From assembly GCF_964213995.1 (NCBI RefSeq), contig NC_135822.1:39246001-39310000 (forward strand): a DNA stretch of 64,000 nt, given 5' to 3'. Shown in pieces: positions 1 to 64,000 of the stretch. The stretch comes from Mustelus asterias (lineage: Eukaryota). The notes beneath the pieces are model-generated. The model did not search any database and was not told where the DNA came from. It saw only the letters and a list, made by a program, of their open reading frames with translations. Numbering within the stretch: the first letter of the stretch is position 1; every line of letters begins with the position of its first letter. The translations under genes were made by a program, and so were the position numbers.

Positions 1-272
1 AAATAAGGGCCAACATTCCATTAGCCTTTCTGATTACCTGCTGTACCTCTGTGCTAGTTTTCTGTGTTTCGTGCACAAGTCCCCCCAAATCTGCTTTCTG
101 CAGTTTTTCTCCATTTAAATAATACTCTCTTCTTTTGTCCTCCCTTCCAAAATGGACAACTTCACATTTTTCCACATTATACTCCATTGGCTAACCTTTT
201 GCCCAATATCAATATCTCTTTGTAAGCTATTTGTAACCCCCTCACAATTTATCTTTCCACTGATTTTTGCAC

Positions 273-2051
273 CATAGAACATAGAACAGTACAGCACAGA
301 ACAGGCCCTTCGGCCCACGATGTTGTGCCGAGCTTTATCTGAAACCAAGATCAAGCTATCCCACTCCCTATCATCCTGGTGTGCTCCATGTGCCTATCCA
401 ATAACCACTTAAATGTTCCTAAAGTGTCTGACTCTATCACTGCAGGCAGTCCATTCCACACCCCAACCACTCTCTGCGTAAAGAACCTACCTCTGATATC
501 CTTCCTATATCTCCCACCACGAACCCTATAGTTATGCCCCCTTGTAATAGCTCCATCCACCCGAGGAAATAGTCTTTGAACGTTCACTCTATCTATCCCC
601 TTCATCATTTTATAAACCTCTATTAAGTCTCCCCTCAGCCTCCTCCGCTCCAGAGAGAACAGCCCGAGCTCCCTCAACCTTTCCTCATAAGACCTACCCT
701 CCAAACCAGGCAGCATCCTGGTAAATCTCCTCTGCACTCTTTCCAGTGCTTCCACATCCTTCTTATAGTGGGGTGACCAGAACTGCACACAATATTCCAA
801 ATGTGGTCTCACCAAGGTCCTGTACAGTTGCAGCATAACCCCACGGCTCTTAAACTCCAACCCCCTGTTAATAAAAGCTAACACACTGTAGGCCTTCTTC
901 ACAGCTCTATCCACTTGTGTGGCAACCTTTAGAGATCTGTGGATATAGACCCCAAGATCTCTCTGTTCCTCCACAGTCTTCAGAACCCTACCTTTGACCC
1001 TGTAATCCACATTTAAATTAGTCCTACCAAAATGAATCACCTCACATTTATCAGGGTTAAACTCCATTTGCCATTTTTCAGCCCAGCTTTGCATCCTATC
1101 TATGTCTCTTTGCAGCCTACAACAGCCCTCCACCTCATCCACTACTCCACCAATCTTGGTGTCATCAGCAAATTTACTGATCCACCCTTCAGCCCCCTCC
1201 TCTAAGTCATTAATAAAAATCACAAAGAGCAGAGGACCAAGCACTGATCCCTGTGGCACTCCGCTAGCAACTTGCCTCCAATCTGAAAATTTTCCATCCA
1301 CCACCACCCTCTGTCTTCGATCAGACAGCCAGTTACCTATCCAATCGGCCAACTTTCCCTCTATCCCACACCTCCTCACTTTCATCATAAGCCGACCATG
1401 GGGGACCTTATCAAACGCCTTACTAAAATCCATGTATATGACATCAACTGCCCTACCTTCATCAACACACTTAGTTACCTCCTCAAAAAATTCAATCAAA
1501 TTTGTGAGGCACGACTTGCCCTTCACGAATCCATGCTGACTATCCCGGATTAATCCGCATCTTTCTAAATGGTCGTAAATCCCATCCCTAAGGACCTTTT
1601 CCATCAATTTACCAACCACCGAAGTAAGACTAACCGGTCTATAATTACCAGGGTCATTTCTATTCCCTTTCTTAAACAGAGGAACAACATTCGCCATTCT
1701 CCAGTCCTCTGGCACCATCCCCGTGGACAGTGAGGACCCAAAGATCAAAGCCAAAGGCTCTGCAATCTCATCCCTTGCCTCCCAAAGAATCCTAGGATAT
1801 ATTTTATCAGGCCCAGGGGACTTATCGACCTTCAGTTTATTCAAAACTGCCAGGACATCCTCCCTCCAAACATCTATTTCCTCCAGCCTATTAGCCTGTA
1901 ACACCTTCTCTTCCTCAAAAACATGACCCCTCTCCTTGGTGAACACTGAAGAAAAGTATTCATCCATCACCTCGCCTATCTCTACTGACTCCATACACAA
2001 GTTCCCACTACTGTCCTTGACCGGCCCCAACCTCACCCTGGTCATTCTTTT
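273..2051 (-). mobile_element. Young 5'-truncated CR1 LINE with uninterrupted 564-aa RT ORF (351-2045)
   Basis: PGPD, YRPVSLTS, QHGF, DFSKAFDKVPH, GVPQGSVLGP, FADD motifs; (GTTCTAT)n 3' tail. Confidence 0.95.
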
Positions 2052-2730
2052 ATCTGCAAATTTGCAAATTGCATTCTTTCATCTGCAAATTTGTCTGTAA
2101 TACATTCACTTCTTTCCCTCCAAGTCATTAATGTATATTGTAAACAGTTCCAGTCCCACACTGATCCCTGTGGAACCCCACTGGTTACAGGCCACCAACC
2201 TGAAAAATAACCCCTTATCCCCCATCTCTATCTATGCCAATGTACTATCTCCAACGCCATGGCCTTTTATCTCATGACTTACTCTTTTGTGAGGTACCTT
2301 GTCAAATCATTTCAGGGAGTCTAAATACAACACAGCTACTGCTTCCCTTCTATCCACTCAGGTTGAGACTTCCTCAAAAAAATTAATGAGACGTGATTTC
2401 CCTTTCATGAAGCCGTGCTGATTCTGCTTGATTAGATTGTGATTTTCCAAATGTGCCGCTATTCCGTCCTTGATAATTGATTCCATCATTTTTCTAACAG
2501 TAATGGTAGGCTAATCGGCCTATGCTTTTTGCCTCTTCTTTTGAATAGAGGTGTCACATTGGCAGTTTTCCAATCCTCTAGTACTTCTCCAGGATCCAAG
2601 GAATTTTGGAAAATTATAACCAATGCTGTCCAGTATCTCTGTCCCAATTCTTTGAGGATTCCAGGGATGCAAGCCATTGGGGCCAGAGACTTATCTGCAC
2701 CATTAATTTGTCTAATACTATTTCTCTAGT

Positions 2731-2912
2731 AAGTAGTCGCACAACACCAGGTTAAAGTCCAACAAGTTTATTCGGTAGCACGAGCTTTCGCTGATGAAGG
2801 AGCGGCGCTCCGAAAGCTCGTGCTACCAAATAAACCTGTTGGACTTTGACCTGGTGTTGTGAGACTACTTACTGTGCCCATCCCAGTCCAACGCCGGCAT
2901 CTCCACGTCATG
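2731..2912 (+). mobile_element. Penelope-derived hairpin element (pseudo-LTR plus inverted copy)
   Basis: Inverted arms; direct repeat actatttctctagt at 2717-2730 and 2913-2926; same ends as the 38526 copy. Confidence 0.8.
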
Positions 2913-3366
2913 ACTATTTCTCTAGTGATGGTGATTAATTCCTCCCTCGTATTCTTTAGTATTAACAGGATGTTTGAGGTATCTTCCACCGTAAAGACTG
3001 ATGCAAAATATCTGTTTAACTCCTCTGCCATTTCCTTGTTCCTCATGACTATCTCCCCAGATTCATTTTCACTGTCTCACCCTCCACATGTCATCTACCC
3101 TTAGCCAAACCCTCCAAAAGTCCCACTGTCTCCTCACCCAGCTTTCCCTACACTAGCCACCCATCAGCAAAACTATTTCATTCAAAATTCCCATCACAGG
3201 ACCATAGGAGCAGGAGTAAACCATTCAACCTACTGTGTCCAAGCCCAGTCAGTCCTCATGCCCATGTCTAGTCATGCAGTTCCAGGCAGGAGTGGCCGGG
3301 TAATAATTCTGGCTGCTGCCCATGACCACCACCAAGGCAATTATCATTGCTGTTTTGACAGACTGA

Positions 3367-3489
3367 TGTGGAGATGCCGGCGTTGGACTGGGGTAAGCAC
3401 AGGAAGAAGTCTCACAACACCAGGTTAAAGTCCAACTGCTACCAAATAAACCTGTTGGACTTTCACCTGGTGTTGTGAGACTTCTTACA
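3367..3489 (-). mobile_element. Penelope-derived hairpin element, internally deleted (hammerhead region lost)
   Basis: Same termini as the other copies; direct repeat ttgacagactga at 3355-3366 and 3490-3501. Confidence 0.75.
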
Positions 3490-4302
3490 TTGACAGACTG
3501 AGGCAGAGCAGTCAAGACATTGAGCCTGAGATTTTCCCTGTCTGCATGACTCAGCTGTAAAACACGTCCACATAACCAGATGTCCTGAAAAGTGCCACAT
3601 AAATTATTTCTCACATTTAGAAGTCTTTTCCTCCTTGATGGTTGGCAATGGTCTGACTGTATCTACATTGCAAGGCTGAGGGTAACAGCTCCAGAGCAAA
3701 ATTAAATTAAACATAAAAATTAGGGGAAGAGGCTGGAGCATATTAAGCTTGAGACTGTCTGTGTCCAATCCCTGGGTTTATCTGATGCTCGGCAACTTTC
3801 AACTTTGACTTAGTAAACTTGATGTTTCAGCCCTTGGCACGTGCGTCCCCTGGTGGCCAGTAAAATACTGCAGTTTGAACATATCCCTGCACTCATGTGA
3901 AATAACCCATTAACATTTGACTGCCTTTTACAGCTTTAGAAATGTGTTTTATTTTATCAAAGCACTTATAAACTGGCGCTTCAAAGGACTGCATGTTACC
4001 AAATGAGTTTGTTCCAGAGCAGCCATTTGATGCATGTCCATCACTGTTCTCAATAAGTGCAAGTTTGATGGAATAGGAGAGGGTTCTGACTGTTACATGG
4101 GATCTTCGTACAGTACGTTCCAGTCACTGAGCAAGAACACTGTTCCAGTAGTTGTGCTTGAAGTCTCAATGAAAGTTGGAGACAGTTGCTGTCCCAACAA
4201 TAACTTATATTGATGTAAACTTTACCGAAAAAGTTCTAAGTTGCTTCACATGAGCTTTATTGGACAAAACTGAAACCAAGTCACCCCGAAAGAGACATTA
4301 GC

Positions 4303-4627
4303 ATCATAGAATCCTACAGTGCAGAATGAGGCCATTCGGCCCATCAAGTCTGCACCGACCACAATCCCACCCAGGCTCTATCCCCACAGCCCCATGCATT
4401 TACCCTAGTTAGTCCCCCTGACACTAAGGGGCAATTTAGCATGGCCAATCCACCTAACCAGCACGTCTTTCAGACTGTGGGAGGAAATCGGAGCACCCGG
4501 AGGAAACCCACGCAGACACGGGGAGAACGTGCAAACTCCACACAGACAGTGACCCAAGCCGGGAATCGAACCTGGGCCCCTGGCGCTGTGAGGCAGCAGT
4601 GCTAACCACTGTGCCACCGTGCTGCCC
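4303..4627 (-). mobile_element. HE1/V-SINE-type SINE, CR1-type tail
   Basis: tRNA-like head (TGGCACAGTGG A box, GGTTCGATTCC B box), V-domain core, GATTCTAT tail. Confidence 0.9.
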
Positions 4628-5194
4628 CACAGTGAGGTGGCACAGTGGGAAAGGTGATAAATTGAAGTGCGCTGTGTGCGTGCTTTGATGGTAAACATTT
4701 CTGTTTTTGCCATTACTGAGGGAACAACTCGTAAATGAACATGATTGGTTCTCAGATTTGATGGCCTACTGACTCCGATAAAATCTGATTAGGTACTTTG
4801 GAAAGCATCGCAGCAAAATGTGCCTGGGGCCATTATGGTTGCTGTAAGTGCAAACCATTGCTCTGCCGAAAGGCTCAAAACCACAGCAATCCATGCTCAG
4901 AGTTGGGAGGCGTTTACATTTGATGGTGCCGTGATGTCCCTGTGCCAGGGAGCTGCCCTAACCATGAGTTTCGAGTTTATGTCTGCGAATCGTTGTCTGC
5001 TGAGCTACTCACCCTCACTGGGCCTTTCAAGGTTCGGGAAGGAGATTCTGAGCAGAAACGAGATACTTCCCCACAGGTCTTCGAGGTTCCTGGAGGGAAA
5101 TATACCGCCATTTTTCATTGCGGAATAGTGCAGGCAGAGGCAGGAAAACAGACTGTGCTATTCTCTCGACATTAAGTGGCATGTGAGCATAAGA

Positions 5195-5464
5195 AGGTAC
5201 ACAGCACCAGGTTAAAGTCCAACAGGTTTATTTGGCAGCACAAGCCACTAGCTTTCGGAGCGCTGCCCCTTCATCAGGTGAGTGGGATCTCTGCTCAGAA
5301 CAGAACAGCTCTGTTCTGAACAGAACTCCCAGTCACCTGATGAAGGGGCAGCGCTCCGAAAGCTAGTGGCTTGTGCTACCAAATAAACCTGTTGGACTTT
5401 AACCTGGTGTTGTGAGACTTCTTACTGTGTTTACCCCAGTCCAATGCCGGCATCTCCACATCAT
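5195..5464 (+). mobile_element. Penelope-derived hairpin element
   Basis: Inverted arms of about 110 bp around 5307; direct repeat agcataaga at 5186-5194 and 5465-5473. Confidence 0.8.
5332..5370 (+). ncRNA. Putative minimal type I hammerhead ribozyme (mirror copy on - strand at about 5244-5282)
   Basis: gucac-CUGAUGA-a-ggggc(agc)gcucc-GAAA-GCU-A-guggc: helix I, core, helix II, palindromic AGCU in place of helix III. Activity untested. Confidence 0.65.
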
Positions 5465-6020
5465 AGCATAAGATCAAAGACAGCATTTGAAATTGCCCTG
5501 CATGAAACGCCAGTCATAGTTGGCAAGTTTTTGCAAATCCCTTGCATGAAACCGCATGAATCTGTTGCTTTTCTAATCAAGCAAAGGGGAAAAGAAATTG
5601 CCAGTGCTGCTGTGGAAGTCGAGACTTTAGACAAAGCAGGGTTAGAGGTCGGAGATAATTGATGCACAAACGTTACTTCAGTACCTAATGTTTAGCTCTC
5701 TTACTGAAAATGGTAGATTTCCATTATAAATCTCAAAATCCACACTTACAATGCAAACTGTGCATCAACATGTCATGTTGCAGTTACATCTCCTCCTCCA
5801 GTGGAGGCACTGTTTATAGATAATTTTGTACTGTAATTACACTTTCACCCCACTGGAGGCACTGTTCATTGGCAGTTGCCATTATAACTTTGTGGACATA
5901 GGCATTTATAAAAAGTTGACAATTCACAGAAATGGAAGATGCTTCATATGTTATTGGTAGGTACAAATCTACCAACATAATGCTCTGTGTGACGTACATT
6001 ATTTTTTGTTTTTTTTCCAG

Positions 6021-6156
6021 GCCAAGGTTGAAAGGACAGATATCGGGACTCTCATTATCCCTTCAATCACTGTTGCCCAAGCTGGTATCTACCTGTGTGT
6101 GGGAACCAATGCTGCTGGCTCTTCAGAAGGTCGCATTGAAGTCTCGGTATTAGCCT
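6021..6156 (+). CDS. HSPG2: HSPG2 exon, C-terminal half of the Ig domain preceding the repeat block (AKVERTDIGTLIIPSITVAQAGIYLCVGTNAAGSSEGRIEVSVLA)
   Basis: ttttttccag acceptor; T|gtaggt donor; 136 nt, phase 0 to 1. Confidence 0.9.
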
Positions 6157-6913
6157 GTAGGTCTTGGTTTTGCAGAAGGATTAAATTTATTTGTAGTTGT
6201 TTGGTGGTATGGAACTTGAGTATTGCTGAAAGAAACTTTTCACCTTGTACTCATCAGGCACTTCCCAAAAATAACTTCGACATGTCTCTTTTTTCAACAA
6301 TACTCAAATTTATTTGTGCTGATGTTTAATGTTGTCGAACATTCAGTTTGCTCTTACTCTTGTGCCCAGCTATGAGCCTCAGTATGAATTACCCCTCCAG
6401 CCTCAAAGCCTTGACTTCAAAAGAAGCCATTTCAGATTTTTCCTACCTGAGGGAGGTTATTCTATTTCGACTCAGTCACAAGTAGCCTCGCAGGGACCTG
6501 CATCCTGGGCCTCCCAATCAGAGACGATCATGCAAAATCGATGGATCCAGTGAATCTGCCACGAGCCACAAACTGACAGACTGGCCAATTCTGTTCCCTG
6601 TCTGGGTGTATAGCTGAATCCCATTTCAACTGAAGGACAGCCAGAAATGTTTTAAATGCAGATATTGTGACGCAACCTGCATTCAGCCCATTGACTTTAT
6701 CTCAGAATTTTCCACTAGTGGGCTTGAGTCAGGTGTACAGAGTTTATTCCAACAGATGCCTCCGGAGTCAGTCAAGAACAGAGTGACACATGTTCATGTT
6801 TCTTTCCTATCCCCATGCAGTGGATTTTGTACTTATTAAAGAGTAACTTTGCCGAAAGCACAATCACTGCGTAAGGTGAAATAAAGTTGCCTTTTGCAGT
6901 TGTGATAATTTTG

Positions 6914-7128
6914 ATGGGGAGATGCCGGCGATGGACTGGGGTGGGCATAGTAAGAAGTCTCACAACACCAGGTTAAAGTCCAACAGTTTTATTTGGATTC
7001 ACGAGCTTTCGGAACACTGCTCCTTCATCAAGTGAGTCTCACCTGATGAAGGAGCAGTGCTCCGAAAGCTCATGATTCCAAATAAACCTGTTGAACTTTA
7101 ACAGGTGATGTGAGGCTTCTTACTGTGT
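6914..7128 (-). mobile_element. Penelope-derived hairpin element
   Basis: Arms about 6948-7036 and 7038-7125; flanked by taattttg direct repeat. Confidence 0.8.
7039..7075 (+). ncRNA. Putative minimal hammerhead ribozyme with a helix I mismatch
   Basis: ucac-CUGAUGA-a-ggagc(agu)gcucc-GAAA-GCU-C-auga. Confidence 0.5.
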
Positions 7129-7858
7129 TAATTTTGTAATATATGAAATGTTAATAAATGAAATAAATGTCCTTTCTTTTACCTGGTTTATCTTCAAAGC
7201 AGACATACTCCAAACTATCCCTATATTTTTAATTTCTGATTGGTCAATTTCTTATAGCAACTTCCCATTATAAATTCCGACATCACATTTATTAAAGGAA
7301 GCTGTCACGCTGTAATTAATCTTTCCCACTAGGGTTTTTTTTTCAGAACATTAACTGAAATCTGGGCTGTTGATTATTTGGAAATCTAAGATCCTGATTG
7401 ATGCTCTTACAGTTTAGAAAAGTTTAATAGAATTCAACCAAAAACATTTGATTAAAATGAGCTATCATATGCTGTTCATCTACTTCACCACAAACCTAAC
7501 CCCACAAATATTAAACAAACTTTGTACCATGATCAAAATGCTCATTTAGAAATTATCCACTGCTCTAAAAAGTATTTGTTTCTAAAATAAATATATCATT
7601 AAAATATGTTTACACTTGCACTGTCTTCTATAATTATGACCCATTTAATTTGCGGTATCTGCACTTAGGTGCCTGTATCATCTAGAAATTCCTTAGATCC
7701 GTCACACATTAAATTCCCTTTGAAGAATATTGGCTCTTGTGCAAGCAGTTTACCCGTGTGTTTTTCTCATCTTTTCTGCCTTTTGTTTTAGTTTTCAGAG
7801 AAAGTTTCCTTGTTCCGTGTTTTGATCTTTTTGTTTCTGGTGTCTACTCTCCCCACAG

Positions 7859-8010
7859 CAGAAGGATCTGCACCAGCAGCCAGAATTCAGCCCTCCCCAG
7901 CCTCAGTGACAGAGGGAGAAACACTGGAATTGTACTGCCATGTGACAGGGGAGCCTCGGCCCACGATCACATGGCGCAAGTCAAGTGGCCAACTAACCAC
8001 GAACCACCAG
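7859..8010 (+). CDS. HSPG2: HSPG2 Ig module 1, N-half exon (EGSAPAARIQPSPASVTEGETLELYCHVTGEPRPTITWRKSSGQLTTNHQ)
   Basis: ccccacag acceptor, CAG|gtatac donor, 152 nt, phase 1 to 0; Ig Cys and Trp present. Confidence 0.92.
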
Positions 8011-8084
8011 GTATACAATTGTAATTTCTGGCTTGGGAGCGGGATAGAGCAAAGGCATCCCAAGCTTTTCCCATTGAACTTTTT

Positions 8085-8205
8085 GATTTGATTTGATTTA
8101 TTATTGTCACATGTATTAGCATACAATGAAAAGTATTGTTTCTTGAGCGCTATACAAAGCATACCGTTCATAGAAAAGGAAAGGAGAGGGTGCAGAAGGT
8201 CGTGT
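8085..8205 (-). mobile_element. Rex1-like LINE 3' fragment (similar fragments at about 15250-15346 + and 57409-57494 -)
   Basis: Matches the 3' end of the 45698-46712 element: ...TGTGACAATAATAAATCAAATC. Confidence 0.75.
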
Positions 8206-8569
8206 TGAATAGAGCATTGTTAGAGAGCTTAAAAGAGTTAGAAGAAAGTTTTAAAAGCATAGAACGAGAGTAAAAGATAGAATTAAAGGGCATGCTGGGA
8301 ACAGCTTGCAAGAAGTCGCCTCGCTCCAGCGCCATATTGGATTAGTCTTCACGGAAGGGTTCTCTGTGTCCTCACCATGTTAATCTCTCAATCAGTATCA
8401 TTACCGCTGATGATCTTGCTTTTGTGGGAGCTTGCTGTGTGCAAATTGGCTGCACCATTTTTCGACAGTGGCACAGTGGTTAACACTGCTGCATCACAAC
8501 GCCAGGGACCCAGGTTTGATTCCCAGCTTGGGTCACTGTCAGTGCGGAGTCTGCACTTTACATTACAAC

Positions 8570-8775
8570 AGTAAGTAACAGTAAAGTCGCCATAGTCCCA
8601 GATGACCATAGGCACTGACTGGTGGTGATTTAACCTGAGCATCACCACACCTCAGGGGAGGAGCACTGTTGAGAAGGTGGGACCTTCATGAGTAACCTCA
8701 GCCAGTACAGAAATTGAACCCATGCTGTTGGCATCGCTCTGCATCACTAACCAGCCAACTGAGCCAAACCGGCCA
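8570..8775 (-). mobile_element. tRNA-derived SINE with GGGACTATGGCGACTTTAC tail, adjacent to an HE1 head fragment (8466-8556 +) within a Deu-SINE remnant
   Basis: Homologous to 43744-43961. Confidence 0.65.
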
Positions 8776-9172
8776 GTGCAACCATGTGGTACACCCACAG
8801 TGCTTTTCTGTGCAGCAGTTTTAATACAAGTGAGTTGTTTGCTATCAATTCGGAGGGTAGTCAAGAGTCAACCGCATGGCTGTAGACCTGGAGTCACGTG
8901 CAAGCCAGACCGGTTTAATATCCTTCAAGGGTATTAATGAACCAGATGGTTTATACAACACAGTAATTTTGTGATCATTATTAGCAAGTCATGTACTTTA
9001 TTCTGGAAGCTTTAAATAATTAATTGAATTCAAATTCCCTGGTGGGATTAGAACTCATGCCTCCGAAGCATTAGTTCTGGCCTCTGGATTGCCAGTCTAG
9101 TAACATATTACCATATGTAGTTGTTTCTCAGAAAGGGGTTCCATGGCTCTGATTTTGCTGTTGATTTTGTAG

Positions 9173-9302
9173 GTGCAGGGTCCCGTGTTACGCATCCAGC
9201 AAGCCACTGCTGCAGATGTTGGGAATTACATCTGCCATGTTGAAAACCAGCTTGGAATGCAAGAAGTTTCGGTCTCTGTGTCGGTCACCACCAGTGTTCA
9301 CC
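9173..9302 (+). CDS. HSPG2: HSPG2 Ig module 1, C-half exon (VQGPVLRIQQATAADVGNYICHVENQLGMQEVSVSVSVTTSVH)
   Basis: ttttgtag acceptor, C|gtacgt donor, 130 nt; DxGxYxC motif. Confidence 0.9.
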
Positions 9303-9384
9303 GTACGTAACCCTCTCATTCTTATTGGGTAGCAATGGGATATTTCTGCCCATTTGTTTTCTTAAGGATGATACAATGGTTGTT

Positions 9385-11925
9385 TTGCTAAGCTCCTAAA
9401 AGAAGTGGCTGTGCGGATTGTAGGCGCATTGGTTGTAATTTTCCAACATTCCTGAGATTCAGAAAAGGTTCTATCAGATTGGAAAATAGTAAATGTAACT
9501 CCTCTTGTCCAAGAAAGGAGGAAGACAGAAACTACAGGCCAGTTAGCCTTAATGTCTGTCATAGAGAAATTGTTAGAATCTATTATTAAGGAGGTTATAG
9601 CAGAGCACTTAATAAATCTCAATGCAATCAGACAGAGTCAGTATGGTTTTGTGAAAGGAAAATCATATTTGACGAATTTATTGAAGTTCCTTCAGGCATT
9701 AGAAAGTAATGGGGATAAAGGGGAACCTGAAGATGTGGTCTACTTGCATTTCCAAAAGGCATTTAATAAGTTGCCATATCAAAGGGTACTACACAAAATA
9801 AGAGTATGGTGTATGGGGGTAACATATTACAAAGAACAAAGAACAGTACAGCACAGGAAACAGGCCCTTCGGCCCGCCAAGCCTGTGCCGCTCCTTGGTC
9901 CAACTAGACCAATTGTTTGTATCCCTCCATTCCCAGGCTGCTCATGTGACTATCCAGGTAAGTCTTAAACGATGTCAGCGTGCCTGCCTCCACCACCCTA
10001 CTTGGCAGCGCATTCCAGGCCCCCACCACCCTCTGTGTAAAAAACGTCCCTCTGATGTCTGAGTTATACTTCGCCCCTCTCACCTTGAGCCCGTGACCCC
10101 TTGTGATCGTCACCTCCGACCTGGGAAAAAGCTTCCCACTGTTCACCCTATCTATACCCTTCATAATCTTGTACACCTCTATTAGATCTCTCCTCATTCT
10201 CCGTCTTTCAAGGGAGAACAACCCCAGTTTACCCAATCTCTCCTCATAGCTAAGACCCTCCATACCAGGCAACATCCTGGTAAACCTTCTCTGCACTCTC
10301 TCTAACGCCTCCACGTCCTTCTGGTAGTGCGGCGACCAGAACTGGATGCAGTACTCCAAATGTGGCCTAACCAGCATTCTATACAGCTGCATCATCAGAC
10401 TCCAGCTTTTATACTCTATACCCCGTCCTATAAAGGCAAGCATACCATATGCCTTCTTCACCACCTTCTCCACCTGTGTTGCCACCTTCAAGGATTTGTG
10501 GACTTGCACACCTAGGTCCCTCTGTGTTTCTATACTCCTGATGACTCTGCCATTTATTGTATAACTCCTCCCTACATTATTTCTTCCAAAATGCATCACT
10601 TCGCATTTATCCGGATTAAACTCCATCTGCCACCTCTCCGCCCAATTTTCCAGCCTATCTATATCCTGCTGTATTGCCTGACAATGCTCTTCGCTATCCG
10701 CAAGTCCAGCCATCTTCGTGTCATCCGCAAACTTGCTGATTACACCAGTTACACCTTCTTCCAAATCATTTATATATATCACAAATAGCAGAGGTCCCAG
10801 TACAGAGCCCTGCGGAACACCACTGGTCACAGACCTCCAGCCGGAAAAAGACCCTTCGACCACTACCCTCTGTCTCCTATGGCCAAGCCAGTTCTCCTTG
10901 TTAGCCTAGGTAGAGGATTAGTTAGCTAACAGGAAGCAGAGAGTAGGGATAAACGGGTCTTTTTCAGGTGGAGCGCCACAGGGATCAGCGCTGGGTCCTC
11001 AACTATTTTCCATCTATATCAATGATTTGCTTGAAGGGACCAAATATTTGGTTGCTAAATTTGCTGTTGACACAATGATAGGCAGGATAGTCAGTTGTGA
11101 AGAGGGTATAAGCAGCCTGAAAAGGGATTTAGAAAGGTTAAGTGAGTGGGCAAAAGTTTGAAGTATGATGTGAGAAAATGTGAACTTGTCCACTTTGGCA
11201 GGAAGAATAGAAAAGCAGTAACGATTTAAATCGGGAGAGACGGCAGAACCGCACAGTGTTTTAATACAGGGATCACAAAACGTTAGTATGGAGGTATGGA
11301 AAGTAATTAGGAAGACCAATAGAATGTTGGCATTTATTACAGGAAGAATTGAGTATAAAAATAGGGAAGTGTTGTTACAATTCTGCAAAGCCTCGATGAG
11401 ACCATATCTGTGTACACTTTTGGTCTCCTTACTTGAGGGAATGATATAATGGCAACAGAAGCAGCACAGAGCAGGTTCACTTGACTGATGCCTAGGATAC
11501 TTATGAGGAAAGGTTGGACAAGTTGGGCCTGTTTAGAAGAATGAGTAGCGGTATTCTTGAAATGTATAAGATCCTGATGGGACTTGACAGAGTGGATGCT
11601 GAGAGGATGTTTCCACTTGTGGGAGAGACTAGAATGGGGGATACCATTGAAAAATAAGGAGTTTCCCATTTAAGACAGATATGAAGAGAATCTTTTTCTC
11701 GGCGGGTTGTTAATCTATGGAATTCTTTACCCCAGAGAGCAGTGGATGCAGGGTCATTGCATGGTCTTAGGGCTGAGTTTGATAGATTCTCAATGAGCAA
11801 GAATGTCAAAGGTTATAGCGGGTAAATGGGAAAGTAGAGTTGAAGCCACAATCAGATCAGCCATGAAATTGCAGAGCAAGCTTCATGGGCTAATGGTCTA
11901 TGCCTGTTCTTAATTCTTGTGTTCT
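9385..11925 (+). mobile_element. Old CR1 LINE with stops and frameshifts, interrupted by a young CR1
   Basis: SQYGFVKGKS.LTNLL, FQKAFNK motifs and a CR1-type 3' UTR. Confidence 0.85.
9830..10896 (-). mobile_element. Young 5'-truncated CR1 LINE (319-aa RT C-terminal ORF)
   Basis: GVPQGSVLGP, FADDTK, RPHLEYC motifs; (GTTCTTT)n tail. Confidence 0.93.
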
Positions 11926-12365
11926 TGTTGTTGATGCTTCCACTGTTCTCGGGAGACCAAGATTTGAGTATGATTGAATGGGTGCATAATCATTTAGAAC
12001 TGAACACGGTTGTTAGGGTGAGTTGCAGTTCTTCTGTATGTTATAAATTTTTAACCTTGTAATATTATTAGAATGCTTGAGGAAATTAAAGATCTAAACG
12101 AAGTTTGCATAAATACTTTTAAAAGTATCTCGAGCATTGGAGCTTATACCTGGGGAAGGATGTCAGGGTCATAGAGAGGATGCAGAAGAGATTCACTGAG
12201 ATATTACCAGGGATTTAAAGGTTTTAGTTATGAGAGGACATTTGGGAAGCTAGAAGTTGCTTCATTTTAACTGAGGGGGCAGTGTAGAGCAGCATAGGAA
12301 ATTATGATGGTTGGAAAGGGATTTTAACTGGCCAGTCACTCAGCAATTAGTGGGCAAAAATTAAA

Positions 12366-14230
12366 ATCAAAGAACGAACAAAGAACAGGCCCTTCAGCCC
12401 TCCAAGCCTGCGCTGATCATAATGCCTGCCTAAACTAAAACCGTATGCACTTAGAGTCCGTATCCTTCTATTCCCATCCTGTTCATGTGTTCGTCTAGTT
12501 GCCCCTTAAATGCCACTATCGTGCTGCTCCCACCACCTCCCCGGGCAGCGCGTTCCAGACATTCACCACCCTCTGTGTAAAAAAACTTGCCTTGCACATC
12601 TCATCTAAACTTTTCCCCACACATCTTAAAACTATGTCCTCTAGTACTTGACTTTTCTATCCTAGGAAAGAGCATCTGACTATCCACTCTGTCCATGCCA
12701 CTCATAATCTTGTAAACCTCTATCAGGTCACCCCTCAACCTCTGTCGTTCCAGTGAGAACAAACCGAGTTTATCCAACCTCTCCTCATAGCTAATATCCT
12801 TCAGACCAGGCAACATCCTGATAAACTTATTCTGTACCCTCTCCAAAGCATCCACATCCTTCTGGTAGTGTGGCGACCAGAATTGTACACAATATTCTAA
12901 ATGAGGCCTAACTAAGGTTCTGTGCAGCTGCAGCATGACCTGACAATTGTTATACTCAATGCCCCGACCGATGAAGGCAAGCATGCCAAATGCCTTCTTG
13001 ACTACCTTATCCACCTGCGCTGCCGCTTTCAGTGATCAGTGGACATGTACACCCAGATCTTCCTGTCTGTTAATACTCCTAAGGGATCTACCATTTACTG
13101 TATAATTCCTGCATGCATTGGACCTTCCAAAATGCAATACTCACACTTGTCCAGATTAAACTCCATCTGCCATTTCCCTGCCCAAATCTCCAACCGGTCT
13201 ATATCTTGCTGTATCCTCTGACAATCCTCTTCACTATCCACAACTCCACCAATTTTTGTGTGGTTTGCAAACTTACTAATCAGACCAGCTACATTTTCCT
13301 TCAAATCATTTATATATACAACGAACAACAAAGGTCCCAGAACAGGTCCCTGTGGAACACCGCTAGTCACAGCCTTCAATTCCGTAAAGCACCCCTCTAC
13401 TGCTATCCTCTGTCTTCTATGGCCAAGCCAGTTCTAGGTATCCATCTTGCCAGTTCTCCTCTGATCCCGTGTGACTTCACCTTTCATACCAGTCTACCAT
13501 GAGGTACCTTGTCAAAGGCTTTACTGAAGTCCATGTATACAACATCCATTGCCTTTCCATCATCTTCGTCACTTCCTCGATCAGGTTAGTGAGGCACGAC
13601 TTCCCCTTCACAAAACCATGCTGTAATATCACTAATAAGTCCATTTGTTTCCAAATGTGAGTAAATCCGATCCCTTAGAATCTTTTCCAATAATTTCCCT
13701 ACCACTGACGTTAGGTTCACCGGCCTATAATTTCCTGGATAATCCCTGCTGCCCTTCTTAAACAATGGAACAACATTGACTATCCTCCAGTCCTCTGGAG
13801 CTTCACCTGTAGCCAATGAGGATACAAAGATTTCTGTCAAGACCCCAGCAATTTTTGCCCTTGCCTCCCTCAGTATTCTGGGGTAGATCCCATCAGGCCC
13901 TGGGGACTTATCTACTTTAATGCTTTTTAAGACGTCCAACACCACCACCTTTTTGATATCGACATGACCCAGAATATCTACACACCCTACTCTAGGCTCC
14001 TCCTCCATCAAGTCCCTTGCTTTGGTGAATACTGAGGCAATTTAGTATGTTGCCCATTTCCTCTGGTTCCAAGCATAGATTCTCTCCACTATCCTTGAGT
14101 GGGCCAACCCTTTCCCTCTTGCTCTTTACATACGTATAAAATGACTTAGGATTTTGCTTAATCCTGTTTGCCAAGGACTTTTCATGACCCCTTTTAGCCC
14201 TCCTAACTCCTTCCTTAAGTTCCTTCCTAC
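12366..14230 (-). mobile_element. CR1 LINE, 5'-truncated and frameshifted
   Basis: Consecutive ORF fragments 12601-14174 with PGPDGIYPR and GVPQG motifs. Confidence 0.9.
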
Positions 14231-14456
14231 GATCGTCCCCAAACTAACAAAGGGAAAATGGAACAAGTGGGTTTAGAGAGGACTCAAATGTCAAAAATGC
14301 CCAAATTAATTAAGCAGTTGATTAAATAGTAACACGGAATTTAACACAGATTGGTTTAGTGCAACGCATAATCAAAATGAAGATATGAAATGCGTGAAAC
14401 AGAGCAACATCTGGATGGTTCCAAGTCAACACCATCAAAGCGTATATATTACAAAG

Positions 14457-14622
14457 CAGTCCGAAAGACGTGCTGGTTAGGTGCATTGGCCATGCTAAAT
14501 TCTCCCTCAGTTTACCAGAACAGGCGCCGGAGTGTGGCGACTAGAGGATTTTCACAGTAACTTCATTGCAGTGTTAATGTAAGCCTACTTGTGACACTAA
14601 AAAATAAACTTTAAACTTTAAA
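14457..14622 (+). mobile_element. HE1/V-SINE-type SINE, 5'-truncated, second tail type (GTGACACTAATAAATAAACTTTA)
   Basis: Matches the 3' half of the full copies at 16592 and 40170. Confidence 0.85.
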
Positions 14623-14885
14623 GACATTTCACAGTAAATCAGTAGAATGCCAAGCCTTGGCATAGAACAGTAATGAGACCACATCAGATACACAATTGGC
14701 ACCATGTCATCAGGAAAAACATTGAGCAGAAAGTTCCATTATTCAAAAACAGTCACAGCACAACTTAATTTAGTTCCATTCTTCAATTTTATATTAATTT
14801 TTGCAAGGACAGTATCTGGGATGCAGCCAATGACAATCTTTTGATCGGTTTGTCTCATTTTAAAAGTCTAATCTGGTCTCCACAG

Positions 14886-15037
14886 CAGGTAGAACTGCCC
14901 CAGTGGTGAAGGTTCACCCCTCACGCACATCAGTAAGTGAGGGAGAAATGCTGGAGTTGTACTGCCAGGTCACAGGTCAACCGCAACCTAGGATCACATG
15001 GTACAGGGCAACTGGCTCCCTATCAGCCAATCACCAG
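14886..15037 (+). CDS. HSPG2: HSPG2 Ig module 2, N-half exon (GRTAPVVKVHPSRTSVSEGEMLELYCQVTGQPQPRITWYRATGSLSANHQ)
   Basis: ccacag acceptor, CAG|gtaggt donor, 152 nt. Confidence 0.92.
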
Positions 15038-15634
15038 GTAGGTGAAGATGCTGGAACAACCTTGCTTTTCTTGTTATGCAGAATTATTTTGTACGGACTT
15101 AAATGTGTGATCTAAAGGTTAACTATCGCCGAAGCAGAGAATGCAATCTGAAAAGAAATAAAATTGCCTCTAATGTCCAAATGTTGACACTGTGATAGTT
15201 TCAGTATCAATCCATTGTTTGGTATTGCAATCATTTGGTATTACAACCGACTTCTCTATGTACAGTATGCTTTGTCTGTATGGCGTGCAAGAAACAATAC
15301 TTTTCACTGTATATTAATACATGTGACAATAATAAATCAAATCAAAAGGCTGGACATGCTCTTTGACTGGGTGGGGTGTCACAGGTGTACTCAGCATGAT
15401 TCTTTACCCAACATACATGTCTGTGCAGCTTTGTTCACATGTCACTGGATGGCCATGGGGAATGGGAGCGCAGGCTCCTTTTCCTGTTTTCCGTTCTTCA
15501 GTCAAAGCACACCAGCAAACTCCAGCCGGCATCCCTCCGGAGTGACTTGTGGTTGTTAGTGTTTTTGCGAATGTTGAAAGCAGCCTGGGAGCGTGAGTGT
15601 AACGGGGTCTATTCCTTTCCTGTTAATGCTTCAG

Positions 15635-15764
15635 GTGGAGGGTCCTGTGCTGCGCATCCTTCACATGACCCCTGCTGACATCGGGGACTACATCTGCCGC
15701 GCGGAAAATGATCTTGGAATGCGGGAAGTCAAATTCTCCGTCTCGGTCACTTCCACTACAATCA
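15635..15764 (+). CDS. HSPG2: HSPG2 Ig module 2, C-half exon (VEGPVLRILHMTPADIGDYICRAENDLGMREVKFSVSVTSTTI)
   Basis: gcttcag acceptor, A|gtatgt donor, 130 nt. Confidence 0.92.
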
Positions 15765-15963
15765 GTATGTAACCTTGGTCGTTCTTTTAGTATTTAAGTT
15801 GCACTTGCTTTGACTCTCTGTCTATTTGCTTTAACCTCATGCCCGCTCTTGACAGCAGTTGAGATCCAAGGATTTGGTTTATTGTTCAAAAAATAATCTG
15901 TCACTTCTGAGACGTCAAAGATTGGGGAAACAAAGTCTCGTTACTTTACCACAGAAAGTACTG

Positions 15964-16279
15964 GGGTGGCACAGTGGTTAGCATTGCTGCCTCACAGCGC
16001 CAGGGACCCAGGTTCGATTCCCGGCGTGGGTCACTGTCTATGTTGAGTTTGTACATTCTCCTCATGTCTGCGTGGGTTTCCTCTGGGTGCTCCGGTTTCC
16101 TCCCACAGTCCAAAGATGTGCGGGTTAGGTGGATTGGCCATGCTAAATTGCCCCTTAGTGTCAGGTAGAGTGGCTAAGGTAAATGCATAGGGTTATGAGG
16201 TTAAGGCCTGGGGTGGGATTGTGGTTGGTGCAGACTCAACGGGCCAAATGGCCTCCTCCTGCAGGATTCTATGATTCTA
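15964..16279 (+). mobile_element. HE1/V-SINE-type SINE, CR1-type tail
   Basis: A/B boxes, V core, GATTCTATGATTCTA tail. Confidence 0.9.
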
Positions 16280-16590
16280 GTATCTTTAATATCAGTTGTG
16301 TAGTGGATTCTGTCATTAGGGGTGGAGTGACTGAGCTCTGCTTTGTGAAGGTGAAGTCCTGTCTAACTTACCTAGTTAGGTTTTTTGAGGAAATAAACTC
16401 TGTCCTCTATTTCACCCCGCAATCCCCCACACACCCATTGTTCCCACTGCTTCCCCAATCCGCTGCTTCCCGACTTCCCCCTTTTCCCGTCTCGGCAACC
16501 AAAAATCATCCGAGAAGACATTAACAAAGAAAAACATTGGTGACCGGAATTCTCCAGCTGTTCACGTCAGCAGGATTCTTCAGTCCTGCC

Positions 16591-16872
16591 AGGGTGGCAC
16601 AGTGGTTAGCACTGCTGCCTCACAGCTCCAGGGACCCGGGTTCGATTCCCGGCTGTGCGGAATCTGCACGTTCTCCCCGTGTCTGCGTGAGTTTCTTTCG
16701 GGTGCTCTGGTTTCCTCTCTCAGCCCAAAGATGTGCAGGTTAGGTGGATTGGCCACGCTAAATTCTCCCTCAGTGTACCCGAACAGGTGCCGGAGTGTGG
16801 CGACTAGGGGATTTTCACAGTAACTCCACTGCAGTGTTAATGTAAACCTACTTGTGACACTCATAAATAAAC
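16591..16872 (+). mobile_element. HE1/V-SINE-type SINE, second tail type
   Basis: A/B boxes, V core, ...CTTGTGACACTCATAAATAAA end. Confidence 0.9.
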
Positions 16873-17163
16873 ATAAACAACCCCCCAAAACCAAAGTGTG
16901 GGGTGACATAACTGGAAATCCCATTGACAGCGGCGGGACCGGATAATCCTGCCACTAATGAACAGCACACCAGATTCCACTGCCTGGTCACTCGTGTCTG
17001 GGAGGCTGGAGAATCTCAGCCCATATTGAGATAGCACCTTTCGTAACTTCAGAATGTTCCAAATCAGTTTATAGCCAATCAAATACTTTAGAATGTTGTA
17101 AATACAAAATGTATAAAATGATGTGTTTTGGCACTGTCTCCTTAACTTAAGATAAAACACAGC

Positions 17164-18220
17164 TGTGAAAGGGGGTCAGGTGACTGACTGTATTCTGCCT
17201 GACAACAAACTGAGGGGGCTTGGTTTCTATGGGGATAAGAGGAGCCCAAGTCAAGCGCCTTGCTCTGAAGGTGCAAGATGTTCACACCTGTAGACAATGG
17301 CAAGAGCATCTGGGCTGATTGTGGATTTACTGTTTGTCTCCAAGTCTCATTTAGATGTCAAGATTTATAAACTGTTGTATATTAAGCTATCTGGTAAATT
17401 CACAGGATTGAGTTGGGGGTCTAGAGGATGGCTAATCAGCATTTCTACCTGTATACAAGGCTCGTGTGATTCACATTGCCATGGTACATGGGCTTTTGGG
17501 AAGGGAACAGTCCATAGGAAGCCATTTGTATTATTGGGTTTCGGAGTCTCATGAGATAATACTTCACTTCTGGCCACGGTCACCCCAAGACCGGAGAAAC
17601 CCGCCCGAGGTCAACAGACCTTTGCATGGTCCGTGTCCCACCCGCTACGATTCCCATGGCGGCCAGGACAGGAAAATTCTGTCCATAGAGTCAGTCCTGC
17701 ACCCAAAGCAGAGAAAATGCTGACTAATAGTTACCATGTAGAATGTTGGTGGGAGCACGCACTCTGATTGAAGAAACTGAGTTTGTGAGGATTTGAAGGA
17801 GGCTGTAAGATTTGTCCAGTTCGGGCTAGGGTGGAGGAATCTTCACCGTAACCTTCTTGGTGGAAGTCAGTTCTGGAATTAAAAGTTATATAGCTAAGAA
17901 GGGAGAAGGAAGTTGGTTATTGAGAGACGAGAGCAACTTTGGACTGATTATGGGAGAATAAAGTGTTTACTTAAGGGACAGAGTGAACTGTAACCATATC
18001 AGGGAATTTTTGGTCATTTTAAGGGTTAAATGCGAAAACCTTTCTGTAGTTTAGCATAAAAGTTGTCTACAAAAAATAGTGTTCAGCCAATTTTGCTTTT
18101 TGTTCATTTGTTACAGTAGAACTCTTAAATGGTGAAATCTTATCGTTTGATCTTTTCAGTCAGTCACTGGAATTCAGATATCGTTTTTTAACGTTTTTGG
18201 TCCCTATGGAGACCATAAGA
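17164..18220 (+). mobile_element. Probable solo LTR containing a MITE (about 17565-17686); its 3' part is duplicated at 20806-21170
   Basis: Begins TGTGAA; the duplicate copy ends CCATAACA; no clear TSD. Confidence 0.35.
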
Positions 18221-18267
18221 GATTTAGACACTGTTGTATTGTAGGAGAGGAGAAGGATGAAGAAGAT

Positions 18268-18530
18268 TTTTTTATTCGTTCGTTGGACATGGGCAGACTA
18301 GCATTTATTGCCCATCCCTAGTTGCCCTTGGAGGGCAGTTGAGAGTCAACCACATTGCTGTGGCTCTGGAGTCACATGTAGGCCAGACCGGGTAAGGACG
18401 GCAGATTTCCTTCCCCAAAGGACATTGGTGAACCAGATGAGTTTTTTCTGACAATCAAAAATAGTTTTATGGTCATCAGTAGATTCTTAATTTCAGATAT
18501 TTTTGTATTAAATTCAAATTCCACCCGGAG
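18268..18530 (-). mobile_element. tRNA-headed SINE family (other copies at about 8860-9115, 21228-21490, 47545-47930, 59745-60080)
   Basis: Shared core gagtcacatgtaggccagacc...ttccttccctaaaggacatt; 3' end matches the LINE tail at 29345-29405. Confidence 0.7.
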
Positions 18531-19198
18531 CCCCAGAAATATCATTTAGTTTGGTTTTTCAAGTGAAGAATTTGTTGACTTCTGGGTTTAATCGAAAGCA
18601 GAAAGTTATTAAGTCCAGAAAATGTTCAAAGTATAATGTCTCTGATTGAAACCAGAAACTTGTGTGAATTCAGATGATTTTCACAGACAGTTATTGAAAC
18701 AACCCTGGTATATTTCAGAATTCCCTAAATTCTAGAACATGTATTGGAAGGTAGCAAATATAGCCAAACATGGAGAAAGAGAGAGAGCAGGGAATTATAG
18801 ACCAGTTAGCTTGATATGCTAGGATTTGCCTTTAAGAGCATGGAATAAGGCACTTGGAAAATCATGATTTGATTAGGCAAATGTGGCTTGGTTTTACAAA
18901 AGGGAATTCTGTTTGAGAAATCTGTTTGAGTTTGAATATGTAATTTGTGGCGTAGATAAGAAGGAATAGGTGGTTCTGGCACATTTGGATTTTCAAAAGG
19001 TGGTAACACAAGATGGGATCTCTGGGGTTGGGGTAATATATGAACAAGGGTTGAGGATTGGTTAATGAATAGAAAATCGAGAGTCGGAATAAACTTGATA
19101 TTTTTGAGCTAGCAGAGTGTAACTTGGGGCAATACCAGCGTTTGGCTCTCAACTGTTTACAGTCTAAAGCAATGACTGAATCCTCACTCTCCCCACAG

Positions 19199-19350
19199 TG
19201 CACGAATCTGCCCCAGCAGTGACGGTTCGACCCTCGCCAACCACAGTTAGGGAGGGAGAAATGGTGGAGTTGCACTGCCAGGTCACAGGTCAACCAGAAC
19301 CTAGGATCACATGGTATAGGGCAGCTGGCTCTCTAACAGCCAATCACCAG
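19199..19350 (+). CDS. HSPG2: HSPG2 Ig module 3, N-half exon (HESAPAVTVRPSPTTVREGEMVELHCQVTGQPEPRITWYRAAGSLTANHQ)
   Basis: ccccacag acceptor, CAG|gtaggt donor, 152 nt. Confidence 0.92.
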
Positions 19351-19523
19351 GTAGGTGACATCTTTCCAGTTTGGTTATCCTCCATTTCTTTCAACTTTCT
19401 AACTCTTGGAAGGACTGTTCATGGGGAATAGTTATCTGTCGCTCTGTGTATATTGGTGAGTGCTGAAAGCTGCCTTGGAGAGTGTGGGTAACAGAGGCTG
19501 TGATTTTCCTCTTGATGTTCTAG

Positions 19524-19650
19524 GTGGAGGGCGCTGTGCTACGCATCCTTCGTGTGAGTCCTGCCGATGTCGGGGATTACATCTGCCGCGCAGACAATGT
19601 CTATGGGGTGCAGGAGGTCAAATTCTCCGTCTTGGTCACTCCTTCCACGT
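19524..19650 (+). CDS. HSPG2: HSPG2 Ig module 3, C-half exon (VEGAVLRILRVSPADVGDYICRADNVYGVQEVKFSVLVTPST)
   Basis: gttctag acceptor, T|gtatgt donor, 127 nt. Confidence 0.92.
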
Positions 19651-20519
19651 GTATGTAACCCGTCAGTCTTACCGCATTCATTTGTGGCATCTTAGGTTTT
19701 ATTTGCTTTATCTTTCTGCTCATTTTTCAAAATGCTTGGGTTCCAAAGTATTTCTTTTATTTGAAAAGTGCACGGTGACTGCGGTAGTCTCCAGCTTTGG
19801 GAGAGAAGATTGTGTCGCCTTGTAACTGAGCAAATTCTGTGAGCTGAGGCTATTATTGAAAGGTGGTATTAACTTGCTATTGATAGGAAAAAAAATGTGA
19901 ATGAGGATTGCAAGTTTTACATTCCCAGACCCACTTTAATGAAGAATCGTTGAGTATAATCGTTGTGGGAGGACGAAGGGAATCAGCTGGTTCTCTCTCT
20001 CTAATCTCCCCGGATGTTTTGATTAGGCAACTGAAGTTATGAATGAGAAATATCTAATACAGGGTTTCCCAAATGTTGAGCAGGAGAACCCCTTGTGATC
20101 TCATTGGGCAACCCCAAGCATTCTCATAATGTTGACACCCCTTTTTTGGCCACAGCTTAGGAACGAGCAAAGAATAAAATCTAAACAAATCTTCTAGCTA
20201 TATCTATACATGTATTAGGAATTAGGAAGAGACACACAGTCGCAAATACATGTGCCAGCTACATGGCCCCCTCCCAACCCTTGGCCAAGCCACTCTCCCA
20301 TGGTCCCTTAACATTAACCCCAGGAAGTAGTTCCCACTTTAGGAGTGAGTAATCTGGTAATAATTAAAAAGTTGTATTTAAATATATTTAAATCTTACCC
20401 TATTGTCATTTTTAATTGCATGCTATATGCGAGAAAGATGATTCTCATATTGGAGGCAACCCACACCTTTCCCCCTCACACACAGATGCCCCTCTTTCCC
20501 GCGTGCACTTGACCTTCTC

Positions 20520-20716
20520 TCTCACGCGCACTCGCCCTTCTCGCTGCCGCCCGCATTTGCCCCTCCTGCGCCCGCTCGCCCCTCTCTCCCACCCGCATTC
20601 GCCTCTCCCGCGCCCGCTCGCCCCTCTCTCCTGCCCGCATTCGCCTCTCCTGCGCCCACTCGCCCCTCCCGCCCGCATTCGCCCCTCCCGCGCCCGCTCG
20701 CCCCTCTCTCCCGCGC
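20520..20716. repeat. GC-rich minisatellite, unit about 42 bp, about 4 copies
   Basis: Repeats of cccgcattcgcctctcccgcgcccgctcgcccctctctcc. Confidence 0.85.
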
Positions 20717-22147
20717 GTATTTCATTGGCTATAAACTGATTTGGAACATTCTGAAGTTATGAAAGGTGCTATCTCAATATGGGCTTAGATTCTCCAGCCT
20801 CTCAGCGTAACCTTCTTGTGAAAGTCAGTTCTGGAATTAGAAGTTATCCAGCTGAGAAGGAAAAAGGAAGTTGGTCATAGGGAGAGGAGAGCAACTTTGG
20901 ACTGATTCTGGGAGAATGAAGTATTTACTTAAGGGACAGAGTGAGCTATCATCACATCAGGGAATTTTTGGTCATTTTAAGAGTTAAATGCGAAAACCTT
21001 TCTGTAGTTTAGCGTAAAAGTTGTCAAAAAAAGTGTTCAGCCAGTTTTGCTTTGAGTTTATTTGTTACAGTAGAACTCTTAAATCGTGAAATCTTGTCGT
21101 TTGATCTTTTCAGTCACTGGAGTTCAAATATCTTTATAAAATGTTTTTGTTCCCTATGGAGACCATAACAAGAGATTTAGATACTGTTGTATTGCAGGCG
21201 AGGATAAGGATGTAGAAGATGTTTTTTTAATTCATTCGTTGGACATGGGTGTCGCTGGCTGGCCAGCATTTATTGCCCGTCCGTAGTTGCCCAACGGAAG
21301 TTGAGAGTCTACCACATTGCTGTGGCTCTGGAGTCATACATAGGCCAGACCGGGTAAGAAGGGCACCTTCCCTTCCCTAAAGGACATTAGCGAATCAGAT
21401 GAGTTTTTTCCGACAATCAAAAATGGTTTTATGGTCATCAGTAGATTCTTAATTTCAGACATTTTTGTATTGAATTCAAATTCCACCCGGGGCCCCAGAA
21501 ATATCATTTAGTTTGGTTTTTCAAGTGAAGAATTTGTTGACTTCTGGGTTTAATCGAAAGCAGAAACTTATTAAGTCCAGAAAATGTTCAAAGTATAATG
21601 TCTTTGATTGAAACCAGAAACTTGTGTGAATTCAGATGATTTTCACAGACAGTTATTGAAACAACTCTGGTATATTTCGGAATTCCCTAAATTCTAGAAC
21701 ATGTATTGGAAGGTAGCAAATATAGCCAAACATGGAGAAAGAGAGAGAGCAGGGAATTATAGACCAGTTAGCTTGATATGCTAGGATTTGCCTTTAAGAG
21801 CATGGAATAAAGCACTTGGAAAATCATGATTTGATTAGGCAAATGTGGCTTGGTTTTACAAAAGGGAATTCTGTTTGAGTTTGAATATGTAATTCGTGGC
21901 ATAGATAAGAAGGAACAGGTGGTTCTGGCACATTTGGATTTTCAAAAGGTGGTAACACAAGATGGGATCTATGGGGTTGGGGTAATATATGAACAAGGAT
22001 TGAGGATTGGTTAATGAATAGAAAATCGAGAGTCGGAATAAACTTGATATTTTTGAACTAGCAGAGTGTAACTCGGGGCAAAACCAGCGTTTGGCTCTCA
22101 ACTGTTTACAGTCTAAAGCAATGACTGAATCCTCACTCTCCCCACAG

Positions 22148-22299
22148 TGCACGAATCTGCCCCAGCAGTGACGGTTCGACCCTCGCCAACCACAGTTAGG
22201 GAGGGAGAAATGGTGGAGTTGCACTGCCAGGTCACAGGTCAACCAGAACCTAGGATCACATGGTATAGGGCAGCTGGCTCTCTAACAGCCAATCACCAG
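22148..22299 (+). CDS. HSPG2: HSPG2 Ig module 4, N-half exon (nucleotide-identical to module 3 N-half)
   Basis: ccccacag acceptor, CAG|gtaggt donor, 152 nt. Confidence 0.9.
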
Positions 22300-22490
22300 G
22301 TAGGTGACATCTTCCCAGTTTGGCTATCCTCCATTTCCTTTCTGTTTCTCTTTACCTTCAACTTTTTAACTCTTGGAAGGACTGTTCATGGGGAATAGTT
22401 ATCTGTCGCTCTGTGTATATTGGTGAATGCTGAAAGCTGCCTCGGAGAGTGTGGGTAACAGAGGCTGTGATTTTCCTCTTGATGTTCTAG

Positions 22491-22617
22491 GTGGAGGGCG
22501 CTGTGCTACGCATCCTTCGTGTGAGTCCTGCCGATGTCGGGGATTACATCTGCCGCGCAGACAATCGCTATGGGATGCAGGAGGTCAAATTCTCCGTCTT
22601 GGTCACTCCTTCCACGT
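22491..22617 (+). CDS. HSPG2: HSPG2 Ig module 4, C-half exon (VEGAVLRILRVSPADVGDYICRADNRYGMQEVKFSVLVTPST)
   Basis: gttctag acceptor, T|gtatgt donor, 127 nt. Confidence 0.9.
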
Positions 22618-22954
22618 GTATGTAACCCGTCAGTCTTACCGCATTCATTTGTGGCATCTTTCTTAGGATTTATTTGCTTTATCCTTCTGCTCATTTTTCA
22701 AAATGCTTGGGTTCCAAAGTATTTCTTTTATTTGAAAAGTGCACGGTGACTGCGGTAGTCTCCAGCTTTGGGAGAGAAGATTGTGTCGCCTTATAACTGA
22801 GCAAATTCTGTGAGCTGAGGCTATTATTGAAAGGTGGTATTAACTTGTTATTGATAGGAGAGAAAATGTGAATGAGGATTGCAAGTTTTACATTCCCAGA
22901 CCCACCTTAATGAAGAATCGATGAGTATAATCGTTGTGGGAGGACGAGGGGAAT

Positions 22955-23574
22955 GAAAGAGCAAAGAACATTACAGCACAGGAACTGGTCTTTCGGCCCT
23001 GTGAGCCTGCACCGACCATGCTGCCCGACTGAACTAAAAACCCCTACCCTTCCGGGGACTGTATCCCTCTATTCCATTCCTATTCCTGTACTTGTCAAGA
23101 CGCCCCTTGTCACTTTCGTATCTGCTTCCACCACCTCCCCCGGCAGCGAGTTCCAGGCACCCACCACCCTCTGTGTAAAAAAACTTGCCTCGTACATCTC
23201 CTTTAAATCTTGCCCCTCGCACCTTCAACCTGTGCCTCCTTGTAATTGACTCTTCCAGCCTGGGAAAAAGCTTCTGACTACAGTCTGTCAGATCATCCTC
23301 AACTTGCGTTGTTCCAGTGAGAACAAACCAAGTTTCTCCAACCTCTCCTCATAGCTAATGCCCTCCATACCAGGCAACATCCTGGTAAATCTTCTCCGCA
23401 CCCTCTCCAAAGCCTCCACATCCTTCTGGGAGTGTGGCGACCAGAATTGAACACTATATTCCAAGTGCGGCCTCGTTAACGTTCTATAAAGCTGCAATAT
23501 GACTTGCCAATTCTTAAACTCAATGCCCCAGCCGATGAAGGCAAGCATGCCGTATGCCTTCTTGACTACTTTCT
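22955..23574 (-). mobile_element. CR1 3' fragment present only in duplication unit 2
   Basis: RPHLEYSVQFWSPH peptide; the empty site gaat|cagctgg is at about 19983 in unit 1. Confidence 0.92.
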
Positions 23575-24081
23575 CAGCTGGTTCTCTCTCTCTAATCTCC
23601 CCGGATGTTTTGATTAGGCAACTGAAGTTGTCTATGAGAAATATCTAATACAGGGTTTCCCAAATGTTGAGCAGGAGAACCCCTTGTGATCTCATTGGGC
23701 AACCCCTAGCATTCTCCTCATGTTGACGCCCCTTTTTTGGCCACAAAATAGAAACGAACAAAATATAAAATCTAAACAAATCTTCTAGCTATATCTATAC
23801 ATGTATTAGGAATTAGGAAGAGGCACACAGTCACAAATACATGTGCCAGCTACATGGCCCCCTCCCAACCCTTGGCCAAGCCTCCCTCCCATAGTCCCTT
23901 AACATTAACCCCAGGAAGTAGTTCCCACTTTAGGAGTTGGTAATCTGTTAATAATTCAACAGTTTTATTTAAATATATTTAAATCTTATCCTTTTGTCAT
24001 TTTTAATGGCAAGATTGATGATGGAAAGCTGATTCTCATAATGGAGACACACTCATGCCTTTGCCCCTCCACACACTGACG

Positions 24082-24462
24082 CCCCTCTCCCTCGCACGCT
24101 CCCCTCTCCCTCGCACGCTCCCCTCTCCCTCGCACGCTCCCCTCTCCCTCGCACGCTCCCCTCTCCCTCGCACGCTCCCCTCTCCCTCGCACGCTCCCCT
24201 CTCCCTCGCACGCTCCCCTCTCCCTCGCACGCTCCCCTCTCCCTCGCACGCTCCCCTCTCCCTCGCACGCTCCCCTCTCCCTCGCGCGCTCCCCTCTCCC
24301 GCACGCGCGCCCCTCTCCCTCTCCCGCGCGCACGCCCCTCTCCCGCGCGCACGCCCCTCTCCCTCTCCCGCGCGCACGCCCCCTCCCTCGCGCGCGCCCT
24401 CTCCCTCGCGCGTGCACACGCCCCTCTCCCTCACGTGCGCCCCTCTCCCTCGCGCGCGCACA
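24082..24462. repeat. 19-bp minisatellite (CCCCTCTCCCTCGCACGCT), 10 perfect copies (24082-24271) then degenerate copies
   Basis: Direct reading of the sequence. Confidence 0.95.
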
Positions 24463-24519
24463 CTCATCCCGTCTGTCCTTAAGCAACTCAAATCTCTCCA
24501 AGTGCCTGTTAACTTTTAT

Positions 24520-25360
24520 TCTCTCCGGATCAAATGTGAGTCACTGTTTCCCCTTGAATGAGACTGTCACATTTGCCAATCTCCAATTCTCTGCCACTTC
24601 TCCCAAAACCAGAGAAATTTGGACAATCATTGCAAACCCTTGTGCCATCTCCAATCCCAATTCCCTTAGCAACCTGGCGTATGAGCCATCCTGAGCTGGT
24701 GACTTATCCACTCTAAGCATAGCCAGTATTTCCATTACATTCGGCCTATCAATTTTCAACCTATCCAATACCTCTACCATCGCCACTTCTCCTGATATTT
24801 TATCAGCAAACCTTTCCTGCATTAACACTGATATAATGTACTCAAATTACATCTGTTAGCCTTGTCCTGCACCACTTCACTGCATATGTCCCATCTCTTA
24901 TTCTGGCTTACTATTTAAATGTTGGTAAAAGATTTTTGGATCCACTTTGCTGCCATTCTATTCTGATATTCTTTGTTTTCCAGTCTTGTCTTCCTCATCA
25001 CTCCCCCTCTTGACTTATTATATCTGGTTTGGTTCTTGTTTGATGAATTTAACTGGCATGCAGTGTACACTTGCTTTTTAGTTTCATCATATTTCCTATC
25101 TCCCACCTCACCCAAGGAGCCTTAGCTTTGGCTGCCTTCCCTTTCATCATTGTTGGAATATACCTAGCCTGTAGCTGAAACATCTCCTTAAAGATCACAC
25201 ATTGTTTCATTGTTTCAGTATATCTTTGGCTCTACTTTAGCCTGATTAGATTCCATCCCATCCCATTGAAGTTGACCCTCTTCCAATTTAGAAGGTCTAC
25301 TATAGCTTGTTCCTTTAGCAATCTAAATCATACAATACAGTGACCATTGTTCCCCCAATA
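24520..25360 (-). mobile_element. Old CR1 remnant; its right part is paralogous to about 31020-31280
   Basis: VDKSP..DG, ENWRLANVT peptide remnants. Confidence 0.7.
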
Positions 25361-25515
25361 AGAATGAACCCAAAGTAGGCAATCTACTAAATTGTTACTT
25401 TCTACAGAATTGACAAGATAAGATTCTGTTAATGTGTTACTGCTCAGAGAAGGTTCCAGGATATCAATTTGCTGAAGGTCTTTGCCAGGTTGTGGGCTCA
25501 GAACAAGTAGATCAA

Positions 25516-25787
25516 GTTAGCACTGCTGTCTCACAGCACCAGGGACCCGGGTTCGATTCCTGGCTTGGGTCACTCTCGTGGAGTCTGCATGTTCTCCCGT
25601 GCCTGCGTGTATTTCCTCCGGCTGCTGCAGTTTACTCCCAAAATCCGAAAGACGGACTGGTTAGGTTCATTGGCCATGCTAAATTCTCCCTCCTGAACAG
25701 GCGCCAGAGTGTGGCGACTAGGGAATTTTCACAGTAACTTCACTGCAGTGTTAATGTAAGCCTACCTGTGACACTAATAAATAAACA
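25516..25787 (+). mobile_element. HE1/V-SINE-type SINE, second tail type
   Basis: B box, V core, GTGACACTAATAAATAAAC end. Confidence 0.88.
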
Positions 25788-26339
25788 TCTTCAGTAATGG
25801 ATGTTAGACGAGATGAATAATGTGAAACCTGGTATCTAATGTCTCAAAGCTGTCGCATTGTGAGGGAGCTCATTAACAGTTAGGAGATCCAGTGGATTGG
25901 GAAATAACTGGTGTAGTATAAAGGAAGGGTTAACAGATGAGAGATGCCAATACCTGATGTAGGTGATGATGTCTCACTGACACTAGTTAGTCACGTGGTG
26001 GATTTTCGAGAGAGAGGTTGGTATCATGCCCAGGAACTGTATGCCTACTGTGCAACCTGTTTAGAAGTAGCACTAATAAATAAGTTTTCAGAAGATACCA
26101 AAGTATGTCTGCCATCTGTCTAAGAACCATCCAAGACAGGAGGACCCAATCTGAGAATAACTGCTGTGTTCTCTGTAAAAGTGAATATAACTGCAAAATG
26201 AGTAGTGATGAGGAGAGGATAGAATGAGTTCTCAGTCTTGAAAGAAAATGATTGAGTGTGAGCCTTGTGGCAATGTATATGACACTAAATGCAATAAGAA
26301 GCACTCATGCTGAGCACTCTTTGGTGTAAAAGTTTTTTT

Positions 26340-26641
26340 TTTAAAGTTTATTTATTAGTGTCATAAGTAGGCTTACATTAACACTGCAAAGAAATTACTG
26401 TGAAAATCCCCTAGTCGCCACACTCCGGTGCCTGTTCAGGTACACTGAGGGAGAATTTAGCACAGCCAATGCACCTAACCAGCACGTCTTTGCACAGAGG
26501 GAGGAAACCGGAGCACCCGGAGGAAACCCACGCAGACATGGGGAGAACGTGCAGACTCCACACAGATAGTGACCTAAGAGGGGAATCGAACCCAGCTCCC
26601 TGGCGATGTGAGGCAGCAGTGCTAACCACTGTGCCACCATG
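26340..26641 (-). mobile_element. HE1/V-SINE-type SINE, second tail type
   Basis: Reverse complement of the same consensus. Confidence 0.9.
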
Positions 26642-26964
26642 ACTTCACAGCAAAGGACAAATGAAAGAATTGAAAAGGCAAAGAGGGGTTTGATGTATAA
26701 AAATAAACTGAAACTAAAATGTCAATTTAGCTTTTGTGCTGTACTCGAGTGAAGTTCCTAATCTCAGGTCTGGTTCAGAGGGTAGTCAGATCATTTGCCG
26801 AATGCACAGATGGTCACAGGTGAAAGATCAAGTGAAATATCTGGAAGTTCACACACAGTATTGAAGTGAGTGTCAAAGCAGGAAACAAATCTGGAATTCA
26901 ATAGATGGCAGCGTCTATATTGTGTATTTTTGATCCATTATGCTCATTCTGTCTCTCCCCTCAG

Positions 26965-27116
26965 CACATGGAACTGTCCCAACAGTGAATGTTCACCCCT
27001 CACGCAGCTCAGTTAGGGAGGGAGAAATGCTGGAGTTACACTGCCAGGTCACAGGTCAGCCAGAACCCAGGATCACATGGTATAGGGCAGCTGGCCCTCT
27101 AACAGCCAATCACCAG
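26965..27116 (+). CDS. HSPG2: HSPG2 Ig module 5, N-half exon (HGTVPTVNVHPSRSSVREGEMLELHCQVTGQPEPRITWYRAAGPLTANHQ)
   Basis: cccctcag acceptor, CAG|gtaggt donor, 152 nt. Confidence 0.92.
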
Positions 27117-27308
27117 GTAGGTGACATCTTCCCAATTTGGTTATCCTCCATTTCCTTTCTTGTTTTTCTTTACCTTCAACTTTCTAACTCTTGGAAGGAC
27201 TGTTCATGGAGAATAGTTATCTGTCGCTCTGTATATATTGGTGAATGCTGAAAGCTGCCTCGGAGAGTGTGGGTAACAGAGGCTGTGATTTTCCTTGTGA
27301 TGTTCTAG

Positions 27309-27435
27309 GTGCAGGGCGCTGTGCTACGCATCCTTCGTGTGAGTCCTGCTGACGTTGGGGATTACATCTGCCGTGCAGAAAACGTTGTTGGAACACGGGA
27401 AGTCAAGTTCTCCGTCTCGGTCACTCCTTCTACCA
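27309..27435 (+). CDS. HSPG2: HSPG2 Ig module 5, C-half exon (VQGAVLRILRVSPADVGDYICRAENVVGTREVKFSVSVTPST)
   Basis: gttctag acceptor, A|gtatgt donor, 127 nt. Confidence 0.92.
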
Positions 27436-27782
27436 GTATGTAACCCCGTCAACCTTATGGAATTTAATTGCACTGCATTTACATGTTTTATGACTATCTG
27501 CTTTACCATTCTGCTCATTTTTCTAAATGCTTGCGTTCCAAATTATTTTACTCTTTGAAAAGCGCAGTGTAACTGCAGTGATTTCCAGCTTTGGGAGAGA
27601 AGATCAAGTCGCCTTGTAACCAAGAGCGTTTTGTGAGCTGGGGCTATTATAGAAAGGTGGTGTCAGAATGATAGATAAATTAACCTAATATTAATAGAAG
27701 ACAAAATGTTAATGAACATTGCATCTTTTACGTTTCCAGACCTACTGTAAAGAAGAATTCATGAATAGAATCATACAAAAAC

Positions 27783-28120
27783 CATAGAAATAGAACATAG
27801 AAACCCTACAGTGCAGAAGGAGGCCATTCGGCCCATCGAGTCTCTTCGATAGAGCATCCCACCCAGGCCCTTTCTCCTCTATTTATTTACTCCACTGATT
27901 CCCTAACCCACACAATGTGACACTAAGGGGCAATTTAGCATGGCCAATCCACCTAACTTGCACATCTTTGGACTATGGGAGGAACCGGAGCACCCGGAGG
28001 AAACCCACAGAGACACGGGGAGAACATGCATACTTCACATACAGTTACCCAAGGCCAGAATCGAACCCGGGTTCCTGGCGCTGTCAGGCAGCAGTGCTAA
28101 CAACTGTGCCACCGCGTGCC
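27783..28120 (-). mobile_element. HE1/V-SINE-type SINE, CR1-type tail
   Basis: Head, V core and (TTCTATG) tail. Confidence 0.85.
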
Positions 28121-28459
28121 GTTCATGATACTGCATAGAAGGAGACCATTCGGCCCATCTTGTCCGTGCCGATCCCAAGACACATTGTGGGAAAAAATTT
28201 CTCCCCTAGTGTTTGGAGTAGGTAACTGTAGTTGTGCATGAGAGATATCCAGGGGGTATTGCTTATTTGGGATTCCAAAAGACATTTGATGTGACTCAAA
28301 TCTGTGAGCCTTTAGAGGACAGTTTTCACTCATGGAGATGTTGGCAGATTATCCAGATGGGCTGAGATATGCTTACAATAGGAGACAGTAAATGGATAAA
28401 GCTCCTTCTGATTAGTCGAATGCTGAGGAGGTTTGGGTCTCTCCTTCCCGTCACTCTTA

Positions 28460-29408
28460 ACAATGTTCACAAAGACTTCTCTACCTCAACCTTGGTTCAA
28501 ACGTGGACAGTAGATCTGAATTTCAGAGGTGAGGTGAGAGTGACTGCCCATCATATCAAGGCAGTCTTTGACCGAGTGTGGCATCAAGGAACCCTAGTGA
28601 AACTGGAGTCAATGGGAATCAGGGGGAAAACCCTCTGTTGGTTGGAATCATACTTGGCACAAAGGAAGATGGTTGTGGTGGTTGGAGATCAATCATCTCA
28701 GTCCCAGGACATCACTGCGGGAGTCCGTCAGGCTAGTGTCCTAGGCCCAACCATCTTCAGCTGCTTCATCCATGACTTTCGATCATAAGGTCAGAAGTGG
28801 GGACGTTCACTGATGATTGCACCATGTTCATCTTTTGCAACTCCTCTGATACTGAGGCACCCCATGCTTCAATGCAGCATTACTTGGATAACATCCAGTC
28901 AGGAGTGTGATTGAATAATCTCCACTTGCCTGGATGGGTGCAACCCCAACAACGCTCAAGAAGCTCGACACCAGGACATCCAGGACAAAGCAGCCCGCTT
29001 GATTGCTACCCCTTCCACAAACGTTCACTCCCTCTACCACCGATGCACAGTAACAACAGTGTGCGCTATCTACAAGATACATTGCAAGGGTCCTTAGGCA
29101 GCACCCTGCAAACTCACAACCACTGCCACCTAGAAGGATAAGGGCAGCAGACACATGGGAACACCACCACTTACAAGTTCCCCTCAAAGTCATACAATAT
29201 CCTGATTTGGAAATACATTGGCGTTCCTTCACTGTCGTTGGGTCAAAATCCTGGAACTCCCTCCCTAACAGCACTGTGGTTGTACCTGTATCACATGGAC
29301 TGCAGAGGTTCAAGAAGACAGCTCAGTACCACCTTCTGAAAGGTCGTTAGGGATGGGCAATGAATGCTGGCCTAGCCAGCAACGCCCACCTCCCATGAAT
29401 GAATTCAT
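28460..29408 (+). mobile_element. CR1/L2-group LINE of a second family, decayed 3' part
   Basis: FDRVWHQG, WLESYLAQRKMVVVVG, SVLGPTIFSCFI peptides; (ATGA)n tail. Confidence 0.8.
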
Positions 29409-30433
29409 AAAAGATTTGAATATAAAAAGAGTCTAGCTGCCGAAGGTCCAAGGACAGGATGAGGAAAGGATTTTTTAACACAGTGAGTGGTTAGGATGTG
29501 GAAAGTACTATCTGAGAGTGAGGTGGGGACCAATTCAATCATCACCTTCCAAAGAGAATTGGATAACTATCTGAAGAAAATAAATTTGCAGGGCTGCAGG
29601 GAAAAGACACAGGAGTGGCACAATCTGAGTCACTCTTGCAGAGAGCCAGCACACACACAACAGGCCAAATGGTCGCCTCCTGTGCTGTAAGAATTTTGTG
29701 ATCCTATAACATTCCAGGAAAAGCAACACGTGCAGAAAATGAATGAAGACTCGTGCCGCTAAATGCAAAATATTGTACCTTGGTTAAAACATTTGTATCC
29801 CGAGTGTACAAAATAGAGGTAATGGGGAGATGAAGAGAGTGATGGTATTTGAATCATCAATAACAGTTCTATTTAAAGAAGCAAATGGAATACTGCGATG
29901 TTTAACAGGAAGTGCAGACTGTAACCCTCCAGCAGTCACACATCCAAAGCATGAAACCACTGAGGCAGAAGCTACACTTTGGCTGTCCTGTTATGGCCTT
30001 TTCCCTGCTAAATTTTTTGTAAACTCCTCCAGTTCTGCAACTCTCCCCCACAGAATCCCCATTCCTCTAGCTCGTGCATCCCTCCTCATTTGCATCAGCA
30101 TTAGCTTCAGCCTCGTCTCCTGGAATTCCTAAACCCCGCCATCTCTCCACCTCCAGCACCCTTGCTAAACCCTGGTTACAGTTGTGGAGCTGAGCATAGC
30201 AACAAGAGCATCATGAAAGGAGAACCGAGATCTCTTTAAAAGTGTATTTACAGCTGACAGTCAGTTCTAATGACACAGCAGTTTGAAAACATTCAGTCAT
30301 TGAGTCAGGCTCTCTCTCTCTCTGTCAGGCAATTCATTCAGTTCCTTCCTACACCCTATCCCTGGAGCCCAGTAAACATGGTTCCCTCAAGTCTACATCC
30401 AATTTCTTTTGAAATCATTAATTGTCTCCACTT

Positions 30434-30656
30434 CCTCTCACAGTCCAAAGTTGTGCAGGTTAGATGGATTGGCCATGCTAAATTTCCCCCTAGTGTCCCA
30501 GGATGTGTAGGTTAGGGGGATTGGTAGGGTAAATGCATGGGGTTATGGGGATAGGGTGGGAGGTGGGCCTGAGTAAGATGCTTGGACAGAGAGTCGGTGC
30601 AAACTTGATGGGCTGAATGGCCTCCTCCTGCAGTGTAGGAATTCTTTGATTCTATG
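30434..30656 (+). mobile_element. HE1/V-SINE-type SINE, 5'-truncated, CR1-type tail
   Basis: End of the V core plus tail. Confidence 0.8.
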
Positions 30657-31557
30657 AATATGTCCTGTCACTGTCTAGAACCTTTTCACAAGGATCCCTA
30701 TGTCCCTGCTCACTCTTTTGAAGTATGCCGTTAAGTCTGTATTGTCTTTCTCTGTCCTTTCTGTCAAAATAAATCACCGCACACTTCTCTGCATTAAATT
30801 CTATCTGCTACTTGTCTGGCCATTCTGCTAGCCTATCTATATTCTATTGCAGTCAATGTGTATCATTTTCACTGTTTGCAATGCTTCCACATTTTGTAAC
30901 CTCAGCAAATTTTGAAATGTTATTCTATTCCAATATCTAAGCCATCTATATATTTATATATATATAATATCAGACAACTGACCAATGGAGAACACCACTA
31001 CCCATCTCCATCAACAACACGGAGCCCTGGCTTTGGTTCCCCCTTTCATCCTCGTTAGAATGTACCTAACCTGTAGCTGAAACCTCTCCTCATTAAAGAT
31101 CACCCTCTGTTCCATTGCAGTTTCTCTGTTTATGTCTTTGTCCCCATTTTAACCTGGCTAGGTCCCTTCTCATCTCATTGAAGTTAGTTCGCTTCCACTT
31201 TAGAAGTTCCACATTAAGTTGTGCCTCTCTGTTCTGCTTTATTCATCTAAAACTTACGCTGTGATGATGACTCTTGCCCAGTAAGAATGAATCCAAAGCG
31301 GGTGATCTGTTAAATTGTCACTTGCTGCAAGAATTCACGAGAGAAGATTCTGCTAACATGCTGCTGCTCAGAGAAGGTTCCAGGGTCCGTAGTCTTGATG
31401 TAATTTAGCCGGGGACCGTTGCCAGGTTTTGGGCTCCGAATGAATACACTTCAGGAATGGATGTTGTACAAAAACAATAAGTGAAATCTGGGTCAAAATG
31501 TCCCAAAGTTGTCTCATCATGAGGGAGCCAGTTCAAAGTTAGAAGATCCAATGGATT

Positions 31558-31881
31558 GAATCATAGAATCACAGAATCCCTACAGTGCAGAAGGAGGCCA
31601 TTCGGCCGATCAAGTCTGCACCAACCACAATCCCACCCAGGCCCTATCCCCACAACCCATGCACTTACCCTGGTCAGTCCCCCTGACACTAAGGGGCAAT
31701 TTATCATGTCCAATCCACCTAACCCACACATCTTTGGACTGTGGGAGGAAACTGGAGCACCGGGAGGAAACCCACGCAGACACGGGGAGAACATGCAAAC
31801 TGCACGCAGACAGTAACCCAAGCCAGGAATTGAGCCGGCTCCCTGGCGCTATGAAGCAGCAGTGCTAATCACTGTGCCACC
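31558..31881 (-). mobile_element. HE1/V-SINE-type SINE, CR1-type tail
   Basis: Near full-length match to the other copies. Confidence 0.9.
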
Positions 31882-32765
31882 TGGGGAGATGCTAAATACT
31901 TTCTGGAAAAGTGAATGTGGTAACTACAAGCCCACCAATCATAAGGAAAGGTTTGAATGCGTTCTCAATCCTGAAAGGAAGTGAGTCTTATGCAAAGTGT
32001 ATAATAGCAAGTTCAGTAAGAAATACTAATCTTAAGCACTCTTTGACGTTAAGCCTGACTTCACAGCAAGAATCAAAGGCAAGCGCAGAATATAAGGAAG
32101 CACTTTAACCTGGTGAACTTTCACCTCTTACTCACCCGCCTCAACAGCAAGATGCACCGTAAGCAGCAGAATGAATGCTGGCCCTCCCCCTGCCTATATT
32201 TCAACATCATCTGATCACAAACATCCCTGCCCCCCAACCCTGATGAAGTTAGGTAGCTTACGCACTGCCCCACAAACATAGGACATCCTGATCAGGTCCA
32301 GAATTATGGGTTGAAATGGTTTTAGAAAACAGCAAAATGAATATATTTAAGAAGGCGCGAGGAGTTTGATGGATGAAGATAAAATTTGGATGGTGGCAGT
32401 TGTTTGGAAGGACCATCATTCAATAATGGCAGTGCAGCAATTTACCCAGTCCAGCACTGAAATATCAGCTTAGTTTGTGCTCTGCTCTGGTAAAGTTCCT
32501 AATCTCGGCTCAGGTTCAGAGACTAGGCATATACCAATTGAGCAATGCCAATGCAGTCAGTCAAATTGAATTCTCTTCACACAAAGAGTTCTGTCCAATA
32601 CGTTACGCTAGATGGTAAAGGATGAACAGTCAATTTAAACATTGGCACAAGCTATTAAAGGGAACTTCCAGGCAAGGAACAAACCTGGAGCTCAATAAAT
32701 GACGATGTCGGTATCGTTTGCTTTGTGATCTATTTGCCTCACTCTTGTCTCCACTCTTCCCACAG

Positions 32766-32914
32766 CAAGGAACGCACCGACAGTGCTGACATACCCCTCC
32801 CCTCTCTCTGTAAGAGAGGGAGAAATGCTAGAATTACACTGCCAGGTCACAGGTCAACCGCAACCCAGGATCACATGGCACAGAGCTGCTGGTTCTCTAA
32901 CTACCAATCACCAG
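32766..32914 (+). CDS. HSPG2: HSPG2 Ig module 6, N-half exon (RNAPTVLTYPSPLSVREGEMLELHCQVTGQPQPRITWHRAAGSLTTNHQ)
   Basis: cccacag acceptor, CAG|gtgggt donor, 149 nt (one codon shorter than the other N-halves). Confidence 0.9.
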
Positions 32915-33348
32915 GTGGGTGAAGGCCGTGGAACAACCCTCAATTTGATGGGAAATAATTTTATTTGAATGTAAGTGCGTGACCTGAGGTTCGGGTGGTG
33001 GGCCGATCAGATCGAACTTGCCCTGAGAGTGGCATGTCAGCTTCCAGTGATGATGGCAGTCACTCTTTGAATGTGGCTCAACCTCACCGTTCGCTGCTGC
33101 CTCCTGACCTGCCTGTTCGTTCCCTCTCTCTCAGCAGATGCACTATGCCCCGTGTTTCATTGCTTGTTGAATTAGGCTCAACTTCATTTCAAATAATGGA
33201 GGTAAACTGGTTAAAGAAAATGAGCTGATTACACAGCCCATGGGAGGTCAACTTGGCTGACAAACTAAGCAGCTGGTCTCACTCAGTCAGGATGACCATA
33301 CATCTTCCGTTTTTCTTGATTTTTCTTGCCAGGTTTCTGAGCTCCTTC

Positions 33349-33657
33349 TTAAAGTTTAAAGTTTATTTATTAGTGTCACAAGTAGGCTTACATTAACACT
33401 GCAATGAAGTTACTGTGAAAATCCCCGAGTCGCCACACTCCGTCGCCTGTTCGGGTAACACTGACGGAGAATTTAACATGGCCAATGCACCCTAACCACC
33501 ACATCTTTCAGACTGTAAGAGGAAACCAGAGCACCCGGAGGAATCCCACACAGACATGGGGAGACCGTGCAGACTCCGCACAGACAGTGACCCAAGCAGG
33601 GAATCGAACCCGGCTCCCTGGCGCTGTGAGGCAACAGTGCTAACCCACTGTGCCACC
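33349..33657 (-). mobile_element. HE1/V-SINE-type SINE, second tail type
   Basis: Near full-length match to the other copies. Confidence 0.9.
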
Positions 33658-33751
33658 TTCTGAAGTGTCCGTGAGAAAAAGGTACAACAAAACTAACTGA
33701 GGAAGTGGACGACATCCAGAGGCTCCTTATTGCAAACTGTCAAGTTTCGAG

Positions 33752-34301
33752 GGGGGGCACAGTGGTTACCACTTCTGCCCCTCAGAGCCAGGGGCCCGGG
33801 TTCAATTCCCGGCTTGGGTCACTGTCTGTGCGGAGTCTGTATGTTCTCCCCATGTATGCGTGGGTTTCCTCCGGGTGCTCTGGTTTCCTCCCACACTCCA
33901 AAGATGTGCAGGTTGGATGGATTGGCCATGCTAAATTGCCCCTTAGTGTCCCAAGCTCATAGAATCCCTACAAGTACAGAAGGACACCATTTGGCCCATC
34001 GAGTCTGTACCAAGCGTAATCCCACCCAGGCCCTATTCCTGTAACCCCACACATTTACCCTGCTAACCCCCCTGACACTCGGGTCAATTTAGCATGGCCA
34101 AACGACCTAACCCACACATCTTTGGAGTGTGGGAGGAAACCGGAGCACCCGGAGGAAACGGTGTGTGTGGGTTAAATGGATTACCCAGGGTAAATGCATA
34201 GGGTCACTGGTTAGAGCTGGGGGGGATAGGGCCCAGTTAAGATGCTCTTTCCAGGAGTTTGTGCAGATTTGATGGGCCTTCTGAACTGTAGGGATTCTAT
34301 G
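33752..34301 (+). mobile_element. HE1/V-SINE-type SINE interrupted by a truncated antisense SINE (about 33957-34159)
   Basis: Head and core to 33955, inverted tail fragment, then resumption of the + copy tail. Confidence 0.8.
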
Positions 34302-34671
34302 GATAGTTTTCACTGGAATGGGTCTCTTGTTCAATGTAATCTGGCTGAAATTGGCTGTTTTAAAACTGACCAAGGACCTTGTGCTCGCTGCATAACGTAC
34401 CACTTCAGATGAATCTGCTGAGTAAACATTGGAGCAGATGGAATCAGGTTATGCTGGAGATGCAAACCTTTATTTGCTCTCATTAGTCACTGGATGGTTG
34501 TCAGAAATGGGGACCCAGCCTGGGTTATCTTGATTTTTATTCCTCATTCAGAGAGGTGCACAAGCAATTGTCAGCCCTTACTCTTCATGTCTTATAGTAA
34601 TCAGTAGATTCGTGAATGCTGAAAGGAGTGTGTGGGTAACAGAGGCTGTGATTTTCTTCTTGATGTTCTAG

Positions 34672-34798
34672 GTGCAGGGCGCTGTGCTACGCATCAACCG
34701 CGTGAGCCCTGCCGATGTCGGGGATTATATCTGCCGTGCAGATAATCGCTATGGGATGCAGGAGGTCAAATTCTCCGTTTCAGTCACTCCTTCCGCAT
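34672..34798 (+). CDS. HSPG2: HSPG2 Ig module 6, C-half exon (VQGAVLRINRVSPADVGDYICRADNRYGMQEVKFSVSVTPSA)
   Basis: gttctag acceptor, T|gtatgt donor, 127 nt. Confidence 0.92.
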
Positions 34799-35244
34799 GT
34801 ATGTAACCTGTTATTCTTATAGTACTTGTTAGCACATCTTTTATTCTCTTTATTTCTGTTTGCTTTACTCTTCAACACAGTTTAAATCCAGAGATCCAAA
34901 GATTTCTTGTACTGTTAGAAAAGTGTTCTGCAACATCAGTCGACACTAACTGGGAAAGAAATCTTATAAATGAAAATTTGTTATAATCTGAGACTATTGC
35001 TGAAATCTTGCTGCCATTCACACCAGCGGGATCTCACGGTCCCACCAATGGCACATCCGCCAGTTTCCCAGTGGCAAGGGGTGCATTCAACGGGAAACCC
35101 AATTGACCATAGTGAGACCATCAGATTCCACTGCCAGTGAGTGGCATGCCGCCTTCTGCCGCTGTGAAACACCCCGCAAAGAGGGAGAAAAAGTCCACCC
35201 TACATTCTTCCTGGGCACGCCAGATGTTCCCCCCAAGCTGAGGA

Positions 35245-35548
35245 GTCTAGAACCAGGGGACACAGTCTCAGAACAAGGGGAAGGCCATTTAGGACTGGGT
35301 TGAGATGGAATTTCTTCACTCAGAAGATGGTGAACCTTTGGATTCTCCATCCCAGAGGGCTGTGGATGCTCGATCATTGAGTATGTTGAAGGCACAGATT
35401 TGTGAATACAAATGACATCAAAGGGATGAGGGAATAGTGGGAAAAATAGTGTTGATGTAAATGATCAGCCATGCCCTGTTTGAATGGCAGAGCATGCTCG
35501 ATGGGCCAAATGGCTTAGCCATGCTCTTATTCCCTGTGTTTCTATTCA
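35245..35548 (+). mobile_element. CR1 3' end fragment
   Basis: aatttcttcactcagaag...gatcagccatg 3' UTR pattern. Confidence 0.7.
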
Positions 35549-35988
35549 CAGAGGATGGGACCAATAATGTAGAACCAGCATTGAAAGAGGGTAAAATGTT
35601 TTGGAGGTTCACGAGTTCAATGTTTCAGTCCTACCTAAAGAACAGAATCCATAAACACAATCACTGAGTATAAATCAACTGCTCCTATGCCACAAAAATC
35701 CCTGAGGAGTAAAGATTGCTGATATGTATTATTAAAGGATACTTCTGAACTGGGATTAATTTGGTCATCTGAAGGGCCAAGAAAATTGGAAGAAGGATGA
35801 GGAGATCATGCAGAGAAGTATCTCGTTGTGATTGGGGATGAGGCAGGAGAAGCAAAACGAGAGAACGTTCACCCATGTTGGGCACCAAGAAACAACTTTG
35901 TGATTCCACAAGTAACAGCCCTCAGTGTTTGTGTACTTTCCAACTGTTTGCTTTGTTAAAAACATCTCTTCTGGTCTCCTCCCCACAG

Positions 35989-36140
35989 CGCAAGGAACTG
36001 CCCCAACTGCAAAGATTTATCCCTCGTCCACCTCAGTCACCGAGGGAGAAATGCTGGAGTTACGCTGCCAGGTCACAGGTCAACCGGAACCCAGGGTCAC
36101 ATGGTCCAGGCCGGCTGGTTCTCTAACTGCCAATCACCAG
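35989..36140 (+). CDS. HSPG2: HSPG2 Ig module 7, N-half exon (QGTAPTAKIYPSSTSVTEGEMLELRCQVTGQPEPRVTWSRPAGSLTANHQ)
   Basis: ccccacag acceptor, CAG|gtaggt donor, 152 nt. Confidence 0.92.
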
Positions 36141-36957
36141 GTAGGTGGAAGTGATGGGACAATGCCGGATTTTCCTTTGGTGGGGAATTATGTAGACACA
36201 ATTGAGCGTGTGATGTAAAATGTAGCCTGTCTCTGTGTGGGGAAGGAATGGCATTTCCACAGAAATACCAAAAAGGTACGTCCATTCAAAATGCCCCAAC
36301 TCCCAAGCGGCACCAAATGATGATTCCTTAGGCTTCGGCAGTTGTTGTTTTGGAGGGTGTTTCTCTTAGAAAAGGAGGCATTTTTAGCTGGTTGGCCTCA
36401 ATCTGAGATGTGAATGGCTGAGTAACTGCAATGTTGGAAGGTTTTTCTGATGCACCCAATCACTACATGCTATGCTTTGTGGACCTGGCCAGGGTGACAT
36501 TTGGCGCGACTGCCAGGTTGCTATCTATCTGGAACCGAGTGGAACCCAGCTTCTCTTGTTCCAGGAGAACAGGGAAACCAAAACAGTGACGCACCATTTC
36601 CTGCAAGGATGCTTCCATCATTCTTACAAATAGAGAGCTTGTGGTCCCACACAGTAACACTGACCTGTAGCCTGAAACTTGGCTTGCACTCTCCAATGGG
36701 CATGCAACAATACTGACTGACCTATGAGATGGTTCCCTTGACCACTTCTCGGAGAAACTCTCCTTCTGCGTGGCTGATGTAGCACGACCTTGAGTTCTGT
36801 GGTCATCAGACGTGGAGTTGGAGTTCCAGTAAGGTGTGACTTGTCAGTTGCTCCAGCCTCTACCTGGGGTTCTTTAACCCTTTTCTTTTTATCTGGTAAT
36901 TCCTAATCCTCCTCCACCACAGCTTTGAGGGACATGATTCTCCGGCCTCCCAGCCAC

Positions 36958-37147
36958 ATCATAGAATCATAGAAACCCTACAGTGCAGAAGGAGGCCATT
37001 CGGCCCATCGAGTCTGCACCGACCACAATCCCACCCAGGCCCTACCCCCACATATTTTACCTGCTAATCCCTCGAACCTACGCATCCCAGGACTCTAAGG
37101 GGCAATTTTTAACCTGGCCAATCAACCTAACCCGCACATCTTTGGAC
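36958..37147 (-). mobile_element. HE1/V-SINE-type SINE 3' fragment
   Basis: CR1-type tail. Confidence 0.8.
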
Positions 37148-37822
37148 ATGTTTTCCTCTGGCCGGAGCCAACGCATTGTTTGCTAGTGGCGGGATTCTCT
37201 GGTCCCGGTGCTATCAATGGGAATTCCTATTGTCATCACGCCATGCCGGTATGAAACCCTGGGGAGGGTGCTGGGGGGCGGGGGGGGGGGGGGGGGGGGG
37301 GTGCGCTGCCACGGGATGGAGAATCCGGCCAGTGTGAACAGCCAGGGAATTCCTGCTGAGATTTCTTTATTGGTGCTTTAATAGATTTCTGAATTTAGTC
37401 CCACTCCTGTGAAACCCATTATGACATTTCCCTTTCATCCTCTTCCCTCTAATCCTCCCTCCATCTCTTCCCACTAACCTTCACTCCATCTCATGGCATC
37501 TTCCCTCTTACCTCTGGTATTATCCCTGGACCCTTTCAAGTTTGTATCTGGAGTTATAAATTGTTATTTCAATAATCTTAAGAGAAGACAATTAAATTTA
37601 TTTTAAATAGAGAAATAATATAAGGACTAAGGTGTTTAGCCCCTTGAGCCTGCACTTGAGATTCAGGTGTACCGGGAAGCAGAGCATAAATCATTACACC
37701 TGAAGATAAATACCAGCCCTTACCTCTCCTGAGTGGTGAGAGTGTGTTGTAATTATCAGTATGTTTGTAAATGCTGAAAGCTGCCGGGGAGAGTGAGAGT
37801 GAATTTCCTGTTGATGCTCCAG

Positions 37823-37952
37823 GTGCAGGGTCACGTGCTACGCATCCTTCGCATGAAACCCGCCGATGTCGGAGATTACATCTGCCGCGCGCAAAACGTC
37901 GTTGGAACACGGGAAGTCAAGTTCTCCGTCTCTCTCGCTGCCACTCCATCCA
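37823..37952 (+). CDS. HSPG2: HSPG2 Ig module 7, C-half exon (VQGHVLRILRMKPADVGDYICRAQNVVGTREVKFSVSLAATPS)
   Basis: gctccag acceptor, A|gtatgt donor, 130 nt. Confidence 0.92.
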
Positions 37953-38525
37953 GTATGTAACTCAGTCATTCCGGTTCTGTCTCTTCTATATTTTCCACCC
38001 TCTTTTAATCCTATCGCTGTTACTGCTGGCTTTCAGTTTGGAACCAAAAGATTTCATGTGCTGTTTAAGAAAATTTTCATCGTCGGTTCATGCACCTAGG
38101 AAGACCGAAAGCACGCAGGAGCACAAGTCTAACATTAATGCCAACTGCATTCAGAGCCATCCAATTTTGTGAAAGACCTAAAAATAGCTCCTTATTTGCA
38201 AATGAAGAGGGACTAATGTTCTTTGTGGGCATGGGCCCCAGACAACATTCCCGCCAACCTTTTTGGATTGTGTGGGAAGTTAAATAAGTGTGCAACATTT
38301 TAAAGGTCTTTGTACAGACGCAGACAAGCGGTAACTTGAAAGGGCCGACTTATGTGCAGCCTTTCTGGCGACGTTCAGGTTGCTGCACATTGGTGCATAC
38401 AGCTGACAGTAAACACTGATCCTAAACACCTCCTTCCCAACCAACATGATAGACGTGAACATGCCATCACGTTCTGGCACGTGATGAATATGTACATGCT
38501 GGAAGCTCTGTTGGATTCTTAGGCA

Positions 38526-39184
38526 TGATGTGGAGATGCCGGCGTTGGACTGGGGTGGGCACAGTAAGAAGTCTCACAACACCAGGTTAAAGTCCAACAG
38601 GTTTATTTGGCAGCACTAGCTTTCGAAGTCTCAAGCTCCTTCTTCAGGTGAGTGAGGACTTGTGTTCACAAGCAGGGCATATAAAGAAACAAACTCAATT
38701 TATAAGATAATGGTTGGAATGCGAGTCTTTACAGGTAATCAAGTCTTAAAGATACAGACAATGTGAGTGGAAAGAGGGTTAAGCACAGGTTAAAGAGATG
38801 TGTATTGTCTCCAACCAGGACAGTTAGTGAGATTTTGCAAGCCCAGGCAAGTCGTGGGGGTTACAGATAATGTGACATGAACCCAAGATCCCGGTTGAAG
38901 CCATCCTCATGTGTGTGGAAATTGGCTATCAGTCTCTGCTCAGCGATTCTGAGTTGTGTGTCGTGAAGGCTGTCTTGGAGAATGCTTACCCGAAGATCAG
39001 AGGCTGAATGCCCATGACTGCTGAAGTGTTCCCCGACTGTCTTGTAAATTGAGTTTGTTTCTTTATATGCCTTGTTTGTGAACACAAGTCCTCACTCACC
39101 TGAAGAAGGAGCTTGAGGCTCCGAAAGCTAGTGCTGCCAAATAAACCTGTTGGACTTTAACTTGGTGTTAGCATGGCTTCTTAC
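38526..39184 (-). mobile_element. Penelope-like retroelement, 5'-truncated and inverted, with C-terminal GIY-YIG endonuclease remnant
   Basis: VGEHFSSHGHSASDLRVSIL...AEQRLI...GFNRDLGFMSHY resembles vertebrate PLE endonuclease C-termini; inverted arms about 38564-38707 and 39040-39184; 12-bp TSD gattcttaggca (38514-38525 and 39185-39196). Confidence 0.88.
39096..39134 (+). ncRNA. Putative minimal hammerhead ribozyme in the inverted arm of the Penelope element
   Basis: cac-CUGAAGA-a-ggagc(uugag)gcucc-GAAA-GCU-A-gug. Confidence 0.55.
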
Positions 39185-39450
39185 GATTCTTAGGCACCAT
39201 GAGGGAAACATGATTACACCATTATCAAATTTCTAAAGCCCAGTGCTTGTTTTCAAATGGTGAAGAGAGAATATTCACTCCACATCACTTTTCAAAATGA
39301 AGATATTGCTGAAAGATGTAGAGAAAGGCAGATTTGTGTTAACATAGTGCTTTATTTAATCTCTTGGAGTGTCTCAAATTGTTCTCTGAATTGTAGATAT
39401 TCAGTCAACCTAGCAACCAACGAAACAGGAGCAGACCATTCAGCCATAAA

Positions 39451-39974
39451 ACCATAGAATCCCTACTGTGCAGAAGGAGGCCATTCGGCCTAGCGAGTCC
39501 ACACTGACTGTCCAAACTGACAGACCCACCGCCCCACCTTATCCCCGTAACCCCCCCCCCCACGCTTAGCATGGCTAATCCACCTAACCTACACATCCTG
39601 GGACACTAAGGGGTAATTTAACATGGGCAATCTACCTAACCTGCATATCTTTGGAATGTGGGAGGAAACCGGAGCACTCAGAGCAAACCCACGCAGACAC
39701 GGGGAGAACGTGCAGACTTCAGAAAGACAGTCACCCAAGGCTGGAATCAAACCGAGTGCCTGGCGCTGTGAGGCAGCAGTACTAACCACTGTGCCAGGCG
39801 CTGTGAGGCAGCAGTACTAACCACTGTGCCAGGCGCTGTGAGGCAGCAGTACTAACCACTGTGCCAGGCGCTGTGAGACAGCAGTACTAACCACTGTGCC
39901 AGGCGCTGTGAGGCAGCAGTACTAACCACTGTGCCAGGCGCTGTGAGGCAGCAGTACTAACCACTGTGCCACCC
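39451..39974 (-). mobile_element. HE1/V-SINE-type SINE with tandemly amplified head
   Basis: CR1-type tail at 39451, core, then a 35-bp repeat array. Confidence 0.9.
39762..39971. repeat. 35-bp tandem repeat x6 (GGCGCTGTGAGGCAGCAGTACTAACCACTGTGCCA)
   Basis: Units start at 39762, 39797, 39832, 39867, 39902 and 39937; one substitution in unit 4. Confidence 0.97.
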
Positions 39975-40169
39975 TGGCATTCAAGCCTGATTCACCATTC
40001 AACAAGGTCATAGCTGATGATCTTCCTCAATTCCACTTTCTCATATTATCCCCATATCCCTCAATACCTTTAGTTATCCAAAACTCTAACAACCTCCATT
40101 TTGAATACACTCACCGACTGAGCATCTATGGCCCTTTGGGCTCGAGGATTCCAAAGATTCCCAGCCACT

Positions 40170-40482
40170 GGGGTGGCACAGTTGTTAGCACTGCTGCCTC
40201 ACAGCTCCAGGTACCCAGGTTCGATTCCCAGCTTGGGTCACTGTTTGTGCGGAGACTGCATGTTCTCCCCGTGTCTGCGTGGGTTTCTCCAGGTGCTCCG
40301 TTTTCCTCCTGCAGTCTGAAAAACATGCTGGTTAGATGCATTGTCCATGCTACATTCTCCCTCAGTGTACCCGAACAGGTGTCGGAGTGTGGCAACTAGG
40401 GGATTTTCACAGTAACTTCACTGCAGTGTTAATGTAAGCTTACTTGTGACACTAATAAATAAAGTTTAAACTTTAAAAACTT
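40170..40482 (+). mobile_element. HE1/V-SINE-type SINE, second tail type, inside an old antisense CR1 (about 39980-41040)
   Basis: Match to the other copies. Confidence 0.88.
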
Positions 40483-41324
40483 TTGAAACCATTTGAATGA
40501 AGAAGTATCATTTTCATCCCAGTCATAAATGGCCAACTCCTTATTCTGTCATCTCTAGTTCTAGTTGTAGACTTCACAGCCAGGGAGAAACATCGTCCCA
40601 CTTTCTTCCCTGCTAAGCCCTTAATAATTTTGTAGGGGATGTCCCCTCATCCCAGGGACCAGTCTTTGTTGCAGTCACTCGAAGTATTCTTCCTCCACTA
40701 AGGAGACCAAAAGTGTACACGTGTTTGCTACTCATTGGACCTGCCTATATCCTGTTGCAGCCTCTTTGTGTGTTCCTCACCATTTGCTTTCCCACCTAAC
40801 TTGGCATTGTCAGGAAACTCAGATTAAATACAATCGGTCCCCTCATCTATGCTACTGATACAGGTTGTAAGTTATTGAGGCTCAAACACTGAGGTTCTCC
40901 ACAGCTAGAACACTCCAATTGGAAAATGATGCATCTATTGCTACTACTCTGTTTTCTGTCCACCAGCAAGCCCTTATGTTAATATCCCGGGATTCCAGGA
41001 GCCCTAATTTTGTATAATAACCTCTTTTCTGGCACTTTGTAGAATTCAAGCAACTGTTAAGTGGAAAGAAGTTAGTTTCGGCTTGGATTGATCATGGGTG
41101 CAGCAACGTTGGGTATTTGAGGGTAAATTCAGCAGTGCTCCTGGCTCTGAATCAGCAGGTTGTAGAGTTGGTTTGAGAATGCCAATGGCCCTCTCTGGCA
41201 TAGACTCTTGATGAATAAGGCATTGGCTCAAAAACAGCTTTGCTGAAGTTACTCTGTTGGAGTACCCTTCGAAAGCAAGAGCAGACCCGACGCAGAGAGA
41301 AATGGCAAGGAAAGGAAATCAAGT

Positions 41325-41630
41325 TTTAAAGTTTATTTATTAGTGTCACAGACAGGCTTACATTAACACTGCAATGAAGTTACTGTGAAAAACCCCGAGT
41401 CGCCACACTCCGGCGCCTGTTCCGGGTACACTGAGGGAGAATTTAGCACGGCCAATGCACCTAACCAGCATGTTTTTTGGACTGTGGGAGGAAACCGGTG
41501 CACCCAGGGGAAACCCATGCAGACACAGGGAGAATGTGCAGACTCCACACCGACAGTGACCCAAGCCGGGAATCGAACCCGGGTCCCTGGAGCTGTGAAG
41601 CAGCAGCGTTAACCACTGTGCCACCATACC
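41325..41630 (-). mobile_element. HE1/V-SINE-type SINE, second tail type
   Basis: Match to the other copies. Confidence 0.9.
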
Positions 41631-42182
41631 GCACCATTTCCGCCCCCCCCCCCCTTGTCCAAAACTCAATCATCTGCCAAATCCTGCACTATTTGCAACA
41701 GAGCTTTCCAGATCGCCTACATCGCGACGGATGAGCAAGATTCCTGTTGTGTCCAGTTTAGGGGTTTGTGAACTTCAAAAGGACACTGACGTAGTTCCAA
41801 CGTTACACATTAAAAACCTGTTGTCAGATTTCTACCATGAGTTTGGTTGTATCCCTAGATTTCTTTTTGCAAAAATACACTTTTATTCATAAAAACTCTG
41901 CAAGACACATTCCAAAAATTTTCAAATTGTTAAGACAAAGTGCAGCAATATTCACATTTTCTCCAGAGATTGAGATGCGCTCTGAGGTGTTTCAGTTCAG
42001 TAATGAGAACATTACAAACATTTCAATATTTTCACGTCATTTGTCCCTAGATTTTACACCAAGTGTTACTGAACAATGTCAACGCACGATGCAGAAATGT
42101 GAGATTTAGCCAATGACAGCGTCTGTAGATCTTACAAATGTTATCGGCCTTATTGAGCCTTTTCTGATCTCCCTCCCTGCAG

Positions 42183-42334
42183 TACGTGAAGGGGCACCGA
42201 TAGTGAGAGTCCAGCCCAGACCCATCTCCATAACCGAGGGGCAAATGCTGGAGTTAAACTGTGAGGTCACAGGTCAGCCGGAACCCATGATCACATGGTA
42301 CAAGGCAGATGGCTATCTAACAGCCAATCACCAG
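42183..42334 (+). CDS. HSPG2: HSPG2 Ig module 8, N-half exon (REGAPIVRVQPRPISITEGQMLELNCEVTGQPEPMITWYKADGYLTANHQ)
   Basis: ccctgcag acceptor, CAG|gtatgt donor, 152 nt. Confidence 0.92.
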
Positions 42335-43459
42335 GTATGTCATTGTGGCACTGCATTTTCTGGGTTATTTTCTATCAGTAAAATGTAATGAAAAACTAAG
42401 TTGCCAGGGAACGGGGGGGGGTTTGTTTTCCAGAAATCACCAAACAAAATTACATTCACCCAAATCCTTCAGCTTTCCTGCTGCAAATCACATCAGTATT
42501 GATCTGCGCATGTCCAACCGTGAATTTTGATACGGCTTTGGCAGATGATTGTCTGGCAATAAATCCAGTTGTGATCTAACTCAGTAAATCTGCCTGATCC
42601 TCTGCTTTCACAACTGCCTCACTTGATCTTTTTAATCCCTGTCTGTTACTGATAAGGTGCTTCTTCCTTCTTCTATGAACTCTGGCATCTGCTTTCGAAA
42701 CAATGGTGAGAAGCTTCCAGAAGAAGGGTCCATACGTGGTCAGGCGATAGGGAAACTGTTTGCATGATTGTAGTGCAAACTCTGAAGGGAAAGCATGTGC
42801 AAATGACCCTCATCCCAGCCTCCACCCCCTCATGTTTGGATGACTGTGTCATTCTTTCTACATACACCGAGGCTGAACTAGATTCCAGGAGTGAGTGAGA
42901 TCAGAGCTGGGAGGTGATTGAATGTTTCTGGGATTTTATGTGTCCTATAATATCATTAAACATTTGAAGGCACGTCACGAATGGGTGTGAGGAACTGAAT
43001 GCTGTACCAGATAAAGAGAGTTTCGAAAGAGTGACTGAAACTTTTGAGAGGCTGTTTGAGTGAAGAGAGAGGTGAACACGAGGATATCGAGGGAGAGAAT
43101 TCCACAGTAAGACAGAGATGGCTGAAGACTTTGCCACGAATGGTGGCATGAGGAAGAGAAGTCCAGAGTACAAGGAGTGAAGTATTTGAGTGCGGTTGTG
43201 GGGTTGCCAAAGTTAGGGACTGGGGTTGGGAATTGAACTCTGAGATTCAAGGATAAGGACATGTGATTTAAATTGACTGCGTCGGGAGAATGGAATCAGT
43301 GAAGGTTAACAAATGTGGAAGGGGATGGGGTGGATGAGGAAGACTGTGTTTCTTTAACAGGTCAGGAGTTTGCAAAGACTAGCTAAAAGGACGTTGGAGT
43401 AGTGTGGAAGTAACACTTACAAGGATTGCAGTTGTAAGACCTCATTCCTAAAGTTTACA

Positions 43460-44520
43460 GCCTGACGAGTGGGCCAAAATGTTGCAGATGGAGTTTAACG
43501 TGGATAAGTGTGAGGTTATCCATTTTGGTTGGAAAAATGGAAAGGCAACTTATTAGCTCAATGGAGAGAGACTTCGGGATGCTTCGGTGCAGAGGGATCT
43601 GGGTGTCTTCATGCATGAGTCGCAGAAAAATTTGTATGCAGGTACAGCAGGTAATAAGGAAAGCAAATGGAATTTTGGCATTTATAGCTAAAGGAATAAA
43701 GTATAAAAGTAAGGAAGTGTTGCTGCAACTGAACAAGGCACTGAGAGTCAGTTATCTCAGTTGGCTGGATGGCTAGTTTGTGATGCAGAGTGACGTCAGC
43801 AGCGCGGGTTCAGTTCCCGTACCGGCTGAGGGCCCCGTCTTCTCAACCTTGCCCCTCTCCTGAGGTGTGGTGACCCTCAGGTTAAATCACCTCGAGTCAG
43901 CTCTTCCCCTCAAAGGGGAGAACAGTCATCTGGGACTATGGTGACTTTACCTTTACCTTCTAACAAGACATTGGTAAGACTGCACCTGGAGTACTTTGTA
44001 CAGTTTTGGTCCCCTTCTTTAAGGAAGGATGCAGTGGCATTAGAGACAACTCAGAGGAGGTTCAGTAGATTGATTCCAGAGATGATGGATCTGTCTTATG
44101 AAGAGAGATATAGTTTAGGCCTATACTCTCTAGAGTTCAGAAGAATGAGAGGACATCTAATTGAGGTTTATAAGATGATGAAAGGTATTGACAAAGTAGA
44201 CGAGAGTGGATGCTTCCTCTTGTGTGGCAATCTAGAACAAGAGGTCATGGTTTTACAATAAGGGGTAGCAGAGTTAAGACAGAGATGAGGAGAATCTAGT
44301 TCTCTCAAAGGGTTGTGAATCTGTGGAATTCACTACCCCAGAGTGCAGTGGATGCTGGGACAATGAGTAGAAGAGATGGACACACTTTAAATTAGTAATG
44401 GGTTGAAGAGTTATGGAGAATGGGCAGGAAAGTGGAGTTGAGGCTGAGACAAGATCAGCCATGATTGTATTGAATGGCGGAGCAAGCTCAAGGGGCTGAA
44501 TTACCTACTCCTGGTTCGCA
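43460..44520 (+). mobile_element. CR1 3' part interrupted by a SINE
   Basis: KANGILAFIAKGIKYKSKEVLLQL and LVRLHLEYFVQFWSP peptides. Confidence 0.85.
43744..43961 (+). mobile_element. tRNA-derived SINE with (ACCTTT)-like tail and 12-bp degenerate TSD
   Basis: aacaaggcactg (43732-43743) versus aacaagacattg (43962-43973). Confidence 0.75.
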
Positions 44521-44629
44521 TGATTCTTTTACTTGTGATTTATGAGAAATTACGCATCAAGAATTTACTGCATCTCTGAGATAAATTCTGAACTACCACT
44601 ACCACACACTGTGCATGTGATACAACAAT

Positions 44630-44930
44630 AAAGTTAAAGTTAATTTATTAGTCACAAGTAGGCTCACATTACCACGGCAATGAAGTCACTGTGAAAATCC
44701 CCCAGTTTCCACACTCTGGCACCTGTTCAGGTATACAGAGAGAGAATTTAGCACAGCCAATGCACCTAACCCGCATATCTTTGGACTGTGGGAGGAAACT
44801 GGAGCACCCGGAGGAAACCCGCACAGACACAGGGAGAACGTGCAAACTCCACACAGACATTGACCCAAGCCGGGAATCGAACCCGGGTCCCTGGCGCTTT
44901 GAAGCAGCAGTGCTAACCACCGTGCTGCCC
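44630..44930 (-). mobile_element. HE1/V-SINE-type SINE, second tail type
   Basis: Match to the other copies. Confidence 0.88.
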
Positions 44931-45143
44931 TCAATAATGTTACAGGTTAACAATCATGCATATAACCGCCAATAGATGATTGTTGATTCAGCTTCTCCTG
45001 GTGAGATAACTGACCAAAGTGATTTCCTTTTGTTGCAACAATGAAGTTTCTTTAACAGCCACTTTTTACACAGTGTTTTTCAATAGCAAACAGGATGTTG
45101 CACTAACAGGACCTCACTGTCTACTAAAGGTTTTCTGCAATAT

Positions 45144-45402
45144 TGTAATAAACTGAGGACAGGACAATGTGACTCAAAGTATAACAGGGTTTATTGCCAA
45201 CAAAAAATAATTATTTACAAACAATGTTCTGACAGAACTTACAATGTGACTCCTCCCCACTCATCCCTGCTTCCAGCTGAGGATCCTCCCCGATCCGAGA
45301 TATATTCGATTGGCTTGGCATCCCGTCTTGACACTCCATAGGGTCCGGCTCGATCATGTGGTCCTTGGGGAATCGCCCCCTTAAAGGGGCCACACTACCA
45401 CA
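45144..45402. mobile_element. Short solo LTR (259 bp)
   Basis: TGTAAT...ACCACA ends with a perfect 5-bp TSD AATAT (45139-45143 and 45403-45407). Confidence 0.75.
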
Positions 45403-45697
45403 AATATAAATTAACTAATGGAAAGTCAAATTCTTTGTTCGATCCATGGAATTAAAACCACCACCACCCACTCAACTATATTGTTCCTTCCCCATGCGTA
45501 TCTAAAGCTTTCATGCATGCCTTCTGTCTCTGAGCAACCAATCTTTAATGTTATCTTTTCCCCAATTCATTCTCGGCCCTTTTGCGTAACACTCTTGGAA
45601 AACATCTAGGGCATAATTTCCAATATCGTCCACAGCTGGGATTCTCCTGTCCTGGTGCAATGAACAGAGATTTGGCTGAGTGCCAAATTCTCCGTTC

Positions 45698-46712
45698 TTT
45701 GATTTGATTTATTATTGTCACATATATTAGTATACAATGAAAAGTATTATTTCTTGCATGCTATACGGACAAAGCATACAGTTCATAGAGAAGGAAAGGA
45801 CAGTTCGGAATGTGATGTTACAGTCATAGCTAGGGTATAGAGAAAGATCAACTTAATGCAAGGTAGGTCCATTCAAAGTCTGATGGCAACAACTGTTCTT
45901 GAGTCATTTGGTACATGTCCTCAGACTTTTGTACCTTTTTCCCGACAGAAGAAGGTGGAAGAGAGAATGTCCGGGGTGCGTGGGGTCCTTAATTATGTTG
46001 GCTGCTTTGCCGAGGCAGTGGGAGGTGTAGGCAGAGTCAATGGATGGGAGGCTGGTTTGCGTGATGGACTGGGCTTTGTAATTTTTTGTGGTCTTGGACG
46101 GAGCAGGAGCCATACCAAACTGTGATACAACCATTAAGAATGCTTTTTATGGTGCATCTGTAAAAGTTGATGAGAGTCGTAGAGGACGTGCTTAATTTCC
46201 TTAGCCTTCTGAGAAAGTAGAGGTGTTGCTGGACTTTCTTAATTATAGCATCTGCGTGGAGGGACCAGGACAGATTGTTGGTGATCTAGACACATAGAAA
46301 CTTGAAGCTCTTAACCATTTCCACTTCATCCATGTTGATGTAGACAGGGGCATGTCTGCCTTGCTTCCTGAAGTCAATGACTATCTCCTTTGTTTTGTTG
46401 ACATTGAGGGAGAGATTATTGTTGCCGCACCAGTTCACCAGATTCTCTTTCCTGTACTCTGTCTCATCATTCTTTGAGATCCGACCCACTATGGTGGTGT
46501 CGTCAGCAAACAAAAAAATCGAGTTGGAGGGGAATTTGGCCACACTCATAGGTGTATAAGGAGTATAGTAAGGGGCTGAGAACACAGCCTTGTGGGGCAC
46601 CGGAGTTGAGGATGATCGTGGAGGAAGTGTTGTTGCCTATCCTTACTGATTGTGGTCTGTGGGTTAGAAAGTTCAGGATCCAGTCGCAGAGGGAGGAGTC
46701 GAGCCCCAAGCA
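45698..46712 (-). mobile_element. Rex1/Babar-like LINE, 5'-truncated and decayed
   Basis: [57 protein letters not shown] peptides; (AAATC)n tail. Confidence 0.88.
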
Positions 46713-47082
46713 TAGCCTCTGTGCTTGATAATAGAGGTCACGTGACTTACTCCCATAAGTAACAGCTTTGTGCTCCAAACCTCATCTCCACCAAGAGGCA
46801 CATGAGGCAATTTTCCACTCCCACTGCCCTTACAGGCAAAAGGTTTTGCACCCAGTATTTTTGATATTGGAGCCCGTTTTTACCTGGTCAGGTCATTAGT
46901 CTGACCTTTAACCTCTGGGAGGACCAGCTGGATGCAGTAAGCAATGGCCATGTTCCCATTGGAAGCGGATGCAATATTGCGAGGATCTCACCTCTGCTTG
47001 ACTGAGGCTGTGTTACGTGTGGCAATGCTAAAAGCATTAGTTTAAGTGATAAAACCGTGCAATTTTCCTGTTGATGTTCCAG

Positions 47083-47212
47083 GTGGAGGGCCGTGTGCTG
47101 AGAATCCTGCAGGTGACTCCGGTGGACGAAGGCGATTATATCTGCCGCGCTGAAAACATCTTCGGAATGCAACAACTCAAATTCTCGGTCTCGGTCACCT
47201 CCACAACATCCA
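47083..47212 (+). CDS. HSPG2: HSPG2 Ig module 8, C-half exon (VEGRVLRILQVTPVDEGDYICRAENIFGMQQLKFSVSVTSTTS)
   Basis: gttccag acceptor, A|gtgcgt donor, 130 nt. Confidence 0.9.
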
Positions 47213-48150
47213 GTGCGTAAAGCCCAGTCATTCTTCATTACTTAGTTACTCACTTAATGTTACTGCGTGCTTCATGATCAGGCCTCAGTTTCCTGGATTT
47301 TGTTTCTATTAAAGAAGGGCTCAGTTATGGATGGAAGAACTATAACTTCCATCGCACCAGTCACAACCTCAAGACTGCTCAAAGTGTTTCACTGCAATTA
47401 AATAGTAGTCACTGTTGCAGCATTGTATGGATTGGTCCATAACTCGTATGGAAACTGCGATGTAATAAATTTCCCCATATAACGAGGCCACTGGATACTT
47501 CCAAAAACTTTAGTTATAGTAGGATCAAGGTAAAATGTTCTTTTTATATGGGATGTGGGCATCTCTGGCAAGGCCAGCACTTGTTGCCCATCCCCAATTT
47601 CCCTTAAACTGAGTGGCTTGCTGGTGGCGGTTACAAGTCAACCAATTACTGGCCGTCTGGAATCACATGTATGCCAGACCAGGCTAGGACAGCAGATTTC
47701 CTTCACTGATGGACATTAGTGAACCAGATCAGTTTTACAACATTCGATGATAGTTTCATGGTCAACGTTACTGAGACCGTCTTTATATTCCAGATTTTTA
47801 AACATTGAATTAATTAATTGAATTTAAATTCCACCAGCTGCCATTGTGGGATTGAACTCATGTCTGCAGATCATTTAAACTGAATCTCTGGATTGCTAGT
47901 CCAGTGACATTACCGCTATGCTACCATTTTCCACGTAATTGGTTTTAACCTGGGAGTAAGTAAGTGAGGCTTTGGTTAATTTTTGAAGATCCTTGAAGAC
48001 TGGAGAATCGTTAATTGAATATTCAAGAAAAGACTGAATTTAAAGCCAGTAAATTATATCTAGTTGGTCTACCATACCTAATGGAGGAAAGGCTTCAGAA
48101 CATTACACTTAATACAATTAGTGCTCAGCTGGAGAAGACACAATCCATAG

Positions 48151-49174
48151 TGTTAGGATCTGACCAGTGGTAAGTGCCGCAGAAACCAAATCCCAGAGGG
48201 AAACTTGGCAGGCTATCACAACTCTTTTCTTTTTGTATTTTTGCCACGAGAAGATGCATGTACTGAAATCAGAAGCCACAAATGACACGCTTGGAGATTT
48301 TAAATATGAAATTAAAACATTTATTAACAAATGAAAAGAAAACTTAAGACACCCAAGATTACATTTACACAATTGAAATTAGTCCTACAGAACATTTCCC
48401 CAAAAAGATTTCCTACTTGGTTAGACTCCCAAATAAACAACCCTTTATGCAAGAGTTCCTTAATAGTTTGAGTAACATTGCCACAAGGCGAACCCACTGT
48501 TGCAGTAGGGGAGGTATGTCACAGGAATTCTCTCTTGCTGCCACTCTGCTGTGGAAATTCAAGAAACTTTAAAACAAAACCTATATTTTGAAAAAAACAA
48601 CACTTTTCTGGGTTGGCTGGAAGCTCTTCATTTTGCGCCTTCACAGCTCTGTCCCCAGCACAGAGTGACACTCTAGGAGGTCTTCCAAGGCCACTCCCCC
48701 TATGCTCTCAGCATCTCCCCTTCAGTACTTTCCCCCCTCTTTCACCTTGATTCAATTGTCCTTGTCCTCCTTTGGTATTTACCTTGCAAAGAATATTAAA
48801 AATCTTCTGTTTTCCCTATTTCCCCTACTTACAAGTAAAATAAAATTCATGAACCTTGCCTTATTTGTTTATGACCTTTTCCAAGTTGTGAATCCATTTT
48901 TGCTTCCCATTGAAATTTAACAACTTAATGCAACAAACCTTCTTTATCTCCTAATGCAAATTTCTACCCATTGTTTAATTGCTTATGGAAAATCCAACAT
49001 GGCCAGATTTGCTTCGAGTGCCTGCTGTCCATACCTAGACATCTTTGATGTCATCAACCCTGTAGACAAGTAGTCCCCAGCTTAAGTAAATTGCACACAC
49101 CCACAGCCATACGCCTGCTTCACAGAATAACACAATAAACCTCAAAAAGTGTCAAAAATAATATTTTCTTTACA
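48151..49174. mobile_element. Probable solo LTR (about 1 kb)
   Basis: TGTTAG...TTTACA ends; flanks atag/acag (1 mismatch); non-coding interior. Confidence 0.5.
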
Positions 49175-49647
49175 ACAGTGACTCCATGGTAGCACTCTTG
49201 CCTTTGAATCAGAAAGTTGAGAGTTCAAGGAGCTTGAGTGGATAATCTAGGCTGACCTCCCAGTGCAGTTCTCTCTCTCTCTCTCTGCCTTTTCATACGA
49301 GGCATTAAGTCAGGGTCCCAGCTGCCCTCTCAGATGGATCTAAAAGTTCCATGCCACTATTCTAAGGCAAGGAGGGTGGCTCCCTCCAGTGTCTGAGCTA
49401 ATACTGTGGTGTTCAAAATAGTGAACTGCTCTGATCGAGTAAGTAAGGACAAACTGTCAACGCTGACAGAGCGTCAGTAAACAGAGGATACGATACGTAT
49501 TTACGGTGATTTCCAAAACCGCCAGAGGTGACATCAGCGAGTTGGGTACGATCTGGGATGCACTGCCTGAAAGGGGGCTGGAAACAGGTTCAAAGGGGAA
49601 TTGGATAAATACTTAAAGGATAAAATGTTACTATGCTATTAGAATTC

Positions 49648-50028
49648 CTGATAGAAGTCTGCAAGATTATGAGGGGCATGGACAGAGTGGATAGTCAGAA
49701 GCTTTTTCCCAGGATGGAGGAATCAATTACTAGGGGGCACAGGTTTAAGGTGCGAGGGGCAAGGTTTAAAGGAGATGTACAAGGCAAGTTTTTTACACAG
49801 AGGTTGGTGGGTGCTTGGAACTCGCTGCTGGGGGAGGTAGTGGAAGCAGATACGACAGTGACTTTTAAGGGGCATCTTGACAAATACATGAATAGGACGG
49901 GAATGGAGGGATACAGTCCCCGGAAGGGTAGGGGGTTTTAGTTCAGTCGGGCAGCATGGTCGGTGCAGGCTTGGAGAGCTGAACAGCCTGTCCCTGAGCT
50001 GTTATTTTCTTTGTTCTCTTTGTTCTTT
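49648..50028 (+). mobile_element. CR1 3' fragment, same subfamily as 22955-23574
   Basis: LIEVCKIMRGMDRVDSQKLFPR peptide; GTTCTCTTT tail. Confidence 0.88.
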
Positions 50029-50419
50029 GAAAGAGCGGGGAATAGGATGAATTGGAAAGTTCTACCAAAGAACCTACACCAACACAGGGGGCCAGATAAT
50101 CTCCATCTATGTTGTATCATTTAAATGATATTGATTTCTAACCAACATTAGTGAAACACAACAGATAAATCTGCTCAGTTATTAGTGTTTGTGGTATTTT
50201 AATCGTGGCTGTTTTCCCTATGTTACAGCCGTGATTCCATTTCAACTCACTTTAATTGGTTGTGAAGTCATGGGGTTGTGAAAGGTGCTTTAGAAATGCA
50301 AGCTCTTTCTTGTACTGTGTGTTTGCATAATATTTAATGACCTGATTGCAAAATAAACTGTTTGTTCCCTTGTTTTTTTACCTTTCTAGTTAATTTTAAC
50401 CCTTTATTTTGTGCTGCAG

Positions 50420-50560
50420 GAGAAACAATTCCGATCATTAACACTGGGCCACAGGATGTTACTGTAATCCAGGGTGGCACTGCGTCCTTCAATTGTGAGG
50501 TTGTTGAGGGAGCTCGGCCATTCCAGATAAAGTGGAAAACGCCTAATGAACCACAACAAG
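50420..50560 (+). CDS. HSPG2: HSPG2 exon (ETIPIINTGPQDVTVIQGGTASFNCEVVEGARPFQIKWKTPNEPQQ)
   Basis: gctgcag acceptor, G|gtacac donor, 141 nt, phase 1 to 1; resembles human TVQQGQDASFKC...WKT. Confidence 0.88.
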
Positions 50561-51650
50561 GTACACTCCGATGGGGTTTGTGTAATATCTGATGCCTAAA
50601 GGCAGAGTTGGAGCTTGTTATGACATTGCCTGCAATGTGCTTTTGTGGGGGCTCCATGAATGGCCATTTCAATAGAGTCTTTTATATACAATGTCCCCAT
50701 CTCTTTACTTGCCCATGTGTAAATAGGGCACAGTAGCACAAACCATTTGCTGTCACTGTCAATAACTGTATGGTAAGCATACCGGCTATTTGAGGCGACC
50801 ACAGTGAATGACTCTCCTCGCGTAACCACTGCACATATTGGACACGGAGCCGCACACAGAGCCCAGCTGTAGAGATTGAGGCAGAACTGAATGATTTCTG
50901 TAGACAGGGTCGGTGTCAAAGGACAAATTAGGACTTTGTGGTACTTTACTGAGTCCTTTCAGTGTGAGAATCACGCAGAACCTTAACACAATCACCACGG
51001 CGTACATTGAACCATGAGTGGGTCAAAGTTCAAGAGTGCTGAGTCCAAGTAGTGTCTCCTATGATTAGTATAGTATAGTTCACAGAAATCCAGCAACAGA
51101 AAACCGTAATGGACTTTAAACAAAACAGTTTGAAATATAAAACATTAAACCCAACATGTCCACTGCAAGTGGTGGCTATTATCCTTTTCCTTGTTCTCTT
51201 TCTTGTCTTTTTAGCTGCATAATGCTGCAAGGAGAGCTGATTTGTCTGATAATAGGTGCACAGCAGTGGCAACTGGCCTCGAGAATTCCCTCTCTAGTAC
51301 ATTGTCCCATGAAGGCACACCAACTGAGTGATTGAGGTTCTCACTCTAGGGTTTAATGTGTCGCAATATTATATTCATGCTTGGACTTTGCCAGTCTGAA
51401 GTTTTATCCACCTCTGTGTGAACTCCTGACTGCAAACAGGCATAAATGTCACATTGCTACATCACCAGAAGTGAGAAGTCACCTATTTAATTATGCTTTA
51501 GTTGAGAAAAGGACTGCCTTATTGTTTGAAAGCTAATTCCAACCCTGGCAAACCTGAGCAAACTTAATAACCAAGCATTCCTTCAACTTCAAACAAAGTA
51601 AATGAGGGAACAGGATTCAGCATGAATTTTGATCATTGCTAAGTCATAGA

Positions 51651-51930
51651 ACAGTGGTGAGCACTGCTGCCTCACAGCACCAGGGACCCGGGTTCAATTC
51701 CAGCCTCAGGTCACTGTCTGTGTGGAGTTTGCACGTTCTCCCCGTGCCTGCTTGGGTTTCCTCCCACAATCCAAAGTTGTGCGGGTTCAGTTGATTGGCC
51801 GTGCTACATTAGCAGGGTAAATACATGGGTTTACGGGGATAGGGCCTTGGGGGGGGGGGGGGGGTGATTGCTGTCGGTGCAGGCTCAATGGGCCGAATGG
51901 CCGCCTTCTGCACTGTAGAGGTTCTATGAT
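51651..51930 (+). mobile_element. HE1/V-SINE-type SINE, CR1-type tail
   Basis: Match to the other copies, with an internal G run. Confidence 0.85.
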
Positions 51931-52088
51931 ATGGGGCCATGAAAGCATCAATAAACTGTTAACAATAGAATCAGTTGTTACTGTCCTTCATTGCTCAAGC
52001 CTGTATCTGTCAGCCTTTGCATTGAGGGCACTTGTGCAACAAGCACAGAACACATTTGAACTATTTATCTGCCCATCTTGCCTTTCAG

Positions 52089-52223
52089 AAAATGTGAAGA
52101 TCAGCAGTAATGGCTCTGTGATTACAATCACTCGGGTTCGGCAGAACGATCAAGGCCAGTACAAGTGTGTGGCTTTTAACCGGTTTGGATCAGCATCCAG
52201 CATAATGACTCTGATCGTACAAG
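52089..52223 (+). CDS. HSPG2: HSPG2 exon (NVKISSNGSVITITRVRQNDQGQYKCVAFNRFGSASSIMTLIVQ)
   Basis: ctttcag acceptor, G|gtacag donor, 135 nt; resembles human NVHISPNGSIITI. Confidence 0.92.
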
Positions 52224-52561
52224 GTACAGCGTTGTAAAGCAGCAAAGCTTTTAGGCTAATCTCTGTCAGTATAACTTCCCAGCTATCCTTGCACTCTGTC
52301 ACCAGACCTGACACGAACACTGGCCACTTTTCAACCTTTCTCTCTCTGGGTGAGATGATCCATGGTTTTGTGAATCTTCTCCAAAGGTTATTGGGATAAG
52401 TACACTGTTCACGTTGTGACCATTTCTTCCCTTTTATGTATTATCAAAGAATGTTTGGCATTTTATTGACATTTATCACATGACCATAGTATTTATAATC
52501 ATATCTCTTATCAATTATCTTTCCATACTTATCTCTCTTATCTAAAGTAAGTAATTCCTAT

Positions 52562-52868
52562 GGGTGGCACAGTGGTTAGCACTGCTGCCTCACAGTGCCA
52601 GGGACCTGGGTTCGATTCCCGGCTTGGGTCATTGTCTGTGTGGAGTCTGCATGTTCTCCCTGTGTCTGCGTGGGTTTCCTCCGGGTGCTCCGGTTTCCTC
52701 CCACAGTCTGACAGACGTGCTGGTTAGGTGAATTGGCTAAATTCTCCCTCAATGTACCTGAACAGGCACTGGAGTGTGGCAACTAGGGGATTTTCACAGT
52801 AACTTCATTGCAGTGTTAATGTAAGCCTACTTGTGACACTAATGAATAAAGTTTTTAAAACTTTTTAA
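52562..52868 (+). mobile_element. HE1/V-SINE-type SINE, second tail type
   Basis: Match to the other copies. Confidence 0.9.
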
Positions 52869-52992
52869 CTGTTTCAGTTAACTATGCTCCTAGTGGTCAC
52901 CTTACATTCTTTAATCGAAATCGAAAGTTATGTTACAGTAAATTCCATGTTTACTGTCCTGAACTCAATGGAACTACCCACTCCGTGGTCTT

Positions 52993-53233
52993 AAATAAAA
53001 GCAGAATACCACAGATGCTGGAAATCAGAAATTAAACACAAAATGTTTGAAAAGCTCCGTGGGTCAAGCTGGCATCTGTGGAAAAAGAAATAGAGTTAGC
53101 ATTTCGAGTCCATTATAATTCTTCAGTAAAACTCTGAAGTGTCATGCAGACTCAGAACTTTAACTCTGTTTCTCTCTCCACAAACGCTGCCAGCAAGACT
53201 GCTGAGCTTTTCCAGCATTTCCCATTTTTATTT
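52993..53233. mobile_element. Older palindromic element of a second family, probably Penelope-derived
   Basis: Imperfect inverted arms around about 53128 (gaaatagagtta / taactctgtttc; cttcag / ctgaag). Confidence 0.5.
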
Positions 53234-53249
53234 GTGGTCTTGCCTTGTC

Positions 53250-53655
53250 CTGGTGGGTAGTAGACTCACCCCTGAGTCCAAAAGTTGTGAGTTCAAACTT
53301 TGCATGACTTTGCAAACTTGATCATCTGATCCAAACTGACACTCCAGTGCGGTGCTAAGATGGTGCCGCACTGTCAGAAATTCCGTCTTCTGGATGTCCG
53401 GTCTCTCAGCTGAGTGTAGAAGATCTCCCTGCCCTGGACAAAAAAGTACAGTGGAGTTTTCCAGGGATCTGGCCACTATTATCCATCTCCCATTACCACT
53501 AAAACAGTCAGGTTGTGTCTGTGGGAGCTTGTTGTGCGCTAAACGGCTGCCGCATTTTCCTACATTGCAACAGTGACTGCATTTCAAAAAGTAACTTATT
53601 GGTTATGAAGCCCTTTGCGAAGTCCCGGAGACACGAGAGACATGATATTTTCTTT
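53250..53655 (+). mobile_element. Deu-domain SINE (SacSINE/AmnSINE-like); other remnants at about 49185-49405, 60770-60990 (-), 61200-61590 (-)
   Basis: ctgacactccagtgc...gcactgtcaga...cgtctt core and gtgggagcttgttgtgcg...cctacattgcaacagtgact 3' part. Confidence 0.6.
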
Positions 53656-54069
53656 ATTGTCAGTTTAGCATTCTGACGTCTTGTCCATTACATTAGTGGC
53701 TGTCGATTTAGAGCAGTGTGACATTAACTATGGGAATGTCAGGGTGTTCATCTAACTGTGCCTTAAAGTCGTACGCGGTTGCTTTTGTAACTTACTGGAC
53801 AGAATTCTCCCATTTTTGAGACTAAGTACAGCGGCGGTGCAGCTCCAGCCGACCAGAATGGTTGGATCCCGTGCCAGATTCTGCACTTGGAACCTCATTG
53901 ATTATGCTCAAGAGAGTTACCCTCTGACTCTTCCGGGGGGCTGGAAGCTGATTCGTCCGCCTGCCCTCAGCTGACGGGTTTGAAGGTCCCGACACCACAT
54001 TTAAAGATCAGTCCATCTCTCCAGCCCACCCATCTTTACCAGACCGTGCAGGATGTCAGCAACCCAGAG

Positions 54070-54933
54070 TGTTATAAAGCAGAGGTGGATCCCCCGCTCT
54101 GAGAACTAACACCGAAACACCCAAAAAGGAGTACCTCGCCCTATAATCTGTAAAAAGTGTGTGTGAAGTGGTGTGACCTGCTCTTCAGCAACTTCTAGTG
54201 GTTAAAAACAAAATAGATCCCTGACACACACAAGAATTTATTTATCTAACAGTGAACAAATTTACTAAACTATTAACAAATCGAATAAATCCCTTCTAAC
54301 TATTAACTATTCCTGAATAAAACTGCATTTTAATGGTATGCTGTTCAAATAAATACAATTCCCACTCACTAACAAAATAGAATTTAGTCCCTCTCTAACT
54401 TACAACCAGGTTTTGTGTCTTCCAGAATCTTCTGGGCCTTCTCTGTTGATTCTTCTGTCTGGAGCTTCTTTCTTCTCTGGTACCTTTGCTATCTAGATGT
54501 TGCTTTCTCTTAAGACATAGATGAAGCTGTGAGAGCCAGCGATTCTCTCTCTCTCTAGAGCTGTGAGCTGTTAGCTCTGGCAGGTGGCAGTTGCTCTCTA
54601 TTTTTGTCCCACTGCCCCTTCTTTTATAGCTGTTATGACATATCAATATTTCCCACAATAGGATTGGTCCCAGGTTGTCAGAATCATCAGATTTAAATTT
54701 AATAGGTTTTTGGTATCTAAGTGCCTGATTCAAATTGATTGGTGAAATTCAAAAGCCTGACATCTTGGTAAAAACTGCTGCTTGGCCTTTCAATACTAAT
54801 GTTTCAGTTTGGGTTCTCTGTGTACTTGCATTTTAAATCTCTAAACACAGAAAAGCACCATCTTTTAACTGGACCACGCAATGCTTTCCTAGCACTTTAC
54901 AATGTTACAAGCACCAAATTCTAACTTCCTACC
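54070..54933. mobile_element. Possible solo LTR nested in a GC-rich repeat
   Basis: Starts TGTTATAA; AT-rich block inside GC-richer sequence; 3' CA end and TSD not confirmed. Confidence 0.3.
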
Positions 54934-55629
54934 TCCCAATTTTCAATTACTCTACCCGACTTTGCAACACAGAGGGAAAAGGCTAGCAGCCTCGAGAGGA
55001 AATCTGTTCCTCGATTCAACAAGCCTCCACCTGGAGCCCATCACCTGTGAGGTACCCGTGCCTCACTTGGACTTCTACCCAGCGCATCTGGTGTCTTTAT
55101 GCATATCCTCCCAGTAAACAATGCGGTATCCCTTTGACCCCTTCATGAGCTTCTCATGTAGCCTTGTTGGGGTCCTGATTCCCTCCCGTCGGTCTTCCCT
55201 CTGCTTTCCATGTTCATGATCTTCATCTATCTCCTTTGCCTGCCATCATGAGCCATCGCCCTTTCCCTCCTCCTTGCACAGCCCCCCTTGTCATAGATAG
55301 GCCCCACTCCCTCACCACCCCCCCCAACCATGACAACACCTCCACGAATCACCTACCAACCAATCAGCACTTTCTTCACATGCAATATAAATTGTTGTTC
55401 CTCAGCTACAGTTCAGTAATTTCTTTTGAGCAGTCCTGATGAGTGCAGGATGAACAGATTTGGTGGCATTTCTCCTTTAAGCAACATGAATTGAATCCTA
55501 CATCTGTTATTCAAATAGGATTCCATCATAGCCTTCCTAGGTTGTACAAAGTAGTCCGTCACACTAGTGCTCAACGGTCTGTGTTTGTGTTTGATCAGTG
55601 GAAGTTTGTTTCTCCGTCTTTGCCTCTAG

Positions 55630-55811
55630 GACCGCCCACTGTCTCCGTCTCTCCCAGAGGTCCAGTCAGACTGGGTGTGGGCAATTCCATCACTCTGGAA
55701 TGTATAGGTATGGGGGAGCCCCGGCCTACAATCAGCTGGCGTCGGGTTAATGGCAGGCAAAGGAACAACATGGGGAGGCAGCAACCGAGAGAAGGTGATC
55801 CCATTCTGACG
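55630..55811 (+). CDS. HSPG2: HSPG2 exon (PPTVSVSPRGPVRLGVGNSITLECIGMGEPRPTISWRRVNGRQRNNMGRQQPREGDPILT)
   Basis: cctctag acceptor, ACG|gtgagt donor, 182 nt. Confidence 0.92.
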
Positions 55812-56713
55812 GTGAGTAAATATTGACATTCATCATCTTGTTGACTAAGACCCTCGCTCCAGTCATTTGATAATCATGACAACTTTACCTTTAAATCAAA
55901 CCACACCTTTATTAGGAAAATGTGAAAAAAAACTTAAATACTTGTGACTACTACAAGACTGATTCTCTTGCACTGTATCACAAGTAAATGCTTCAATTCC
56001 CCTATAAATCTACTACAATGAGTTTATAAGCATATATTTTCATTTACTAATATTCATCTAATGGACCTGCTGGCCAGGTGAGAGAGGGATCAGCCTTCAT
56101 CAAGCTTAGAACTTGACCTTTCCTTCTTCTTGCTTCTATAGTTCTCCTTCCAATTCTGCTTTCCAAACTTCAATATTTATCCTTTAAACTTAGCTGGAAA
56201 ATGCATTCCCGTACGTAGGCACAGACCATGGGTATATCTTTCAGATTTGTTTATTGCAAGCTCCCTGACCTTAGGGCCAGTTGCCCTTGATTATTTTAGC
56301 ACTCAAAATCAGTCTTCTGGCACTGTTAGGTATCTGGCTCCTGTCCATTTGATCGAATAGGGTGAGTTTATTATCAGGGATTTGTGTTGCTCTCCATCCT
56401 GCTAATTTGTCATGGTCAGCCTCTCCCTTGAAGACAACCAATATCCATTATCTTGCTGGCTGTATTGCCTATCGTAAAATCAAAGACATTTGTTGCAACT
56501 AAACATAGGTCGCATACTCACAGCCAGGAGTTAAAACCTCTTAGTTCTGAAGTTAGCCACATTTCCCATCAGGCCACAGTAATGTCCTTTCTTTGTTTGG
56601 GCATTTTGTATCAAACTATAGCTAGTCAGGTGCAGTCTCCTCTGCCAACATTATGAGAAAGTTCAACCAAGAGCAGATTGGTCAAAGGACATGTTAGTTG
56701 TGATAAAGTCAAA

Positions 56714-56840
56714 GGGGCGAATTTTCCCATTCCGCCCACCACGGAAATCGTAGCGGGCGAGGGGCGGACCATGGGAAGGTCCACTGACCTCGGGTGGGAT
56801 TTACCGGTGTTGGGGCGAGCGAGGCTGGAAAATCCTGCCC
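56714..56840. mobile_element. MITE with GGGCGAATTTTCC-type terminal inverted repeats
   Basis: gggcgaattttcc ... ggaaaatcctgccc; inverted homolog at 17565-17686. Confidence 0.6.
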
Positions 56841-58148
56841 AAAGTGTCCAATGTGATGATAGCTCCCTTAAATTATTACCCAACTTGTATCAGTTGTTAT
56901 TTATGTTTATTCTGGGCAAATAGGCTTTACTGGCGGGTCATTGTTGCCCGGGAAGGTGGAGATGGTACCTTGGTGAGAAGGTGTTGGTGATAGGAAGTTC
57001 AGTGACAACAGTTTCACTGTTGCATGCTGCTGTTTTGCTCCATTTTCTCACTCAGTGACAATTTTGATAAGTGGAATCTGAAATTGTTACCCTTTCAGTG
57101 AAGAGTGATGCCCCGGGCGAATAATGATCTTACTTGGGGAGCTGTGACCGAATTAAACTCAGCCACATTCAAAACCTTAGCATGGGCATAAAATACATGA
57201 TCCAGAATGTAATTGTTTCCAGGCCAAAACACCTATTTATATTGATTTATAGATTCATAAATTAAGGTGAATTATGAATCTACAAGCTTGGGGCTAATAT
57301 AATGCAGATGTTCATGCACCTTCATCTCACACATACACACAGCAAATACTGTTAGATGTACTTCTCCCCAAGAGTCTCTAAGTATAGGTACACACTATAG
57401 GGAAAACAGATTGATTTGATTTGATTTATTATTGTCACATGTATGAGTATACAGTGAAAAGTATTGTTTCTTGCGCGCTACACAGACAAAGCATCTTCAA
57501 AAACATAATGACTCTGGAGTCTAGCCACATGGATGGAAATGCAGATCCGCGGTGTAATTGTACCTAAGGCAAACAATTAGAAGTGAGCTGAAGGAAAAAA
57601 CTGATGTCACTTTAAAATCCCTATCAAACCCAAATTGATTTAAAAATCTTAAATTTGCATGCATTTCCTGTCTACAAAGTCTTATTTCCAGTTTTCCGTG
57701 CTTTTGTCATGTTTTTAAGTTGACCTTTTACTGTTACAACAGCTGCCCATCACATTCAGAATGGAAACTGGCCGTTGCAATCTTTTTTGCTGTAATTACA
57801 CCATCCCATCATTGCTGTGCCTCGGTTTTCTGTGTCCCAGTGTGACACTGTGCCTTTAAGAGATGTGTTCTTATCACGTTTCTTGTGAGGGGTATGTTTA
57901 AAATTCAGCTCTGGTTTACCTGGTGCCACTCTGTCTGCAAAGCTCCATGCTGAGAATGCAGGAGAATAATTGATCCTCGATAATAGGGTGTTTGTTTTAA
58001 TTTGGTTTATTTCCTGTTATATGACCTATAATGATTTGTGACTTTGCTCCAAATAGAAATAAAATGAATTTTACAAACACTTTGCGCAAAGATTGTGCTT
58101 CTTTAAGCTAACATAACCTTGGATCATTTATTACATTTTTAATTTCAG

Positions 58149-58344
58149 ATTTCTTCCGCTCGTCTGCAAGATTCTGGGACCTACTCCTGCACATCCACTA
58201 ATTTGTTCGGCAGTGCTGAAGCTCGGGTGGAGGTGATAGTCGAACGTTCGGCCTCCATACCTCAGACTCCCCAGGTTAGCTCTGTGGAACCATCCATAAC
58301 CGTTACAGCAGGGCAGGTCGCTACTCTGCGATGTTCAGCTACAG
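58149..58344 (+). CDS. HSPG2: HSPG2 exon (ISSARLQDSGTYSCTSTNLFGSAEARVEVIVERSASIPQTPQVSSVEPSITVTAGQVATLRCSAT)
   Basis: tttcag acceptor, G|gtatgt donor, 196 nt; not in the ORF track, read directly from the sequence. Confidence 0.92.
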
Positions 58345-58351
58345 GTATGTC

Positions 58352-58710
58352 ATAGAAACTTATTAACAGGATTAAACAGGGTAGATTCAGAAAAAAAATG
58401 TTCCTGATGTTGGGAAGACCAGAACTAGGGGTCATAGTTTGAGGATAAGGGGCAAACTTTTTAGGACTGAGGTGAGGAGAAATTTCTTCACCCAGAGGGT
58501 GGTGAATCTGTGGAATTTACTACCACAGAAAGTAGTTGAGGCCAAACGTTGTATGATTTCGAGAAGAAACTAGATATAGCTCTTGGGGCTAAAGGGATCA
58601 AGGGATATGGGGGAAAGGCAGGATCAGGATATTAAATTTGATGATCAAAAGAAATGGCGGAACAGGGTCGAAGGGACAAATGGCCTACTCCTGCTTCTAG
58701 TTTCTATATT
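58352..58710 (+). mobile_element. CR1 3' fragment starting just after the 58344 splice donor
   Basis: aatttcttcacccagagggtggtgaatctgtgg...ggcctactcctgct pattern. Confidence 0.8.
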
Positions 58711-58806
58711 TCGATGTCAGTGATATCATGAGCCTCAGGTATTCGTCATTTGGCTTTTCAATAGAATAGAACATTATTGAACATTAAATAGAAATTGCCC
58801 CACTGT

Positions 58807-59122
58807 GGGGCGGCATGGTGGCACAGTGGTTAGCACTTCTGCCTCACAGCGCCCGGGTTCGCTTCCCGGCTTGGGTCACTGTCTGTGTGGAGTTTGCACA
58901 TTCTCCTCGTGTCTGTGTGGGTTTCCTCCTGGTGCTCTGGTTTCCTTCACACTCCAAAGATATGCGGGTTAGGTGGATAGGCCATGCTAAATTGCCCCTG
59001 AGTGTCAGGGGGACTAGCTTGGGTAAATGCATGGGGTTATGGGGATTGGGCCTGTGCGTGATTGTGGTCGGTGCAGACTCGATGGGCCAAATGGCGGCCT
59101 CCTGCATTGTAGGGACTCTATG
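58807..59122 (+). mobile_element. HE1/V-SINE-type SINE, CR1-type tail
   Basis: Match to the other copies. Confidence 0.9.
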
Positions 59123-60157
59123 AATCAATAAAGTTTTATTCTTTCTTCCCTCTCTGGCTTATTTAAGCCTCCCCGGCCACTGTTGACAACATGCCCTCCC
59201 AATGAGATGATATGTCAATCAGCTCACTCAACAGGAGATGAATGTTTGATGCAGTGATTTTGAAAAGCACAGCCTTTACTAAGGAAGCAGCACAGATTGC
59301 TCAGTGAAACTGTTAAAAATTCTCTGCAACAATAAGATGGTAGAGGAAGGTCTCCTTAGGCTGTCCCTCAGAGTTGAGGATAACAGGATGTAAGGCATTG
59401 AACTTGGCAGACTTGAACATGCACCTAAGGTTTCCTATGTTTGCAGTTTATCTTGCTGCTTCTTAATCATTGATGAGGATTGTTAATGGGTGGAAATGAC
59501 TTGAGGTTTTTCAGAATTCTTGTCACATTATACAGAAGTTAGACTTTTTGATGCCCAATATTAACGTCCTCCCCAGATCCATCTGAGTCTCAACCTGGTG
59601 CTTGGAATAATGATGTAAATAAGCTTTCAACATTTCTGGTGGGATCTGTGCTAGTTTTTGAATAGTGAAACTATGGGAAGAAGTAGTGCCTATGATTTAT
59701 TTTTAAACTGGTAAGGAGGTACGTTTGTTTGTTTGAGTTTCCATGAGTTTGGGCGTGGCTGTCAAGGCCAACATTGGTTGCCAACCCCTTGAGAATCATT
59801 AAGAGATAATCACATTGCTGTAGGTCTGGAGTCACATGTAAGCCAGACATGGTAAGGATGGTAGATTTCCTTCCCTAAAGGACATTAATGAATGGGATAA
59901 GTTTTTATAACAATGATAATTTCATGGCACCATTATTGAGACGAGCTTTCAATTCCAGATTTTTTAATTCATTGAATTTAGATTCCACCAGTTGCCGTTG
60001 TGGGGTTTGAACGGCAGAGCATTAACCTGGGCCTCTGGATTATTAGTCCTGTGGCATAACCACTAATCCAGCATCTCCCCCAGGCATTGAACACCCTTAT
60101 GGGAACAAAAGAGAATTCAGCCTAAAATGTAGCGAGTTTCTTTGTCGGATTAAACCT

Positions 60158-60320
60158 TAGAACATAGAACATTACAGCGCAGTACAGGCCCTTCGGCCCT
60201 CGATGTTGCACCGACCAGTGAAACCAATCTAAAGCCCATCTAACCTACACTATTCCAATATCATCCATATGTTTATCCAATGACCATTTAAATGCCCTTA
60301 ATGTTGGCGAGTCCACTACT
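60158..60320 (-). mobile_element. CR1 extreme 3' fragment
   Basis: (GTTCTAT)n tail like the 273-2051 element. Confidence 0.75.
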
Positions 60321-60443
60321 CATATTGCCCGCATTGATGGGCACTGATATGAAGTATTAATCTTATATTTATCTGTTCTTATTATTGCCAGCTTTAAGCC
60401 AGTGCCACATTCTCTGGTTGATTGTTCTCTTTGTTCCCTCTAG

Positions 60444-60623
60444 GTTACCCCACTCCAATTATACAGTGGTCTAAACTGCGGGCCCCACTGCCATGGCAAC
60501 ACAGGATTGTCAATGGGTCTTTGTTTATTCCAAACGTGGGACTGCAGGATTCGGGCCAGTACATCTGTAACGCCTCCAATTCTGCTGGATTCGCCGAGTT
60601 GTATATAGAGTTGGATGTAGAAA
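60444..60623 (+). CDS. HSPG2: HSPG2 exon (YPTPIIQWSKLRAPLPWQHRIVNGSLFIPNVGLQDSGQYICNASNSAGFAELYIELDVE)
   Basis: cctctag acceptor, A|gtaaga donor, 180 nt. Confidence 0.94.
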
Positions 60624-61924
60624 GTAAGAGCTGCTCATTGTTAATTTTCTCAACATCCTTTGAATATGTAACATTCTGATCTATGACATTGCTTTTTAGT
60701 GGGTAGGTAGCATTTCAATTATTTTTGAGACTTTGGGAATAAATTCTGCTGTCTGGAGTTGCCTCTGCCAACAGTGCCTGGATGAACAGGATTGGCAAAG
60801 ATTTGTGTTTCATAACTTTCGGGAGTTTCCCAAGCCCGTTACAGACAATGAAGCACTTCCGAAGTGCAGTCACTGTTGTAATGCAGGAAATGCAGCAACC
60901 AATTTGTGCACAGCAAGCTCCCACAAACAGTCTTGACCAGATAAGATGCTTTCTGAGATGTTGGTTGAGGGATAACTATTGGCCAGGTGGTTGAATTCAT
61001 TTAATCACTGAGTTACTGCCCATGCAATTAGCTTATTGGGAGTTCTTGGACATTACCAACCTCTCCTCACTTTTAGCAGGATTGTTCCCAATAAAAGCAC
61101 TACAATCATCAAAAGTGCCAGTCTTGACCAGTCGAATGTGAGAAAACATTATGATGGCGCTCAGCTTTATCTTTGACCTCTGGTAACAAGTATAAAAAAT
61201 AATTGCATTTATTATAACATTTCCATCAAATCTCTCAGACAGATCTCAAAGCAACTCACCGACAAGCAAATCCCTTTGAGGGGTGTTAATTGTAGTAGAC
61301 AAGTAAGGCTGACGTTATACACTCAACAACTCCCACAAACAGCAATGGGCGATTCGGCTTCTTGGTATTGGCAGAGAGAAGAAAATTAGCCAGGGTACCA
61401 GAATTCCTCACTCTTCTTCAGGCAGGGCTCTGAGAACTTCAACATTCAACTGAACTCATGGAACTAAAGGGCAGGCCACCAGCAGTGCAGCACTCCCTCT
61501 GTGGCGCACTGTGGTGCCAGCCCAGATTATGTGCTCAACTCTTGAGGTTGACCTTGAATCCCCAATCTTCTCACTCAGTGATGAGAATTCTAGAAGATGA
61601 TATTTATTGATTGTTCAGTCATGAGGCTTTTGGACTCTGAGTTGAAACGCACAGGCACGCTATTAGTGCATTGATTAAGACCATGTGGAATTGCTTAGAT
61701 GCTGTGACCTATCACTGGAGAACTTCAATGGAAGGTTGGTAATGGTCAAAGAGATGTGGTTCTAGTAGAACTGAAAACGTGCAGGCAAGTTGACTGTGTG
61801 TGACCATCTATCGCATGTGAACATGCAACCAATCACAATCCTTCGTTAGCTATGGTTAATTTCTAATTATATAGCTAATGTCAGTGACACATTTGAAGTA
61901 ACACTGCCTTTTCTTGTTCCCCAG

Positions 61925-62185
61925 CTGCTCCATATGCCACCTTTAACATTGAGGTTGTCACCGTAAGGGTGGGTGAGATCATCCGGTTGCATTGTCTATC
62001 CCAAGGAACTCCACCAATAACATATGAATGGTCCAAGATGAATGGAAGCTTGCCAAGCAGGGCAGTCATACGCAATGGGTTCTTGCAGATCGACCTAGCC
62101 GTTGTATCTGATTCGGGCATGTATCGATGCCTTGTCAAGAACAAAGTTGGTCAAAGTGATGCATTTGCAACAGTAAATGTGAAAT
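61925..62185 (+). CDS. HSPG2: HSPG2 exon, whole Ig domain (APYATFNIEVVTVRVGEIIRLHCLSQGTPPITYEWSKMNGSLPSRAVIRNGFLQIDLAVVSDSGMYRCLVKNKVGQSDAFATVNVK)
   Basis: ttccccag acceptor, T|gtgagt donor, 261 nt. Confidence 0.93.
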
Positions 62186-62409
62186 GTGAGTAAAATGTCT
62201 TCTTGTCCTCTCATTCTGTTCTCCTCTTCCATGAACTCAGAGCAAATTGATACATGCTTGAATTGGAAAATTTGCAGGACTATGACTAAAGAGTGTGGGT
62301 AGTAGGACTCAATTGATAGCTCTTCCAAAGAGGACTTATAATGTAATGGACTGAATAGCTGTCTTCTCTGAATGATTCCAAAGACAAATGTTCGGATTCT
62401 GAGGCTCTC

Positions 62410-63167
62410 TACCAAGGTGGAGGTGCTCCAAGGTATCTGCTGCTCTTGTCTTTCTGGATGGTAGTGATCGTGGGTTTGGAAAGTGCTGCCAAACGGATCT
62501 TGATGCGTTCCTGCAGTGCATCTTGTAGACGGTACACACTGCTGCCACTGTTCGTCAGTGGTGGAGAGATTGAATGTTTGTGGTAGGGAAAACAATCAAG
62601 TGGGCTGCTTTGTCCTGGATGGTATTGAGCTTCTTGAGTATTCTTAGAGCTGCACTCACCCAGGCAAATGGAGAGTATTCCATTACACTCCTGACTTGTG
62701 CCTTGTAGATAGAGAGTCAGGAGGTGAGTTACTCGCCACATGATTCCTAGCCTCTGACCTGCTCTGGTAGCCACAGTATTTATATAGCTAGCCCAATTCA
62801 GCTTCTGGTCAATGGTAACCGCCCAGAATGTTGATAGTGGGAGATTCAGCGATGGTAATGCCATTGAATGTCATGGGGTAATGGTTAGATCCTCTCTTGT
62901 TGGATATGATCATTATCTGGCACTTCTGTGGTGCAAATGTTACTTGCCATTTGTCAGCCCAAGCCTGGATATTGTCCAGGTCTTGCTGCATTTGGAGATG
63001 GATTGTTTCAGCATCTGAGGAGTTGCGAATGATGCTGAACATTGTGCAGTCATTGGCGATCATCCCCACTTCTGACCTTATGATAGAAGGCAGATCATTG
63101 ATGAAGCAGCTGAAGATGGTTAGGCCTAGGACACTACCCTGAGGGACTCCTGCAGTGATGTCCAGGA
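62410..63167 (-). mobile_element. CR1/L2-group LINE fragment, same family as 28460-29408
   Basis: DITAGVPQGSVLG.TIFSCFINDL and WADKWQVTF peptides. Confidence 0.85.
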
Positions 63168-63485
63168 GGAGTTCCTCAGGATAGTGTTCTAGGCCCAACT
63201 ATTCAGACAAAATGGAAAGTGCAGAAAATGATAGTTTGTCAATTGACCTGGCCTCTGGATTTATTGGGGCTGAATTTTCCTGTTTTACTGTCCAAGTTAA
63301 GGCACTGATGGGGCAAAAATTAGGATCTGTGGCTAATAACAGGTCGAGGCTGCAGCCTTCCAGCACAAACCACCTTTCCACGTCCTTGTTCTAAACAAGG
63401 ATTGAACGAGATGCCAACGAGAATTGATTTTCACTGCTATGCCTCTAACTGGTGTCAGTTTGCAATTAAGCAAACTGACATCAAT

Positions 63486-63812
63486 GGGCAGCGCAGTGGC
63501 ACAGTGGTTAGCACTGCTGCCTCACAGCGTCAGGGACCCGGGTTCAATTCCAGCCTTGGGTCACTGTCTGTGTGGAGTTTGTACGTTCTCCCTGTGTCTG
63601 CGTGGGTTTCCTCCGGGTGCTCCGGTTTCCTCCCACAGTCCAAAGATGTGCGGGTTAGGTTGATTGGCCATGCTAAATTGCCCTTTAATGTCAGGGAGAT
63701 TAGCAGGGTAAATATGTGGGGTTACAGGAATAGGGCCTGGGTGGGATTGTTGTCAGTGTAGACTCGATGGGCCGAATGACCTCCTTCTGCACTGTAGGGA
63801 TTCTATTCTATG
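63486..63812 (+). mobile_element. HE1/V-SINE-type SINE, CR1-type tail
   Basis: Full-length match to the other copies. Confidence 0.92.
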
Positions 63813-64000
63813 ATCAGCTGGTGATCACTGTCAACTGCCCAAAATAAGCCGGGAGCTTTTAAAATAAATCAAACAGATATTGACTGCACTCCCTATAATC
63901 ATTGTAATAGTTTGCCGCAGAATGTTTTTACTGAATTCGAACTATAATCATATAATATAAACTGGAGCACAAGATAATGAAAACTGGTGAATTTCTAAAC

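Follow-up and report, generated by a model that had tools for sequence, protein, structure and literature searches.

Hammerhead-bearing hairpins in perlecan introns of Mustelus asterias as putative head-to-head insertions of a Penelope-like element

During L1 twin priming, both target strands prime cDNA synthesis, and the product is a 5' inversion inside one target-site duplication (TSD). Among Penelope-like elements (PLEs), EN+ elements of the Neptune/Nematis type are described, in the parts of the sources covered here, as inserting with an inverted 5'-truncated copy and a tail of 30–40 bp (PMC8557442; PMC3846280 on Pen2a_Av). The pseudo-LTRs (pLTRs) of metazoan PLEs contain dual minimal hammerhead ribozymes on opposite strands, 100–700 bp apart, which have low activity and cleave only as dimers, according to the covered parts of PMC4209133. 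For the element Poseidon_Ac from Anolis, neither homology to the target nor RNA ends at the ribozyme cut site were seen (PMC11167929). A search of the open literature found no paper on point for twin priming in PLEs or for a cut-site footprint.

The window analysed here is a stretch of 64,000 nucleotides from Mustelus asterias contig NC_135822.1. The host gene has its Ig exons on the + strand, and the exon at 60440–60625 best matches perlecan-named sequences with approximately 56–74% identity; a PDB search with a host exon returned generic Ig proteins only. The perlecan introns contain five TSD-flanked hairpins, four of which have a hammerhead core on the + strand. Copies 1–4 are intronic, since the nearest perlecan Ig half-domain exon is located at 6021..6150. 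Each hairpin is composed of a tail arm and a short arm in inverted orientation:

6021..6150, + strand: nearest perlecan Ig half-domain exon, 3' end approximate
2717..2730 and 2913–2926: left and right TSD of copy 1, 14 bp
2731..2912, + strand: copy 1 hairpin, in which a short inverted arm ending near 2790 is followed by the tail arm (+ strand), starting at the core
2791..2819, + strand: copy 1 hammerhead core with helix II, the 5' strand of helix I being absent
3355..3366 and 3490–3501: left and right TSD of copy 2, 12 bp
3367..3489, − strand: copy 2 hairpin, tail arm on the − strand, short arm on the + strand
5186..5194 and 5465–5473: left and right TSD of copy 3, 9 bp
5195..5464, + strand: copy 3 hairpin, symmetric, tail arm on the + strand, self-folding filler at the centre (about 5301–5313)
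5333..5369, + strand: copy 3 intact minimal hammerhead, core 5337–5365, predicted cut after A5365
5249..5277, − strand: copy 3 antisense arm, a further intact hammerhead core
6906..6913 and 7129–7136: left and right TSD of copy 4, 8 bp
6914..7128, − strand: copy 4 hairpin, symmetric, tail arm on the − strand
7043–7071, + strand: copy 4 core with a C.A mismatch in helix I
38514..38525 and 39185–39196: left and right TSD of copy 5, 12 bp
38526..39184, − strand: copy 5 hairpin, long tail arm on the − strand (38526–39032), short arm on the + strand from about 39042
38864..39037, − strand: GIY-YIG endonuclease remnant in copy 5, C-terminal 58 aa, 88% identical to the ORF of element copy L043
39100..39130, + strand: copy 5 hammerhead core, 3-bp proximal helix I, predicted masked
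38617–38647, − strand: copy 5 intact partner core, on the antisense-strand arm

The five copies and their direct repeats (14, 12, 9, 8 and 12 bp) lie where a first-pass annotation of this DNA had placed them. The same is true of the four + strand cores, which read CUGA(U/A)GA-A-helix II-GAAA-GCU(A/C) at 2791, 5337, 7043 and 39100, of the cut predicted after A5365, and of the state of helix I, which is good at 5332, short at 39096, mismatched at 7039 and lost at 2791. The intact − strand cores at 5277 and 38647 are additions to that list. The tail of copy 1 runs into the ATG of the element ORF at 2910–2912, and its hammerhead is predicted to be inactive in cis. Both arms of copy 2 are truncated 3' of the ribozyme, and the copy has no core. 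The 6-bp helix I of copy 3 depends on a C-to-G change that is present neither in the partner arm nor in most arms compared. The reverse complement of the antisense core of copy 3 forms a donor-like CAG/GTGAGT at 5275 on the + strand. In the − strand core of copy 4, C3 is changed to U.

The hairpins derive from an autonomous PLE of the Neptune/Nematis type, with a reverse transcriptase (RT) and a GIY-YIG endonuclease, and are its 5'-truncated insertions in head-to-head form. The constant hairpin end is the start codon of the element ORF, and full-length copies continue from this end through the ATG into an open RT frame (672 aa up to the locus end in L203). Of the 29 loci holding the 5' part of the ORF, 10 have a pLTR in partial tandem upstream of it, in which the constant end leads into the ATG and the ORF begins in the same way. 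The single ORF of L043 matches the Pfam families RVT_1 (E=7e-12) and GIY-YIG (E=0.0016, below the curated cut-off) and contains the motifs YIDD and VYLIRC..YIGET. The Neptune/Nematis assignment was made by the CX2-5CxxC linker between RT and endonuclease, which reads CHSNRCKTC in the L043 frame (aa 350). Poseidon had been the first clade candidate and was dropped. The Penelope origin and the tie of copy 5 to a GIY-YIG endonuclease, both proposed in the first-pass annotation, are borne out by this ORF, whose C-terminus the copy 5 remnant matches.

One 29-mer of the element has 171,007 exact matches in the genome. Random sampling of 100 stretches of 10 kb gave 69 clusters (95% interval 53–86), or approximately 69 per Mb, which extrapolates to about 250,000 insertions genome-wide. 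Perlecan is not enriched (16 in 264 kb, in line with the genome average), and ten local perlecan hairpins are oriented six + and four −, a sample too small for a bias test. The stubs are ordinary and dead, and the five copies do little to perlecan itself. We consider it quite probable that each hairpin was made de novo at insertion, with both cut target strands priming on element RNA, and that the ribozyme is a passenger, selected in the master elements and predicted to be inert in perlecan pre-mRNA.

The ribozyme motif has the features of minimal hammerheads: a conserved core, a G10.1-C11.1 pair, an extra nucleotide after A9, a palindromic AGCU helix III and an NUH site. Positions N7 and H17 are variable. 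An intact core is present in 145 of 175 parsed arms, a count in which the parser itself favours conserved cores. An Rfam scan gave nine matches at E≤5 and no hammerhead among them, so the proposed type I hammerhead is called from the pattern and from covariation. The test of helices I and II suggested by the first-pass annotation revealed pair swaps, CG/UA (30:8) and GC/AU (43:5), in 49 hand-picked arms. In these arms, 99% and 98% of the cells of helices I and II are paired, and 36 cells covary on both sides vs 11.9 after shuffling; the test for pairs with change was not significant (143/500). Partial covariation is also suggested for a distal helix I. The covariation between subfamilies indicates that the ribozyme is selected in master elements. 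After insertion, conservation of the core appears mostly absent. The core was spared in one subset (0/144 vs 25/721 non-CpG changes, p=0.014); a larger test gave 8/416 vs 64/2084 (p=0.26), 8 changes were observed where 10.6 were expected (p=0.53), and G in CpG context was changed in 8 of 78. Besides the positive subset, four comparisons gave p=0.26–1.0 and one p=0.53, all of them family-wide and not per locus.

In fold predictions, the probability of helix II drops within the full hairpin from 0.41 to 0.00 in copy 3 and from 0.74 to 0.00 in copy 5. The ribozyme is thus predicted to be masked where both arms cover it, and also to be inert in perlecan pre-mRNA, since in a head-to-head arrangement the complement is transcribed before the ribozyme itself. 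When two copy 3 ribozymes were cofolded, the hammerhead dimer was not the minimum-energy fold, which is a weak test of a motif that needs tertiary contacts. Of 40 sampled hairpins, only 10 carry intact ribozymes on the two strands alike, and 19 have none. The earlier idea that a hammerhead reaches the host sense strand whichever way the element inserts applies to those ten and fails in the rest. Masking by the antisense arm is retained as a prediction, and its role as the selected function of a ribozyme cassette lacks support, as the scarcity of two-strand ribozymes and the mostly absent core conservation make masking look like a by-product.

Arm starts accumulate at the predicted cut. In one subfamily, compared with one control position, 1,148 arms start at the cut vs 343 two bases upstream. 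The starts coincide precisely with the nucleotide that follows H17, and a partner arm extending beyond the cut was seen in 0 of 26 vs 5 of 24 (p=0.02). Against this, no arm among 96 in a random sample starts between −1 and +2 of the cut, where the 18 arms belonging to that subfamily would lead one to expect about 0.8. The footprint of cut-site starts is likely a trace of the hammerhead working on the element's own RNA, and cleavage probably affects a few percent of the template RNAs. Alternatively, the pile-up might reflect a hot spot of annealing or a polymerase stop at the structured ribozyme, with the hammerhead as a structural signal only. Such an origin is in line with other hot spots near helix I and at palindromes, with the poor in vitro cleavage by metazoan minimal hammerheads (covered parts of PMC4209133), and with the dispensability of catalysis for Anolis insertion in vitro (PMC11167929). 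We nevertheless regard it as unlikely, though worth serious consideration, given the single-nucleotide precision of the starts, the 26 of 26 hairpins in which neither arm passes the cut, and the preserved NUH rule (H17=G in 3 of 175). We speculate, as a rather unlikely extension, that germ-line cleavage of element RNA is real, that the quarter million stubs record the cut together with two-strand priming, and that the antisense-first geometry is a safety catch by which intact ribozymes are tolerated in introns such as those of perlecan. Exposed sense-strand ribozymes would then be depleted from introns, and masked ones tolerated.

The preferred reading, de novo formation by priming from both target strands, is based on the 40 sampled hairpins, 99–1,778 bp long. 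As the first-pass annotation had noted for the window, one tail end is combined with one short end in 38 of them; the tail arm ends at template position 2738–2745 and the other arm approximately 30–40 nt earlier. These two template sites, about 35 nt apart, are fixed, and arm length and hairpin centre show free variation. The TSDs are 8–16 bp long (mode 12). Microhomology of 1–6 nt with the template is present at both target ends, 1.67 vs 0.81 nt at the tail end (0/5000 simulations, n=30 of 33) and 1.37 vs 0.70 nt at the short end (10/5000 simulations, n=27 of 33), under two-sided nulls, as one-sided nulls overstate the effect. Partner arms share their subfamily, with a median distance of 0.032 within vs 0.137 between hairpins, and the partner is the nearest arm in 10 of 14; part of this similarity could come from later gene conversion. 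We propose that the endonuclease makes a staggered target cut and that each target 3' end would pair by 1–6 nt with the RNA at one of two fixed sites about 35 nt apart. Synthesis would yield two short cDNAs whose central junction would often fall on self-complementary motifs, and the hammerhead would be carried along from the pLTR.

The same element could leave the same dead stubs if the inverted arm arose by fold-back self-priming of one cDNA, as proposed for rotifer PLEs in the covered part of PMC3846280, or was copied from an antisense template. Such an origin would fit the near symmetry of the centre in 17 of 38 hairpins, the self-folding, palindromic filler in several, and the recurrent palindromic junctions. 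However, in 15 of 38 hairpins it is the short arm that extends further 5', so it is not always a fold-back copy of the tail arm. With template microhomology at both target ends as well, and with a protein from Anolis that acts on both strands, cutting and extending them (PMC11167929), fold-back is improbable.

Some hairpin centres recur. The junction of copy 4 (6914) is a hot spot found in 66 places, which belong to several subfamilies and differ in the side that carries the tail, and a GAATTC-centred junction occurs in 192 places, with at least six helix II variants across eight of eight loci examined. The junction of copy 2 has ten genome matches at ≤1 mismatch. Despite this recurrence, about 1,917 hairpins centred within 12 nt of helix I, the predicted masking and the one positive conservation subset, the first-pass model of a self-propagating non-autonomous unit of 120–270 bp that brings a purposely self-masked ribozyme into host introns is very improbable and largely refuted by the spread of sizes, by centres that differ among the 40 hairpins with no junction pair repeated, by the junctions at 2731 and 5195, each unique genome-wide, by recurrent centres that cross subfamilies matching autonomous copies with the tail on either side, by the 19 hairpins without an intact ribozyme, by the larger tests of core sparing and by the average density in perlecan.

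The inverted copy, the tail and the opposite-strand paired hammerheads are already in print. Added here are the microhomology at both ends, the shared subfamily of the arms and the excess of starts at the cut site. The family is a natural data set on how PLEs finish insertion and on whether the weakly active ribozymes of these elements cleave at all in vivo, for which one biochemical study saw no sign in RNA data; both questions are countable from genomic junctions.

Animal non-LTR retrozymes are likewise non-coding PLE-derived units with type I hammerheads, but form head-to-tail tandems with a ribozyme per unit, in the part of bioRxiv 10.64898/2026.07.22.740005 covered; the hairpins here are solitary, head-to-head and individually centred, with neither one unit length and junction nor ribozyme-bearing tandem units. 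Poseidon_Ac is similar in that both target strands are cut and extended in vitro (PMC11167929). It also has a hammerhead in the pLTR and a tail delimited by two internal sites of RT initiation, but belongs to a different clade; its ORF begins within the ribozyme, with initiation 111–118 nt into the ORF, whereas the ATG here lies about 100 nt after the cut (PMC11167929). The metazoan PLE hammerheads, in the covered parts of PMC4209133, share the extra nucleotide between A9 and G10.1, the G10.1-C11.1 pair, the palindromic 15.2-16.2 and a short helix I; helix II is 5–6 bp here and 7–8 bp there, the partially covarying distal helix I is suggested only here, and those parts report no footprint of the cut site from genomic copies. 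The insertions resemble L1 twin priming in the proposed two-strand priming and in the inversion within a single TSD, and differ in that each of the two primings has a fixed internal start and the same stretch is copied twice, which gives a long perfect hairpin. In overall layout, the insertions resemble EN+ PLEs as described in the covered parts of PMC8557442 and PMC3846280: RT with a C-terminal GIY-YIG, the CX2-5CxxC linker, the partial tandem of pLTR and ORF, an inverted arm about 35 nt shorter, a one-sided tail, TSDs of 8–16 bp and palindromes at the inversion junction. Unlike those elements, the family in Mustelus asterias consists mostly of ORF-less stubs of 100–300 bp, has a very high copy number, and has a tail that ends at the start codon itself.

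The five hairpin insertions (copies 1–5), their 8–14-bp direct repeats and four + strand minimal hammerhead cores are all located where the first-pass annotation placed them; the copies are real and were well described, and the family is of an already known type. The relevant features of the window are:

2731, 3367, 5195, 6914, 38526: hairpin insertions, copies 1–5
5277 and 38647, − strand: two more intact cores
5275 and 38645, + strand (altered at 7029): CAG/GTGAGT, the antisense of helix I plus CUG and a consensus-like 5' splice site, which every long antisense arm gives to the host sense strand
7800–47200: many near-identical Ig repeats, by which perlecan domain IV appears enlarged
17843–19983 and 20802–22954: 2.1-kb tandem duplication (92.5%), a two-exon Ig unit
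39756–39976: tRNA-derived SINE-like repeat ending in a 35-bp unit (~6 times), of a family with >20 copies in the window

Core and helices are intact in both arms of copies 3 and 5 and in neither arm of copies 1, 2, and 4. On the + strand, the host exons encode Ig half-domains, and one has perlecan as its best named relatives; since another Ig exon lies ~8.5 kb upstream of the window, all five copies are intronic. Perlecan is not favored for insertion, as 16 insertion clusters in the surrounding 264 kb compare with 69 (53–86) in 100 10-kb stretches sampled at even intervals.

Copy 5 retains a 58-aa remnant that is 88% identical to the C-terminal end of a Penelope-like RT and GIY-YIG frame. The constant end continues without a break into ATG and the same N-terminus in 10 of the 29 loci having the 5' part of the ORF, and the frame of one locus (L203) is open for 672 aa, up to the locus end. 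The CX4CxxC linker points to the Neptune/Nematis type. The element was recently active, since seven loci share one subfamily at 98–100% identity; one 29-mer has 171,007 exact matches genome-wide.

A mobile 120–270-bp unit, as proposed earlier, is not supported. Among the 85 clusters, simple hairpins account for 40, single arms for 35, and complex arrangements for 10, and the simple hairpins span 99–1,778 bp with no repeated junction pair among the 40. In a genome-wide search covering copies 1–4, a single occurrence was found for the center of copy 1 and for that of copy 3, ten for copy 2, and 66 for copy 4. Ten copy-4-type loci are drawn from several subfamilies; seven have the tail on the left and three on the right. 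A palindromic GAATTC center recurs 192 times, and in the eight of these loci that were read the helix II variants are those of different autonomous subfamilies. With mixed subfamilies and tails on either side, the recurrent centers represent hot spots rather than a clone.

The hairpin arms face outward, and in 38 of 40 hairpins one end lies at the start codon and the other ~35 nt earlier. The short arm is longer in 15, the tail arm in 6, and the arms are equal in 17 (n = 38). The two arms of one hairpin differ less from each other (0.032) than from other insertions (0.137; 14 pairs). Target–template overlap exceeds the two-sided null at both ends (1.67 vs 0.81 and 1.37 vs 0.70), with 3 and 6 of 33 junctions that could not be placed. 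This freedom of arm length, partner similarity, and overlap at both target ends favor a mechanism in which both cut target strands would prime on one RNA. Fold-back, proposed previously (PMC3846280), may finish symmetric hairpins. The center filler of L146:5312–5581, L118:6158–6437, and L267 combines a tail piece with the first ORF codons, so the template RNA reached beyond the start site and included part of the ORF. Similar target sequences within other repeats are common to L054:1161, L067, L088, and L153-type loci, and also L163, L241, and L242, hinting at a target preference; one such group lies within an RT-coding LINE-like stretch.

In ~1,917 hairpins the center lies ≤12 nt from helix I. 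A mild accumulation of arm starts, accounting for 16 of 96 arms (~5 of the 16 due to missing templates), lies at template positions 33–37 nt before the cut, immediately 5' of helix I. Within one young subfamily, 1,148 arms begin exactly at the predicted cut and 343 at a control position two bases upstream, the pattern odds being near-equal (0.41, 0.44) and some control arms being partners of cut-start arms. The partner arm extends past the cut in 0/26 versus 5/24 loci (p = 0.02; based on the first 30 entries in each list). Cut-start arms make up ~4% of the subfamily by extrapolation, and none occurs among 96 randomly sampled arms or the five window copies. Coming from one subfamily and one control position, the cut-site footprint is only suggestive.

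As the arms are head to head, the antisense arm is transcribed first in any transcript. The masking physics of the first-pass annotation holds in predicted folds: helix II probability falls from 0.41 (copy 3) and 0.74 (copy 5) alone to 0.00 inside the hairpin, also when the RNA ends 16 nt beyond the cut. A masked hammerhead on either strand stands less well, with intact ribozymes on both strands in 10 of the 40 hairpins, on one in 11, and on none in 19; masking looks like a by-product. The core appears mostly not spared after insertion (15/473 vs 68/2097, p = 1.0, 43/49 arm pairs; 8 core changes vs 10.6 expected, p = 0.53, 60/96 arms), with sparing seen in the unbiased non-CpG subset (0/144 vs 25/721, p = 0.014, 15/20 pairs). 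The cassette idea finds no support. N7 and H17 differ between subfamilies, and the constant core and covarying helices I and II across subfamilies indicate selection on the ribozyme in master elements.

Through the junctions of this family, both in vivo cleavage and the mechanism of insertion can be tested. The short head-to-tail arrangement at L127:5683–5851, where the tail is fused at ATG to a second copy whose start lies immediately upstream of the ribozyme, is retrozyme-like. PMC4209133 describes min-HHRs paired on opposite strands and activity that is weak and dimer-dependent, and that account likewise places selection in master elements. The hairpins share the two-site end pattern that was shown biochemically for Poseidon_Ac in the work reported in PMC11167929.

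Follow-up and report, generated by a model that had tools for sequence, protein, structure and literature searches.

How does a gene come by one more copy of a protein domain, and can the route still be read in its DNA? We examined this in Mustelus asterias, where two Ig modules of a single gene lie in a tandem duplication whose seam holds a short inverted sequence. The stretch analyzed, referred to below as the window, comprises 64,000 nucleotides of contig NC_135822.1. A first-pass annotation had attributed the seam to replication template switching of the FoSTeS/MMBIR type at a hard-to-replicate tract, as opposed to unequal crossover between Ig exons. Domain IV of perlecan is described in PMC4398486 as having 21 Ig modules in human and about 40 in Trichoplax, and the same source speculates that the ten central human modules were inserted by intronic recombination.

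The duplication adds one Ig module to perlecan

The gene is perlecan (HSPG2): all 16 module-exon translations are exact substrings of the Mustelus asterias perlecan record P0253, and 7 anchor exons match named perlecan at 98-100%. Module 3 is encoded on the plus strand by exon a (19199..19350, 152 nt, with AG/GT limits) and exon b (19524..19650, 127 nt), which together make 93 codons and are frame-neutral. Exon a of module 4 (22148..22299, plus strand) is identical to exon a of module 3, while exon b (22491..22617, plus strand) carries 3 substitutions relative to module 3, all of which match module 6. As the duplicated unit contains two whole exons, 279 nt in total, perlecan gained one in-frame Ig module.

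Relatives were located via a conserved downstream exon and the sturgeon region. Mustelus asterias perlecan has 8 modules in this block and the proteins of Scyliorhinus, Carcharodon, Chiloscyllium and Stegostoma have 7, with the counts for Scyliorhinus, Carcharodon, Heterodontus and Chiloscyllium being lower bounds taken from one isoform each. These 7-module proteins show that an unduplicated state exists, which is what the first-pass annotation had proposed to look for in related species. Modules 3 and 4 are sisters (support 100/96), and a wider group (95/87) takes in Scyliorhinus module 3, which is single. Within the interval set by the same pair of anchors, module number runs from 1 to 12 across the 18 named fish records counted, and from 6 to 12 in sharks and rays. 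At the protein level, the duplication is restricted to one lineage. An exon-a profile search for relatives gave 5 matches among 8000 scored candidates, none of them close; a representative protein search with short exon queries returned 150 generic multi-Ig proteins at 30-46% identity, and a PDB search returned the Ig family only, with contactin-2 at the top.

Two units with diverged edges and a homogenized core

The tandem duplication is about 2.9 kb long. Unit 1 (17847..20716, plus strand, 2870 bp) carries module 3, and unit 2 (20806..24463, plus strand), whose right end is defined only to within an array, carries module 4. A C-rich minisatellite (20488..20716) closes unit 1 and a sister minisatellite with a different repeat unit (24082..24463) closes unit 2; the arrays are now 66-72% alike. 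The units are identical for 231 nt over exon a. The core of the duplication (18464..20111 in unit-1 coordinates, plus strand) has a divergence of 2.3% against 10.9% and 10.8% at the two edges, which are thus equally diverged, and we propose that conversion or repeated unequal exchange later homogenized this 1.65 kb. A literature search on conversion at duplicate edges found no match. Unit 2 alone has a 620-bp dispersed-repeat insertion (22954..23573, minus strand), which we take to be a LINE 3′ fragment. The SINE and LINE copies here presumably belong to families named HE1 and HER1/CR1-like, with MITE-like as a further label, and nothing relevant was found in the literature under these family names.

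The seam holds an inverted copy of nearby DNA

Unit 1 is joined to unit 2 by an 89-bp insert (20717..20805, minus strand) that directly follows the minisatellite. It is the reverse complement of a donor at 16998..17086 (plus strand), with 4/89 mismatches and no gaps (E 2e-34, window self-BLAST). Position 20806 aligns with 17847, and a placement of the join at 20802/17843 is also possible. A 760-bp spacer (17087..17846) separates the donor from the duplicated unit and is single-copy except for one dispersed-repeat piece at 17568-17679. In this one assembled sequence, then, two segments (16998-17086 and 17847-20716) are each present twice with a single-copy stretch between them, and the inverted duplicate of the one is placed between the two direct copies of the other.

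A search at word size 6 found no third copy of the 89-mer in the window. Insert and donor are the sole pair above 90% identity among the window's 7 low-copy inverted pairs, and when inverted matches of at least 93% identity and at least 40 nt are counted there are 6, the other 5 of which lie in multi-copy stretches. The donor is situated within two older repeats and runs on into both. The segment 16914-17015 matches a short element also found at 36936-37227, and 17038-17126 has a weak match to a decayed copy at 60807-60907, the score of which (39) exceeds those of all 500 local shuffles but only narrowly that of the best among 40 whole-window shuffles (38). Because the donor is intact and continuous with both host repeats, and the insert ends inside those repeats, the insert was copied and not moved. 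With polarity taken from single outgroup copies, two of the four differences are donor-derived, one is insert-derived and one is unassignable, and both sequences have mutated since copying. These comparisons support the insert as a locus-specific copy as opposed to a mobile element. The first-pass annotation had described an inverted 89-bp copy, placed exactly between the end of unit 1 and the start of unit 2 and taken from across the boundary of two repeats, and this description is confirmed within the window; the weaker part is the match to the 60.8-kb repeat.

Homology at the joins

At the right join, the donor and the start of unit 1 share only 2 nt (CA, 20803-20804; chance about 0.16), with one adjacent mismatch wherever the join is placed. 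At the left join 1-2 nt are shared, or 4/5 if the repeat phase of unit 1 is projected, a choice made post hoc (background 0.019). The microhomology that is the norm for FoSTeS/MMBIR (2-5 bp, or microhomeology of at least 5 bp) would be blurred here by 4-11% of later divergence. Of the "tca-c microhomology" noted at first pass, an imperfect junction match to unit 1 stands, but the donor and the unit-1 start have just the 2 nt in common. As the right join does no better than chance and the left match was picked post hoc, microhomology does not appear to be established from these alignments.

No long in-register homology was found between the unit limits. One gappy match, 17562-17667 to 24581-24677, has a shuffle fraction of 0.005 and is equaled by 5/395 real windows; as this sole match is weak and out of register with the limits, homology at the outer breakpoints was rejected. 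Modules 3 and 4 share upstream and downstream intron, and the unit limits are intronic, in unrelated sequence. Since the breakpoints are non-homologous, one crossover between Ig exons cannot give the structure, and the first-pass annotation was correct in setting unequal crossover aside as a single cause. Alternative transposition (transposon-end) models, reportedly derived from maize work, were likewise rejected, with no join falling at an element terminus.

The neighboring module 5 provides a contrast. Its older duplicated unit, comprising module 5 and the downstream intron (26946..32750, plus strand), has a limit at the exon-a acceptor, where module 5 switches from module-6-like to module-4-like. 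With limits in homologous exons and a hybrid module, this gain looks like an exon-level crossover.

A predicted G-quadruplex lies next to the seam

A strict G3+N1-7 quadruplex motif is predicted on the minus strand at 20655..20712, 4 nt from the seam, with a G4Hunter score of -2.08. Strict G4 motifs cover 0.6% of the window, and the array of unit 2 meets the relaxed pattern only. The earlier suggestion that a hard-to-replicate tract was the origin of the event gains from this prediction. The array may have been the stall site or the landing site, as the direction of synthesis is not readable from sequence. The weak point of a G4 stall is that it draws on a single case, and the array in question has changed since the event.

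The insert appears younger than the unit edges

Divergence between insert and donor is 4/89 (4.5%) against 10.9% at the unit edges (binomial P about 0.03), and with CpG sites removed the counts are 3/87 and 88/935 (Fisher one-sided 0.037). The 95% interval for insert divergence, 1.2-11.1%, just includes the edge value. When the edges are cut into ten non-overlapping windows of 89 columns, one has no more than 4 differences. The likelihood, uncorrected for rate variation, is 0.10 for a later insert and 0.019 for the same date. Among 25 changes in the left-edge repeat, 15 are unit-2-derived, 6 are unit-1-derived and 4 are ties (p 0.078), with a looser count giving 18:6 and 2 ties; no strand-coordinated spectrum was seen in these left-edge changes. 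Hypermutation at the junction as an explanation for the divergence of the edges is not supported. For the right edge, no outgroup was found in the module 5 intron beyond 50 nt.

Discussion

The structure, the direction of the donor, the non-homologous limits and the reading frame can be read directly from the assembled DNA, and from them we infer a single-event origin and the enzymes that may have been involved. We think it probable that one event with two template switches made both the duplication and the insert. This would have been a single copy-and-paste event in the germline of the smooth-hound lineage, once that lineage had separated from the catsharks. Described for the top strand, a DNA 3′ end would have been elongated across the ancestral module as far as the C-rich array, where a G-quadruplex on the bottom (template) strand may have stopped synthesis, and then have detached. 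The freed end would have primed on an opposite-sense template at 17086 and copied 89 nt backwards. A second detachment would have been followed by renewed synthesis from 17847 (or 17843), giving two copies of the module. A retroelement piece would have entered unit 2 later. Under the MMBIR model set out in PMC2621351, an inverted switch requires another switch after it. The copy gain of the template and the lack of long breakpoint homology agree with the FoSTeS/MMBIR assignment made at first pass, but they are not specific to it, because polymerase-theta end joining is described in PMC8654963 as also giving tandem duplications with templated inserts. Our tentative choice is fork restart of the MMBIR/FoSTeS type, which we rank above an aborted strand invasion finished by polymerase theta because a copied length of 89 nt, from a donor at 760 nt, is on the long side for polymerase theta.

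The polymerase-theta route is a version of the same single-event explanation, and one we consider rather unlikely. It would begin with a two-ended break. After resection, the left end would be elongated along the sister chromatid as far as the G4 array, where it would come free; it would then use its own single-stranded tail as a fold-back template at 17086, and its joining to the right end at 17847 would be the work of polymerase theta. Such a path would explain why the inverted donor lies close outside the start of the unit and why the G4 motif is on the strand it is, and the C. elegans data reported in PMC8654963 and PMC7368036 supply precedents: tandem duplications ranging from about 100 bp to 10 kb, which show microhomology and now and then a templated insert, require POLQ-1, and breaks caused by G4 motifs are repaired by the same route. 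Those data come from repair mutants, however, and polymerase-theta inserts are generally shorter than 25 bp and taken from break-flanking sequence, with longer exceptions (PMC12426944), whereas the insert here is 89 bp and its donor lies 760 bp outside the unit. A different history, which we regard as possible but unlikely, has two steps. A larger homology-based duplication, between the same-strand SINEs at 16605/25516 or between the Ig exons of modules 2 and 5, would have come first, and the original seam would later have been lost to a complex deletion that put the inverted 89-mer in its place, in which case the scar records a deletion and not the gain of a module. The younger appearance of the insert speaks for this order of events, as do the SINE-like copies that flank the whole structure on the same strand, one left of the donor (16605..16874, plus strand) and its potential partner right of unit 2 (25516..25788, plus strand). 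These are 222/259 identical today and each is 7.8-8.5% from the family majority, making them older than the roughly 5.5% per copy accumulated since the duplication, and the switch in module 5 shows that homology-type events occur in this array. Yet two rare events are needed, the second erasing all trace of the first; a remnant of the predicted extra sequence was sought in the window and none was found, and today the SINEs share no identical run longer than 22 nt. Moreover, an insert made from a duplicated donor copy would be as diverged as the edges, so the age gap favors only one sub-case of this history.

Both halves of the donor are repeat-derived and our copy count covers the window only, which leaves some room for the 89-mer being an independent dispersed repeat or transposon-end product that came to the seam by chance. 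We consider this very improbable, as the composite has two copies in 64 kb that are 95.5% alike while other copies of either half reach 73-84% over comparable stretches, and the insert ends inside its host repeats instead of at termini, with no flanking direct repeat or tail at the joins. We give still less credence to an assembly artefact in the form of a chimeric read or false duplication. The 231-nt identity over exon a would suit it, and the matching protein is an annotation that may derive from the same assembly, but copies born of an artefact would be identical, and these are not: 4 sites distinguish the insert from its donor, with mutations in each of the two; the edges show 11% divergence together with indels; a 620-bp insertion is present in unit 2 alone; and the two arrays are unlike.

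The arrangement is like the Dup-invDup "local 2-jump" of PCAWG (PMC7025897) and the germline DUP-NML-INV/DUP class (PMC6902434), as characterized in those reports: there are two inverting junctions on one chromosome and two gains (89 bp and 2.9 kb) around a single-copy stretch, with the donor retained. The PLP1 members of the class in PMC6902434 have megabase spacers where ours is 760 bp, and the oppositely oriented SINE/LINE pair of that class is lacking at the joins here. Unlike somatic or de novo Dup-invDup cases, the event is old and several percent diverged. The PLP1 FoSTeS/MMBIR tandem duplications in PMC6902434 with a flank-templated insert, BAB8949 (861 bp) and BAB8950 (11 bp), are also head-to-tail, with a seam copied from just outside the proximal end and two switches under the model of PMC2621351, but here the outcome is an in-frame domain gain and not a disease allele. 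Unlike in the PLP1 cases, microhomology is at chance level at the right join (2 nt), and the left-edge changes do not show a junction-proximal error cluster (p 0.078). With the polymerase-theta duplications described for C. elegans helq-1 and brc-1 (PMC8654963, PMC7368036), the locus has in common a kilobase unit, a templated insert, 1-2 nt of microhomology and a G4 motif at one end, although the insert is longer and more distant than polymerase-theta inserts usually are. As in the variable domain IV described in PMC4398486, the locus strings together similar Ig modules, each of two exons, in numbers that vary by lineage; unlike the cases given there, a nucleotide-level seam is kept for one gain, and an older gain with exon-level limits adjoins it.

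Scars of this type are familiar from cancer genomes and from human copy-number disease, and the original proposal of MMBIR already saw in it a way for duplications to arise in evolution and for exons to be shuffled (PMC2621351). Ours is a case study and not a new mechanism, presenting a known scar on a protein-lengthening duplication. A narrow literature search, with subscription papers mostly outside it, found no paper on this locus, which is not evidence that it is unpublished. The value of the locus is that a readable old scar is tied to an in-frame domain gain, next to a module made by a different route. We speculate, with considerable doubt, that the seam is a germline record of a predicted G-quadruplex stopping repair synthesis and that the central block grows by two routes, with break-repair template switching seeding units at unrelated intron sites (modules 3/4), homology-driven crossover acting at exon limits (module 5), and conversion erasing the record everywhere except at the unit edges. 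If the G-quadruplex did stop synthesis, a template switch would have added a working domain to an essential basement-membrane protein. If both routes operate, the 6 to 12 modules of sharks and rays would offer a natural series for counting each of them.

Layout of the locus

Eight similar two-exon Ig modules lie between 7.8 and 47.2 kb of the window. A downstream exon matches named vertebrate perlecans at 57–73% identity, and a named Mustelus asterias perlecan (P0253) contains 16 of 16 module exons letter for letter, modules 3 and 4 included. Around these two modules the order is donor (16998–17086), a single-copy spacer of 760 bp, unit 1 (17847–20716, module 3), the inverted donor, termed the insert (20717–20805), and unit 2 (20806–24463, module 4). 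In each unit the module comprises a 152-nt and a 127-nt exon, both bounded by AG/GT, that sum to 93 codons, and the module gain therefore preserves frame. Modules 3 and 4 differ at three sites in exon b, and at each of them module 4 has the module-6 state (NRYGMQ; 22566–22575 and 34747–34756), which may reflect a short stretch of conversion over 12 kb.

Comparing the window with itself, the reverse complement of 16998–17086 equals 20717–20805 with 4 substitutions and no gaps, confirming the insert at the seam as the first-pass annotation described it. Among seven low-copy inverted pairs in the window, this is the only one above 90% identity. Separately, a palindromic short-repeat family occupies 2727–7127 and 38517–39187 and includes an inverted pair (38564–38707 / 39040–39184, 92%), and a 35-nt piece from the 5′ end of a common SINE-like repeat is present six times in tandem (98%) at 39756–39971. 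The insert's 5′ neighbor is the end of a C-rich minisatellite (20488–20716), and its 3′ neighbor is the second copy of the sequence from 17847 onwards. Leftward of the donor, sequence runs on into an element present again at 36936–37227; rightward, a decayed repeat extends past 17086 to about 17126 and is found again as a weak match at 60807–60907, which scored above all 500 local shuffles but exceeded 40 whole-window shuffles by a narrow margin (39 against a maximum of 38). Since the insert begins and ends inside these two host repeats, 16998–17086 is the source, left in place. Using single outgroup copies, two of the four donor/insert differences are donor-derived, one is insert-derived and one is unassignable.

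Unit limits and joins

Units 1 and 2 have intron in common on either side of their exons, and the unit limits fall in unrelated intron sequence, which agrees with the earlier claim that this was not a simple crossover between Ig exons. Near the outer limits there is one gappy, out-of-register similarity, equalled by 5 of 395 random windows. In module 5 the upstream intron resembles that of module 6, the exon and downstream intron resemble those of module 4, and the switch falls at the exon-a acceptor, which limits an older duplication, the source of module 5 (22129–26950 vs 26946–32750), with intron and exon homology of 67–82% throughout. This pattern would be expected of unequal crossover. 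Given the non-homologous limits of modules 3/4 and the module 5 switch at the acceptor, the array appears to show both routes.

The microhomology reported at the right join was the sole misdescribed detail: donor and unit-1 start do share two bases (CA), with one adjacent mismatch however the join is drawn, and by our arithmetic chance alone would give at least two shared bases in about 16% of cases. At the left join, unit 1's last repeat matches a distal unit of unit 2's array with a 1–2 nt overlap; projecting unit 1's own repeat gives 4/5 matches (background 0.019, post hoc). These figures make microhomology at the joins no more than a possibility. A strict G4 motif, predicted on the bottom strand, stops 4 nt short of the seam. 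Such strict motifs make up 0.6% of the window and G4Hunter regions make up 2.6%, and we estimate the chance of G4 overlap with the four break positions at roughly 0.1. Because the two arrays have diverged since duplication, the motif's relevance to the break is only suggestive. These sister minisatellites (20488–20716 and 24082–24463) have turned over to different units, of 42 nt and 19 nt. The array would be a stall site under rightward synthesis and a landing site under leftward synthesis; the sequence is compatible with either.

Divergence of the insert and units

Divergence between the units is 66/605 at the left edge, 37/1635 in the core and 41/379 at the right edge, an unevenness approached by 0 of 30 permutations. 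The core of ~1.65 kb (18464–20111 vs 21426–23702), which includes 231 identical nt ending at 19364, differs by 2.3% between edges diverged by 11%. It was homogenized after duplication, and the overall 92% identity thus understates the duplication's age. A retroelement-like 3′ fragment (22954–23573) is inserted in unit 2 within this core; the window sequence shows no clear target-site duplication there.

Insert divergence (4/89; 95% interval 1.2–11.1%) is below that of the edges (binomial P 0.03; Fisher P 0.037 with CpG sites removed), and 1 of 10 edge windows is equally low. Of all the results, this one chiefly speaks against a single event. Among the changes in the left-edge repeat, 15 are derived in unit 2 and 6 in unit 1, with 4 ties (p 0.078) and no bias by strand; inflation of edge divergence by junction-near errors is unsupported, though conceivable. 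Eight consecutive unit-2-derived substitutions fall within 34 nt of a dispersed repeat (21337–21370), possibly by conversion from another family copy.

Comparison with relatives

We counted modules between the same two anchor exons in 18 records, where single-isoform counts are lower bounds (compare Amblyraja, with 11 and 5 in two isoforms). Mustelus has 8, as do Hemitrygon and Mobula; Scyliorhinus torazame, Carcharodon, Chiloscyllium, Pristis and all five Stegostoma isoforms have 7, Heterodontus and Narcine 6, Rhinoraja 12 and Acipenser 1. The 7-module relatives supply, at the protein level, the unduplicated state that the annotation had suggested seeking. In a tree of 43 modules from six sharks and sturgeon (rays and four extra Stegostoma isoforms excluded), Mustelus modules 3 and 4 are sisters (100/96), joined next by Scyliorhinus 3 (95/87); for Mustelus modules 1, 2, 5, 6, 7 and 8, a single Scyliorhinus module is in each case the best partner (82–95% identity). 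As both genera are Carcharhiniformes, the duplication postdates their divergence. The one Heterodontus isoform counted falls a module short of the four galeoid sharks, a difference that may date the module-5 duplication.

Perlecan domain IV is variable in Ig number, according to PMC4398486. Within Chiloscyllium and within Stegostoma (P0268, P0265), modules 3 and 4 are nearly or fully identical, pointing to possible concerted evolution or recent replacement. Skates and rays have 6–12 modules here, with near-identical long runs in skates, and sturgeon and paddlefish have 1 (P0244, P0246, P0251, P0252, P0257, P0284). In sturgeon fragment P0036 the downstream Ig block is repeated instead, with the same conserved words at about residues 626 and 916.

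Origin of the seam

We think it probable that one copying event with two template switches made the seam. The annotation's specific claims of FoSTeS/MMBIR, of stalling at the tract, and of the same event for insert and duplication would each be plausible; we assign the single event to MMBIR/FoSTeS tentatively, at somewhat under even odds. It is unlikely that the event was instead an aborted strand invasion completed by polymerase theta. PMC8654963 and PMC7368036 describe POLQ-dependent tandem duplications and templated inserts, the former also covering G4-induced breaks, and PMC12426944 gives polymerase theta inserts as usually <25 bp.

Because two SINEs on the same strand, which predate the duplication, lie on either side of the entire structure, a two-step history must also be weighed, in which a larger homology-made duplication was followed by a complex deletion that left the insert; the insert being less diverged than the unit edges favors it too, and we regard it as rather unlikely overall. 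A sensitive search within the window found no third copy of the insert/donor sequence, and it is very improbable that the insert is an independent repeat. Ageing is evident in both donor and insert, which argues against an assembly chimera, and an artefact is hardly credible.

The structure has precedents in the literature: PMC7025897 treats 531 instances of the structural class to which the Mustelus seam belongs; PMC6902434 reports PLP1 duplications with templated inserts of 861 bp and 11 bp, as well as DUP-NML-INV/DUP cases; and PMC2621351 sets out the two-inversion logic and proposes exon shuffling. The Mustelus seam is a new instance of an already known rearrangement class, and its added usefulness lies in an in-frame domain gain with outgroups at hand, next to a module that looks crossover-made.
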